A DNA stretch of 64,000 bases from Epiperipatus broadwayi (lineage: Eukaryota; Animalia; Onychophora). The stretch lies in contig JAQFVV010000005.1 of NCBI GenBank assembly GCA_028023455.1, positions 21,948,001 to 22,012,000 on the forward strand. The letters run 5' to 3'. Shown one piece after another: positions 1 to 64,000 of this stretch. The notes under the pieces are model-generated. The model ran no database searches. It was not told the origin of the DNA and saw nothing but the letters and a program-made list of their open reading frames with translations. Position 1 is the first letter of the stretch. Each line of letters begins with the position of its first letter. The position numbers and the translations under genes were made by a program.

Positions 1-647
1 TTTCCCTTCATCATTTCCAGCCTTAAACTTTTTGTAAAGTTCTAAGAAAAAAGCTCTTTTTAATATTTATAGCATACACAGGGATACCCACAAATAACCG
101 GAATTTTATAATAAAAAATTGTTTATTTATTTTTAAGTGGTATAAATTTAATCTCTTTCAAATGACTATCCATTTGATGAAATACATTGATCTAAACATG
201 TTTTTCATTTTTCAACGTAGTCTGGAAGTACTTGCAAAGTTTAGAGATGGATTAAGCAGTAAGTGGACTAAGCGACCATGTAGGGCTCTGAGATCTTAAA
301 ATGTCTTTTCATTAGGATTCGAGGAAAATTATTATACAATCAACACTCCTATAATGCGGTATTATTTAAGCTTTTGAAAGGAATTTGAGTTTTGGTGGGA
401 TTATTAACTTTTAACTGGACATCAGTGGGTGAAACTAGTATTGCATAAATAGGCCCAAATTAAGTATATATATATTTAATTACACAAAAAATTCGACCCC
501 TTCCAAAATAATAATTTGATTTAAATACTCTGCTTTTGAAAAAATTATCGTAAATAAATTTTGCTAGAAAGTTTTTTCCTAAATTATAATTCGATTGGAG
601 ACAGGTAAAAAGGAATTTTCTTTGTTAACATCTTAACATTATCTTTT

Positions 648-753
648 GTCTTGCGTTGTTAGCCGAGAAGTATCGCAGCTGCCATGCAAGCAAGTAGTTG
701 GTTGCAGACGGTTGAGGGTTCGCGTCCCGGCCGATGCTATGACATATGAAAAA
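648..753 (+). mobile_element. tRNA-Gly-derived SINE, derived subfamily
   Basis: GCGTTG...CCGATGC acceptor-like ends, A-box TAGCCGAGAAG, B-box GGTTCGCGTCC, tail TATGACATATGAAAAA. Near-identical copies at 26633, 40367 and 56436. Confidence 0.8.
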
Positions 754-856
754 TATATATATATATATTTTAGTAGGTATTGTTTGTGAGGCTAAAAGCT
801 TTTCAACTATTTTACAAAAAAAGACTTTTTTTCTTCCTTCACAGCAAAAAAAAAAA

Positions 857-3349
857 ATGAAGAGACATCAAAGTGGGGCAGAAAAGTGAAATTTTTTTTT
901 AAAAAACCTGGAAATTGCTGAAAGTCAAAGAAATTCATTGCATAGATTTTTTAAAGTTAATTCTGAGACAGAGTTGCCATCAGCATCCATGTCACATAAT
1001 TCTGAATTGCCTACATTTGAAACTTCTTCTTAAGAAGAGAAAGAAGAAGTTGAGAATCAAGAGGTTGAAATTGCTACTGAAAAAAGGGATTGCAAAAACA
1101 CAGAAGGCAGATATAGTCCAGAAAGATGCTTCGATATAGACATTGAAGTAATAAATGATATAGCTTTATGGCCAACAATATTAACAGGTGTTATTATTGA
1201 TCATATTCTTAATATGAAACCAAAAAAATATAGAGAATTTAAAATCAGTGTATAAAGACAGAGATAAAGTGTATTACAGAGGATTTTTTTAATGATCATT
1301 TCTATAGAAAGAAATCAAATGAAATTATGGAAAAGAGAAATTGGCTGATATTTTCAGAAACAAGCAAAAGTGTTTACTGCTGCCCTTGCAAATCCTTTTC
1401 AATAATAAAAGTCTAAATTAGTATCTGGTTTATAAAATTGGAGATCAATAACTGTAATTTTATAGGATCATGAAGTTTCAAAAGTACACATATCAGCCAT
1501 GTGTATTATGTATAAAAGATTAACATAATTCAAAAGAATTGATACTCAACTATTACAGAAAAAGAAGAATGTTATTGGAGAGAAGTGTTGAAAAGAATTG
1601 TATCAACAATAAAATTGTTGAATCGCTTAGGATTTAGGGATCACGATGAAAGCAAAGATTCCAATAGGAAAAAAAAATATTTAACCTGCTTGGAACATCT
1701 AAGCAAATATGATGAATTTTTGAAGTTGCATCTACAAAAATATGCCAACCAAGGTTGAAGAAATGTGACCTATTTATCTCATATTATTTGTGATGAATTT
1801 GTAGGTCTTATTGGAAATCAAGTAAGAGCAAAAATAATTAAAGAAATTAAATCTGTGACAAGTAAGAGCAAAAATAATTAAAGAAATTAAATCTGTGATT
1901 TATTATAATTATTGATTCCACCCCCAATGTTTCGCATGTCAATCAAGTAACTTTTGTGATATGTTCCATCCTGTGGTAATATAATGAAAAGATTTGTGGA
2001 ATTCATTCCCATAGATAAACACACATCTTCATATTTGGAACAAGAAGTTTTGCAAATGTTAATAAAATTAGAAGTGAATATTAAAAATTGTCGATGACAA
2101 TCATTTGATAATGCTTCTAATATGTCAGGGAAGTACTCGGCTTTGAAAGCACATATTAAAGAACATAGCCCAAGTGCAGTTTTTATTCCGTGTGCTAATC
2201 ATTCCTTAAATTTAATTTGAAATTTTACTGCAAAAAGCTGTAGCATTGCAATTGAGTATTTTATGTTTGTGCAGAATTTATTCACATTTTTTTCTGTGTC
2301 AATCCATTGCTGGAAAATTTTAACAAGAAATCTAGAAATATGTAAACATTCCATCACAGTCAAAAGAGTTAAGAGTTTCTAATACAAGATAATCAGTAAG
2401 AGCAGATGCTGTATTAGCTATAAAACTGGTTTCACCCATGTAAAAGAGACTTTAACTGAAATTTGTAATTCAGAAGAAAAAAAAAAGTTACCATAATGTA
2501 GGCGACTTCACTTCTGAAGAAAATGGACAAATATGAACCTGCCCTATGACAGTGATTTGGAATACTATTTTACAAAGAATAAATGCTATTAGTAAATCAC
2601 TGCGATCAGTGGAGTGCAAACTATTGAAAGGATCTATCCTAGTGAACTCATTAGAAAATTTTATCAATAATTTCAGAGAAGAATTTGAAAAAGAGGCAAC
2701 TGATATATCTGGGTTATCATTTAATGTGGAAGATGGACAAATTCGCAAACAACAAAAGAAAAATTGTTTTTGATGAAAACAAAAAAGTCAGACATGAATT
2801 TACAATAAGAGAAAATTTCATAGTCAATTCATTTTATGTCATTTGTGATAACACCAAGGCAGAACTATCTTGAAGAACTCAGACATATGAAGTTGTTGTA
2901 GAGCCTTTTTGAATATTTTTTGATTGGAATTTATCAATAGAAGAAAAAAAATAATGCGGTAAAAAAGTTTAAGGATATTTACAAAAATGACATTGATGTT
3001 TGTAATTTTGAAGTTGAATTTGATCATTTTTTAATATTTCTAAAAGAAAACAAGGATATCATAAAAACCACACTAGACATATATTGAGCCACCAAAGAAA
3101 TGTCTTGCACATTTCCAAATGTTGAAATATTATTGAAATTTTTTTTAACAATTCCCTTATCTAATGCGTCAGGAGAAAGATCATTTTGTTTTAAAGCATG
3201 CAAAAAATTATTTAAGGAGTACTATGGGAGAAGAAAGGTTAAATAATATGGCCATTCTGTATATAGAGCAGGAAATTTTAAGTCGAATTGACACTGCAAA
3301 AATAATTGATGAATTTGCAAGAAATAAAGCAAGACGAAAATTCATATGA
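857..3349 (+). pseudogene. hAT transposase pseudogene (many stops and frameshifts)
   Basis: Fragments MKRHQSGAEK, KRNWLIFSETSKSVYCCPCK (TTF-like Zn finger), SFDNASNMSGKYSALKAHIKEHSPSAVFIPCANHSLNL, and C-terminal dimerisation motif KNYLRSTMGEERLNNMAILYIEQEIL (ORF 3164-3349). Internal 40-bp tandem duplication at 1819-1898. Confidence 0.85.
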
Positions 3350-4943
3350 AAAATAGGTTTTTTAATAAATTCATTTAATGTGTTATGGTATGAAATTTTT
3401 GATTACTTTTCTTTTTTGTTAATAACTTAATGAGAGTTTCTTGAAATTTTTTTTTCTAACTTGAGTTTGAGGGCCTGAAACTTTTACCACTTGGCTTGAT
3501 CCATCTCTGGAAAACGAATGTCTCTGTCATTTTTTATATCACTTCTCTGCAAAAAAAAAAAATGTGACATTTTTCTATTCAAGAGATTTAAAAAAATTAC
3601 AAGAAGCAAGATCAAATGAATACGGCTGCTAGATAAGCTGGATGCTGCTGAATTTAATTAAAAGGGTTTCACACTTAAGGTTTTAAGAGATCATACTTTG
3701 TGGGGATGAAGCTTGCACTCTTTTCTTTGTCATAAAACAGAATGTTTATATTTTACTGCATCACCTAAACGTTTCAGAACTTGCAGATAAAATGGCTGAC
3801 CATTACAAACTAAATTTGAGGGGGAAATGCCATTTATGTCAAAAATAAAAAAATTCAGCATTGTTTTGACTTTGGACTTAACTTATGACACTTTCTAGGG
3901 ATGTGGTAAATTTAACATTTCAACATTTCAATAAACTCTCATAAACTTATGTTTTTATGATTTTTTGTAATCTGTTCCAAGCATTACAACTTTTTTTCTT
4001 GTCGTTTTCTGTAAACGAAAACAGAATTTCCCCCTGTCGAACTTTTCAATTATTATATAAAAATTGACAAAAATGCACATTACTAAACAATGTGTTACAT
4101 GGCCCCATTGGAAGATTGATGCAGAAGGGTCCCTACAAGAAACATGATATAACAGGCACTCAAACCAGAGAATAATTCTGATTATTTTTGTGCCCCCCTC
4201 GTATATCTGAATACCTTGATTTCCTTCACAAGTATGCCATTGAACGAAAGCTATGTATAATTAATCTGTGGATAGTCACTAAGAGATTTATTTTTAATAT
4301 TTCATCAAAATGTTAAATTATAATGGAGCTCTAAAATTGAAATGGTAGAATAAATTACATTAAGTACCAAATTATTACCAATGACGATCAAGATTTGATT
4401 GCTTAGTTATTGTGCTTTTCTTCAAAGACTTTTACATATATCCAACAATACCTCACTTAACATCTACTTCCTTAACTACGATTTGTAATAATGGTACTCT
4501 TATTCATTATACACAAATAAGCAGTTTATGCCAAACAATATTTTCTTGTCAGAGAATCACTCAATTTACAACAGTCATGCAGGTGCACTGCATGATTTAG
4601 TTTAGTGCTAGAACAATGGACTTTGAAGCTCAAGGTCCACTTCTGATACCTGAACATCTTATAAACTCCAAGCAAAAAGATATTTAATTATTATTATTTT
4701 TATTCATAAAGATGACTTCTTAACTTTTATAAAGTTGATATATATTGAGTACTGACTGTATGCATATTTTTTTTTGTATTAACTAAACTAAATGGTATCT
4801 ACTTAATGAATAATATTTCTGTAGTATAATTTTTACTACACCACTCCAAGGTAGAAGGGACTAGTTTCTATCCATTTTAAACACCTTGTGGAGAGATATA
4901 ATCATTAAACATATGACTAAAAACCTGAAAAAAAAAAAGATTC

Positions 4944-4985
4944 CCAAGATGCATGTTTTGCACAGAATCAGTACTCATCAGTTGT
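4944..4985 (-). ncRNA. Decayed R3-family hammerhead motif
   Basis: Minus strand ACAA-CTGATGA-GTACTG-ATT-CTGTGC-AAAA-CATGCA-TC-TTGG; G12 lost. Flanks resemble 50176-50240. Confidence 0.5.
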
Positions 4986-5619
4986 CCCAGATCACAACCT
5001 CTTACACATATATTTATCATTGTTCAGTATACATAGATAGCCAATTATTATAGTTTAATTGAACTCAGGCTTTCACACGACCCTCAACTATCTTACTGAA
5101 AAATAAAATCAGCCATGTTATCCATGAGTTGCAATATTAATCATTCTATCAAAACATCCAGATATCATATTGATTTCATGTTACAGTACTTATGGGTGTA
5201 AAATTAAATCTTCAAAGACAACGATATTACTGCTTTTCATACTGTGCAATCGCTGTTTACATTTAGCTAGCAAATCTTTTATGTAGTTTGCACAAGACAT
5301 CTACTGCAATGACAACAGTTAATCAAAATATAAACAAACAAGTTATCTGTTGAACAAAGTATAATTTATATAATTTTGATAAAAGATAAAATATGCATAC
5401 ATTAATTTGCATGTTTCATCTAAGCAATGGTGTTTTCTTACCAGCAAGTATTTGACTCAATAATGTTTTCTGAACAATATCCTGTAAAATATGTAGATCC
5501 AAATGTCAAGCTATTATACTCCTCATGCCAATTATGATGAATTAAGGAAAAGTAGTGCATCAATATGTATGAAATTTAGAATTAATTCTTCAATCCAATC
5601 TTGATAAGTGTCTATCCTT

Positions 5620-6474
5620 CGCATGATCAGCATTTCTTATGCTTGTTCGTAACTGTTATTAAAACAGGCAAAACTCTCCATACATTGTGCCATTCAGTGC
5701 AAGCCAGAGTAATCAATGAATGCCAGAAGGCTTGTGCATAAAATCCCAATCCAGTGCCTACTCATCCAATATCCCCAGATTAGTTTCTAGCTTGCAGATT
5801 TCATCAGTGAGGAGTCTTGGATCAGAGATCACTGCACCTAGATCTTAGGATCTAATGTAACCCTCCAGAAGCCACCTTTTATCTCTACTTAACTACAAAA
5901 CTATGAGTCTAAAATTGGAAAACACAATAATATTTTCAATCCAAGCTCATTAGCTTATAGTCATATAGGTCTGAACTCAGTTCAGTACCCATACATTTTG
6001 GTGCCTTTGGGTCTTTAATAACCATAGCCATCACCATTGTATTAGGCAGGGTTGGTGTTAAACCACTAAACATCACATGATCACCATTTCTTATGCTTGC
6101 TCATAACTGTTATTATTACTGTATGGATAGTTTCCTGAGTAATAGGATAGTAGTGGCTATGGTTATTAAAGAACCAAAGACACCAAAATGTATGGGTATT
6201 GAACTGAGTTCAGAGCTATATGAGCTAATGAGTTTGGATTGAAAATATTGTGTTTTCAATTTTAGATTCATAGTTTTGTAGTTAAGTAGAGATAAAAGGT
6301 GTAGTGCTCACAGATCCAAGGCTCCTCACTGATGAAAACCACAAGCTAGAAACTGGTCTGGGGATATTGGATGAGTAGGCACTAGATGGCAATTTTATGC
6401 ACAAGGCTTCTGGCATCCATTGATTACTCTAGCTTGCTGTGTGTGGCAATATGTATATTGAGTTTTGCCTGTTT
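5620..6474. mobile_element. R1 hammerhead-retroelement fold-back insertion (left arm >1 monomer, period 454)
   Basis: Antisense arm 5621-6113 wraps past its own start (CATGATC at 5622 and 6076); sense arm ~6139-6474. 15-bp TSD TAAGTGTCTATCCTT at 5605-5619 and 6475-6489. Confidence 0.9.
6314..6372 (+). ncRNA. R1 type I hammerhead motif (weakened stem II)
   Basis: ATCCAA-GGC-TCCTCA-CTGATGA-AAACCACAAGCTA-GAAA-CTGG-TC^TGGGGA-TA-TTGGAT. Confidence 0.65.
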
Positions 6475-9258
6475 TAAGTGTCTATCCTTTTATAACCTTT
6501 ATAAAAATAACACATATATATAAAAGATAAATCATTCAAAAGAAGAAGAAACCAGCAGGAAAGATATGACTTATTTCTTAGAAATCTCTGCTATAGATAG
6601 CAAAAAGAATTTAGGTATCTCTTAAACATTATTATTATTATTTGTTAAGCCTTCAGCATAATCATGTATTAAAGATAGTAATTTGTAAATAACCATAATC
6701 TATGTAATTATTTGTTTGATTTTACAATGACTGATTTTTAATAGTTCTATAACTGATTAATTACTAAATTAAATATATTTATTTAATGAAGATATATTCT
6801 TTGAATTTGATTTTTAAATAAATAGCCCACAGTCTTAAGATAAATGAAACAAACAAAATATATTTAATGAATTAAAAAAAAAAATTGAATGGTCTGTTGT
6901 CTAGAACTTCATAAGAAGTCTGGTCACCACTAGTAGCAGGATTGAGCCACAACGAATGGACATGGAGCTCTAAAGTTAGTCTAAAATGTTTTAAAAACTT
7001 CAAATTAACAGAATATTCAAAATGAAATGTAATAGGTATTTATTTTTTCTATAGAAATTGAAGGTAAATGAGCCAATCTCTCCTACACTGTTCTAGCTGA
7101 TGGCCAATAGTTTATCATATTCTTGTTCTAAGAGCTAAATATCATACATTTGCATCTATAGTTATTTTATTAATCTTTGAATTATTTTCCAAAAGATTTG
7201 CCTCAACACATAGTTGCTCTCCAGGCTGTGCTTTCTTCAGATGATTTTTTCCCAATTAACAAATAGAGATCTTTCCAAGATACCATGATGCTTTTGTACC
7301 TAAATTTTGACTTACCTGTTAATCTTCTTTCTTTATCTAATTCAACTTACCTGTTGATCTTCTTTCTTTATCTAATTCAGCTAAAAATATTTGTATAAGA
7401 ACGTTATTATAATTCCTTAGTTCAACATGCATCACTCAATGTAGTTTTCTGTTGTAGTCTGAACCAAGATTTTTTTTTTGTTGTTTACATTATTCAGATG
7501 AAGAGTCAATGTCACAATCTTTAGCTAAATGTCCACCACTCTCTTGCAGTGCTAACATACAAAAAAAATAATAATAATCAAGAGGCTATGTGATGACATG
7601 AGTACCAAAAATAACACTGAGATTCAATCCAGAGATCTTGAGCACTTGAGGCCACCATTTTACCACTGCTAATTTATGCATGACAAAAATGACCAGTAGT
7701 TTACATAGAGTCGAAAAATTCTAACTTGTGCAGGAATATCCCAAAACTGATTTTTACTCAGTTATCTTAACCACTTCCGTTATGACAGCTAACACTGACA
7801 GTTTATTACATGGGCAGCTGAGATGTATATGGTTTTATATATATAAATCAATGCACGATAGGATGAGAAGTGGAAAGATATTTAACTTATGGGTCGGTCA
7901 TTTCATTGCATTAAACCATGCAGCCATAGCATATAGTCTAAAGAATTTTCATCATTTATTTATTTCAATATTGATCAAAGTAAGAATTATCGTTTACGTT
8001 CTTCTTTTTTTTTTCAGTTTCTTTAACTAAGTCGTTTACTGAATGTAAACCTATTACTTCGCCCCCGTCTCGTCAAATGTTGCTGGTCTGGATTCTAACA
8101 AGACTAAGATCTGACCAACTATTAGCGGCACAGTTTACATGTAATAGTGAAGACATTTTCAACTTAAATGCCCAGATTTATTCATCCTCCCCACCCACCC
8201 TTTTTTTTTTAATTATTTGAAATGAGTCAATGTTTCATGCCTAAAAAAATAAAAAGACTTCATATATGAAATGAAAATAGAATCAATAAAATTATTAAAT
8301 AATAATAATCAAATGATTAGCTACACGACAGGCCATGTGATTTAGTTTCGATCAAGGAATCTTAAATTTTCGAGTCCGTTTCTCTTCCAGTACGCTAAAT
8401 CTATTCTTAAATGATTTAAAAGTTCCAAAGAAATCCGCTAGAGGACTACTTATAGTTGACACATCACATCAATATAACTAGTAAATAGGACTGTTTTTGC
8501 GAAGCTTTGAGGTAAGTGGTCAAAAATAGTCTATTTTACAATTTGTTCTACTGCTACATTTTCATTATGGGTATTGAATGATTATTATTTTTTTGTAAGT
8601 GTATATACAAACAAATCCCCTAATAGATAAAAACAAGTTTATAAAAATCGGATACAGACATTCAACCTGTAGAGTAGGCTTGTTTTGCTCCATCCTCGTG
8701 CTATTATTTAGATTTCAATTAAAGGAAATAAAAATAATAATGCACTAATTAAAGAATGTTACAGAAGTAATCGTTTATTACCATTAAGATATTAAAGGCC
8801 TTTTGAATATGGATTTGTAAAAGAATATAACCAGAGCGAAGATTAAGTCGTATAAAATTTGTTCACTGGGATGAAAATCTCACATCAGGCTACTGCTTCC
8901 TTCAAGGGTTGAGATTTCAAATTATTTTCTGCAAAAAAAAATGTCAAATTTTTTACTTAAACTTGAAAAAAAAAAAATTACCTTTTGATTTTAAAATATC
9001 TTTTCTGTAATTAAACTATAAATTTTACTTTAGTTTTAGTAAGGTCGTTATGTAACCATGTGTAAATAAAAAAATCCATTATATTTTCTCATTATTTATA
9101 CTAATCTTACTTAAAAACTACGGTATCATCACAATCACTAGGCTTTTTTGTTGATATCCTCTAGTGGCAGTTTAGTTAAGCTTGGAATTGTTGAACGTAA
9201 TATTTATCAGTTTTCTGCTCGAAGTCAACTTGATGTTATAATAAGGCCTATAACTAAG

Positions 9259-9300
9259 CGGTCACACTGAGTCGTAGTTGACCAGAATTTGTCATCGATA
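9259..9300. promoter_or_regulatory. Possible housekeeping-type core promoter motifs
   Basis: CGGTCACACTG (exact Drosophila Ohler motif 1) at 9259-9269 and DRE-like CATCGATA at 9293-9300, in a CpG-retaining region. No gene assigned. Confidence 0.3.
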
Positions 9301-10611
9301 ACAATCCGTTTATAGTTTATTCTAGTATCTCCTCTGTAAAGTTACAACATACATTTTATATAGTAATTAGATTCATTTCAAATTCTATTTTTATATATTA
9401 GTTACGAAAGAATTTAATTTTTTTCTATTAAATTGGCTAAATAAAAATAGTTTCATTATCATTTAATCATTAGTATGTTTTCTTGTTCATCTTAACCAAT
9501 TAATTCATCTCAGATCTTTTAAATTCTTGCTATCATGAAGCAACCCAAGATAATGAGTATGGTTCCCTGGGTCTTAATGGCCATTTTGTTTTACATATTT
9601 AAAAAAATATGAAGTGAAAAATCGAATGATTTATTACTGAGGAGTTCGTAAGAAGTTAACGCTCAAAGTGATAGAGTTGGGCCGCGATCCATGGATCTTC
9701 ATCCCCAGAGATATTGCAAAAAATAAAAAGGTCTTTTTTGAAATTTTGCATAGGTGCCAGAAATTCTAGCCACGCTACTGCTTGTTTTTCAAATTATAGG
9801 CATCATCTTTAGTATTTTGTTTTTTCTCTCAATCTCTTTTATGCACCCTTTCGTAAATACAGAGCAAAAACAAAAATATTTGAACCGTAGTTGTGATATC
9901 TCCATTATTACTTACTGATGAAGATTACATTATGTAGTATTTCAGTCGAGCTTTCTTCATTATCATTCATAAGAATATTAGATATTCTTTTAATAACTAG
10001 TGTTATGTAAATGATTGTTTAGACTACTGAATTGAAAAATTGTATACTTTTTTTTTAGAGGGAGAGGAATCCTCAGTTACTGTCAAAATATCTAGTTTTA
10101 TTCCAGATTTTTTTTAAGTTTTAGGCTAGCCTACCATGAGGTTCTTCTTTCTTAATAATAATGTATACTAAAAAAAAGATAATTAAATTATTAGTTGCTC
10201 AGGAGGTAATGGAATGTTCATCAAAAATGAGAGGTTGCGCTTCAATTCAGGAGTCTTCAGCCCTTAAATGCATTACTTTGTCACTCTAGTAAATCAACTA
10301 TGCATTGGTAAATAAGTCAATTACATGTACACGTTTATTTTCTGCTCAGAGATCAATTCAGTGATTTACTGAGTTTGACGAATTTGTTATGTGAAGTTTG
10401 TGCTTTTGTTGTCATTGAAAGGAATTTGATTTTATTTTGTTAAATAATTTTAAATATGAATCAAGTAACAAAAAAAATAAGATCAATATTCAAACTGAAG
10501 ATACATTAATAGTAGAGAAAGTAATTTATAATTAAGTCCAGAACAGGAAATCTAAAGATAAGCAAAGAAAAGATTAAAATTTTTTATTTGATTTGTATTA
10601 GACCGCTAACT

Positions 10612-11010
10612 ATCACATGATCACCATTCCTATGCTTACACAAGCTGTTATAACATGCACAATTCTTTATACAGTAGTGCCACCCAGTGCAAGTCAGAGT
10701 AATCAATAGATGTAAGAAGGTTTGTGCATTATCTAGTGCCTACTCATCCAACATAGCTTTATAGCTAACTAAAAAGGTGAAAGGTGACTGTTGGATGGTT
10801 GCACTAGATCCTAAGATCTAGATACAGTGCTGTCAGATCCAAGGCTTCTCACTGATAAACACCACAAGTTAGAAACTAGTCTGGAAATGTTGAATGAGTA
10901 GTCACCACATAGGGTTTTTTTGCCCAAACCTTGCATCCATTGATTACTCTGACTTGCACTGGATGGAACTACTGTATGGAGAGTTTTGCATCTGTTATGA
11001 TTTGTGTAAG
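10612..11010. mobile_element. R1 fold-back insertion, older and diverged
   Basis: Antisense arm 10612-10753, sense arm ~10780-11010 with decayed core (CTGATAA...GAAACTAGTC). No clear TSD. Confidence 0.8.
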
Positions 11011-12265
11011 TGTTGACAGAAAAGTTGAACATTTATTATTATAATATGTCAATTTTAGAAATATAAATAGAAAACAAAATCAGCAGTTATAATCTCTTAT
11101 TCCTACAATTTCAGAGCCATCTATTGTTAGTTTGAATAAACAATAGATAGAAGATAATAATAGAATTATAACACTATACTAGATACATCCCCAGATTTGA
11201 TTCTGGTTTACAGTCTTTATCAATGAGGAACCTGGAGGTAATGCATCTCTTAAATAGAAGATCCTTAAACTCTTTTTATTATGAAACTAATCGCTCTAAA
11301 TTCAAAAACACATGCTTTGAATCTCAGCAATTTTGTACACTTATATAAAACTGAAACTATACCAATAGTTATATGTTTTAGTATGCTCCATTTTTTAATA
11401 GCTGACAATGCGTATATTGATCTGGTATCAATTTTTATGATGTCTAACAGTTTTATTATATATTAAAATATACAGATTATTATCATAAACAAAACCAATA
11501 ACTTTATATAGCTATATAATAGTTTGTAATTATATGTTGCCCTGCATGTTTTTGTAGAATGGCTGGGGTTCAAGATCCACAGATTGTACCCAATTCTTTC
11601 ATTTCTGGTTACTCAAACTTCTTATGAATTTCTGAGCAGTAAAACATTTGATTATTATTTTTAATAATATATTGGATTATTTCCATCATCTAATTATATT
11701 TTAGCATTTGACAGCTCATAGCAGGCCAGTTAACTGAAGCTATTAAAATGTATAGTTACTGATCAAGGGTCTTATCTATATTCATAGAATGTCTTCAGCA
11801 TTTGCCATTTAAACATATTATTTCAAATAAAACAAATAACTTTGTATAGATACATATGGTTTGTAATTGTATATTGGACTATTTCCATCATATAGTTGAA
11901 TCTGTTAAGTATATAGTAGTATTTTTTTAAAATAAATAATATTAATGAGACCTTCAGAGATATTTATTAATTCATTAATTTATTAGATATATTTATTATT
12001 GTAAATTTTTATTTATTACCTATTATTATTATTTCTTTTGTTATGACTTTAATATGTGCATATTTACATTTTCACTCGGTACTTTTATCTCTGATACAAC
12101 TATTTCCTTTTCACATTAATTTTTAGAATTAAGATTAAAATCTGACAGTTATGAAAGTATTATTTAAATAGTGTGTTTTATGAATTGACTGTTTATGAAG
12201 TGGATTTAATATGATAACTTATTACATTTTAATTTTTTTCTTTTTTGCTTTTTATAAAACAGTAG

Positions 12266-12574
12266 CAACTCCATACAACAGTGCTACCTAGTGCAAACTA
12301 CAGTAATCAATAGATGCTAGAAGCTTATCAAAATTCAATCTAATACCTATTCATCCAACATACCCAGGCTCCTCGCTGATGAAAACCACCATCTAAAAAT
12401 TAATCTGGAGATGTTGGATAAATAGGTATTAGATAGAAATTGTGATGCACAAATCTTCTTGCATCCATTGATTACTATGGCATGCACTGGATGGCACTAC
12501 TATATGGAGAGAGTTATTACTATTTTAACTGTTTGTAAAAGCATAAGAAATGGTGATCAAGTGATGCTTTAATG
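12266..12574. mobile_element. R1 fold-back insertion, diverged
   Basis: Antisense arm ends at ...CATACCCAG (~12367), essentially at the ribozyme cleavage position. Sense arm starts GCTCCTCGCTGATGA. Confidence 0.8.
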
Positions 12575-12709
12575 ATTTTTTCTTCTTTTCATTTACTTAA
12601 TAAAATAACCTTTAAATAAACCACTGCAGGGCAAACGTTCATTCAACACCTCTCCCCCAATACATGAATAATGACGGAGAGGGCAGTATTCATCAGATTT
12701 TCCAGTTAT

Positions 12710-12796
12710 ACCATTAAGCATCACATGATCTGGCATTCATTGATTACTCAGGTTGGCACAGGGTGGCAATACTGTATGGAGAGTTTTGCTTTGTTT
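12710..12796. mobile_element. Minimal R1 fold-back insertion (87 bp)
   Basis: Short antisense piece joined to a sense piece. 13-bp TSD ATTTTCCAGTTAT at 12697-12709 and 12797-12809. Confidence 0.8.
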
Positions 12797-13140
12797 ATTT
12801 TCCAGTTATCAGGTAACGATGTTTGAGTGGTTTTCAGTTCTTAAGCTTACAGGTAACTATTTACCAACCAATATTGGATACTTAGTTGAGTTATCAATGG
12901 GCCCTCTACTTGGAAGATAAATCATTAGTCTGATAAAAACAAAAAAGTTTTTAAGATTTGACTGGCTCAAATTTGAACATTTGTCATAGGGCATGGCAAG
13001 CAGATGCGGTACTATTTTGCAATAAGGCCTTTATATATAGACATAAGGTATTTATCAGTAGTTATTGCATATAAAATATAATTTTTCTTTTTAAAATTTC
13101 AGTCAGTTTTTGATGTTTTCTAAACATCAAAAAAACTGCC

Positions 13141-13383
13141 TGTTATTAAAACAGGCAAAACTCACTATACGTATTGCCACACACAGCAAGCTAGAGTAAT
13201 CAATGGATGCCAGAAGGCTTGTGCATAAAATCCCCATCTAGTGCCTACTCATCCCATATCCCCAGACGAGTTTCTGGCTTGTGGTCTTCGTCGGTGAGGA
13301 GCCTTGGATCTGAGAGCACTGCACCTAGATCTTAGGATCTAATGCAACCATCCAGCAGCCACCTTTTATATCCACTTAACTAC
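13141..13383 (-). mobile_element. R1 single arm, cut on the right by an unrelated block
   Basis: Close to R1 consensus. Minus-strand hammerhead 13251-13309 has core CCGACGA (U4 changed). Confidence 0.85.
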
Positions 13384-13639
13384 TATAACGGAACGAACAG
13401 ATTCTCATCATACACCCCCCTAATATTCATCATACCAGTCACCCCATTCCCTAATTCGATCTTTAGCGGTGTGTAGTCCCACTACACATCGTGCATCCAC
13501 GTTGGTTAACAGATATAACGGACGGAACAATTAGCACTTGGATATATCTATCAGATATATCAACAATCAGCTGGTATGATCACAATGTATGACCAACCTA
13601 CCTAAAGTATTTATGTGATGATACACTTATCTATGAAGC

Positions 13640-13775
13640 CCCAAACGTTGCTGGCTCCAGATATAATGGACGGAACGATGACCACTAGCCCCAAAAGATG
13701 ATGATGCCAGATATAATGGACGGAATGATTACCACTAATTCCAAACATTGCAAACACCAGATGTAATGGATGGTC
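13640..13775. repeat. 50-bp minisatellite in an unclassified CpG-richer block (13385-~14400)
   Basis: CAGATRTAATGGAYGG at 13658, 13708 and 13758 (period 50), plus a related copy at 13510. Perfect 46-bp tandem duplication at 14219-14310. Confidence 0.7.
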
Positions 13776-16128
13776 AACTAACTTGCAGACTGTACTACTA
13801 TGCAGATGTAGCAATATGGTGTGGGGATAAGTTAATATGCTCTAATTTATTACCCCTAATGAAACAATCTGCAGAGACCTACCAGGGTTAGAAGGGAAGA
13901 AAGTTGCATCCAACTATGTTCAGACTGTGGGTCATCTGATAAAGTGCTAATGAGAATGTGATGAAATGCTTAACCAATGATTGCATACCCTTAATTGACT
14001 AACTCTATCCCTATTTAATAATATTAAATGCAATTTAGGTTAGTTCATCCACTTTCCCCCTTTTTAATTCCGTTATTCCCTAATATTCAAGCCCAGAGAG
14101 AATATTGCTTTTAACTCCTTTAGCAGGTATGAACAAATATACACAGCAACTCCTGCACCTATATATAGGTTACAACTAGCACTGTGGAATGACAGGTCAA
14201 CTCAATAAACCAGAGACCGGAATAATATAAACTCTCAAACATTTATTAACAATAATAAATATCTGGAATAATATAAACTCTCAAACATTTATTAACAATA
14301 ATAAATATCTAGTATAACGACAATAGTAATGATAAAAATAAATAAATAAATAAAAATATATATAACAATCATCATATGTACGTGTGTCACAAATGAACCT
14401 CTACCATCTTACTAATTAATTATCCTCTAGATCCAACCCTTATACCCCATGATAGAAATCCACATATGTCACTCATTCTCTACAAATCATAATTATATAG
14501 AAAAATCAGCTTTAGTTATTTAATATAATTGAGATGCTGGCTAGCTAAATTATATATTTACAAATGTTAATTTATTTAACAAATTTCCCCAATTTATATA
14601 TATGATAGAGACAGATCCCAGTTGATTAGTCAAACAGACTAGAAAATATGTGTACACGGTTAATCACAAAATAAAACATATAATATGTATTCTGTATGTG
14701 TTGTAATTTAACCTATATATAAATTTAAAGAATCTTACCTCAGTATTTATGTGGATGACCTGATGTGAAGCAGGTGGCTATACCTAAATTTTATTTATAA
14801 TGAAAATATAAAAAATATCAAAATGAATAATCCCCCCTTTTCTTCTTTGCTAATTCTGAAAGATGTGGCTTCAGCATTAGAGTGTGAAAATACCACAGAT
14901 AATATAAATAAATAAAATAAACAAAAATTTACAATATTGATTCTTTGATAAAAAAAATTGTAATTGGAATAAAGTTTATAACAATCATCATAATAAAAGC
15001 AGTAGTAGCTGATAGTTAGGCAAGTTGTTCTTCAAAGTAGTTTCACTTAGTAAATCATTCTCCTTAGCAAGGATTGATAGATACAATGGTGTCTCCTGTA
15101 GTTGTGTTTAATGGTAAACATCTTGATCCTCATTTGATTTACCATAATGTATTCCAATCCTTGTTTTCTTTGGACTGAAGGCATCTTCTTGTGAGTTTAC
15201 AATAAAGTAGAAATATATATAGATGTAATGCAGCTGGCAGGAAAATACCATGACACACAATAGCATGTTTTGCTCTAGCCCATTTTCATATTAGGGTACA
15301 TTTTAATAATTATTTATAATCATATATTTTTTTATTACTAATATTGAAACGCTTATATATATATTAAGAAAATTATTTCATTTTTCTTTCTTCTCCAATT
15401 TTTAGCAAATTTAATTCTCGTTATTGTTTTTGAAAAGATTTTTTAAAAAAAATTCTAATTTACTCCAACAACTTTTTAAACACGATTTAATTATTTAAGA
15501 ATTAATCAGTTATTCTTACTTCTTTTCACTTTCTGTCCCTTGAATTTGATAAACTTTTAGTTATAGTATTCGATTTTTAAAATGTTTATAATTTAACTAA
15601 AAGAAAAAGTAAAATTCCATTTTAGCGTTCGAAATTTTTAGTTTTAATTGCTGTCTTTTGTTCAGTTATTATAACAATAAGAGGAACGATTTGTAAACTG
15701 TCTTTTGTTTTTGCCTTTTCAGGAACGCCGATATCTTTAACTGCCTATTGTTTAAATACATTTAGATTTATTATAAATAAAAAAAATATTAAAATAATAA
15801 AATCAGTTTTATTTTCACACATATGTACCCACCTAATTAACTTCAAGTCATCCCACATTATATATATATTAATTAATGTTCAATTTTAAATTTTAAAAAA
15901 TATATACATTACAGTTTATTTAATCAAATAGTTACAATAGTACTTTCTAAAATATTGATCGTATTTTATTTTATAAATATAATAATTTATTGTGTATCAT
16001 ATGTATATAGGTAATAATAATAACAAATAATAATCTTCCCACCATTACTATAAATTCCAAATGGATTGGGTTCAATAAATATGCTTGATCTTTTTTGGAA
16101 TGTGTGCATTGTAAGCTATCCTTTACAG

Positions 16129-16882
16129 TACAAAACTATGAGTCTTAAATTGAAAACACCTTAATATTTTCAATTCAAGCCCATCAGCTTATATAGTCAT
16201 ATAGGTCTGAATTCAGTTCAGTACGTATACATTTTGGTATCTTTGATTCTTTAATAACCATAGCCACCACTATCCTATTAGGCAGGATTGGGATTCAGCC
16301 AATAAACATCACATGATTACCACTTCCTATGCTTGCTTATAACTTATTAAAACAGGCAAAACTCACTATACGTATTGCCACACACAGCAAGCTAGAGTAA
16401 TAAATGTGATGTTTATTGGCTTAAAACCAATCCTGCCTAATAGGATAGTGGTGGCTATGGTTATTAAAGAACCAAAGACACCAAAATGTATAGGTACTGA
16501 ACTGAGTTCAGACCTATATGACTATATAAGCTGATGGGCTTGAATTGAAAATATTAAGGTGTTTTCAATTTAAGACTCATAGTTTTGTAGTTAAGTGGAT
16601 ATAAAAGGTGGCTGCTGGAGGGTTGCATTAGATCCTAAGATCTATGTGCAGTGCTCTCAGATCCAAGGCTCCTCACTGACGAAGGCCACAAGCCAGAAAC
16701 TCGTCTGGGGATATTGGATGAGTAGGCACTAGATGGGGATTTTATGCAAAAGTCTTCTGGCATCCATTGATTACTCTAGCTTGCTGTGTGTGGCAATACG
16801 TATAGTGAGTTTTGCCTGTTTTAATAACAGTTGTAAGAAAGCATAGGAAGTGGTGATCATGTGATGTTGATTGGCTTAAAAC
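16129..16882. mobile_element. R1 fold-back insertion containing a complete monomer (period 455)
   Basis: Sense arm 16404-16882 starts and ends with ATGTGATGTT(T/G)ATTGGCTTAAAAC (16404 and 16859). Antisense arm 16129-16400 also crosses the monomer junction. Confidence 0.9.
16661..16719 (+). ncRNA. R1 type I hammerhead ribozyme
   Basis: Stem I ATCCAA/TTGGAT plus TCCTCA/TGGGGA; CTGACGA 16676-82; stem II GGC-CACAA-GCC; GAAA 16696-99; C-TC-G-TC, predicted cut after 16705. Confidence 0.75.
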
Positions 16883-17089
16883 TGCTTGTTATTAAAAGCT
16901 ATTCATTTCATATTATAAAATAAGATTCTTAATTTTACATTTACTTGTTGTTGTTTATTATCTTATATCAGCTTCTGTAAATAAGATTTAATACTTCAAA
17001 AAGTACTGTAGTTGATAATCAAGTATTAAGCTATTATCTAAGTATTGTGCTTAAAAATTATTTATTTCAAATTACATAACCTATTTAGT

Positions 17090-17675
17090 AATAACTGAAA
17101 ATACAGGCTTATTATATACTTGTATCAATATATGTAATATATAGAGTATATGAACACAGACTTTCACACGACCCACCATTCACCACTATCTCTTTCACTG
17201 ATACACTTGAACACATATATGTTAAAAGGTAAATAATCACCAATATACATATTTCATGCTCAACCAGCAATCATCAGTTGGTCTAGATTATCATCTCTAC
17301 TCATATATGCAACAAGTGCTCAGATATATATTAAGATAGCCAATCCTCATACTTTAATGGGCAGGCTTCAATCCACTCCACACTCCAACTCTTCAACCAT
17401 CCATCCAATTGAAAATCTGATGATGGAATGCTCAAAGGCCACCCTGAGGCCAAGATTCTTGTCACACCCATGTTGACCTAAAGTCAATCTGACTCCTCAT
17501 GTACAGGACATAATACATATACAAGGGATGGGCAGACATCTCTACTATGTAATAACTCAAATACAGGCTTATTATATACCTTTATCAATATATGTAATAT
17601 ATAGGGTATATGAGCACAGACTTTCACACGACCCACCACTCTATCTCATATCACTGATACCCTTGAACACATCTA
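17090..17675 (-). mobile_element. R3c tandem monomer repeat (period 460) carrying a hammerhead
   Basis: ATACAGGCTTATTATATAC block at 17101 and 17561. Minus-strand hammerhead at 17240-17281 lies between them. Confidence 0.7.
17240..17281 (-). ncRNA. R3-type minimal hammerhead
   Basis: CCAA-CTGATGA-TTGCTG-GTT-GAGCAT-GAAA-TATGTA-TA^TTGG; core intact, two stem II mismatches. Confidence 0.65.
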
Positions 17676-17939
17676 TGAGCCAGAAGCAAAATTTAAATGA
17701 AAATTTTCAAGGGACAAAAACCTGAGCAACTAAAAATTCAAAATAATTAATTTATCATAATTTGTTTTATTGTTATAAATACCTATTATTATATATTACT
17801 ATGCAGAAAAACGGTATTTATACCTATTATGTATTAAAATTGTATTTATGATTATCTACTTGGTCATGTAAGATAACTGATTTTTAAAACTTGTGAGTTG
17901 TGCATCTTGAACAACATAATCTGCTTCTGTGGAATAATT

Positions 17940-18125
17940 TAAATATAGGGACATCCAATTTCATGTAATAGTGTACTTTCTTGATACCAGACAGAAGGCG
18001 ATCTACATCCAAACTAGATTACGTGATAGGCTACATTTGAAAATGCATATGAATAATTCAATCTGGACCAGACCCTATGGACTTCTAGTGTCTAGTGATC
18101 ATGCGTTAGTAATGTAAGTTTATGC
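17940..18125 (+). pseudogene. Degraded non-LTR retrotransposon APE endonuclease remnant
   Basis: Translated fragments STSKLDYVIG and SSDHALV resemble the xRIDY and SDH motifs. Confidence 0.4.
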
Positions 18126-18477
18126 ACTCAGGAATTAATCAATAGCAAGTCCAGAGTTTATGCAGTTTGATTCATATTTCATGCATCCAGAATTATACAC
18201 AAGATCAATTTCTCTTCACCTCTTGTTTCAATTGTTCTAATTTTAAATTAATTTTACGTTATGAGTACAACAATTTTTCAGTGAAATTTTAGCTGCTTTT
18301 AATGATTCATTTTCAGAATTTTTAAGATTAAGAATTTTTTTTAATTTAATAAATCCCAACTTTTAGAATGAATGAGTGATCAAAACCTGGAAAATTCAAA
18401 CAAAATGAAGTTCACTCAATGATAAGAACACCAATGATAAACAAATATTAAGAAGTGGTGCAAGGATATCTATATTT

Positions 18478-18755
18478 AAACCATTAAGCATCACATGATC
18501 ACCATCTCTTATACTAGCACATAATTGTTTATAAACAAGGCAAAACTCTCGATACAGTAGTGCCACCCTGTGCCAACCAGAGTAATCAATGGATGCCAGA
18601 AGGCTTGTGCATAAAATCCCTCTCATCCAATATCCCCAGACTAGTTTAAATATAGGGACATCCAATCTAGTAGGCATTAGATAGGGATTTTATGCACAAG
18701 CCTTCTGGCATCCATTGATTACTCTGGTTGGCACAGGGTGGCACTACTGTATGGA
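18478..18755. mobile_element. R1 fold-back insertion with templated junction insert
   Basis: 13-bp TSD GATATCTATATTT at 18465-18477 and 18756-18768. Centre 18645-18666 is identical to 17938-17959. Confidence 0.9.
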
Positions 18756-19879
18756 GATATCTATATTTGTTTTATCATCTAAAGATGTACCTATTAGCAA
18801 GAAAAAGTGAAACTATGTTTGATGTAGTGGTAAAGTATCAGACTCCAGAACCAAAAACTTTAAATTGATTACATCTCTGGTACTCGAACTTCCTATGAAT
18901 TCCCAAGCAATAAAGTCATTTGATTATTTATTTTAGATAAGCTGTGATAAAAACTATGTAACGTTTGGTTTTAGTTAATCAGAAAGTGAAGATGAACCAA
19001 ATAGAATTGCATTGTGATAATTATTTTCAATAGTAGTTTAAAATTAAAATAGTCAATTTAAAACAAAATTGAAATAGACAACCCACTATAAATAAAAATA
19101 TTATTTAATACATCAATCCGGCTTTCATTCCTTAATGGAATCTTTTCAAGATGATTTTTTTTACACAATCACATGACCTACAGCAACTCCCCCAGTGGAC
19201 ATTATTTACATTACATAATAATAAAATATAATTCTTAAAATACACTAAATATAATTAGTAAAATACATATATGTACATAAAAATGATTAAACTTATTACA
19301 GACTTCCCCACCCCGACCCCCTTCCATAATATATACAGTATATACAAATAGTATAAAAAAATAATAAGAATCCTTTCTATTTTTAAAAATTATGACTCTA
19401 AAGTTTCCAATAATCTAACAATGCCTATTTTCCCCCTAATTGTGTTGGACTTTTAACTGTTTACACATTTGTTTAAATTTTCTTGAATATACAAAATCTC
19501 ATAGTTTACATCTTGCAAAATTACAAAGATACATGGAGTCTAATCTTCCATATTTGTGCAATAAAAATATTAAATACTTTCGACATAAATATGAAGATCT
19601 GCTAAAGAAAAGAAATGTGTTTTCTAAATATGTGTATTATTATAATAAAACATTTTTTGAGGCTTCTTTTTGAGTTATTATTGAACTTCTAAAGAAAGAA
19701 AGGCATATACATTTGCTGAAAAATTAATAAAACCCTATGCCAGAAATAAAATATCTTGCAAGTTTAGTGAAAAATAAAATAATTAACAACATACCAGTCT
19801 GATATCATAGTAATGAAATATATTAAGAAAATGGCTTTATTTTGTAAAGATGAATTAATATCTCACTTAATGTAGTACG

Positions 19880-20232
19880 GAAAGATGTATAGTAAGAGTA
19901 ACAAGAAGTGATTGCAAACCAAATATATAAATAAGAGAACAAACATATATCACAGACATTATTGAAAAAAATAAGAGAATGTAATAGATCTGGGCTGGAC
20001 ATGTTCTTAGAAGAAACAGCAACAGATGTATAGTTGAAGTTTTAAATTGAATTCTAAGAAATTGCAAAAGACCTAGAAAGAATTCATACATAAGATGGAT
20101 TGAAGGATGAATTAAAGAAGTTTGATGGTCTGAAGTAGAAAAGAGAAGCTAGGGATTGGAGTAAGTGGATTAAACTTGGAAAGATTTTTATTCTGCAATG
20201 AATCGACAATAGTTGAAAATGATAATGATGAA
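19880..20232 (+). mobile_element. RTE LINE 3' fragment
   Basis: Decayed homology to the RTE at 52561-55825 (WAGHV motif, 3' TTTATTCTGCA...GATAATGATGA tail). Confidence 0.7.
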
Positions 20233-20252
20233 TGTTATTTAGAACATTAGAG

Positions 20253-20265
20253 TTCCGCCATTTTT
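20253..20265 (+). promoter_or_regulatory. YY1/Pho-like motif in the putative NIF3L1 promoter or 5' exon
   Basis: CCGCCATTTT matches CCGCCATNTT. Candidate donor GTAAGT at 20414 and acceptor AG at 20767-68 just before the ATG imply an untranslated exon. Confidence 0.4.
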
Positions 20266-20772
20266 TTGTTCAGTCTGTAGTGGTTTCATGAGTACAAAAT
20301 GTTTGAGAAATCCTTATCTATATTTTTTCAGTTCTGTATCTGTTGCAAGATTGAGAAAATTATAGATAATAGTGCTTATTAAATCCCTATCCAGAGCTTC
20401 TGAAAAACATTGTGTAAGTTGAGGTTACCTGATTTTTTTTTAATATATATTACTTATGTGAAAAAGGCATCTTGAGGGGGGGGGGGATATTTATTTCAAA
20501 CTAATTTGGTATACTATATTTTCAAAATGTAGTAATTTTTATAAACTGCAAAAATATTGATAAAGAGGGAAAGGATTTTTTCTACACTAACACTTTTTTT
20601 ATTTCGTTTCTCTATCGTGTGCATACACATACAAATATTTACAATGAATGTAATCAAAAAAATTCGAATGAAATATTAAATTTTATAAATATAGTTGTAT
20701 TTCTATATATACAATGTTTTATATTCATAGTCAAATCTGAATTTATTTTTTCTTCCTCCATTTTTTAGGTTT

Positions 20773-21199
20773 ATGCTCGTTATTGGTTTAACCAGGCTTT
20801 TCTTGCTTCAATTTTATAAAACATTTAATAGAGCTTTTTCAACGATGGAACTTTCAGATGTAGTCACAAAATTAAATGAGATGGCTCCTTTGACCCTGGC
20901 TTCGGATTGGGATAATGTAGGATTACTTCTGGAACCAAGTCCTCCACTACTCATCAAAAAGATTTTACTGACCAACGATTTAACGCTCGAAGTGGCCGAA
21001 GAAGCTTTCCAGATGAAAGCTAACTTAATAGTTTCGTATCATCCGCCCATATTTCAACCTCTGAAATCTCTAACCATGAACTTTTGGAAGCAGAAAATTG
21101 TTGTTCGGTGCCTGGAGTCGAGAGTAGCTATTTATTCTCCTCACACTTGTTATGACGCCTTGTGCGGGGGGGTTAATGACTGGTTAGGCCAAGCATTCG
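20773..21199 (+). CDS. NIF3L1: NIF3-like protein 1, coding exon 1
   Basis: WDNVGLLLEP, LLTNDLT, SYHPPIFQP, AIYSPHTCYD, GGVNDWL are NIF3 hallmarks. Donor G|GTAATT at 21200 (phase 1). Confidence 0.95.
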
Positions 21200-22887
21200 G
21201 TAATTATATTTTTTTTTTTGTTTGTTTGTTTTTGAAGAATATTTTGTCACCACCCAAAAACTAGTTCAGAGTCCTTTTTTTTCCTGTTAAAATAGAAATG
21301 AGATTGGGCTGGCGGTCAGTGACTAAGAATCCACCTTGCCAATCTTATTCAATTTTTCGTTTAGTTTTGAATTGAGAAGATAACAATGGAATCGAATTTG
21401 ATTAAATCAATATTTATATATTTTAGACAAATATTAGCATATTAATTTTCCTTTTCTAATTATATTTTCTGCAAATGTAAATTCTCAAAAGAAAAAATGG
21501 GGGGGGGGTCGCTTCCCTTTTAAATTGGTAAGCCAGGTAGCTGGCCATCGAGTTATTAATCGAAAATTGAGTTTCTAACCAACTCCTAATAAATTAAAAT
21601 AAGCTTTAAGGAAAATCAAATATTTTGCCTACAGACATAAGTGATTAGATTAGCTTGTTGAGTAAGGTTTGTTCCTCTGGAAACGAATCCTTTGCCCTGC
21701 AGGAAGCCATGTTTTATTTTCGGATAAACTCTTGTCCTAAGACATCTTCACTTTTAAATAATAATTGTTTTATTGTACAACAATTTGTCATCAGCCAGAT
21801 TTAGTAGAAAATCAATTTAGCTGAACTTCACTTTTTGCTATATATTTTATATGGCTGTATTTAAAACGTTTATTTTTAATGTTTCAAAAGGCGTGAAATA
21901 AAAGTAAGCCATAAATTTAACACATATGTGTTTAGGATCTTTATTCTCAATTAAATGCAACTAATAAATTCCCTTTTACTGATCAACATTGGATGCCCAA
22001 GAAGAGCCTAGGGGCAGCTCATTTTCCTGCCGTGTTTATGACCTGTGGTTCCAATATGAGCGAACCTTAAATATCTAAGCCATCATTTATTTTTTTCTCA
22101 AATAAAAAATCTGCATTTATTTATTGACTGTTCGGCTATGCTTAGCAAGAGTAAAAAAAAAAAATCGTAAAATTATCCACCAGTCAGTAAATGACCTAGC
22201 CTGGTGAGTAATGTTTTTTTTCCCTTATTTTTTTTTGCAGTGAGATTTGCCTAGAAGTGGGCAATTTGAAGCTATTGATTTTGATTTCATGGCTGCCAGA
22301 TAGTATTAATCAAAAGTATATAGATATTGAAAATTGATTATAATATTCTGAGATATCTAAAATATCCAAGATCCACTGGGATTCAAAGCTCAGAATGTGT
22401 TATAGGTTAGCACAGAAATCACTGCACCACAAGACTTTTAAAAAAGTAGTTCCTAAATACATTCCAAATATCTCAGTCTTACTATCTTATGCTATACTTT
22501 TCCAATAGATATCTATTTGAATAAATGTACATATGTTTTCTATCTTTTTTAAACATAATGCCCATTTTCAGATTTTGTGATATTTTTAATCCTCATATTG
22601 GATGTTATCTTCCATCAGCAGTTGCGGAAATGGAATTAAAAACAGTTATTCTCTGGTGTAATTTCTATCATTCCAGTTCAAACAATCTCTATTAAAAACG
22701 GCAATTACTCTGAATTAAGATATATACTTATTTATTCCTTTGCATTTGCTTACATTCTAAAAAATAACTTCCTTTAACTTTTCACAATGTTTTTTAGTAT
22801 ATCTATAGTTTTGGCAGTCACTCTTCTCCAGAGCTGTAAATACAATTCAAAATGATTTTATATTATTTTTTATTTATACAAACTTGA

Positions 22888-23895
22888 TCATCATCATTTT
22901 TAATTATCATTGATACACTTGGTCTCTCCAAATGTAATCTAATTTTTCTGATCCATAGTCTCACTTTTCTGCATCAATCAGCCTTTTTGCTTTGTTCTTC
23001 CATCTCACATATGGTCTCTTTCTAGGTCTTTTACAATCTTTTGGCATCCATTTTATGACTTCAGCTGTCCATTTATTATTATCTCTTTCAGAAATGTGTC
23101 CAGTTTACCATTTCAGTCTCTTAATTTTTTTAATAATGTTTCACTCTCATATTTCACTTTTGATCTCTTTTATTACTCCCAACATACATCTTTCCATACG
23201 TCATTGAATGATCTGGGTCTGTTAAGTTTCGAGTCCAAGATCTATAAGTAAGAATTGATAAAACATCTATTAAAAATATTTATTTTCAAATGCAGACATT
23301 TTTTTTTAAAAAGCATTTCATCCAAGTTTAATTAATTTATCCATTGTTTTTATTTGTATTAATTATCTGATCAAAGTATTTGAAGTTATTAACTTCTAAT
23401 TTATGACTATCAATCTTTACTTTTTTCTTCTTAGAAAATCCATTGAACATTACTTTAATCTTTTTAATATATATATTTAGTTCTACTTTTCTGTTTTAAT
23501 CTGATAACTCTTGCAACATTTTCTGGAGCATTATTTGCAAAAACTATTTTATCACCTACAAAATGTAAATGACTTAAATAATTTCCATATTATTCCCTTA
23601 GCTTCTCGTTTTAATCCACAAAATAGTTTTCATGAAATTGCTATAAAAAGTTTTGGAGATATGAAATTATCCTGTTGTTAAACCTGATGTATTTTGATAA
23701 ATATTCTTCAGATTATGACAATACCCTAGATCTATATCTTGATCCAAAGCTTTAATCACTGTAAAAATCCTTATAGAATCAAGTGCCTTTTTTATAATTA
23801 ACAAATCTAAAGCATATTCATTGATTCTTTTTATAACTTCTCTCAATGCTCAAACATGAATTTCTGTCCATCTTGTTCTTTTGGTTAATTTCAGT
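22888..23895 (-). mobile_element. Decayed RTE LINE fragment (RT region to 3' end)
   Basis: Colinear homology with 52561-53740; many stops. Confidence 0.8.
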
Positions 23896-24574
23896 ACAAA
23901 TTGCTTGTTCAAACAAACATGAAATGATTTAATATAGTTATATTTTACAGCTATGAAGAAGAATGCTAACAATCAAAATTGTTAATTTAATAAAAAGCAT
24001 TGTGGAAAATGCAAACAAGAGAAATTTTTTAAAGATTAATAAATACCAGTCTATGGTCATTTGGACATCATTTACTTTATTATTTGCAACTAGCCTGTAT
24101 ATATTTTCATTATATCATTCAATTTTGATTACTGGCTCATGTTTTGTTGTTATACTTTTATCTTTGAATAGACCTGATCTAAGTAATCATTATTCAACTC
24201 CATTACTGGCATTTATTATTATCCTGAGTGATCAGTAGATGCCAAATGGTATGCTTAATAAAATCTATATCTTAATAATGCCCTATCCATATCCGTTAAC
24301 TAGTTTCTGGCCTTTATTAACTAGGATTTGGACCTGGATTTAGTGTTCCCAAATCTTCTTCACTTTTTTGAAAACAAAGATCTAATCTGGGAATATGGAT
24401 AAGTTAGTATAAATGTTATCATATTATATCTTTTGATTACTCAGGTTTATAATAATGGCAGATATAACATTGTGTAAGTCAGATCTTCAGACGTTTCCTT
24501 GATTTTGTAATAGTCTAAACTGGATTTTTTTTGTAATAGAAGCCCTTGAGTAGTATGTTTCTTACAGATACACA

Positions 24575-25200
24575 ATTATCATTTTGAATCATTATCAATC
24601 TACTGCAGGATGAAGGTATCTCCAAATTTAATCCAGTTTCTCTGATCCATAGCTTCTCTTTGCACTATATCAACAAACTTTCTTATTTTATCCATCTATT
24701 TCACAAATGGTCTTTTCCTAAATATTCTACATTATCTTGGGGTCCAGTTTAAGACTTCAGCTGTCCATCTATTATTATCTTTTCTAGGAATATGTTCAAC
24801 CCAGTTTCATTTCAGTCTTTTAATTTTTTTCAATGATACCTATTTGTTCTTTTATCAAGTATTTCACTTTTGATTTCTTCTTGCTACTCTGAAAATATCT
24901 ATCCATATTTTATTGAGTGATCTGGTCTTTGTATTGCTCTTTTGTTAAGTGTCCTAGTGTCAGATCCATAATTAGTAACGGGTAAGATACATCTATTAAA
25001 AACTTTCTTTCCAAACTCATAGGCGTATTTCCTTTTAATATTAAGTTACTTCTACCAAATGTACTTCATCAAAGTTTAATTCTATAATTTATTTCACCCA
25101 TTCATTTGTATTAATAATATGATTAAGGCATTTACAGTTGTTTTAATTCATGATTATCAATCTTTATTATCTTTTTTCTACACTTAACATTTCCTTAGTT
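24575..25200 (-). mobile_element. Decayed RTE LINE 3' fragment
   Basis: ATCAATCTACTGCAGGATGAAGG 3' terminus homologous to 52580-52610. Confidence 0.8.
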
Positions 25201-26632
25201 TTTTTAGCATTTATCTTTAGTATTACATTCTTACTTTTCCCTAATAACTTTTAGTAATCAATGAAGCAAGTCATATATAGTGCGACATTGCTTTTATAAG
25301 CTTGTGTTTTCAAGTATGTAATATAGAGTACCAATAGTTCAAACAAGCTCTTAATTCATACGTGCGGTAAGATAAAATATTTAAAATCTCTATCCGGAAC
25401 GTTCCTATCCACAGACCAATTGTTTTCGAGCTTATGGCTCACCTCAGTGAAGAGCTAGAACATCCACACATTCCTGAAGTTTTGAAGCATTATTTATGAA
25501 AACAACCACATAGTCTGCAAAATCTAGATAACTTAAATAATTTCCATTTACTTTTCTTTATTTAACAATTTTTTTTTTTTTTTTAAATTATGTTTTTATT
25601 AGAATGTGTATTGTATGTGTATAATAATTATTTAGTTAAGAACTGATGTTGAATTTTACAAACTTTAAGTGGTGGATCAGATTTAAAGTATATATATTTT
25701 TAAGAAATGGCATTGAATTTTTATTGTGCAATTGGACTAATAAAAAAAATAAAAAAATACAATGGGGATCCTTTGCAAAAGCAGTACAAAAGCTATTGCA
25801 GCTGAGATATGCTCCCACTTTTAATCATATCAATCCAGTTGTAACCAGTACTTCCCTTCCATAGCCTTTGAACAGATATTTAAATTAATGAATAATAAAA
25901 AACCTTACTATATACATATTTTAACATTGTTACATTTTTATTTACCATTGTCAAACTCATTCCACTCACAACTTTGACACCATCCCCCTCAGATAAATGC
26001 AATAATAGTTTGTATGTGCATCATAGGTTAAAAAATCAAAATATATAATTTCTTTTTTATTCATTTCTTTTTTTTTTTTTTAATTGTGGATATCTAAAAC
26101 TGGATAAGGAAATTGCAGATGAAGAAGGATTACTGTATTTAACAATAAATAATTGAAATGTTAGAATGATGAACAAACTAGAGAAGTTGGTAAGTTAAGT
26201 ATCAGATGAAAAAGAAAACTGAATATTTTGGAACTTTGTAAGACAAGACTGTTTGGCTATGGAGAAAAAAGTGAAGGTGTAAGAAGTCTGTGCTCTGGGA
26301 CTAAAAAAGGTGCATATAATAGTATAGATATTTCTTTAGATCTAAAAATAAAAGACAGTTCAATAAGTAGCATTTTTATAAATGATAAAATGATGATGGT
26401 AAGATGAAGAGTGTTTGCAAGAGATCTGGTTATTATTCAGGCATAAAATGACAATCAGGAATTGCAATAATGAAATAGAAAACGTATAAAGAAGTGGGAA
26501 GAGAAAAAAACATTGAAAAGGAATACAAAAATAAGTTTATATTGTTAATGGAAGAGGTGTTAAATTGCTGGAGGGGTTAAGAATGAAAAGTTGATAAGTT
26601 GTTGTTTTTTTTAATTAAAAAAAAAATCTCTA

Positions 26633-26747
26633 GTCTTGCGTTGTTAGCCGAGAGGTATCGCAGCCGCCATGCAAGCAAGTAGTTGGTTGCAGACGGTTGT
26701 GGGTTCGCGTCCCAGCCAATGCTATGACACATGGAAAAAAAAAAAAA
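26633..26747 (+). mobile_element. tRNA-Gly-derived SINE, derived subfamily
   Basis: Near-identical to 648-753; poly(A) tail; TSD ATCTCTA at 26626-32 and 26749-55. Confidence 0.85.
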
Positions 26748-27068
26748 TATCTCTAAAAGAGAATGTACACGTGGAAGGCTGCAGATAATAAAAATAGATT
26801 CAATTATGTTATTCAGAAATGATCTTAATATGGTATTAAAACCATGCATAGGCAATCGCTTGTTTAAAAAGAGTAATAAAATAAATAAAAACTTTATTTT
26901 AACAATAAATTGGAATAGATGAGAAAGTTTTGATGAAGGATACTAATTGGATTCGGGTCATTAAGAGTCCAATCACTACATGTGTATTAAAACAATAATT
27001 ATTATTCATTTGATTCTATTCATTTAAAAAGAATTGTCTCAAGATTAGCAGTCGGAACATTATGTTAT

Positions 27069-27344
27069 AAAAATCACATGACCACCTCTTATGCTTGTGC
27101 ATAACTGTTGTTAAAACAGGCAAAACTCACTATATATATTGCCACCCACAGCAAGCTAGACTAATCAATGGATGCCAGAAGGCTTGTGCATAAAATCCCT
27201 ATCTAGTGCCTACTCATCAATATCCCCAGACTAGTTTCTGGCACTAGATGGGGATTTTATGCACAAGCCTTCTGGCATCCATTGATTACTCTAGCTTGCT
27301 GTGTGTGGCAATATATATATATAGTGAGCTTTGCCTGTTTTAAC
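27069..27344. mobile_element. R1 fold-back insertion (NIF3L1 intron 1)
   Basis: 13-bp TSD AACATTATGTTAT at 27056-27068 and 27345-27357. Arms joined through GG microhomology at ~27240. Confidence 0.9.
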
Positions 27345-28807
27345 AACATTATGTTATGTTAACAAACCGACCTCTTATGAGCATGTGTTCAATGAGTTCA
27401 TTTTTTTAATTGTCTAACTTGATTTATAGAATAATTAATCTAAACATGTTTCCCCTCAAGAAATATTATTTTTAGGAGTAACATAATTCTGTTATTAAAT
27501 TCCATTCTACAAGAATTTTTTTTTTTTTAATCATTCTCCATGGAAAAAAATTAACCTTATTATTTTACGTGCTTGCTCTTATCTGCCCTCTATATGCAAT
27601 AAAAAAGAAATAAAAACATTGCAAACGTAATTAAAACTGCCAATTTAATTTTTCTTGTTGAGAACATTTAACTATTTGAAAATATACATCCACTTTCATA
27701 AGTAATATTAAAAAAAAAAAAAAACATGTTTTATGTTAATGTTTAACTTTCAAAAAAATTAATTTCACTTTCATTTAAAAAAAAAAAAAACGAATTATTT
27801 TAATATAAAAATATATCTATTAGATTATGCATCCCATTTATTTAAAGAAAGGTAAAGTTATAAAGCATATATATATATGCAGCACATTTATACTGTGGAT
27901 CCTATTATCAATGTATTGGTGCTTGTGTGTCTAATCCAAATGAGGCTGGGAATTTTATTCACTAGTGAGGAATAACTTATATTCCCACTGACTAACCAGA
28001 ATTGTGTAGATCGGTTAATTTTGAACAAGCTGCCTGAAAAGATTCTTGAGCCTTTTGCTATGGCCATAATCTGGGATTCAAAACTTAAGTCAACTGAGTC
28101 ATCTAATTAAAAGAAATTGTCATTTTACTTGAGAAATGTTCAGGTTTTTTCACTTTCATATTGCAAATTTTATGACAAATTAATATTTATAATAATCTTT
28201 TAATGGATTTTCATAAAACTTTCATTGTTGCAGTAATCATAATATATGGTTTCCACGGCGAGAATCCACTTAGATCATTTGACTATAAAAGATTAAAATG
28301 AAAATTTAATTTTTTATCAATTTTTATGATTGGAAACTATTTAATAGATTAAAATTCAAGTTGTAACAATTCTCTAGATATCAGCAATAATCCCTAAGCA
28401 AAGAAGTAGAAGATTCTTTCCAGGAAGAAACACACTTCTGTGCAACGGAAGCTGTTTTTATATGGATGTTTACAGAAAAATAAATATATTTTTATTTTTT
28501 CAAATAATTAATGATATAGAATTGATTGATATATCAATCCTTTTGAGATTACTGTCAGAGTTATTGAGGTCATATTTAAATATAACCAAAACTCTTTTAA
28601 CTGCTGATAAAACTTGCTTTTATCTTATATGAATCATATACTTTTTTTTATAAATTTTACCCAATATCTCGACCATATTTTGTAGTTGTTATCAAGAGTT
28701 ATATAGAGGTTTTACTCAAATATACAAAACTTTTTCCATTCCTGATAAAAACTTGCTAGTGTAACATATTTTATAATTATTGACAAGAGTCATATATCAT
28801 TATTTAT

Positions 28808-29189
28808 AACCCAATAAACATCACATGACCACCACTTCTTATGCTTGTGTATAACTGTTGTTAAAACAGGCAAAACTCACTATACATATTGCCACACACA
28901 GCAAGCTAGAGTAATCAATGGATGCCAGAATGCTTGTGCATAAAATCCCCATCTAGTGCCTACTCATCTAATATCCCCAGACTAGTTGCATTAGATCCTA
29001 AGATCTAGGTGCAGTGCTCTCAGATCCAAGGCTCCTCACTGACGAAGGCCACAAGCCAGAAACTAGTCTGGGGATATTGGATGAGTAGGCACTAGATGGC
29101 GATTTTATGCACAAGCCTTCTGGCATCCATTGATTACTCTAGCTTGCTGTGTGTGGCAATACGTATAGTGAGTTTTGCCTGTTTTAACA
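28808..29189. mobile_element. R1 fold-back insertion (NIF3L1 intron 1)
   Basis: 12-bp TSD ATCATTATTTAT at 28796-28807 and 29190-29201. Confidence 0.9.
29024..29082 (+). ncRNA. R1 type I hammerhead ribozyme (consensus-like copy)
   Basis: ATCCAA-GGC-TCCTCA-CTGACGA-A-GGC-CACAA-GCC-A-GAAA-CTAG-TC^TGGGGA-TA-TTGGAT; predicted GUC cut after 29068; palindromic stem III ACTAGT. Confidence 0.8.
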
Positions 29190-30615
29190 ATCATTATTTA
29201 TTTGAAAAAATGAATGATATTTGTTATGTACATTATTGAATACATATAATTAACAAATAATATATCATATGAACAGTATACTGTGCTCCTAAAACCAGTG
29301 ATCTGTTCAACAGATGGACCACGTAATACATAACCAATAATCAAAGAAAAATAATTGATAAATAAAATGTATATATTTATTATTATCTTTTATGGAAAAA
29401 TTAATTCTGAATGTACATATTATAATTGCACAGTGACTTTATCAACTTTCTTATAATAATGTTAATATACTTATAAAATATATACATATTTAAAATATTG
29501 TAAGCACTCCTTAGCCAGCATTATGCATTGTTTCTATTTGTATATGTATTTGACTAACTAATAATGTTGATATGAGAAAGTGGGCATTCTTTACAAATTT
29601 GGTGGACTCTAGTGTGTCAGGAATTGCTATTATGGTATGTGTATTTAGTGTTAATTTCTGCATAAAAGATATATTTTCAGTGCTACATATTTAATAGTTG
29701 TTGTTTATTTATGGGTTTATTAATATTATTTAAATTTATTGTTGAATTAATGACAGGAGTTGTATTAATTAAAAATATGAAAATAATATTGTTACCAATG
29801 AAAATAATTTATTGAATAAATAAATAAAATGCACATATTTATTATTAAATTTACAGCAAAAAAGATTACCATGAATTAGTTTTTGCTTGCTTTTATCCAA
29901 TAAATTCTTATCATAGATGGATTGCTTTTTGAAATTTCATTTTTTATGGATTTGCATTTCCCTTATATCTGTATTTTAATACTTACAGATTAAATATAAG
30001 CAATTATATACCCTTTTTATGCACTTATAAAATACAACATGTTTTTTTTTTCTTATTGCTTTGTTTGTTAACAGTTTCTACTGTCCAGCAGTCTTCATCA
30101 GATCTACAAAAAGAAACAATAATAAGATGTTATATGGAATAAGTATATAGAATGAGGATATAATTGATTATATTTAATAATGTAATCAATGCACATTACT
30201 TAAAGAAAAAGAAAAGAGATTACAAAAATTCTTGCATTTTGTTTTATTAATGTAGCATTAAAAAAAAGAAAAGAATATAATCTGTATAAGATTTTTATAA
30301 TAGTGGTTCAATATTATATTTTATAAATTTCATTTGTTTTCATTTTTGTCACATCTTTTATTATATTTTAATTTTTTCACATAATTAAGTATATATAAAT
30401 TTATTTTTAAAAAAAGTGTGAATCATATGAAGTAAAAAGTTTTTAATATAATTTATCCAAGATTGGGTCATTTTGAAAAGAATAACATTTTGATTAATTA
30501 ATTAATAAAGATTGTATAATTTTAATTGTATGAGTTCATATTTCTCAAAGTAATTTCTTAATAAGATTAACATGAAGTTGTGCTAGTATAATCATTTAGA
30601 AGCATATATTTTCAG

Positions 30616-30772
30616 AATGCATTTCATCCCAGCCTATCAAGACCTCTCAGTCAGCTGTATTGGATCTCGGGGAATATAAAGTTGAAGTCGGTCTCCCATC
30701 AGCCAAAGTAGAATCTTTAAAAAATGTAGTTGGGAAACTGCCTGGAGTTCATCTATATTCATTAATTAATGG
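30616..30772 (+). CDS. NIF3L1: NIF3L1 coding exon 2
   Basis: TTTTCAG| ... |GTGAGT; open in the required phase (ECISSQPIKTS...HLYSLING); phase 1 to 2. Confidence 0.85.
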
Positions 30773-31698
30773 GTGAGTGGTGGTTTCATTTTATATTGTA
30801 TGTCGACATTTAATTATATTTATCAAGTTTGGAATAATTGAAAATGTTAGTAGTGATTAATAATCAATTGTTGTTTTGTTTTGTTTGTAAATATTATCAC
30901 AAATTGTGAATGTAAATGAGTCATTATAATAACTTTTATTACAATTGAAGCTACCATTTATCAAGCATCTTGATTGCTTCTTCACGATTTGAAACACTTC
31001 TGGAATCATAAAACCTGCTTTTCAGAAAATAATAATTGAGGTTGACAGATATTGTTTAATCATAACTCACTAGTGAGAAACCCTGGGATCAATAATCTGC
31101 TTATGATAGGCCCCTTGTGTATCTGCAAATATCAAATGGAAAGTGATAGCAAGAAATTTATTGCTGCAACATGATGTTCATTGGCAGATGACTCTTTAGA
31201 GTCAATAAACATGATTTCCATAAAATTAATATTTACACCTAACAAGATAAGGCTATTTACTTCAAACATCAGTAATCATCAAATCAAAATCTCTTTTGCA
31301 AGATGGTTATTTATTTTATATACTGATTATAGAGGGCTCTGGGTGATGGTATTAATTTTTATCACAGTAGCAGAATTAAGTTTAGTGTGATTCATTCAGT
31401 AATGAATGTCTTTACATCATTCACTTTATTATATGTTAGTAAATAAAGAGAAACTGGAAAAATAAAGAATTAAATTATTTGATTAAAAAAAAAAAGACTG
31501 TGTACTAATGATCAGAATTTTATATTGATAGAATTAGAGATGTTTGGAAGATTATGCAAAGATTGATAAGGATGGATGAAAAGTAAAAATGAGTCCAAAT
31601 TGAATAGGTTTTGATAATATTTTGGAGGGAATCATGAAAGATGGTAAATCTTAAAATTTTGAAAGAGTGGATTAATGAGATAAGAGTATTAGTTATGG

Positions 31699-32193
31699 CA
31701 GGGGTGGGCAATTGTTTTGGCTCAAGGGCCGCAGAGGTTGGTGGAGGGCCGCATCAAGGGCCACTTTGTGGAAGCGAAGGTTAGTGGAGGGGCGCACCTT
31801 TTTTTCATGACACAATAAACACACTGCTTTATTCCCTGTATTACCAAAGAAATATTTGTTTGTCCATTCTTTATTAAACTCACAACATTTATCACCAATT
31901 TTACATTTTTTCAGAGGGTTCATGGTTTCACTAAAGTTGGAAATGTATATATTTGCTAATGCAAAGACAAAATTGAAATTAACCAGATCAACTGGAAAAG
32001 CACTGCACATTGTATCTACATTGCGCATGTGTATTGACGTAGCCATTCTATTGGAAAATACAAGACGAATCGTCGGTTATGCACAGAAAGGCAATCTCAG
32101 TTCAAGGCAAATATTTCTGATTGTTTTGGCGGGCAGCATAAAAACTCTTAGCGGACCACATGTGGCCCTCGGACCGCTATTTGCCCACCCCTG
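31699..32193 (-). mobile_element. Non-autonomous hAT element (Charlie/GTF2IRD2-like N-terminal remnant)
   Basis: TIRs CAGGGGTGGGCAA / TTGCCCACCCCTG; 8-bp TSD AGTTATGG / AGTTATGA; minus-strand remnant FNKEWTNKYFFGNTGNKAVCLLCHEK. Confidence 0.9.
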
Positions 32194-32399
32194 AGTTATG
32201 ACATTTCTAATACTCAAACTTTTTATGAACTTCCAACAAGTAAAGTTGTTCAATTATTTTCTCCCTACTGTTTGGTGCAGTGATAATGTGTCAGACTCTG
32301 GAGCATAAGATTCTCGAATCAATTCCAATTATGCCATTTCTGAAGCTCAAACCTCTTATGGACTCCTGATAAATAAAACCATTCAAAGAGACTTAAGAA

Positions 32400-33900
32400 A
32401 AAAATGAAACAGAGAATAGAATTCAAACAGAAATAGCATAAAACTGTTAACAGAAGGAATTAAAAGTGTGACAAGAAAGGGGTGTGAAACTTTTTGGAGA
32501 TATATGTCAAAGAGAAATAAGAAAGAAAATGCAGATGAAAGAGCGTATGAAGGTAGAGAACCTGAAAAGTGTTCTGTGAGTTTGTCATAAAAGCTTTGAG
32601 TGATGGGGAGTTGAAAGTGAATGTGATTCATTAGAGAACTTAATTCATGAGAAGATGGATAGAATAATGAATTCAGAATTGAATAAAGCAATAAATAGGT
32701 TTTAAAAAAGGAAAATTTAGATAGTATGACAGCTGAAATATTTATGGGTTTGGAAAGATATGCAAGGATTGGTTTAAAGAAAGCTTTAATAAAATTATAG
32801 ATGATAATGAGATTTTAGTTGAATGAAAAGGTGTGAGAAAATTATAAAGGAAAATTTTTAGGCTGTTAACTGGATATGGACCAGTAGCAATAACTTCCAT
32901 TATTTATAAAATATTTACATTGATATTAATGGATGGGATTAAGGCTTGGATAGAAATGTATGAAATCCTCATGAAGATTCAGTAAGGTGGATGGGGATAA
33001 GCTAACCGTTACTACTCAATAACTGAGATGTCTTACAGGGATAAACAATTATTTATTGCATTTTTTTAGATTAGAAAAAGATTTATAATAGAAAGGATAG
33101 GAATAGATAATGGAGTTATTAAGAATGATTAAGTCTTTATGAAGATAATTTTTATAAGTATCAATCACGGGATATAGAAATATCTCTTATTATCTTTATT
33201 TTTAATAGAATTTGAGGTTATGATAGAAAAATCAGGCAGAGTGTGGAATTCCTGTAATGGAAATGAGGATAATGTAAGATATGGTGAGGGTTTTTTTTTT
33301 TTTGCAAATAATATGGTATTCTTCTTAGTGTAATCAAAATGTAATTATTATTAGAAAAATGTGCAAAAGATAAAATTCAAATATAACAATTCAATGAAGT
33401 TATTGGTAATTAATAGAAAGAGTAAAACTGAAGTATGGGAGATATTTATGTCAAAGAATTGGTGCTGTGCAAATAAAGTATAATATTCTGTTAAATGGGA
33501 AAAATCAATTACAAAGACAGAAATAGAATTGAGACAAAAAGCAAAGAATAAAATGGGATTGATTAAAAACTAATCATGCTTTTCATAATTTGGAAAGAGG
33601 TGATGGTAACCTGCATTTGGAAATGAAACACTTTATATTAGCCAAGAAACTCAGATAATTTCAGAAAAGAATTAAAATGAAGTAGATAGATATGCATTGG
33701 ATAGTGAGTCAATCAAGATGAAAATGAATGAAACTTTTTTAATGAGGAAAATTTAAAATATGTGGAAAACTACAGAATATGAATGAATATAAATTAGTAA
33801 AAATAGTATTTAATTGGGTTATGTGAGTGTATTGACATATGCAAAGTTAATATATGGAAATTTTATTCTTACATATGTGTATAAGAGGGTTTTTTGATAG
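32400..33900 (+). mobile_element. Highly decayed non-LTR RT remnant
   Basis: Purine-rich decayed coding sequence with an FANNMVF (LFADD-like) fragment near 33305; clade unclear. Confidence 0.35.
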
Positions 33901-33929
33901 ATATTTTTTATTTAAGGATCTGAGACTAG

Positions 33930-34300
33930 GACACATAATAGAAGAGCAATCTAGAAACATCATTTCTCTTAACGAAGTATGGAAAGATGTGTGTTAGGAG
34001 TAACAAGAAGAGATGGAAAATTAAATACATGATTGAGAGAATTAAAGTTATCACTGATATCATTGAAATAATGAAGAGACTGAAGATGCGGGTTGAACAT
34101 ATTGCTAGAAGAGATGATAGTAGAACAGTTGATGTTTTAAATTGGATCTCAAGAGATTGTAAAAGACATAGAAAGAGATCATACATGAAATAAGAAAGTT
34201 TGCTGGTGCCTTATGGAGAAAACAAACTAGGTTTTGTAGTTACTAGATTAAAGAGATCTTCACCCTGCAATAAATCAACAATGATTGAAAATGAAGTAAG
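33930..34300 (+). mobile_element. RTE LINE 3' fragment
   Basis: ORF 33987-34193 EHIARRDDSRTVDVLNWISRDCKR matches the RTE C-terminus at 52575-52900. Confidence 0.8.
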
Positions 34301-37120
34301 AAATGGGATAAGTATGTAGAGAATTCATTTTAGGTGGGAAAAGAGAAAAGATATACTGGTTAGACAAAAAGAAATAGAATTATGGAAAATAAAGATGAAT
34401 TTTTAAAAAAGGTAATTTAAAGTTATATAAATCGTTATTTTATACAAGGACAGGAGCTTTAGATATCAAATAAATGAGATAATAACGTGAGTGATAAGAT
34501 TTATGTGGAGAGAGGAAGGAGAGTATTGAACATTTATTTTTTTGGAGTCTAACATGTTTAGAGTTTCTGGAAAAATATAAGAATAAGAAAACTATAAAAG
34601 TGAAAATGTAAAAATTGTGAATATAAGGACAAGGTATAAAACATAATGGAGAAGCTTTAATTAAAATAGGATGTCTTTGGAATTGTGGACTTAAATGAAT
34701 TGAAAGAGATGGATTTTTTTGTGTTATATATTACCTTCCAAAGAGTGGCAATACTTAATTCAGCTAACAGGTTTTTGAGCATACGGATTATGGTACTGGG
34801 ATATCTGATTTTATAAGGAAGCCATTACATCAAGTAACATTGTTGCTTTTGGTAATACAGGGTTTTTTTTTTGACTTGATAGCTGTAGTATATTTTTTTC
34901 TCCAGTAAAAGTTCATTCTGGAATAGACCATCTTTTTACTATTTAAAATCTGCACTTGCACAATTGATTACACATGATTCCCAACGATGTATAGTCTTAT
35001 TTTGTATATGCTGCTTCAAAATCGAAGAATTCTGTTTCTGCTTCTTTGTCATAAGTCTTGGAAATTGCTTTCAGAATAATTGCAGTTTACATATTTCTGG
35101 AATAAAAAATTTTGTTCTTGCGAATTTGCAAATTAATTTTCATGGAGACTGATTAATCGTCACTTTAGCAATTCAGTTATGCTAAAATAACGATTTTCGA
35201 GACATGTATAAATCAAATTTCTATTGACCCCCTCCAGTTCTCTAATACTTAATCACATTCTACTGTTAATGATTTTGAGAGGTAGAGAAAAGTATTTTTT
35301 TGCACATCATTTATACATTTCAATGTAAGTTTATCCATTTTTGTCTTAATTTTGAGAATTTGAATGTTTTGAATGAAGAACAATTTTTGATATACCTAAT
35401 TAATATTATTAAATGATAATTATTATTATTAAAATTAGTTATGGAAATAGGTGTATTTTCTTTGTTTAAATTTTTGACATACAATTTTAAAGTATAAAAT
35501 ATACTTTGAGAAGATATTGTCCCTTCTAGACGAAAGTAATATGTACGTGCTAATTGTCACTAATCGCAACTATATAATTTTCAAAGGATATAAACCCAAT
35601 GTGAGGAATTCATTTGATGGACCGACCTCTTGAAATTATTCACAAAGATCAATTTTGTTGCAGTATATTTGAAAGCTGAAAATGTTTAGAAAATTTTGTT
35701 CCAACATATCAATGGATGATTAGGCATGCAGATGATTTATCCATATATCAAATCATCTATACACTGGATGATAAGAATGAGTGAATGTGTTTGACAATAT
35801 TAAGTACAAGAAGGCTATCAATAGAATGAATATGGCAGAAAAACATTTATCAATTCAGACATTTTGGTGCATTCTTTACCAGATATTTAGGGAGTTCCAT
35901 ATATATAGCAGATGTATTATTTGTAATCTGCTCTCAAAGGCATGTTTCCATGTTTGATCTCCTACTAAATCCCCAACAATATGGAATTTTTTTGATGACA
36001 GAATAATTAAAATATGATTCCCACAACACAATAGTTGGAAAACCTCATTTTATAAATTATTTCATATCCAATATGCAAAGTTATAAAGGGGTTTTACTTT
36101 GTTGCTTCTTAATTTTGGGAAGGAATTGAGGAATGGTCTCTGTAAGACTACAAAATTTCTTTTACTTACATTAAACTTTTTTGTATATGCTGCTTTTTCT
36201 GTGTTAGCTACATCAGGTACGGGCAGTATTTGTGAGTAGCAGATCTCAAAGAAGTTCATAAATATATTTAATATAAAGTTCTAATAATTTTAACAAGCCC
36301 TTTAATAAATTATAGCATATTACATATGGAAAGCTGATAATAAATTCACAGTCTGAAAACCATTACTATAATAATTTATGAATTAGATTCCCAAATAATC
36401 TTTAAATAAACTAATGTTCACTTTCTAGTATTAATGTAAATCTTTTCATTAGATAAAAAATGACAAATTGATACAATAAAGTGGACATTATTTGGAAGTA
36501 TATTTAAATGATTTTTTGGGAATCTGATTTAAAGTTTTCAAACTTAGTTGTTCCACTATTAGGTTTATAGTTTGAGCATAACATATTTGATACGCTGTAA
36601 TCTATTTATAGGTTTGTTAAAATTATTAGAACTTTATATATAAAGTATACTAATATAAAAATATTTTTAAAGAAAATTCATGTTTTTCTAACAAGTCATT
36701 ATCCTAGTATAATCATGAATTAAATATGTCATATAGAAAGTTTATAAAGGTATGCATGTGGTTCCTTAGCTGCAGATTGCCTCTGCCTGATCTAATTACT
36801 GTTAAAGAAAACTTTTACAACTATATGAATACCTTTTTTTTTTTTATTTAACATATTAATATCATGTTTAGCAGACTATAATTACTCTTAATGATTTTTA
36901 AGGTCACATGACTTCTAGCTTTTAATCTTCAACAGATAAGTGACTTTAATCTCACTCTAGAATATAACTAATTCATACATTGAGCAATCGATAGATATTA
37001 GATGTCAGCATCATCTGACTTTTGTGCATTGCCATCTGAGTTTCATTGATTATATAATTTGTTCTAGAATGGGACAGAGAGATCACTGTTTTGATGATCT
37101 ATATATTATTATTTTTGTAG

Positions 37121-37238
37121 GTCTGGTGATGGAAACTCTGTCATGTCCATAATTTGTGGTAATAACAAACTTATTGAATTAACATCTATCTTAAAATCAG
37201 AAGGACATTCTTCGACCCTCATAACAAAGCTAGATAAA
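37121..37238 (+). CDS. NIF3L1: NIF3L1 coding exon 3
   Basis: TTTTTGTAG| ... AAA|GTAAGT; open frame SGDGNSVMSIICGNNKLIELTSILKSEGHSSTLITKLDK; phase 2 to 0. Confidence 0.85.
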
Positions 37239-37362
37239 GTAAGTATTTGAAATTAAATCAGTCAATTATTTTAGCAGATAGAAGTGTTATTTTTACATAA
37301 ATAGGCAAAATCGTTAAACATAGAATTCAGCAAATATACACTTAGTTGTTAGACATATTGTA

Positions 37363-37880
37363 AACATGACATGATCACCATTTTTTATGCTTGCTCATAA
37401 CAGTGTAAGCCTGTATTGAGAGTTTTGCCTGTTTTAACGACAGTTGTGAGCAAGCATAAGAAATGGCGATCATGTGATGTTTAGTGGTTTAACACCAATC
37501 CTGCCTAATAGGATAGTGGTGGCTATGGTTATTAAAGAACCAAAGACACCAAAATGTAAGGGTACTGAACTGAATTCAGATCTCTATGACTATATAAGCT
37601 ACTGAGCTTGGATTGAAAATATTGTGTTTTCAATTTTAAACTCATAGTTTTGTAGTAACTAGAGATAAAAGGTGGCTGCTAGAAGGTTGCATTAGATCCT
37701 AAGATCTAGCTCTCAGATCCAAAGCTCCTCACTGACAAAAGCCATTAGCTAGAAACTAGTCTGGGGATATTGGATGAGTAGGCACTAGATAGGGATTTTA
37801 TGCACAAGCCTTCTGGCATCCATTGATTACTCTGGCTTGCACTGAGTGGCACTACTGTATGGAGAGTTTTGCCTGTTTAA
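37363..37880. mobile_element. R1 fold-back insertion, ~1-monomer sense arm (NIF3L1 intron 3)
   Basis: 12-bp TSD AGACATATTGTA at 37351-62 and 37881-92. Hammerhead 37717-37775 has core CTGACAA and AGC/GCT stem II. Confidence 0.9.
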
Positions 37881-38259
37881 AGACATATTGTACTGGTAAT
37901 CTGGAGAGGAACTACTTTTAAATATGACTAATCAATACAATATTCATAGAATCATATATAAAGTAGATAAGAATAGACGTAATTGGGCCTAAAACAAATT
38001 TTATTTCCAAATCACAACAAAATCAACACTCATGATTCAAAATAGGTTTACCATTCAGAAATAATTTAATTTAAATAAAAAGGCATGCATTTTCAGCCTT
38101 TATTTGGGCACCATGCAGAATGAACCAATTTCAAATACTATAATCCCTCAATTCATGAAAACATTCAGCATTTGGTCAGTGGTTAAACATTCTAATTTAA
38201 ATTCTTTTTTTTTTTTTATAAACATGGAACTGATAAATGCTAATGTGAACATTTGAAAT

Positions 38260-38740
38260 AAAACAGGCAAAACTCACTATATATGTATTACCACACACAG
38301 CAAGCTAGTGTAATCAATGGATGCCAGAAGGCTTGTGCATAAAATCTCCATCTAGTGCCAATATCCCCAGACTAGTTTCTGGCTTATGTCCTTTGTCAAT
38401 GAGGAGCCCTGGATCTGAGAGCACTGCACCTAGATCTAGTATCTGGCTTGTGGCTTTCATCGGTGAGGAGCCTTGGATCTGAGAGCACTGCACCTAGATC
38501 TTAGGTGCAGTGCTCTCAGATCCAAGGCTCCTCACTGACGAAGGCCACAAGGCAGAAACTAGTCTGGGGATATTGGATGAGTAGGCACTAGATGGGGATT
38601 TTATGCGTGAGCCTTCTGGCATCCATTGATTACTTTGGCTTGCTGTGTGTGGCAATATATATATGGTGAGTTTTGCCTGTTTTAACAACAGTTATACACA
38701 AGCATAAGAGGAGATGGTCATGTGATGTTTGTTGGCTTAA
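38260..38740. mobile_element. R1 fold-back insertion with three hammerhead-derived segments
   Basis: 12-bp TSD AACATTTGAAAT at 38248-59 and 38741-52. Antisense motifs ~38360-38414 and ~38442-38479; sense motif 38520-38578. Confidence 0.9.
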
Positions 38741-39335
38741 AACATTTGAAATGTGAGCTGCTATGCAAATATGGCACTGACAACTTGAACTTTATAACCA
38801 ATAATCATTTATTTAACAATTATGATTAACTAACACATACGCACACACCCAAAGTTAAAAATAATTATTTTAGAAATACATTTATACACTAGTTAAGCAT
38901 ATAAAAAAATGAATAGATAAAAATAACTTAGCAACTAATACATATGAAATACATTCTCATAAAGTAATCAGATTATTCTGACTTACTAAGGCTTTTTCTG
39001 TATATTGTTTTTTTTTTAAGTTTCAAAATGAATAGTCTTATTGTGGTATTTTGTTTTTAGAACTTCCATTACTGATCAGCATAGGATGAAAACTTGTGTT
39101 GTTGTTGTTTTCAACTCATTTCATTTTAAATTAAATAAGTTTAACTATTTAATACATTCTTACTATATTAACCATATATACTGGGTGTCCACAGTAACAT
39201 GTAAAGCCAGTAGATGTTATGCCCAGATTTTTTTTATTCAAATGATAATGAGTAATATACAACATTATAGAAGTATTTAAATGGATTGAAAGTTTGTTAT
39301 GGAAGAATTTGTTGTGAATTTAAGATATTTAACTA

Positions 39336-39650
39336 ATATCACATGATCACTATCTCATACTAGCACATAATTGTTATTAAACAATTCAAAACAAAGCAAA
39401 TCTCTCCATATAGTAGTGCCATCTTGTGCTAATAAGAGCAATCAATGGATGCCAGAAGGCTTGTGCATAAAATCCCTATCTAGTGTCTAATCATCCAATA
39501 TCCCCAGACTAGTTTCTGGCTCACTGATGAAGGCCACAAGCCAGAATCTAGTCTGGGGATATTGGATGAGTAGGCACTAGATAGGGATTTTATGCACAGC
39601 ACAAGATGGCACTACTATATGGAGAGTTTTGCTTTGTTTTGGATTGTTTA
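39336..39650. mobile_element. R1 fold-back insertion (NIF3L1 intron 3)
   Basis: 11-bp TSD ATATTTAACTA at 39325-35 and 39651-61. Core CTGATGA...GAAT (A15.1 changed). Confidence 0.9.
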
Positions 39651-40366
39651 ATATTTAACTATTCTTATTAAAAGTTATAATTTGTTCTTGGAAAAAAAAA
39701 AAAAATGCTTCTTCCCACCCCACCATCCCTTTCTTCATACAGCAGCTCATGTTTGACAAATAATAACATCAAGATTGGGAAAAAGCAAAATAATTGTTAC
39801 TAGTTATGATATGGCTAATAGAATAGATAACAACATTCAACTAGTAATAGTTAACCATAGTAAATTAATAATAGAATTGTTATTAAAAAGTTAGCAATAT
39901 TAAATACATTAAAGTATCGTAATGGAAACAGGATAATTAAATATTTCAATTGAATTTTCTTCGCCCTACTCTAGAGCCATCTACTGTAGACTTGAACAAT
40001 CAATAGATAGGAAATAGTACAGTATTCTTTTTTTCCAGACTTGCCTTCATTAGTCAGGACTAGGATTTGAAGATTAAGCTAATGCACTTATACATTATAC
40101 TATTCAAACTAATGACAGGAAATTTAAAAACAGTTTTATGGTTTTAAACCCAAGCCAATTCTTTTGCACAGTCATATAGATATAACGTATATTTTAAAGA
40201 TTTTAGTTTTATCCTAACTTGAGGTTCCTTCTATCTTTTAATTAAGAAGGTTAATACCCAACAACTATATCACATAACTTTTTCATACGCTGTTATATAA
40301 CATGACTTTCTTATATTTTTCTGGGAATAAGCATATAAATTAGTGTAGCAATGATAATAGCTAATT

Positions 40367-40476
40367 GTCAAGTGTTGTTAGCCAAGAGGTCATCGCAGCT
40401 GCCTTGCAAGCAAGTAGTTGGTTGCAGACAGTTGTGGGTTCGCCTCCCGGCCGATGCTATGACATATGAAAAAAAA
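40367..40476 (+). mobile_element. tRNA-Gly-derived SINE, derived subfamily
   Basis: 13-bp TSD ATAATAGCTAATT at 40354-66 and 40483-95; poly(A) tail. Confidence 0.85.
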
Positions 40477-41174
40477 GTAATAATAATAGCTAATTAATTG
40501 CATTAATAACTATTGTAATAACAACAGGAATATAGTAGAAATGTTATAGTAGAAATAGTAGCAATCGGATATTTGCAGTAATAGTAGCAAACAATAGCAT
40601 TGCAATATTATATGTGTAATATTGGAATAACATTAATACAGTAGATAATATTTATTTTTACAAAGCGCTTGAGAGGTTTGCACTCTCTCAGTTTAATTAA
40701 TACAGTAGCTGAAATGGCATTGTATATTGACAATACAATGGCAGTAAAACAGCAATAGAGATTTAATAACAATAACAATGGTATAACAATACAATAATAG
40801 CATTGTAAAGTTTGGTGCTGGTAATAGTGCGGGAGTAATGAACATTAACATAAGAGTGGCAGTGTAAGAATAGCTTGTAATAGCAACAATATCAGAGGAA
40901 CATTATGGGTATTATTTGCTCTGCTACAAGAGTAGTAGTAACAGTGTAGTAGAAAAATAGAGATGCAGTGGTAACGATAGTGGTGACAGTATCATGGGAA
41001 ATAAGTCATGATTTAGAAGCGTTAATAGCTTCTAGAATGGGAATGTAAGCAGTAAAACTGACATAGCAATAGTATTGCTATACAACTAGCTGCGGTTATA
41101 TCATGTAATCATAGTATCAGTATAGGTAATAATAGCATTTGCTACAGAAACTATTTAGTACTGCAAGAATAACA

Positions 41175-41483
41175 ACACTAAACATCACATGATCACTATT
41201 TCTTATGCTAGCACATTACTGTTATTAAAACAGGCAAAATTCTCTCCATATAGTAGTGCCACTCAGTGCCAACCAGAGTAATCAATGGATGCCAGAAGGC
41301 TTGTGCTCTCAGATCCGTAGCTCCTCACTGATGAAGGCCACAAGCCAGAAACTAGTCTGGGGATATTGGATGAGTAGGCACTAGATAGGGATTTTATGCA
41401 CAAGCCTTCTGGCATCCATTGATTACTCTGGTTGGCACTGAATGGTACTACTATATGGAGAGAGTTTTGCCTGTTTTAATAAT
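41175..41483. mobile_element. R1 fold-back insertion (NIF3L1 intron 3)
   Basis: Arms joined through GTGC microhomology at ~41303. Only a weak 7-bp flank duplication (AATAACA). Confidence 0.9.
41312..41371 (+). ncRNA. R1 type I hammerhead ribozyme
   Basis: CTGATGA 41328-34, GGC/GCC stem II, GAAA 41348-51, CTAG-TC cut after 41357, TGGGGA pairing with TCCTCA. Confidence 0.75.
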
Positions 41484-42039
41484 AATAACATTTGGTAGCA
41501 ATCGCAATAGTACACAAAGAGGTCTATAGTGTACAGACATTATTAACTATAGCAACAATGCTGTAGTAACATCAATAAATATATGGCAGGAAGAGAACAG
41601 AATATTCTTCAATAGAAACAATTCAGTAATAATAGTGACAATACAATAATAGCAGCAATAGTGTAGAAATAATATTAGCCACATTTTGGAACCAGCAGCA
41701 CGGTGTAATAGTAATAAATAAAAATAAACCAGTTTAGCACTAAGGGATCACATGATGTTCGAACATCACAAATATCGGGATTAAGCTATTATCTATGAAT
41801 GTTTAGCTTTTGAGTCTCTAACATTGCATGAAATCATGCAGGGCATTAAACTAGTAGAAGGTACAGTTATATGCGGTTGCAATACTATAATAATGTGAGA
41901 GAAATAATAGTAATTGCAGTGCTATTCAATAAATATAGCTCCAGTTTAGCAAATAGTATGACAATATAATGATTATACCAGCAGTAATATTTAACAACAT
42001 ACTAATAGAATATGTTAAATAAATTAGAGAAAGAATATA

Positions 42040-42700
42040 TGGAATGAAAATTAATGTTAAGAAAACCAAAATGTTTATGGATATGGAAGAATACAAAAAG
42101 ACTACAAGTTTATATTCATAATAATATAATTCAACAGGTGAATAGATTTACATATTTGGGTAATTAGTTGATTGAGGATGGAAGAAGCAAAGACAACATT
42201 AAAAGAAAGATACCCTTGGCAAAGAAAGCATTTATTAAGAGACAGAAAATATTTTGTGAACTTTTGAAGAGAGAGAATTAAGAAAAAAAAATTAAGTAAG
42301 TGCTATGTGTGTGAACTGTATTATTTTACGGTTGTGAAATGTGGACAATGAATAAAAGAATGGGGAATAGATTTGGAGGTTTTTGAGATGTGATCATAGT
42401 GAAGAATAAGGAAAAATTAGTTATATGAATAAAATGATAAATAATGTAGTTTTGGAAAGAGTTGATGAAAGAAGATTGATTGAGAAAATTAAAGAAACTG
42501 GATTGGACAAATACTAAGAAGAAAGAATAGTTGAATGAAGGATGCTTTGAAGGGAATGGGAGTGGAAACAAAAGAAAAGCTAGAAAAGATTGACCTTGCT
42601 GGATATAAGAGGTGGAAAGAGATATATGGAATTGAAGATTTGGGTAATGAACAGAACGATGAATAGGCTGTATGATTGTTCTCTATCTTTCCATAGAACA
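42040..42700 (+). mobile_element. Decayed LINE RT C-terminal remnant (similar decay at 26100-26570)
   Basis: [10 protein letters not shown] and QVNRFTYLG fragments; clade unresolved. Confidence 0.5.
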
Positions 42701-43589
42701 GAGCACTATTGATTGAATGATAGTAGTAGTAACAAATATAGTTGAATAATAAACAGCAATAACAACTATATAGAAACATCTATAGCAACATTACGAATAC
42801 CAGTAGTAATAGCGATAAAATAGAATGTTAAAGAAGCTTCACTAATGATAACCTTTCTTAACAATAATTAGATGATTTATCTGTTTGACTTTTTTTTTTT
42901 AATGTTCACAATTAAATAAGCCTATTTGACAAAAAGCATACCATAAAGATCCTTTGTCCTATGTAGAAGATAAAAAACAAATTCCGTAAGAGATAGGAAT
43001 CCATAAAGAATTTCATCAACAAGTAGCTGAAGGAAAAAGAATCTTGAAGAAAATTGAAGTACCATATGGATTGGATGAACAATATTGAGATGTTTAAGAA
43101 AAATGAATGAAATACTTACAAAAATAGGAGGAATTAATTAGCAAAGCAAGTTTAGAATAGTAGAAACCATGATAGTATTTGTTAAAAAAAGATCAGTGAT
43201 GAATGTTGTGTAAGAGGTATTGGATTGAAGAAATGGAATGAATCATTTATTGTTGAGTCATTACATTCTCTTGGCATTTGTTGTTTTATTAATCACTTCA
43301 AACCAGTATCACTGAGGTCTTTGTTAACAACTTATCCACTTCTTTTTCCAATTTTTTCATCATTATAACCAGTTATGAATCATTGGATGTAAACCCTTTC
43401 CTTTTTTTTTTCAAATGACAAAATCTTTGTAGTTTAGATGTTAATGTAACTGCAGTCAACTTTGATAATCATAAGTAAATAATTTTAAAAATTAAATCTA
43501 TGGACATTTTACTCACATCATATTCTTTACCATGAGCATGAGCTTCGAACTTTTTTTAAAAAAAGTAACTATTTACATTAAATTAAATC

Positions 43590-43890
43590 TCCAACTGATT
43601 TTTACTTGAGAGTAACCTTTTCCAAAATCATTAGAAAATGTAAACTTGTCCCTATGATGTGTTTCAACTGCACTTTTCATATCGCATAGTTCAGATACAT
43701 ATTATATCTCGATTATTAATTACTTTAATATCTTAACTATATATATTTGTCATTAGTAATTTAACAGATATAATATTTGTCTGGGATTCCTGATAATATT
43801 GCTTCGATTAAAATTTGCCCCAGACACAGTTTTGCACTTTTTAATGTTTTAAGAAAAGATTGCTCTCAAGTAAAAAATGGTTGGAAAGTT
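43590..43890. mobile_element. Possible MITE / inverted-repeat element
   Basis: CCAACTGATTTTTACTTGAGAGTAA (~43591) inverted against TTGCTCTCAAGTAAAAAATGGTTGG (~43860). Confidence 0.45.
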
Positions 43891-44899
43891 AGTTTGTCAT
43901 TAAACATTTTTTTATGAATACTCTTTGCAGAAAATTTTTTTGTCCATAAAATCACATAATGGAATGGTGGTATATTCTTCAAGTATAGTAATCATTTTAT
44001 CTATAGTAATAAAATAGTTAATCTCTTTGGACGTCATGAGAGGTATGAGGCCTGAAAATGACAAAACTGAACTATGATCCATGGATCTTAAGCTCCCAAA
44101 TTTTCATTCTATTATAAAACATGCGAGGTTTTGAGATACTATTACTTTGCATTATTCTGTCATCTTTAATATATACAGAAAATCTGTTACTTCTATTATA
44201 ACTATTTTATTTTCACTTATAATTTATTAATTTTCCTTGTACACAAAACTAACCATCACTTAACTTTTAGCTTGAATAAAATAAATGCGATCTCAAGTCA
44301 GTGAACACTAGGTGGCACTTCAAACTGTTCTGGATTGGTCTTTTCATGCAGTTGGCTAGAATTTAAAGCTATTATGATGTTTGAAATAATTAGGCTGCTA
44401 GCTTGAATAACAAAAAAATAAAACTTAATATGTGGATAGATACATTGCCTCCTGATACGAAGAATGTCACTTTAATCAGAATCAATCGTAGGAAACTATT
44501 TGCACTGCCACCTAATGTTTGTTGACTTATTTAATGTTTGCATAGTTGAGAGTGTAGTAGAACAGTAGTCAACAAACATTTTTAATTGCACACCTTCATC
44601 ATAAAGAAAAGTAATATGCAACTCATATGTCTGAAATTATTTTAAAAAATAAAAGACAGAATTATATGAAGATTAATTAAATACCCCAAATCCAAAACTC
44701 AACCAAACTAGCCAAGAAAATAAAATCAAAAACAACCAATGGTTTCACTGCTACAAGCAGACTTCTCAAGTGTAAAAAACTACAAAACAACACCATATTT
44801 ATAATAAACATTACCCACAAATCCATTTATTTCCCATCCACCCTTAATATTAAAAGAACTTTTAAATAAGTTAATTGCTTCAGAATAATAAAGATTTTT

Positions 44900-45463
44900 T
44901 TAATTTTTTTTTTTCCATATGTCAAAGCATTGACCAGGAAGCAAATCCGGGCCAGCTGCTTGGTAGGCAGCTATGCTAACCACTTGGCCACCAATGCTTG
45001 ACAAGATTTTTTTAATACTTTTTATTTCATTTCTTTTAAAAAAGACAACCTTAGCTTTATCAAAATTAGTAGTGCGGCTTGTATCTTTTTCATGGACATA
45101 TAAAGCAGAATGAAGATATTTATTTCTAACCTTACTTTTATGTATATTTATTCTTTCATTTAAGCTCAAACTACTCTGACCTATATAAACCTTCTTAGAA
45201 AAACAAAGGATAATATACACTACACCAGGAATAGTTTTCCTATCAAAAATTTCCTTTGTATTATTTAATAAATTATTCAAAGTAATACCCTTTTTCCAAG
45301 CAATTTTACTTCCAAACAAATTATTATTCTTACATACAATTTTATAAGAAAACAATTTAAATGGCAAAGAAATAAAATCATATTTTTCTTTATCCTTTAC
45401 ATCCTTACAAATATTAACTAATAAAGTACTTTTAATAAATTTATCAGTGTAGCTAACACTCAA
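44900..45463 (-). pseudogene. Penelope-type GIY-YIG endonuclease remnant (left arm; 3' end runs into a SINE)
   Basis: PGVVYIILCFSKKVYIGQSSLSLNERINIHKS...SALYVHEKDTSRTTNFDKAKVV. Confidence 0.85.
44905..45002 (-). mobile_element. tRNA-Gly(TCC)-derived SINE, ancestral-like form
   Basis: 71-nt body 44997-44927 GCATTGGTGGCCAAGTGGTTAGCATAGCTGCCTACCAAGCAGCTGGCCCGGATTTGCTTCCTGGTCAATGC aligns with eukaryotic tRNA-Gly(TCC); tail TTTGACATATGG-An; 14-bp TSD AAGATTTTTTTAAT at 44891-904 and 45003-016. Confidence 0.85.
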
Positions 45464-45799
45464 ATAATCTTTATAAAATTGATCTTTCTGAAAGAAAGCT
45501 ACCCCACTAGAATTATTTAATTTCTTATTCCTATAACAATAATTTCTTAAAGCATCTACTTTAAGGTCTATAATTAAACCTAATAGCTATCAGTCTATCT
45601 CACAAAGTAGCTGCTTTAAGAAATTATTGTTATAGGAATAAGAAATTAAATAATTCTAGTGGGGTAGCTCTGTTTCAGAAAGGTCAATTTTATAAAGGTT
45701 ATTTGTGTTGGCTACTCTGATAAATTTGTTAAAAGTATTTTATTTACTAGTAATATTTGTAAGGATGTAAAGGATAAAGAAAAATATGATTTTATTTCT

Positions 45800-46096
45800 T
45801 TGCCATTTAAATTGCCTTATAAAATTGTATGTAAGAATAATAATTTGTTTGGAAATAAGAAAATTGTTTTGAAAAGGGGTACTACTTTGAATAATTTATT
45901 AAATAATACAAAGGAAATTTTTGATAGGAAAACTATTCCTGGTGTAGTGTATATTATCCCTTGTTTTTCTAAGAAGGTATATATAGGTCAGAGTAGTTTG
46001 AACTTAAATGAAAGAATAAATATACATAAAAGTAAGGTTAGAAATAAATATCTTATGCATTGTATGTCCATGAAAAAGATAAGGCCACACTATTAA
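45800..46096 (+). pseudogene. Penelope-type GIY-YIG endonuclease remnant (right arm)
   Basis: PGVVYIIPCFSKKVYIGQSSLNLNERINIHKS; frameshifted downstream. Confidence 0.85.
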
Positions 46097-46769
46097 TTTT
46101 GATGAAGCTAAGATTGTTTTCTTTGAGAGAAATGAAATAAAAAGAATTAAAGAATCCTTATTATTGAAAATTTATTATTCTGAAACAATTAACTTATTAT
46201 TTAAAAGTTCTTTTAATATTAAAGATGGATGGGAAGTAAATGGATTTATGGATGTTTAATATAAATATGGTATTGTTGTGTAGTTCTTTACACTTGAGAA
46301 GTCTACTTGTAACAGTGAAACCATTGGTTGTGTTTTTGATTTTATTTTCTTGGCTAGCCTGGTTGAGTTTTGGATTTGGGGTAATTTTAATTATTTATTG
46401 ACTAGTTTAGCTTTATGCTCATAATGTTTATATGAAGATTAGTACAATCCGAATGATTTCTGTTACATAAGGTAAAAATATTTACTTGGTAGTCACTTAT
46501 TATGATTGGTTGCAGTTTTTAATAGACCTCAAAAAAAAAAATTTTTTGAGTGTCTCCTGGATAGCTTCTTATCAACTTTGCTAACTATTGGAATAGAGGT
46601 CATTGTGTTTAATTAGTAGCACTTATTTATTAACAACACTATCATCATCATCATTTATATATCACAAGTAGCATTAATTTAGTTAGCCACTTGTTAATAA
46701 ATTTTTCTTTAATTTATCATGACATTTAAGACATCCCCACATTAAATACTCATATTTGTTGTTTTCCAG

Positions 46770-46908
46770 CCTCCAATCCCTAATTATGGCATGGGTCGTT
46801 TTCTGCAACTCAAGAATGACATCACAATCAGTTCTGCCATAAGTCTAATAAAGAAACATCTTCAACTCAGTCATCTTCGACTAGCATTAGGAACCAAAAA
46901 GACATTGG
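46770..46908 (+). CDS. NIF3L1: NIF3L1 coding exon 4
   Basis: TTTTCCAG| PPIPNYGMGRFLQL...IKKHLQLSHLRLALGTKKTL G|GTTTGT; matches GMGR...LSHIRLALG; phase 0 to 1. Confidence 0.92.
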
Positions 46909-47599
46909 GTTTGTGTTGGTGCTATTCTTTTTTTATATGTATGCATGTGTGTGGGTATGCAATATTTATATTGTCACATCCAAATTGCATGAAAGTGTAT
47001 TAGTTCTATATAGAAAAATTAAAGGACTTACTATTGGTATTCAAAATAATTCGCAGTAGATAGAGTTTACTTGGAAAGCAAAGGATCTTTTTTAAAAAAA
47101 AGCAACTCCATTCACCAGATCTTGAACTTAATAAATTCTTTTATATAGCATTTATTTCTCTCTTACGACCATTGATAGAAACATCATCAGAAAGATATCT
47201 GGCAGTAATATAATGCCTGTATCGATATGATAAAATCTCATGTTTTCATAGTAGTGTATACAATAATTATTATTTTTTATTTTTTTTTTTTTCAGTTATA
47301 TAACCACTGTCACAAGTCACTGAACATTACATCATAATGAATAAGTAACCACAGTTGACTCAATTTTGATTTTTATTAAGTCTTCTAAACTTGAAGCAGC
47401 AGGAATACAGTTTATTCCTGGAATTTTTTTTTTTTTATTTCATGATAGTGCACTTGTAGCAAAGATTTTTTTTCCGTTTTAATTCATTTTCTGAAGATCA
47501 GTCCAAGAATAAACATTTTTTTTCCTCTCAAATTTTTGTATTAACATCTCTGTGTTTTAATTTGTTTATATCAGCAGATAAAACTTTGACTTCTCCTTA

Positions 47600-48110
47600 A
47601 GAATTTGCTGCTAATGATGATCAACTATGCAGTAAATCTTTAAGATGATCAACTGGTAGTGATAAACTATGGACTGCATCTTTATCAAAATCATCCGCTT
47701 ATGTAGTATATCTTCACTACCATCTGATTTTGGTCAACTATGGTCTGGATCTTCAAGGAAATCAACTGATAAATGATTGGCCATGCAATGAATTTTCAAT
47801 ATCAACTAACGATGATCAACTACATGCTACATCTTCCAGAAGATCATTCGATCAAGGTCTACTATAGTTAATCTTCATGATCAGAATTATGCCAATTAAT
47901 TATCCAGTGGATTTTCAAGAAAATTATTTGATGTTTAAGTACGTAGTGAATCTTCAAAATCAATTAATGGTGGTCATCTGTGCAGTTGGACTTTCAAAGT
48001 AGTCTATTGATAGTGATTATTCTTGATATTAATTGGAACTTTAAGAGATAAACAGATGATGTTTGCAGTAGACCTTCGAGATCAAGTAATGGTAGTGCAC
48101 ATATTGTGTA
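47600..48110. repeat. Degenerate ~40-bp minisatellite (NIF3L1 intron 4)
   Basis: TCTTCA(A/G)-GATCAACT-like units recurring at ~39-41-bp spacing from ~47711 to ~48072. Confidence 0.6.
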
Positions 48111-48638
48111 ATAATAGTCGACATATTGAGAAAGTTCTTTAAACAAAAACTTTTGTTGGGCTTTGTTTTAATTTTTTATAACTCTGAATCTGGAATATTA
48201 TATTTTGATTAATTCTACTTTTCATAATTGCTTTTTTAAAAAATTACTTATTTTTATTAATTTTTATTCAGTATTACTTGAAATAAATAAATAAAACATA
48301 ATCAAATGTCTTTTATTGCTTGCGAGTCAAAAAGTTTAAGCACTGTAAATGCCAGAACTAGAATAGATCCAAGAATTTAGGGTTCCTAAATCTGAAATAC
48401 TACTATTGCACTATTTTCGAAATTATAGCTAAAATATATTTTATAATAAAACTAATTTATTCAGAAAAAGAATTAAAAAAGTTAAGCAATCATGTTAAAA
48501 GTTTGTTGAATCCAAATATTTTTGTCCTTGTTCTTATAACTTGATTTTATTTTTTATTTCTTATTTTTTGAATCGTGTTGATATTCTTTCCTGTATAGTA
48601 TTCTCTAATAATAATAATAATCGCTGTTCTTTTTTTAG

Positions 48639-48907
48639 ATTCCCCCATATCACGTGTGGCATTATGTGCAGGCTCAGGTATCAGTATTCTTAAAGGTGCG
48701 AATGCTGACCTCTACCTTACTGGAGAGATGTCACATCATGATATTTTAGATTGCACTTCGAATGGAATAACGGTTGTGCTTTGTGAGCACAGTAACACAG
48801 AACGAGGCTTTCTACCCAGTTTAGCAGAGAAAATTAAATTGCTTTTAGACAGTCAAGTTCATATTGTTATTTCTGAAAAAGATCAAGATCCTCTATGTAT
48901 AATTTAA
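48639..48907 (+). CDS. NIF3L1: NIF3L1 coding exon 5 (stop)
   Basis: TTTTTTAG| VALCAGSG, ADLYLTGEMSHHD, LCEHSNTERGFL, DQDPL. Exons sum to 1110 nt = 369 aa plus stop. Confidence 0.95.
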
Positions 48908-50175
48908 AACTATGGTTAATAAAGTTATATTTTTAAATTGTCTTTTTGTTTTTCCTACACTAGACATAACCACATCGTGTTAAAACATAATTCTTAGCAT
49001 CAAAAATTATAATTCAAGGTTTTAAAGTTGTTCAAAATATTATCATCACCTTTACCATTCTAGAACATTTGTCAATATTGTCCAATACCTAAACTTTATT
49101 TTCTTTCTCATTCATAGATTTTTTTGGAGGAGGAGAGAGTATTAATTCCAGTGCTAATATTGGTAATTTATTTTCATTGCATATAGTCATATGACATTGT
49201 TTTCTTTATATCAATCGTTATCAATTCCTGTAAATCCATTATTATGTAATGTTTTATTTTCTTTCTTTTTTTTATGATATTAATCATAGATTTTCTAATC
49301 ATCCATGTCCACAACTCTACTGTCTTTTTATTTTTGAAATCATTTTATTCAATTTCGATCAATAGAGTACCTGTAATCTGTGACTTATATACACAGTGTT
49401 CCCCAATGAAAAGGTGACTGGGTTTTTTTTCTAAATTGCTTGCAGTGCCATCTATAAGTCAATGCATGTATTATGTAGTGATATAGTTCAATTGGCTACC
49501 TATATATACTGAACAATGATAAAGCTATTTGTAAGAGACTGTGGTCTGGGTCAACTAGTGAATGCTGGTTCAGCACAAGATGTGCATCTTGGGGATTATA
49601 CATCTTTTGCATATGTTTTTGGTCATATGTTTATAATTATACCTCTCCACAAGCTATTAAAAATGGATAGAAACCAGTTCCTACCTTGTGTGAGAGTGGT
49701 ATTGTGAAAATAATACTACAGAAATATTCATTCGGTAGATAATCTCTAATCTAATGAATGACTAATAAAAATTAATATACTTCCATCAAATAGTTTGTGT
49801 TAAATGTTGTGAGAGCAGTGTTCGACACATCGATTAAATTGTAGTTATTGGTGCTCTCTCTTTATATATATATTGAACAATGATAGATATATTACTTTTT
49901 AAGTACGAGATTGTGATCTGAGCTAACTGATGAGTGGTGGTTCAGCACAAATGTACATCTTGGGAATTGTACATCTTTTCCACATATTTTTGGTCATGTT
50001 TATGATTACAACTTTCCATGAAGTGTTAAAAGTGGATAGAAACCAATCCTTATCTTGCATGAGTGGTGTAGTGAAAATTGCACTTCAGAAACATTGAGAT
50101 ATAATAAACACTTCCATACTTCTCCATTCTTTTTAAATTCATATAAATAAAGATATAATAAAAGTCAAATGATCC

Positions 50176-50215
50176 CCAAGATGCATTTCGTGCTGAACCA
50201 GCACTCATCAGTTGG
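50176..50215 (-). ncRNA. Canonical minimal type I hammerhead ribozyme (R3b copy 1)
   Basis: CCAA-CTGATGA-GTGCTG-GTT-CAGCAC-GAAA-TGCA-TC^TTGG; all core nucleotides present; 6-bp stem II; palindromic stem III ATGCAT; AUC cut between 50180 and 50179. Confidence 0.88.
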
Positions 50216-50577
50216 CCCAGGTCACTATCTCTCACATATATCTCTATTATATGCAAAGTATTTATCTAGAGTAAATTGTTACATTTAACCATTGTCAAAC
50301 TCCCTCCACTCACAACTTTGACGTCATCCATTTCAGATAAATACACTAATGATTATTACTAATCATTTTCGAAACTAGATATTATCTCTAGCACAGATAT
50401 AAACTTTAAACCTCAGTTAAAGATTAATATATCTGATTTTTTAAATTTACACACACGGAGTTATTCACCTTTCTCTGTCCTGTATATAATATCTTTAAAG
50501 ATATAATAAACACCTCTATACTTCCCTATTCTTTTTAAATTCATATAAATAAAGCTATAATAAAAGACAAATGCCCC

Positions 50578-50617
50578 CCAAGATGCATTTCGTGCTGAAC
50601 CAGCACTCATCAGTTGG
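50578..50617 (-). ncRNA. Canonical minimal type I hammerhead ribozyme (R3b copy 2)
   Basis: Identical core and stems 402 nt from copy 1. Confidence 0.88.
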
Positions 50618-52574
50618 TCCAGGTCACTATCATATATATCTATTATATTAAGAAACATTATTCATTAAGTGAATAATCTCTAATTTAATGAATGTCTAAT
50701 AAAAATTATTTAAGTGTTAAAATTCTTCAAAAAAAATTACTGCAGGAATTAAGATAGCATCACAAAATATCAAATAAACAGAACAACTGAGCGGCGTATT
50801 CTATATATGGACATTTGTGTTTCACAGATTGGTTTGTATATTCATCTGCAGTCATATTATTTTGTCTTTTTATCCCCTCTCCTCTTTCTTGTGGTAGTAA
50901 TAACCATACTCGTTTGCGAATGACTGCTGCATTTTTTCTCTCTTACTCTGCTAAGTGTGACATGTGAATATAGGTGCGTGCTTTTACGTTTAGTAATTCT
51001 GGTATAAGTTGAGCTAAATAATTATTTTTTGATTACACTTACATTAAGTAATGATTATCTTCATTAATAGTTCTCATTGCATAATATAGATATATCCAAA
51101 CACATACGTTACCATATTAATAAATAAATAAAATTCCGCCTGTAGCACATGTTTCTGTCTGAGATAGAATTATTTTTATCAATGAGGTAGTACATAAAAT
51201 CTTGTATACAACACGTGTTTGCTTCCTTCCATTCATGACATTTTAAAACGTCAATAATTTAATACTTTATATACAATCGCAAATATTAATATTTTTCATT
51301 ATTAAATATAATTTCATGTTTGGGAGTGGTTTATCTATTATCTAACTTGATGGTCAGTGACTTACGATTCACAAAAGTCGAAGGGATGGGTTAAGTACAG
51401 AAGTAATTCAACTTTTTGTGGAACAAAAAACTTGAAGCAATTATGTTTTTATCCAAACATGGATTTAAACATGTTTCCTACACATTAACTGACCCATTGA
51501 TTCTAATATAGATAAATAAATTAAAGATTTATGAGTCGTTACGTTAATCCAAAGTAGCACGATATTCTAAAGAATTTTAGGTTAAAAATAAGTCGTTTAA
51601 ATGATATACAAAAATAATATTTATTGCCATAATAAATCAACTCCGGTCTTAGAGAATAAATCTATTCCGGATATTCGAGGTTGCAATGAAATCCTTTTTT
51701 AAATGAAAGCAGTAGTATCCGTCTAAATAAATTACGTACCCACTATATAGTGTTTACTTTTATTTAGTGGCCTACGTAAGCATATACAACGAGGTTCGAA
51801 AATACTATCCACCCCGTAATAGCTTTTATGTCACGTGCTACATTTTTATTATGTTTACAAAACCCAAAACTGATTATTTTTTTAATATATATATAAGGTA
51901 GGAATTGTCCATGGCATAAATAAGAATACAAATGGCAATAATTACAAAGACAAAACAAAAAGTCGGAGGATAATATAGTATGCTTAATATTTTATAAAAT
52001 CACTTCTGTTCATCTCACTTAGCTGGCCGATTCGCGATACCGCCCACTCCCCTAATCCTGGGCCTTTAGGCTAGTACCGTGTTAGTCACACACATTCCTT
52101 TGTGGATACAATGATTAAAGAGTCAGAAATAGTCCTTACTACTGAAAAAATAAGATTTCAAAAAAAATACTGAATTTGATCACACAATTAAATATTTAAT
52201 TGAAATATTTAATTTTTAATTATATGCCTAATAAAAAAAAAAAGTATAATTAAATGAAAATTGTCATCTTAATTCATTAATAATTATTATTAACTATTAC
52301 AACTAAATCCGTTTTTTCACTATTTTCTTTTATCTTTTAGTCATTTTAATTTACTTCAGGGATCGGACAGCCATTTATTACATTAAATGTCCCAATGGTA
52401 TTGCGTGTTTCTGCTACTACATTTTTGTCTTTTACTTACACACGCAGTAATTCGGATTCGAATCTTTTTTTTCTTCTAATTTTTTCTTCTATTTTTTTTT
52501 TAAAAATTCTGATGTTAAAACGTGTATGCTCGTTTATGAATGGCTGCTAATGATGATAATCATCATCATCATTA

Positions 52575-55533
52575 TCAACCATTATCAATCCACTGCAGGA
52601 TGAAGGTCTCTCCAAGTTTAATCCATCTTCTCCGATCTTTAGCTTCTCTTCTCCACATCACCCCTACACATTTTCTTATTTCATCCATCCATCTTACATG
52701 TGGTCTTCTGGGTCTTTTACAATCTCTTGGAATCCAGTTTAAAATTTCAATTGTCCATCTATTATCATCTCTTCTAGCAATATGTCCAGCCCAACTCCAC
52801 TTCAATCTTTTAATTTTTTCAATGAGGTCAGTAACACCTGTTTGTTCTCTTACCCATACATTGCGTTTTCGATCTCTTCTTGTTACTCCCAACATACATC
52901 TCTCCATACTTCTTTGAGTGGTCTGAAGTCTCTGTATTGATCTTCTATTAAGTGTCCAAGTCTCAGATCCATAAGTAAGAACTGGTAAAACACATTTGTT
53001 AAAAACCTTTCTTTTCAAACACATAGGCATATTTCCTTTTAATATCAAGTTATTTCTACCAAAAGCACTCCAACCAAGTTTAATTCTATGATTAATTTCC
53101 TCTATTATGTTTCCATCTGTATTAATAATCTGACCAAGGTATTTGTAACTCTTAACTTCTTCTAATTCATCATAATCAATCTTTATTTTCATATTTTGAG
53201 CAAATCGATTAAACATTACTTTAGTCTTTTTAACATTTATCTTTAGTCCTACTTTCATCTGATAACTCCTGCAACATTTCCTGCAGTTCGGAAGCATTAT
53301 TTGCAAAAACAACTACATCATCTGCGAAATCTAAATGACTTAAATAATCTCCATTTACTTTCACTCCTTTAGTTTCCCATTTTAATCCACAAAATACTTC
53401 TTGCAGCACTGCTGTAAAAAGTTTTGGAGATATGGAGTCACCTTGTCTTACACCTTTCTCAATGTTGACTTTCCCAGTATCATTATGTAATCTAATTGTT
53501 GCTGTTGCATTTTTATAAATATTCTTTAAAATATGACAATATCCTGGATCTATACCTTGATGATCCAATGCTTTAATCACTGAAGAAATGTTTATAGAAT
53601 CAAATGCCTTTTCATAATCTACAAATCCAAAACATAATGACAACTCATATTCATTTGTCCTTTCTATAACTTCTCTCAATACTTGAATATGATCTACTGT
53701 ACTAAAACCACTTTTAAATCCAGCTTGTTCTCTTGGTTGGTGAAAATCCAACGTTCTCTGTAGACGAGTTGTAATTATCTTGGTAAAAATTTTATATAAA
53801 ACTGATAAAAGGCTGATAGGTCTGTAATTTCTAATATCTTCTTTATCACCTTTTTTAAATATTAATATTATTACTGCATTCTTCCAATCATCCGGTACAT
53901 CTTTATCATTTAGACATTTGGTATATAACTTTGCTAATATTTTTTCTGTTTCTTCACCTGCTTCTTTTAATATATCAATCATAATTCCATCATTACCTGG
54001 AGCCTTTCCTTTTTTCATACATTTAATTGCATTTCTCACTTCTTCATTTAAAATTCTGGGCAATTCGGAAGATGTAATAGATATAGGAGGTACTTGTTCT
54101 TTATTACTATATAATTCTTGATAAAAATCTTCTACCAATTTCATAATGTCATCTCTCTTTTTAGTAATAATTCCATCTTTTTCCTTATTGCAGATATAAA
54201 TTTCCTACCAATACCAAAATGTTGTTTTACATTCTTAAGACTTTTATTTTCTTCTACAGCTTTTCTTGCTAGTTCACAGTTATACTTTCTTATATCATTT
54301 TCAACTCTTTTCCGCACCATTTTACAAAATTCGAGATATTCAATTCTTTTTAGTGCATCATTCTTGCATATCTTCATATTCCTTCTTTTCTTCATAAGTT
54401 CTCTAGTCTCAGTAGAAATTTTATTAGTCAATTGCTGCTTTTTTCTACCAGCTATCTTTGTTGCAGTTTTTAAAAGTGTATCAGTTATTTTCATATTAAT
54501 TTCATTCAAATCTGAATCATGTTCAAAATCTACTAATACTTGAAACCGATTTGTAAGTTCTAATTTAAATTCATTAGAATGTTTCTGAAGATTAGGAATA
54601 TCAACTGTAAATATAGTTTTTCTTAATAATTTTTGTCTCTCTAGTTTTACATTAACATGTATCTTACCCCTTACTAATCGATGATCACTTCCTGTGTTAA
54701 ATTTATTAAGAACATTACAATCTTGAAATATGTATTTCCTGTTAGTCAAAATATAATCCAATTCTGCTGTACCTTCATTTGGATGCTTCCATGTCCATTT
54801 CCTTCTAACATTTTTCTCAAAAAAAGAATTCATAATATAAAGTTTTTCCTTCTCTGCAAACTCCACAAGTCTATGTCCTCTCTCATTTCTATTACCATAA
54901 CCAAAATTACCTACAACACTTTCATCTTTCATTTGTTTACCAATTCTAGCATTAAAATCTCCCATAACAATTTTAAAATGTTGTTTACTCTGATCAAAAG
55001 CCTTTTGTACATCCATATAAAAATCTTCTACTACTTGTTGGGGCATAAACCTGAATTATCTGCATTTGATATCTGCTATTAAGTTGTATAACTAATCTTG
55101 CCACTCTGTCTGATGCACCATCAATCTCCAGAACATTGTTCTTCCACTTTTTATTTATAATGAATCCTACTCCACTTGTATTTCCAATATTTGTGCCTTT
55201 ATAATAGAGCATATGTCCACTTTTTAAATCAATTGTCTCTTCACCTTTTCTTCTAACTTCACAAAGTCCAATAATATCCCATTTAATATAAGAGAGTTCT
55301 TCTTCTAATTCTTGCAATCTTCCTTCACTTGAAAGTGATCTGCAGTTGTAAGTACCTAAATAAAAAGTTGTCATCAAATGGCAGCCTGGGTCTGCCTCCA
55401 GGATATTCTTAGCACCCTCCGCCTTCGGCCACCAACCGCTGCCTTGGTTGGTGACTTTACAGCCTCCTGGGATTAAGGGCCATGCTTTATTTTTGTCTGT
55501 CATAATTGTATAATTGGGAAAAATCTTTATCAT
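52575..55533 (-). pseudogene. RTE endonuclease/reverse transcriptase ORF, frameshifted
   Basis: Four overlapping ORFs in shifting frames reconstruct one polyprotein. Confidence 0.9.
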
Positions 55534-55658
55534 TTACACAAACATTCATTCTGCCTTATCAGGCACTGAGAAGAAAGACCATGGTGTTTCTTGATCTTAA
55601 ACTCAGAGGTAAAAAGCCAATAAACTCACCACGCTGGCTAATGCGTGTTGGTGAGCAG

Positions 55659-55825
55659 CCCATCCATGTTCGTATACTATATGAATAAACATATAGTAAT
55701 AACAGCTGCAACGACAAGAACGTATGGAGTGGACATTAGGAATTTGCCCTGCTCGGTTCCTTTAAGGTCTCCAAGAGGAATCAAAGGGTCTCCTTTCAGT
55801 TAATAGCAAACTCCTTTCTGCAGCC
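55659..55825 (-). ncRNA. HDV-like (double-pseudoknot) ribozyme at the RTE 5' end
   Basis: P1 GGCTGCA (55825-19) / TGCAGCT (55710-04) with G1.U wobble; P3 ACG/CGT; L3 TTCTTGT; P4 TACTATATG/CATATAGTA; J4/2 CGAA (catalytic C at 55672); P2 CCACTCCAT/ATGGATGG. Confidence 0.8.
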
Positions 55826-56435
55826 AATGATGATAATAATATATTGTATATATTTACATAAAAAAATTTTAAAAGAATGATATTTTATTGACTAATGAAT
55901 GATAATGCAATACTGCCCCGAGGAATTAGCTCAGAAGTTAGAGCAACATCTTATGAACTGAAGATTGCAGAATTGTTTTTGGCTGTGGAAAGTTAAGATT
56001 TTTTTAAATGTTCATCAGTTGCATAAAACTTAAAAAAAGAGATGCTAACTTTTTTTCAATGAACTAGAAGTGCGTCCTGATTAAATTTTGAAACATCCCC
56101 CCCCCCCAAAAAAAAAAAAACTATGGGGAGGTGAAAAGTATAATCATATAATTTTATTTAATTTTTGTAAATCTGAGGATTATAGATGTAAATCTGGTAA
56201 AATATAATATTCAGCTCTCATATCAAGATGCTTCAGATTAGTCTACATAAGTAAGAATTTAGGTTAAAGATACTGTTCTTATCTTTATAAAGTCCCTATC
56301 TTGTGTTCAGGTGGAGATGTCCCTCTATAGTCAAAAACTACATCGTTTGACTATTATACAAATGTTTAAAGCCATGTGGGAAACGGTTAAAACCTTTCTC
56401 TTTCTAATTAATCATTCTATTTAACTAATAAAATG

Positions 56436-56547
56436 TTTTTTTCTCTCTCATATGTCATAGTATTGGCCAGAATGTGAACACACAACTGTCTGCAACCAAC
56501 TACTTGCTTGAAGGCAGCTGCGATGACCTCTTGGCTAACAACGCTTG
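56436..56547 (-). mobile_element. tRNA-Gly-derived SINE, derived subfamily
   Basis: Reverse complement GCGTTGTTAGCCAAGAGG...GGCCAATACTATGACATATG; B-box decayed. Confidence 0.8.
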
Positions 56548-59329
56548 TTTATAGCTTGATTTACGGTGAATGACTGATTTATACATGAGTCAAAAATTTT
56601 TCTTATAAATTTAAAATAACTTAAATTTACTAATTCCCCAGTAACTCTATTAAACTTATAGTATTGTTTATTAAATACAATTAGACAAAATTTAAAAATC
56701 TAAACATTACAATAGCAAGCTAGATGATAAAATATGCTTAATACAAGATTATCGCTCAGTAGTTTAAAAAAATAAAGTAAAATATATGCATTTTACAACT
56801 ATGCATGAAAAACTATATTTTGATAATCTCTAATTGTAAAGGTGTTCTATTAATGTTCATATTTACTCCACATGTAGTCATAGTTCTATTCCTTTACTGT
56901 CTATCTATTGCAGTTCAACTTACCTTCAATTAATAAATTGTCCAGATTCCATCTTATCTTGATTATATTGAGCATTCATCACTATAGACCAATGGATTAT
57001 GAATAGATGTCATATTTAATGGCAGAAACAGGCCAATAGGAAATAACGATCAGTGAATCTGATTGCTCTTGTTATGAAAGGAAATCTAGGCAGTCCACTT
57101 GAAGGTAAGGTCAAACAACAACAAATAATTCTCAGAGCTGAATGGCAGTATGCAAAACTATTGTATGGCTAAAATAATGAGTCAAGTTTGTATTGAACTG
57201 GAAGCTACAGAGCAACTTGTCGTAATATAGCTGGATGTCATTGTAATTACACATGAGACAGGCTATCATAATACATCTGGAATTGTTAGATAAATTAGAA
57301 GAGCACCTGAGCCCTACTTTCAATCACTGCATAACACCTAGGTGCTGCACGTAGCTACAGTTGTATATATTGTATATAAGCTGAATAAATATTTAATCAT
57401 ATTTTTATGAGTTTGTGTTTATTACAATTATATATAAATATAATAGAATCGATTTAATATTTTAATTAATTTATTTATGTTTTTATTAGTTTTAAATACA
57501 GGAACTCAAAGTTCATGGATTACAGGTCCACTCTATTAGTTACTCCAGTAATCAAACTTTGAGCAATAAAAACCATTTGATTATTTTTTTCTAGTAATCA
57601 AATAGTTGTGAGGTCACTAACTTCTAGAGTCCATTGCTATATTAAACAATATGGGGTAGGTTGTCACTTAAATAACTAAATTTCTAATCTTTCTAATTAC
57701 CAATCTGTGTCGCTTTTACGGACTTCAAATCATAAACGATTCCAGACATTATTCTGTAGTTAAAAACCACTATCTAGTGATTATTTTTTGTGAGTGCTTA
57801 ATGATCTGATTTAATGATGCACTGTCTAATGAGAAGTAATCTTTTTAGATTTTATAGCAAATAAATAAAAAAGATAAAGTAATAAATAACTAGCATAAAA
57901 ATAGATTCCCCTATATTCTTTCATTTTAAATTGAATAAAAGTGCACCTTTCAAAAGATTGTACTTTTTCTTACAATCAATATCATATCTTTACAAGTTTA
58001 TTAATTATATAGTCATCACAAACTCATCTTTTATTTTTTATCTTTTTCTTGAGTTAGGATAGGCATGACCAATTAGGAATGGCTGATGATGCTATCCAGA
58101 CATACTTGACCAGCAATGAAATGACTTTCCGATATGTGGTTAATTGTTAATAACTAATAATCAGTACCTGACCAAGATTATTTCCTGCTCCTTTATAAAA
58201 TGAAATGTATCATTAAAGACATAAACTGGATTCGGATTTTTTTCCAATTAGATGGCCCATAATCATCTATCTAATCATCAAGCAGTGATCCATGAATGGG
58301 TATCTAAATATTCTTATCTATAGAGTAAAGAGTTCATTCATGAATTCTGATGCACTGACTATAAAATAAAAAATATGAGATAATGTGAAGTGATCCCTGT
58401 TATTTATAGAAGAGATAACTTCTAAGTGCATTGGACATATGGTTGCTTTTATTCTTTTACTATTCTATATCTTGTTTTTCTCCATTTTCTTTTTACTTTG
58501 TTAACATCATTCTCTTAGTCACATAAACATTTCTCTGCATCGATTATGAGTCTTTTCTATCTCCTCTGTTTGCTTTTTCTCTCATCGCTATTTTCTTTTC
58601 ACTAACTTCATTCTCTTAAGATCCATCAGTCGACTCTACATTAATTATAACTACATCTTTTATCTCTCTTTTTTTTAATCTCTATACAATTTCTTTTTAC
58701 TTTACTATTTGCATAGTTTGATCTATGTGGTTTGGTATAGTAATAGAGGAGTGGACATATTCTGGAACCCATTGTTCAAGTCATTTCTATTATTTTTGGT
58801 GCTTGAATTTTTTATGAACTTCTAACCAATAAACTATTCAATTATTATTTATGTCATTCTCTTAGGTCTCACCTGGAAATTCTCTGCACAAATTATGGTT
58901 GTCTTTTCTGTCTCCTCTATATGCTTTTTCTCTCCATCTATTTTTTTTATTACTCTATTAGCTTCATTCTCTTATGCTTCTCCTCTCCTGCATTGAATAT
59001 GACAATCTTTTTTTTATCTCTTCTGTGTTTTCCTTCTCTCAAGCTTTTACCATTACTTTACTAACTTCTCTTAAACCCCCACTATGCTCTGATTGTGACA
59101 GTGGAATTCTATACTTGCACAATCATATTTCATTCTTTAATTAAATCTACAATTAATTCTTTTTTGTTTGTGTATGGAAAGAGAGTCTTCAAAAAAATTG
59201 AGTTAAAGCATGCATAGATGTATATGCTAATTGATGACCAGTCTGTGAGATTATTATCTGCAAACTTTTCCCTTTTGGGATGTCACATAGCAATATTCCA
59301 GTAAATAGTCAATCAGCTTAATGCCAGAA

Positions 59330-60500
59330 TATCTGGTGCTCTACAATATTTTGATGATTTTCTGATGGCAACAAAAATTTATTCTTACAAAAAATTATTA
59401 GATATGTTCAAAACCTCAATGTATATATTAAGAACTTAAATTTTCTTGGATATAAAATAGATGCAAAAAGCATCCATTCCAACAAAACAAAAAAATTAAA
59501 GTAACAAAGGAGGAAGACTTTTAAGAGTATTCCATTAGTTTTAGGCCTCATTAATTATTGAGAGCTTTCTCCATCTAAACAGAGGCAATCACTATACAGA
59601 CTATTTGATAAAAAAAAAAAAAGTAATCTGGAAGTGCACACCATTTCCCATTGCATTTGACACAAAATGCATATCTAAAAGAAAAAAAATATGCACAGAT
59701 AAACAGAAAAGCCATAGTTTTGATCATTGGCATAAAAAATGTTTCATGATTATCTACATGATAAATCTTTTATATTGCAAATTAATTACAGATCACTTTT
59801 AGGCACATTTGCAACAGACAAATGTATTCCCTATTACATCTCCCTTTATAAGCTGAGGGGTCTCAATTTCTTACCAGAATATGACTTTCAGTTTGAAAAT
59901 ATTGAGGAGGGAGAGAAGAATTCTAATATTGAAGCATTAAATTGATTAACAACAAAAACCTCAGAGCAGTTAGAATCAAATAATCAATTTGTGCTCAAAG
60001 CACCACTGATGACCTCTGATTCCAGAAATTAATTAAATGGATCCATCTAGGTTGGTTAAACAAAAAAACTAAAAGAACTGGATCTTATTTACTGAATGCA
60101 TAGCTTGGAACTCCCGATAGAAAGCAGTTCAGTGACCTGATCCTGAGGATCTTTGAACAGGAATTCATATCAATCATGTTGATCCATGAATGAGCAACCT
60201 GTTAGCAATACTTGTTGCTGTAATTGCCTGGCTGCCACAGCATCCATTAATTATTTGCAACTCATGATCTACATAAAGTACAGTGTCAAATAAACTTCCA
60301 CAAGTTTATTCAAACAATTTTGTGTCAAATATAATTTAGAACAAATTTTCATCCTAAGAATAATGGTCAAATTGAGATTGGTTCAAGCATCAAAAAGAAC
60401 TCATAAAAATCTACAGTGAATACCTGAAACACCTATATAGATAGAATGAACGTGGCACAATATACTATACCTAGCACAATTATATTCATAATTCCAAATG
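59330..60500 (+). mobile_element. Decayed Ty3/Gypsy pol remnant
   Basis: Fragments LQYFDDFLMA (RT), LNFLGYKIDAKSIH, and HPKNNGQIE (integrase HPQSNG-like). Confidence 0.6.
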
Positions 60501-60996
60501 AACTGCTATTTAACAGAACTTAGGACAATCCTTAATATTAATCAGTATGGTTATAAAACAAAGATGAAATTGCTGAAATATGAATAAGTACCCAAGTATT
60601 ATGCTGTGTTCAATGGGACCTCAAATGTATTTTAATAACAATTATAAAAAAAAACAAAAGGCCTGAATACAGATGAGATGTAGAAACTAAACCTGATAAT
60701 GATGAAACCAAATCAAAAAATAAAGCCATCTTAAGAACAATGTATTCCAAAACTAACATTTTCCAGGGAGAGCAATGTATTCCAAAACTAACATTTTCCA
60801 GGGAGAGAGAATTTTGTGAACTCATCTTAAGTTCATCCACAAATAATGGACTTATCAGCTGATCAATGAATACAAATAAATATCCAATGGCATAAACAGG
60901 CCAATTTTAAAGCTAGTTTAGTGAATCTGATTGTTCCAATAAAAAAGGGGATTTAGTTATATATTGAAAAATAGTTTGAGAGGATGGTCAAACAAT

Positions 60997-61273
60997 CAAA
61001 ACTCTCCATACAGTAGTGCCACTCAGTGCAAGAAGGTTTAGTACATAAAACCCCTATCTAGTGCCTATTCATCCATTTATCCCCAGACTTGTTTCTAGCT
61101 TGTGGCTTTTATCAGTGAGTAGCCTTGGATCTGAGAGCAACCCTCCATCTTTTATCTCTACTTAACTACAAAATTAAACCTTCCTGCACTGAGTGGTACT
61201 ACTATATAAAGAGTTTTGCCTGTTTTAATAGCTTGAGCAAATATAAAAAATGGTGATCATGTGATGTTTAATA
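60997..61273. mobile_element. R1 fold-back insertion
   Basis: 10-bp TSD GTCAAACAAT at 60987-96 and 61274-83. Minus-strand motif 61071-61130 with AGC/GCT stem II and core CTGATAA. Confidence 0.85.
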
Positions 61274-62443
61274 GTCAAACAATGTCAGATGTCAGTAAAT
61301 TCTTTTAATATTTAGAATGCAGTGAGCTATGTTCAAGCCTGGAGCAAAAAGCTGCTAGCTTTTGACATGATTGCATCTGCACAAAGAAAATCACCCATGA
61401 TCTGGAAATGTCATAGTTTAAAAGGAGAGTTTTGGCATTCCTTCTTAAGTACTAGATGAACTATTAACAATTAAACATTCATAATTTATCAACTTTAACA
61501 GATATGAACTTCTATATTAAACTGTTGTACAAATGTTATTATTGCAAAATTGTATGTTATTATTGAATGACAAGGACATTATTCCTAGAGATAATACAGA
61601 TAAAAATATAACAAGGACAAGTAATAAGTTAAAAAGTGTGAATACAAGCATGTTTGTATGTTAAAGGATTTTATTGTAACAATGCAACTTACAAAGGAAT
61701 GTGAATTTCCTATTAAATGTTTAGAAATGCCTAAAATGTAAATTTATGCCTCACACTAACCATTCTCTTAACAAATTTATTTTAGAATTTTGGATTTCAG
61801 AAAATTAAATGTATATTTTACGATTTGTTGTACTTAATTTAATTTTGAGCAATAATTACGTTTTTAAAATACACTATCTGTCCTACTATCTCATCTTTTC
61901 GATATTCTAATTAAACATTCAATTATAATAATAATATTAATAAATAATTTTTATACCTTGACGATATATAATTTACAAGGTTTTCTAATTTGCTTTATCA
62001 CAAGTTAAATAATGTTTATCTTTCGTTTCTCAATCTTCTAATGCATTATCTTTCTCTTCAAACAATTCCATCTAACTTTAATTTTTTTCAATTATTTTTT
62101 TAACTAAATATTTAATTTAAAAATAAAAAAAAACATTAAAGGATTTTATTTTAAATAATAACCCAATTAAAAAGAAATGTTATCAGTTTGAAAATAATCC
62201 CAAAATCTAATGTCATGCTATGCTTTTATTAAAACGTTAAAAAAACAGCAACTGATATTTATAAATAAATCATACTATGAGTTAAGTTTATGTTTATTAA
62301 ATTAGTGTTTTAAATCAACTGGCAATAATTTATTCGCCATAAAATTACATTATGTGCAGTAAACTGATAATGATTCGACAGAATTTGTCGCGCCAGGAAA
62401 AGGATTGCATCAGTAGCAGTCATTTCGAAGACTTTTTCCTGGA

Positions 62444-62453
62444 AAAATGGCTG
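62444..62453 (+). promoter_or_regulatory. YY1-like AAAATGGC motif upstream of ALKBH4
   Basis: AAAATGGCTG in a CpG-retaining segment ~110 bp before the ATG. Confidence 0.35.
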
Positions 62454-62558
62454 CCTACACGAGGTTTTCCAATTTTAATTTGTCATATTTTTAAATATAT
62501 TTTTTTTTACAATGTTTTGTTGTTATATATTTGTGTTATAATCGTATTTATATTTTAA

Positions 62559-62672
62559 ATGGATAATACTCGTATAAAAAATTGTGCATGTAAGGGCATA
62601 CGTGTTTGCTTATTATGTGAGGATTTGAAAACTGGTGATTTAAATAGAATTGATCCTCTAAAAACTGCAACG
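62559..62672 (+). CDS. ALKBH4: Probable AlkB homolog 4, first coding exon (remaining exons not identified in the window)
   Basis: MDNTRIKNCACKGIRVCLLCEDLKTGDLNRIDPLKTAT matches the ALKBH4 N-terminal CxCKGIRxCxxCE motif. Donor ACG|GTAAGT. Confidence 0.75.
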
Positions 62673-63459
62673 GTAAGTTACGTTGTCAGAATATTTTTTT
62701 TAAAAAGTTTCAAAATTATTTATTTGAATATAGTATAATTATTAAGATTAATCAGTATTGAACAAAAGAGAAGATATGATATTATCATTCAGTGTTTACA
62801 AATAATTTATTTTAATTATTTGAAAATTATTTTAGAAAGAACTGAATAAGTATACATAATTTAATATACCCCCCCCCCTTTCCACCCCAATTTTTTTATT
62901 ATCTGTCGGCCATTCTTTGTTCCTTAATATAGCATGTCATTTTTAAAATTGTAAATGAAGTATTTTCAAGTGCGCTTAGACATTCAGATTGAAAATAGTT
63001 TTATGTACCGCTTGATCAAATTTGAAATGTTGATTTATCGTAGGTTTATTGTTTTCTAATCTATATAACAATACGTATATAGAGATAATTATTAGAAAAA
63101 TATTGTCTGCAATAATCTTCAGTTCGTTGATATACCTTGTATATTCCAGTACAAGTTGTCAAGGGCAAGTTTAGTTAGTAAATGATAGATATCTGGATTA
63201 TTTTTTCTTTAAAATAAGAGATTTACGCATAATTTATAAAATTCAGTTTATTAATCTCTTGTATTAGTTAGTGTTCATCTCATTGCTGCTTTGCTTTAAA
63301 AGGTTTTTCTTTTAACATTTCAAATCTAGTTTTTCTTATATACAATGATCAAATATTCGGTATAAAAATTATTTGCCCACAATGTTGTTATAGATATATA
63401 CTTAATATAATAATTTTGATAATTTAAATAAGATTGAAACAAGCACTAATTATACCTAC

Positions 63460-63564
63460 AATTATCAACCCGGTTTTCATCTCTTATTGAAATCTTTTCA
63501 TGATATAAAGTTTTATAAAACTTTTTATGTTGAAAAGGTCTCAATAAAAACCTGGTTGATAATT
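63460..63564. mobile_element. Small MITE-like inverted repeat
   Basis: AATTATCAACC(C)GGTTTT ... AAAACC(T)GGTTGATAATT. Confidence 0.5.
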
Positions 63565-63778
63565 AAATAATTGTAAATATAATTGGTTATTTTGATCTTA
63601 TTTAGATTGATTATTACGTAAAAATTTTCTTAGCTCTAACACCAAAAATATAAAGTCACATTATTTTATATATAAATGGCAAATATAAGTAGAAAAAAAA
63701 ATCCTCAATCATATACTAAGAAAATCTTCCCCCTACTATTGAACCATTAGTAAACAATTGACACCAGATAATTGTTAT

Positions 63779-63843
63779 AAAATCTCAATCTTCAGACTGA
63801 CCAGTTACCAGCTTTTGTCTTCATCAGTGAAGATTAGGATTTT
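63779..63843 (-). ncRNA. Older hammerhead (R4) with one core substitution
   Basis: AAAATC-CT-AATCTTCA-CTGATGA-AGACAAAAGCTG-GTAA-CTG-GT-CAG-TC^TGAAGATT-GA-GATTTT; stem I is 8+6 bp and intact; GAAA changed to GTAA. Confidence 0.6.
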
Positions 63844-64000
63844 AAACTGGAACGAATGCATCTAGAAACCACATTTTAAACTAATAACTTGAAAACTTAA
63901 AAACTCCAAGATTTCAAACCAGTCTAATTTATTTAAATAGCTATATAGATCTGACACACATCAGTTTCTTTATATTTTGAGACCTCACTTTTATAACAAC

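Follow-up and report, generated by a model that had tools for sequence, protein, structure and literature searches.

The window, the whole 64-kb stretch of DNA analysed here, harbors a dispersed family, R1, which with a probability of roughly 80% is a PLE-type non-autonomous retroelement, an animal "non-LTR retrozyme" whose RNA would cleave itself with a hammerhead ribozyme, form circles, and depend on an autonomous PLE for its enzymes. This assignment follows from the combination of a PLE-like insertion anatomy and intact PLE ORFs in the same genome. The class itself is not new; R1 is a new member within an already known group.

To delineate the family, we searched the window by blastn with a reference unit (16404-16858, taken from insertion 6) and its trimer. 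The search recovered 14 insertion groups between 5619 and 61270, with identities of 74-100% and a total of 5,264 bp, or 8.2% of the window, in line with the 14 insertions, ~5.5 kb and ~8-9% reported in a first-pass annotation of this DNA. The unit is 455 nt long with a G+C content of 40%, and no frame open for more than 50 aa was found in any frame of the consensus trimer, which agrees with the ORF-less element first described. The insertions are listed below. A and B denote the two preferred 3' ends of the arms, A at unit position ~421 and B ~55 nt further on, at ~6-24; strand is stated where a copy as a whole has one.

Insertion 1, 5619-6477: inverted arm 5619-6115 (497 nt, 1.09 units, B end, ~6) and direct arm 6133-6477 (A end, ~421); target-site duplication GTGTCTATCCT on both flanks.
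Insertion 2, 10590-10996: older subfamily, 75-77% identity; inverted arm 10590-10754 and direct arm 10752-10996; duplication TGATTTGT; hammerhead core decayed.
Insertion 3, 12293-12574: diverged, ~74-76% identity; arms 12293-12367 (-) and 12363-12574 (+); no clear duplication.
Fragment 4, 12729-12812, + strand: 3' part of the unit, ~353-434.
Insertion 5, 13140-13383, - strand: lone 5'-truncated arm, unit 184-427, 97% identity.
Insertion 6, 16129-16882: inverted arm 16129-16411 and direct arm 16404-16882 (479 nt, 1.05 units, B end).
Insertion 7, 18475-18752: arms 18475-18647 (-) and 18669-18752 (+), which together make a long hairpin; duplication GATATCTATATTT. This copy also gives a spurious miRNA-like Rfam match.
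Insertion 8, 27067-27352: arms 27067-27242 (-, B end) and 27240-27348 (+, A end); duplication AACATTATGTTAT.
Insertion 9, 28804-29190: arms 28804-28987 (-, B end) and 28985-29190 (+, A end); duplication ATCATTATTTAT.
Insertion 10, 37361-37881: 44-nt inverted "tail" arm 37361-37404 and direct arm 37413-37881 (469 nt, 1.05 units, A end); duplication AGACATATTGTA.
Insertion 11, 38259-38743: arms 38259-38444 (-, A end) and 38496-38743 (+, B end); duplication AACATTTGAAAT.
Insertion 12, 39335-39598: short inverted pair, 39435-39521 (-) and 39520-39596 (+).
Insertion 13, 41176-41482: arms 41176-41306 (-, B end) and 41303-41482 (+, A end); duplication AATAACA.
Insertion 14, 61027-61270: decayed; pieces 61044-61139 (-), 61149-61176 (-) and 61190-61270 (+).

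Three arms, in insertions 1, 6 and 10, are thus longer than one unit, bearing out the initial observation that arms run through their own start with periods of 454, 455 and ~444 nt. Genome-wide, the exact 35-nt ribozyme core of R1 occurs 30,516 times in 5.6 Gb, compared with 0 occurrences of the reversed core used as a control, and the high copy number first proposed is borne out at this scale. Tandem R1 arrays with 456-bp spacing occur elsewhere in the genome. The copies differ pairwise by ~11%, and the main burst was therefore not recent. R1 is also contained in 15 public runs, none of them recorded as RNA and all consisting of contigs, and many opposite-strand joints suggest that these represent DNA.

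The R1 consensus contains the motif CUGAYGA ... GAAAC UA GUC, in which every base of the type I hammerhead core is present (scored as C3 U4 G5 A6 N7 G8 A9, G12 A13 A14, A15.1-U16.1, and H17 at the cut site). Helix I, which is open, consists of UCCUCA/UGGGGA (6 bp), an internal loop, and then AUCCAA/UUGGAU; helix II is short, GGC/GCC (3 bp) with a 5-nt loop; helix III is a C-G plus an A-U pair with a 2-nt loop. Helices I and II reappear in the MFE structure of an 84-nt segment, and the three further hairpins named in the first-pass annotation are all present in the consensus. The core pattern has 6 matches in the window, five of them in R1 copies, compared with 0.08 expected per shuffled window:

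29019-29086, + strand: hammerhead motif without any departure from the family consensus; in order, helix I 5' strand, CUGACGA, helix II, GAAAC-UA-GUC, helix I 3' strand; predicted cut after C29068.
41308-41375, + strand: hammerhead motif; core and ACUAGU palindrome intact, distal helix I changed.
38515-38582, + strand: hammerhead motif; core intact, one helix II base changed (GCC>GGC).
16656-16723, + strand: hammerhead motif; core intact, helix III palindrome broken (ACUCGU) by a private A>C at 16702.
6311-6376, + strand: hammerhead motif, older copy; core intact, helix II and helix III palindrome altered.

The type I motif and the predicted cleavage site after the GUC ending at 29068, both proposed initially, are supported, and the copy in question equals the consensus. 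Every core base is kept in only 5 of the 12 full-length motif copies of the window, and only those at 29019 and 41308 appear fully intact. Both had been named among the three best copies (16661, 29024 and 41312); the remaining one, at 16656, loses this standing through its broken palindrome. At position 16702, the palindrome-restoring C>A makes up >99% of contig depth in four organisms. Since helix III is formed only by the palindrome ACUAGU, two motifs, located on one multimeric transcript or on separate RNAs, are predicted to have to pair into an active dimer. None of the window arms carries two same-strand ribozymes, so the window copies cannot release a unit alone.

One helix II pair speaks for the hammerhead by its pattern of variation. 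Across the genome it is G-C in 30,516 copies, A-U in 6,550, A.C in 1,330 and G.U in 950, and the 6,550 A-U double changes exceed the ~1,500 expected if the two sites varied independently. This compensatory covariation supports a hammerhead structure in R1, as judged from sequence variation. Hammerheads normally conserve a G10.1-C11.1 pair at the helix II base. R1 instead has an A.A pair there, or one extra A on each side, which may lower catalysis; a U.U mismatch occupies the same place in the axolotl motif HHR_Amex2 (PMC7229834). The search with Rfam hammerhead models that the first-pass annotation had proposed was negative for R1 at every threshold tried, with no match to RF00163 or clan CL00010 at E<=10, including scans of 96-201 nt. 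As a control, the motif at 50174-50217 of R3, a second family in the window with the palindrome AUGCAU where R1 has ACUAGU, gave a weak Rfam Hammerhead_1 match (16.4 bits, against a gathering score of 34).

These features bear on the best surviving alternative, that R1 is mobilised by PLEs but its hammerhead is weak, dead or otherwise used (for example, in trimming read-through transcripts), that no circular RNA is made, and that the long arms copy tandem loci. We consider this unlikely. It draws on the A.A at the helix II base, the silence of Rfam, and the poor in vitro cleavage of PLE-type minimal hammerheads (PMC4209133), and the 456-bp-spaced arrays could supply multimeric templates. Moreover, the predicted cleavage site coincides with no arm ends: no arm 5' end falls within unit 301-315, and the 3' ends lie 119-175 nt away, so that integration bears no trace of cleaved templates. 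However, no part of the unit is better conserved between organisms than the motif region, which has the deepest coverage within the unit in contigs of four other organisms and a nearly fixed palindrome, and the helix II pair is kept in both amplified sublineages. The circular plus strand folds strongly (MFE -161 kcal/mol, z = -7.2 relative to shuffled sequences, compared with -110 for the minus strand), a strand-specific structure as in retrozyme circles, and axolotl retrozymes with comparably weak single motifs do form circles (PMC7229834).

The insertion anatomy supports the PLE-type reading. Among 52 groups, 38 are two-armed in the -+ (head-to-head) orientation and 0 in the +- orientation. 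The 3' ends of the arms are concentrated, 87% of 87 lying within unit 6-24 or 419-436, whereas the 5' ends are broadly spread. The two ends of an insertion are paired almost without exception as A with B (AB 30, AA 1, BB 0; binomial P about 1.5e-8), leaving a one-sided tail of ~55 nt. Arms are either 5'-truncated at variable points or extend to as much as two units, the longest measuring 933 nt; the inner junctions differ in every copy, and target-site duplications vary in length from 7 to 15 bp, most insertions being flanked by one of 8-15 bp. The head-to-head arms and flanking duplications were absent from the first-pass description. Its proposal of a retroelement is strengthened by the variable duplications, the 5' truncation and the arms exceeding one unit. 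We also observed that each end falls within a U/A-rich hairpin loop, the two hairpins being separated by 55 nt, with A in the loop of CUGUU-UUAAU-AACAG and B in that of AUUGG-CUUAAAA-CCAAU.

This anatomy matches the published hallmarks of PLE integration, namely partial tandem copies, a neighbouring copy that is inverted and 5'-truncated, and a tail of 30-40 bp at one end only (PMC8557442). It leaves little room for the possibility that R1 travels like a SINE with a LINE, such as the APE+RT element at 52575-55533, or that it is a satellite which spread through recombination. The window does hold that LINE with its endonuclease and RT domains, variable duplications and 5' truncation are compatible with LINE-type integration, and tandem arrays are present elsewhere. 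Yet the LINE region has no similarity to R1 by blastn, and R1 has neither a poly(A) or microsatellite tail nor a tRNA-, 5S- or 7SL-like head. A systematic head-to-head arrangement of arms with a tail on one side is a trait of PLEs and not of LINEs (PMC8557442), and the window copies do not form an array but are scattered, each a single insertion with its own duplication. Least probable of all is a foldback or TIR DNA transposon (MITE) whose terminal inverted repeats are the inverted arms: most insertions are indeed inverted repeats between flanking duplications, with outer ends that hardly vary, and Rfam calls them miRNA-like hairpins, but the duplication length is not fixed, the inner junctions are never alike, 30 of 31 cases show an asymmetry of ~55 nt between the ends, an arm may span as many as two tandem units, some copies consist of one 5'-truncated arm, and autonomous PLEs of the same genome have the same geometry. 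A TIR transposon with fixed ends was what the first-pass annotation had named as speaking against its reading; in R1 the outer ends are fixed, but they are where two cDNA-like arms in inverted orientation have their 3' ends.

The genome contains candidate partners for a PLE-type retrozyme. We found intact PLE ORFs of 809-831 aa with YVDD and GIY-YIG motifs, and a first look returned >100,000 PLE candidates; within the window, a GIY-YIG remnant lies at 44900-45463. The autonomous PLEs of this genome have the same insertion anatomy as R1. No similarity between R1 and PLEs was detected by blastn against 34 loci of one PLE family, including the pLTR of that family, which differs from R1 in its motif, a candidate U3-A8 minimal hammerhead, and has a (TA)n target preference.

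A link between retrozymes and PLEs was proposed by Li et al. 2026 (bioRxiv 10.64898/2026.07.22.740005). For R1, tandem source copies would be transcribed, and paired hammerheads would cut after C302 (GUC), freeing a unit-length RNA that a host ligase could circularise. The reverse transcriptase of an autonomous PLE would then copy the multimeric or circular RNA at a staggered GIY-YIG nick. The anatomy shows both nicked DNA ends priming cDNA, yielding the two head-to-head arms. More tentatively, the pairing of A and B ends (30 of 31) could reflect the use, in PLE-type integration, of a coordinated pair of priming sites, one per nicked strand, on a single multimeric or circular RNA that bears the ribozyme; we regard this as possible but rather doubtful. 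If it held, the one-sided tail of PLE insertions, so far unexplained, would be accounted for. In that case, R1 would also be a minimal, 455-nt natural substrate for reconstituting PLE reverse transcription and would offer direct anatomical proof, in an invertebrate, of retrozymes riding PLE machinery.

Overall, R1 shares features with several known systems. With plant LTR retrozymes (PMC4918200) it has in common that it is non-autonomous, ribozyme-bounded and thought to spread via circular RNA; in the plant elements, unlike in R1, the hammerheads are of type III and lie in LTRs, PBS/PPT sites are present, duplications measure 4 bp, G+C is high and the helpers are Ty3-gypsy elements (PMC4918200). 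The metazoan non-LTR retrozymes, which include newt and axolotl satellite 2 and the Schistosoma Sm-alpha repeats (Cervera & de la Pena 2020, PMC7229834), are non-coding repeats of ~150-450 bp with a type I hammerhead, tandem copies, G+C <50% and duplications >4 bp (PMC7229834). R1 resembles them in its non-coding unit of a few hundred nucleotides, its single type I hammerhead, its G+C of 40%, its tandem or partial-tandem copies (arms of 1.05-2 units and the 456-bp arrays) and its duplications >4 bp. Very high copy number is common to both, with 30,516 intact cores in R1 and ~126,000 motifs in the axolotl (PMC7229834), and, as in amphibian motifs, helix III is too short to act alone and is predicted to be dimer-dependent. 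In contrast, the 455 nt of R1 exceed their RNA sizes of ~170-400 nt, although we place R1 within the 150-450 bp repeat range; its window copies are dispersed inverted-arm insertions rather than long arrays; and its helix II base is A.A. Members of the class are expressed as unit-length RNA in linear and circular form (PMC7229834), which is predicted for R1.

Like PLEs and their derivatives (Craig et al. 2021, PMC8557442; Li et al. 2026, 10.64898/2026.07.22.740005), R1 combines partial tandems, an inverted 5'-truncated neighbour, a tail at one end and variable duplications; its hammerhead sits in the repeated part, and intact PLE ORFs co-occur in the genome. It differs from them in lacking an ORF and in its tail of ~55 nt, compared with the 30-40 bp described. 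With the minimal PLE hammerheads (Cervera & de la Pena 2014, PMC4209133) it shares the palindromic 15.2-16.2 pair and loop 3, predicted dimer action and, perhaps, one additional nucleotide separating A9 from stem II (PMC4209133). Those motifs have a helix I of 4-5 bp and a helix II of 7-8 bp, whereas R1 has a helix I of 6 bp plus extensions and a helix II of 3 bp. This long helix I and short helix II place R1 nearer the "canonical metazoan" type. Indeed, its predicted structure fits the definition of the canonical metazoan, dimer-dependent type I, in which helix III has 1-2 bp and a 2-4 nt loop and is palindromic throughout (PMC4209133), as in R1.

Retrozymes are among the few routes by which a ribozyme gives rise to abundant small circular RNAs in animal cells, and their mobility is still debated. 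The R1 family of ~455-nt repeats is a non-autonomous retroelement of the Penelope-like (PLE) type, and its dimer-type type I hammerhead motif is that of an animal non-LTR retrozyme. Elements of this kind are already known (PMC7229834; PMC4209133; PMC8557442; bioRxiv 10.64898/2026.07.22.740005), and R1 is no new class of element; the family itself, from an AT-rich invertebrate genome, may be undescribed.

We delineated the family by searching the window with the 455-nt unit at 16404-16858 and with a trimer of it. This search recovered 14 insertion groups spanning 5619-61270, whose identity is 74-100% and which together cover 5,264 bp or 8.2% of the window, and three arms, i.e., R1 stretches in one orientation, that exceed one unit (5619-6115, 16404-16882, and 37413-37881). 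The copy count, window share, repeat periods, and “circular permutation” reported by the first-pass annotation were thus borne out. The consensus, built from 109 alignments, has a G+C content of 40% versus ~30% for the window, and within its trimer no reading frame stays open beyond 50 aa. Thirty further loci taken from the same 5.6-Gb assembly are built alike. In addition, a heavily decayed R1-like hammerhead fragment (74% identity) lies at 11187-11233 on the minus strand, outside the 14 insertions.

Most insertions consist of a reverse-complement arm followed immediately by a direct arm, a head-to-head arrangement that the first-pass annotation, though right on count and periods, had not seen. 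All two-armed insertions are ordered -+ and never +-. Of the 3' ends of 87 arms, 87% cluster in two narrow zones of the unit, 419-436 (A) and 6-24 (B), the latter lying ~55 nt beyond the former along the R1 tandem, and the 5' ends are broadly spread. The end pairs comprise 30 AB, one AA, and no BB, where about half would be AB by chance (P about 1.5e-8). Each site sits in a U/A-rich loop, that of a small hairpin at units 413-429 (A) or 12-28 (B). Arm length goes up to 933 nt, roughly two units. Composite insertions show 1-3 nt of microhomology between junctions and target, and are bordered by direct target duplications of 7-15 bp, for example:

5619/6477, R1 target duplication GTGTCTATCCT
37361/37881, R1 target duplication AGACATATTGTA
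18475/18752, R1 target duplication GATATCTATATTT

A TIR or foldback DNA transposon, the alternative that the first-pass annotation had linked to fixed ends, would suit the outer ends, which are indeed fixed, yet it is excluded by the variable duplication length, the variable inner junctions, the asymmetric ends, and the arms longer than one unit. The simplest model for R1 as a retroelement would be twin priming, in which a staggered nick would supply two 3' OH ends as primers for cDNA synthesis on R1 RNA, at site A and site B respectively, before the resulting cDNAs were joined at their 3' ends. Arms within one insertion are slightly more similar than arms of different insertions (0.915 versus 0.892), a difference from which nothing firm follows on a shared template. 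None of the 87 arms has its 5' end at units 301-315, and the distance from the 3' ends to the predicted cut site is 119-175 nt; integration left no trace of cleaved R1 templates, and the end positions fit uncleaved multimers and religated circles alike.

The consensus motif runs as follows: helix I 5' strand (…AUCCAAGGCUCCUCA), CUGAYGA, A-GGC-CACAA-GCC-A, GAAAC-UA-GUC, and helix I 3' strand (UGGGGAUAUUGGAU…), with the hammerhead core bases complete. Helix I comprises 6 bp, an internal loop, and 6 bp further; helix II has 3 bp, and helix III is limited to an A-U and a C-G pair around a 2-nt loop, ACUAGU being a perfect palindrome. This motif agrees with the canonical metazoan type I hammerhead as described in the literature, which works as a dimer with a helix III of 1-2 bp and a palindromic loop of 2-4 nt (PMC4209133). 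The cut that the first-pass annotation had predicted after C29068 is therefore correctly placed for the consensus copy 29019-29086, the consensus supporting the GUC site. An alternative fold, drawn by hand for copy 16404 with ACUCGUC/GAUGAGU as helix III and the cut placed after GUA at ~16724, was dropped for want of a helix I; moreover, its pairing of the G equivalent to 16703 hinges on the base at 16702, which is private to this copy in an alignment of about 90 R1 copies. The core is intact in five of the 12 full motif copies of the window, and only those at 29019 and 41308 appear fully intact.

Several observations, among them the R3 palindrome and the coverage in other organisms given below, indicate that the motif is genuine. 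The core pattern matched six times in the window versus 0.08 expected, and five of the six matches fall within R1. The remaining one, at 30070-30101 on the minus strand (CUGAUGA ... GAAAC-U-GUU), is devoid of a convincing helix I and may be either a decayed motif from some other lineage or a chance match, of which 0.08 are expected per window. Genome-wide, the exact 35-nt R1 core occurs 30,516 times, partly in arrays with 456-bp spacing, and its reversed control not once. Counts for a pair in helix II were 30,516 G-C, 6,550 A-U, 1,330 A.C, and 950 G.U, with ~1,500 doubles expected under site independence; this single pair covaries between amplified sublineages, in one evolutionary event, and so lends the motif modest support. 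The circular plus strand was predicted to fold at -161 kcal/mol (z = -7.2 versus shuffles), with helix I extended to a long stem, and the minus strand is ordinary (-110 kcal/mol). Cofolding two 68-nt cores with RNAcofold was not distinctive (z = -1.25), and neither favored nor disfavored the dimer.

Beyond this genome, a metagenome scan yielded 0 matches to the 35-nt core, and a search of the literature turned up no retrozymes from cephalopods. Near-identical R1 words were present in small sequencing runs (X1-X15) of nine differently labeled organisms from six studies, and a set of related species therefore shares the family. These runs consist of contigs throughout, none recorded as RNA; they include opposite-strand joints and may well be low-coverage DNA. 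In the contigs of four organisms other than this one, the motif with ~70 nt on each side is by far the deepest-covered part of the unit, and the palindrome-restoring base at the place of 16702 is nearly fixed.

Several observations weigh against activity. The Rfam hammerhead search proposed by the first-pass annotation gave no match in R1 at any setting used, neither at gathering score nor at E<=10 (whole window, two-unit copy, and 96-201-nt pieces). Stem II is flanked by an A on either side, in place of the usually conserved G10.1-C11.1; these bases, combined with a very short helix III, likely account for the silence of Rfam. The A bases may also weaken catalysis; the axolotl hammerhead has a U.U mismatch at the equivalent place (PMC7229834). 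No arm in the window has two same-strand motifs, so the window copies are products rather than sources. By analogy with the retrozyme class (PMC7229834), R1 would be transcribed, cleaved in vivo, and converted to circles. The Rfam matches that R1 did receive in the whole window were solely miRNA-like hairpins, artefacts of its inverted arms, which, as regards annotation, explain many spurious calls of this type in this genome.

A second hammerhead-bearing repeat family, R3, is present in the window:

49500-50715, R3 repeats with a period of 402 nt, motif at 50174-50217 on the minus strand

Its hammerhead consists of CUGAUGA, a 6-bp helix II, and GAAA-UGCAUC, with the palindrome AUGCAU at the position of ACUAGU in R1. 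In a scan of 101 nt, Rfam Hammerhead_1 gave it a weak match of 16.4 bits (E = 0.11), short of the gathering score of 34.

On the basis of vertebrate co-occurrence and pLTR similarity, a 2026 preprint argued that retrozymes depend on Penelope-like elements (bioRxiv 10.64898/2026.07.22.740005). The insertion anatomy of R1 backs this dependence, as it places the Penelope fingerprint (head-to-head arms, one-sided tail, variable duplications) on a purely non-coding invertebrate element with at least 30,000 intact cores. Our additions are modest and threefold: a quantified insertion anatomy, in which A and B ends pair strictly and lie at two hairpin loops, a copy number, and a single compensatory pair in helix II. 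R1 also offers experimenters a compact model element. Penelope-like elements are themselves found in this genome:

44900-45463, minus strand, PLE ORF remnant of 187 aa with a GIY-YIG domain
L061:3622-7362, L064:4152-7886, and L063:4029-10000, loci of one autonomous PLE family

In the remnant, a tRNA-like sequence at 44926-44997 takes the place of the C-terminal part. It scored 27.6 bits with the Rfam tRNA model, slightly short of the gathering score, and is probably a SINE of tRNA origin that inserted in the ORF. A first look gave more than 100,000 relatives of this ORF in the genome, some with open frames of 809-831 aa. A separate search with the PLE ORF for relatives beyond this genome gave no match at E<=1e-50, and Pfam gave none for the intact ORF, although YVDD and GIY-YIG motifs can be seen in it. 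The autonomous copies L061-L064, inserted in (TA)n tracts, share the R1-type architecture, namely inverted arms, partial tandems spaced 2,788-2,885 bp apart, and a one-sided tail of ~40 nt. In place of the R1 motif type, their 3' region contains a minimal hammerhead candidate whose core is of the U3-A8 type (UUGAGAA ... GAAAC). Among 34 loci of one PLE family, none was similar in sequence to R1 and a regex found no C3-G8 hammerhead; Rfam recognized no hammerhead in the PLE loci, including the U3-A8 candidate.

Two further coding features lie in the window:

52575-55533, minus strand, LINE whose four successive ORFs (broken frame) encode APE endonuclease and RT domains
20773-21264, plus strand, N-terminal part of a NIF3-like protein, 163-aa open frame (Pfam PF01784, E = 2e-33)

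Fragments related to this LINE occur at 22881-25102 (repeat families D7, D11, D13, and D15), and the best relatives of the NIF3L1 exon are just 50-63% identical.

Follow-up and report, generated by a model that had tools for sequence, protein, structure and literature searches.

A two-armed Penelope-like element insertion in Epiperipatus broadwayi and the likely mobilisation of a hammerhead ribozyme repeat by PLE-type machinery

The DNA considered here is a 64,000-nucleotide stretch of the Epiperipatus broadwayi contig JAQFVV010000005.1 (positions 21,948,001 to 22,012,000; hereafter the window, with coordinates counted from its first base). At 44662-46441 the 3' part of a Penelope-like element (PLE) is present in two opposed copies, and the locus raises the question of how such a pair arises and whether the machinery responsible also mobilises R1 and R3, two short hammerhead ribozyme repeats of this genome, as a sequence-only reading of the window had proposed. 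In our assessment it is highly probable that the pair represents one old integration of a PLE family, here termed PLE-A, and that R1 was copied and inserted in trans by a reverse transcriptase and endonuclease (RT/EN) of PLE type.

The paired PLE-A arms at 44662-46441

The element is an old, broken PLE-A insertion consisting of two 3'-part copies with their tails outward, and taken on its own it is an ordinary dead PLE fragment pair. The left arm (44674-45563, minus strand) corresponds to positions 1976-2773 of the PLE-A unit, comprising the end of the open reading frame (ORF) with its GIY-YIG domain and the 3' UTR, while the right arm (45561-46393, plus strand) covers unit positions 1932-2773, such that the two are independently 5'-truncated copies of the same region. 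Long blocks of the arms are 92-100% complementary, with a gap-free arm-to-arm identity of 92.8%, and both align to the C-terminus of the intact PLE-A ORF described below. A GIY-YIG remnant is readable in each, as a 187-aa open frame in the left arm (44900-45463, minus strand), which continues into a later SINE, and as a 98-aa open frame broken on both sides in the right arm (45800-46096, plus strand); both score better than the curated cut-off of Pfam PF01541 (GIY-YIG), with E values of 7e-6 and 4e-6. The outer ends are unequal. On the left the element halts at the unit boundary with a short 3' end and no tail, whereas on the right it runs 34-36 nt into the next unit, and this tail (46394-46429, or to 46427, plus strand), which consists of the first bases of that unit, is found on the right arm only.

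A 14-bp direct repeat adjoins both outer ends of the arm pair (44662-44675 on the left, where the final 2 bases overlap the element end, and 46428-46441 on the right), and it is longer than the 99th percentile, 12, of a set of 812 mismatched flank pairings. As 2 bases on each side overlap the element ends, the target-site duplication (TSD) is best given as 10-14 bp. Arm complementarity, PF01541 in both arms and a repeat adjoining both ends thus bear out the earlier description of a PLE 3' part present twice, tail-outward, within a 14-bp TSD. The 43-bp spacer that had been placed between the arms (45562-45604) must be dropped from that description, however, as these bases belong to the right copy, in which they are PLE-A unit positions 1932-1975, and the arms in fact meet head to head with a 3-nt overlap (TTA, 45561-45563). 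The two arms have seven derived variants in common over 569 columns, in comparison to a maximum of six and a mean of 1.3 among 629 other PLE-A copy pairs, which indicates that both were copied from one template.

After the PLE-A insertion a 98-bp tRNA-like SINE with an A-run (44905-45002, minus strand) entered the left arm, creating its own 14-bp duplication (44891-44904 and 45003-45016). A tRNA model scores 27.6 bits on this insert, under the gathering score, and ARAGORN finds no tRNA in 44905-45002. Across the genome, a first look gives at least 3947 candidate members of this SINE family.

PLE-A across the genome

PLE-A is a canonical EN+ Penelope-like element with a single ORF encoding an RT followed by a C-terminal GIY-YIG domain. 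The sequence-only reading had called for the reconstruction of an intact PLE from the genome, and such a copy exists elsewhere in the assembly (L032:4332-6695), with a 787-aa ORF containing both domains. This ORF matches RVT_1 over residues 372-511 (E 3.9e-8), and its translation, read by eye and not by profile, shows Cys-Phe-Cys separating the GIY-like block from the YIG block, and His residues further downstream. Pseudo-LTR (pLTR) direct repeats at 3873-4080 and 6653-6853 of the same locus lie approximately 2775 bp apart and form a partial tandem with a unit of 2773 bp; the tail of the window element corresponds to the first bases after the upstream pLTR. The family comprises at least 6716 first-look genome candidates with variable 5' truncation.

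The layout of the window element is repeated in other copies. When the strands of neighbouring PLE-A 3' ends are compared, nine pairs are (-,+), as in the window, none is (+,-) and three lie on the same strand, with eight of the nine pairs carrying a tail at exactly one end. The associated duplications measure 8-14 bp, although many old copies sit in TA-rich sequence in which duplications are unreadable. Among the 150 best genome-wide GIY-YIG matches there are 20 close opposite-strand pairs, every one of them (-,+). Single PLE-A copies present a mixed picture, with an inverted tail plainly visible in the upstream sequence of one (L013) and none seen by eye at the 5' end of eight others.

These observations bear on whether the palindrome at 44662-46441 could have formed after insertion, from a simple copy truncated at its 5' end, by DNA fold-back or inverted duplication. 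Large palindromes can come from replication or repair errors, and the 3-nt overlap at the joint could be produced by either route. However, the duplication encloses the whole arm pair, the outer ends differ by a family-specific tail, and the same layout recurs in nine PLE-A loci and 20 genome-wide GIY-YIG pairs, all (-,+) and none (+,-), which makes a post-insertion origin extremely unlikely. The reading of the pair as a single integration is therefore retained.

The PLE-A pLTR contains a helix II-like hairpin and GAAAC, with a core that reads CTTGAGAA and not the canonical CUGANGA. There is no Rfam hammerhead match at E values up to 10, and this pLTR contains no CTGANGA motif. A pLTR hammerhead is usual in canonical PLEs, though not all have one. 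Membership of the PLEs is not barred by the lack of a canonical hammerhead, since hammerheads are also absent from Naiad and most Chlamys PLEs (PMC8557442).

The hammerhead repeats R1 and R3 and how they move

The R1 unit is 448 bp long, AT-rich and non-coding, with a predicted minimal type I hammerhead. By motif match, its copies carry the CUGANGA core, helix II, GAAA and a 6-nt palindromic helix III, while Rfam scans by gathering score and by E-value of the window, the PLE-A loci, the R1 unit and R3 gave no hammerhead match. Copies are up to 99% alike, and R1 is a recently active non-coding hammerhead repeat. The comparison pair in the window (28804-29197) is arranged head to head, with a tail on the left arm only, an 11-12-bp duplication and a hammerhead core at 29039-29068. 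Inverted arms are present at 20 of 24 young R1 loci and a tail-only arm at three, the head-to-head joints overlap by 0-7 nt, and 18 of the 19 insertions that could be read have the tail at one end and one end only. In a first sample of 3' ends, eight pairs were (-,+) and one (+,-). Duplications of 10-14 bp were found at nine of 17 evaluable loci, most commonly of 13 bp, against a null 99th percentile of 9. The R1 and PLE samples behind all of these counts are small and biased, being drawn from the best-scoring copies only.

Overall, R1 and the PLE families of this genome have in common the head-to-head arms, partial tandems, a one-sided tail made up of the opening bases of the next unit, and microhomology at each of the three joints. 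They do not share a fixed hairpin geometry, as had been suggested for the PLE and R1, because the positions of R1 joints vary from copy to copy, and this rules out any such constant form. R1 thus shows every mark of PLE insertion and none of a LINE-dependent SINE, for which reason it was most likely moved in trans by a PLE-type RT/EN. The earlier proposal that PLE machinery mobilises the ribozyme repeats is accordingly well supported for R1 by its arms, one-sided tail and microhomology, and thinly supported for R3.

For R3, a 402-nt unit that is AT-rich and non-coding with a motif-based type I hammerhead core and 6-nt palindromic helix III, one clean insertion was seen, consisting of 1.35 units with a 9-bp duplication and no inverted arm. 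Mobilisation by PLE-type machinery as for R1 is likely for this repeat, if thinly supported. A 12-bp repeat around a composite of R3 and PLE-A at the L032 locus was considered as a TSD and rejected, being low-complexity, TA-rich sequence that does not adjoin the ends.

Could R1 and R3 instead be carried by a LINE in the manner of SINEs, whether by the RTE in the window (52560-55837) or by another family, with their resemblance to PLEs a coincidence? LINE-type events in this genome also produce duplications of about 14 bp, as the SINE at 44905-45002 demonstrates, and direct contacts with RTE exist, with the short 3' end of an R1 copy adjoining an inverted RTE tail at L088 and an RTE tail adjoining PLE-A at L028. 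Duplication size was consequently discarded as a discriminator between PLE and LINE: the agreement that had been sought between R1 (10-14 bp) and PLE-A (8-14 bp) is real, but an A-tailed tRNA-like SINE at the same place yields 14 bp as well. The RTE contacts can be explained as insertion into a microsatellite tail, a known target bias of PLEs. Furthermore, the RTE terminates in a (GAT)n run, whereas R1 has no tail of either A-rich or microsatellite sequence, and neither R1 nor R3 shows similarity to the window RTE. The one-sided tail, near-universal inverted arms and partial tandems are marks of PLEs (PMC8557442). The sequence-only reading of the RTE as the poorer candidate is well supported for R1, judging by its tail and its lack of RTE similarity, and we consider a LINE origin improbable.

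A second alternative attributes the layout to the form of the template and not to the enzyme, in that any RT acting on multimeric or circular ribozyme RNA might generate it, and R1 could then use a non-PLE RT. In PLE-A and R1 alike the tail is identical to the beginning of the following unit, which needs a template that is longer than a unit or circular, and retrozyme RNAs are known to circularise (PMC7229834). Template form nevertheless leaves the two 3' outer ends and the presence of exactly one tail unexplained, whereas 3'-end-outward arms with a single tail are common to coding PLEs genome-wide, and no other element class with a two-armed layout was met in the sample, in which LINEs were not among the classes surveyed. 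This explanation also appears improbable, marginally less so than a LINE origin. Movement of R1 by a PLE-type RT/EN remains the favoured reading.

As regards the identity of the PLE involved, BLAST comparison of R1 and R3 with PLE-A and 30 other GIY-YIG loci, a small sample of the PLE families of this genome, revealed no DNA similarity beyond incidental neighbouring copies, and the expected shared sequence between PLE and repeats is thus missing from PLE-A and these 30 loci. The latter belong to other families, none of which matches the PLE-A 3' part. A motif scan found no canonical hammerhead in or beside them except for two R3-like copies (L043 and L049), and so no autonomous partner of R1 or R3 was found among them. 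As judged from sequence comparison, PLE-A is not the sequence partner of either repeat.

There are, however, direct contacts. R1 adjoins a PLE-A arm exactly at L007 and L017, where approximately 0.02 such cases would be expected by chance. No shared duplication was detected around the mixed PLE-A/R1 and PLE-A/R3-like junctions at L004, L007 and L014, and mixed junctions of this kind could be rearrangements or neighbouring insertions.

A mechanism for PLE-type integration can be proposed as follows. The endonuclease would make a staggered cut at the target, after which each of the two 3'-OH ends would pair over a few bases with multimeric element RNA and start reverse transcription on it. Priming would take place at the unit boundary for one end and 35-55 nt beyond it for the other, and the two cDNAs would then be joined where they meet. 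A stronger version, which we put forward as a tentative possibility that is rather more doubtful than not, holds that integration is always two-armed, with a staggered cut of about 13 bp and 3'-OH ends pairing over 2-6 nt, each at a fixed register, of which one is the unit boundary and the other lies 35-55 nt inside the following unit, that the arms may come from different RNAs, and that the PLE-A/R1 pair at L007 and the switch from PLE-A to R1 at L017 are single co-copying events. If this were true, these two loci would be direct physical proof that a coding PLE trans-mobilises R1, and two-register priming would offer a concrete model for the PLE transposition cycle.

Relation to known PLEs, retrozymes and twin priming

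The two-armed inverted layout is a published form of PLE insertion (Craig et al., 2021), and the traits already described for PLEs include a TSD of variable length, a 5'-truncated copy in inverted orientation and a tail of 30-40 bp at one of the ends (PMC8557442). Small hammerheads with a palindromic helix III are typical of PLEs (Cervera and de la Pena, 2014, PMC4209133). PLEs have been proposed as the mobilisers of retrozymes (Cervera and de la Pena, 2020, PMC7229834; Li, Clavereau and Pollet, 2026, bioRxiv 10.64898/2026.07.22.740005), and PLE mobilisation of animal hammerhead repeats also appears in print in PMC8969392. The spread of ribozyme repeats by PLEs is therefore not a new idea, and the evidence from R1 supports and strengthens a published hypothesis. 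Thus far, PLEs have been connected with animal hammerhead repeats chiefly through co-occurrence and homology to the pLTR. R1 adds evidence of another type, a full PLE integration signature at base-pair resolution that includes the one-tail rule and joint microhomology. The integration mechanism of PLEs is still called undefined in the literature, and the R1 data suggest a priming model that can be tested.

PLE-A resembles the PLEs of PMC8557442 in its single ORF with RT and C-terminal GIY-YIG and two Cys between GIY and YIG, in its partial-tandem pseudo-LTR, frequent 5' truncation and inverted 5'-truncated copy on the 5' side, and in its 30-40-bp tail at one end only, variable duplication and bias toward TA-rich or microsatellite targets. 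It differs from them in that its pLTR is only hammerhead-like, without the CUGANGA core, and in that the window copy is a dead 3' fragment pair.

Like metazoan non-LTR retrozymes and PLE-associated hammerhead repeats, R1 and R3 have short, non-coding, AT-rich units with a predicted type I core and palindromic helix III, and occur as partial tandems with duplications of more than 4 bp in a genome that also contains intact PLEs. Unlike metazoan retrozymes, R1 is found mostly as dispersed head-to-head pairs and not as long tandem arrays, and R1 and R3 have neither homology to the pLTR of the sampled PLEs (PLE-A and the 30 GIY-YIG loci) nor an Rfam hammerhead match.

A close mechanistic comparison is with L1 twin priming. 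There, as in the model proposed here, cDNA synthesis probably starts from the two 3'-OH ends of a staggered break, with microhomology serving to join the products. In L1 twin priming, however, the inverted part is a different and more 5' segment of the same RNA, and only one end of the insertion is the 3' end of the element, whereas the PLE-A element of the window has a 3' end on either outer side and its two arms repeat one and the same segment.

Structure and family of the two-armed element

The GIY-YIG element of the window had been described as two-armed with a flanking 14-bp repeat, and repeat search, Pfam and arm alignment agree that this structure is real. A large inverted repeat spans 44679-46386, its blocks matching at 92-100% complementarity; copies of a 14-bp direct repeat lie at 44662-44675 and 46428-46441; and Pfam detects GIY-YIG above the curated cut-off in an open frame of each arm. 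When the arms are aligned with one another, the right arm is longer at its outer end by 34-36 nt (46394-46427/9) and the left arm holds about 110 additional bases. The latter are accounted for by a tRNA-like unit of 98 bp at 44905-45002 (minus strand), which includes an A-run and is bordered by its own 14-bp duplication (44891-44904 and 45003-45016). This unit scores 27.6 bits against the Rfam tRNA model, slightly below the gathering score, and has no ARAGORN match. Genome-wide it has at least 3947 candidates at first look (92-95% identity); being dispersed in this way, it is a SINE that inserted later and no part of PLE-A, the Penelope-like element (PLE) family to which the arms belong.

A first look at the host genome (5.6 Gb, AT-rich, about 29% GC) gave at least 6716 candidates for the right arm, and the best PLE-A matches are 88-92% identical with a varying upstream extent. 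The sequence-only reading had called for an intact PLE to be reconstructed, and one was found in locus L032, outside the window, with an intact 787-aa ORF combining an RVT_1 (reverse transcriptase) match, a C-terminal GIY-YIG block and a Cys-x-Cys between GIY and YIG. A copy of the 3' end stands upstream of this ORF as a pseudo-LTR (pLTR), a direct repeat that sets the PLE-A unit at 2773 bp. The pLTR contains a hairpin followed by GAAAC, its core reads CTTGAGAA, and Rfam returned no hammerhead match in it. PLE-A is a canonical endonuclease-positive Penelope-like element.

Mapped on this unit, the left arm (minus) covers positions 1976-2773 and the right arm 1932-2773 followed by 1-36 of the next unit, a tail with the same bases as those after the pLTR in L032. 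The arms join with a 3-nt overlap, TTA, at 45561-45563, and the 43 bp previously taken for a spacer between them thus belong to the right arm, the longer of the two, and are PLE-A sequence. Seven derived variants over 569 columns are common to both arms, more than in any of 629 other PLE-A copy pairs (maximum 6, mean 1.3), and both were therefore copied from a single template. The 14-bp duplication adjoins both ends and is longer than the 99th percentile of 12 obtained from mismatched pairs of flanks; since 2 bases per side overlap the element ends, its true length is 10-14 bp.

Insertion layout of PLE-A, R1 and R3

In the sequence examined, neighbouring PLE-A 3' ends face outward (-,+) nine times, inward (+,-) never, and lie on the same strand three times. 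The 150 best GIY-YIG matches in the whole genome, which belong to PLE families other than PLE-A, include 20 close opposite-strand pairs, all (-,+). The tail stands at exactly one outer end in eight of nine PLE-A pairs, and one arm in L013 is tail alone. PLE-A duplications are 8-14 bp where readable, many old copies lying in TA-rich sequence in which they are unreadable.

R1, a short non-coding hammerhead repeat of the window, integrates with the full PLE signature. Its full unit is 448 bp (L070:334-781), and by motif reading its core comprises CUGANGA, a short helix II, GAAA and a 6-nt palindromic helix III, a hammerhead type described for PLEs (Cervera and de la Pena, PMC4209133); Rfam models gave no match to R1. 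Among the best matches in the genome, identity to the window copy is 94-99%, so R1 has been active recently. Inverted arms occur in 20 of 24 such loci, many of the 24 hold a partial tandem and three a tail-only arm, and head-to-head joints in this set overlap by 0-7 nt. The tail is again the beginning of a following unit (from position 1 to 40-58), and 18 of the 19 insertions with both ends readable carry it at one outer end and not at the other. Duplications of 10-14 bp (mode 13; null 99th percentile 9) flank 9 of 17 evaluable young loci, and those of R1 pairs in the window measure about 7-14 bp. On either side the duplications share 2-6 nt with the element end, which suggests priming via short target-RNA pairing. 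R1 3' ends number 18 in the 64-kb window (5600-61300) but 6 in about 255 kb of other sequence examined, which suggests that the insertions are clustered or nested locally.

R3, the second hammerhead repeat, also has a 6-nt palindromic helix III by motif reading, and Rfam gave no match to its hammerhead. The young copy at 50106-50649 (minus; 1.35 units of 402 nt) sits inside an older related array; its duplication measures 9 bp, and it lacks an inverted arm.

Candidate mobilizers of the ribozyme repeats

The proposal that PLE machinery moves these repeats is partly supported, in that R1 bears the full PLE signature. At the DNA level R1 and R3 match neither PLE-A nor any of 30 other GIY-YIG loci, and a search for a canonical hammerhead near those 30 loci found none apart from two R3-like copies. 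Duplication size, previously offered as a class marker, fails to separate PLEs from LINEs because the A-tailed SINE shows 14 bp too. The RTE, a LINE of the window (about 52560-55837, minus), ends in a (GAT)n run, whereas R1 and R3 have no repeat tail and no similarity to it, and it is indeed the poorer candidate.

The unit junctions of PLE-A (46393/46394) and R1 (e.g., 29190) look alike: the short end has a T run followed by AAT(T/A)A, and the tail stretch TGT(A/G)ATGTTTAT is common to both. This likeness could mean that a recognition feature is shared, or it could have arisen by chance in sequence so rich in AT.

There are also contacts of PLE-A with R1 and with R3-like sequence. L007:1493-2538 is a head-to-head pair of two different elements with at most 1 nt between them, a tailed PLE-A arm (1493-2403, minus) and an R1 arm (2404-2538, plus) with a short 3' end and a 25-nt internal deletion in the hammerhead. 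At L017:2688-3845 a PLE-A plus arm ends at unit 2467 (locus 3350) and runs straight into R1 (unit 341-448, then another R1 unit, the right boundary lying beyond the locus). By a rough estimate, chance alone would give about 0.02 exact PLE-A/R1 abutments in the sample. R3-like pieces adjoin PLE-A ends in L004 and L032. In L004 (671-862) an older R3-like unit on the minus strand and a PLE-A plus copy form a mixed head-to-head arrangement, about 10 nt or less separating the unit's end from the 5' end of the PLE-A copy, and a 160-nt 3'-terminal R3 piece (L032:3700-3860) stops about 12 nt short of the pLTR of the intact copy. A further hammerhead-like repeat piece, with its core near 3571-3597, precedes this R3 piece, and the whole (L032:3536-3872) looks like a serial joining of 3'-terminal fragments. 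In L014 an R3-like hammerhead stretch (about 1040-1122, minus), seen by eye only and without a BLAST match, is followed after about 35-50 nt by another PLE-A plus copy. A shared duplication was not detected at the mixed PLE-A/R1 and PLE-A/R3-like pairs, and we regard these contacts as leads.

A third hammerhead-like core, differing in helix II (AGACUGC...), occurs at 30101 (minus) in the window and beside PLE-A at L032:3571-3597. Separately, an RTE (GAT)n tail adjoins the 5' end of a PLE-A copy (L028:3150-3200), and a short R1 3' end adjoins a (GAT)n-type tail in inverted orientation (L088:885-925); both contacts fit a PLE-type bias to microsatellite targets.

Relation to described elements

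In published descriptions, PLE insertions have a 5'-truncated copy in inverted orientation on their 5' side, a duplication of variable length and a tail of 30-40 bp that is often confined to one end (PMC8557442; also PMC8969392). The layout of PLE-A and the other GIY-YIG elements agrees with this. The window structure is of a known kind, and PLE mobilization of ribozyme repeats is a known hypothesis: PLEs were proposed as mobilizers of animal hammerhead repeats (Cervera and de la Pena, 2020; PMC7229834), and Li, Clavereau and Pollet (2026) made the case for such mobilization on the grounds of pLTR homology and co-occurrence. To these lines this analysis adds the PLE signature of R1 integration at base level.
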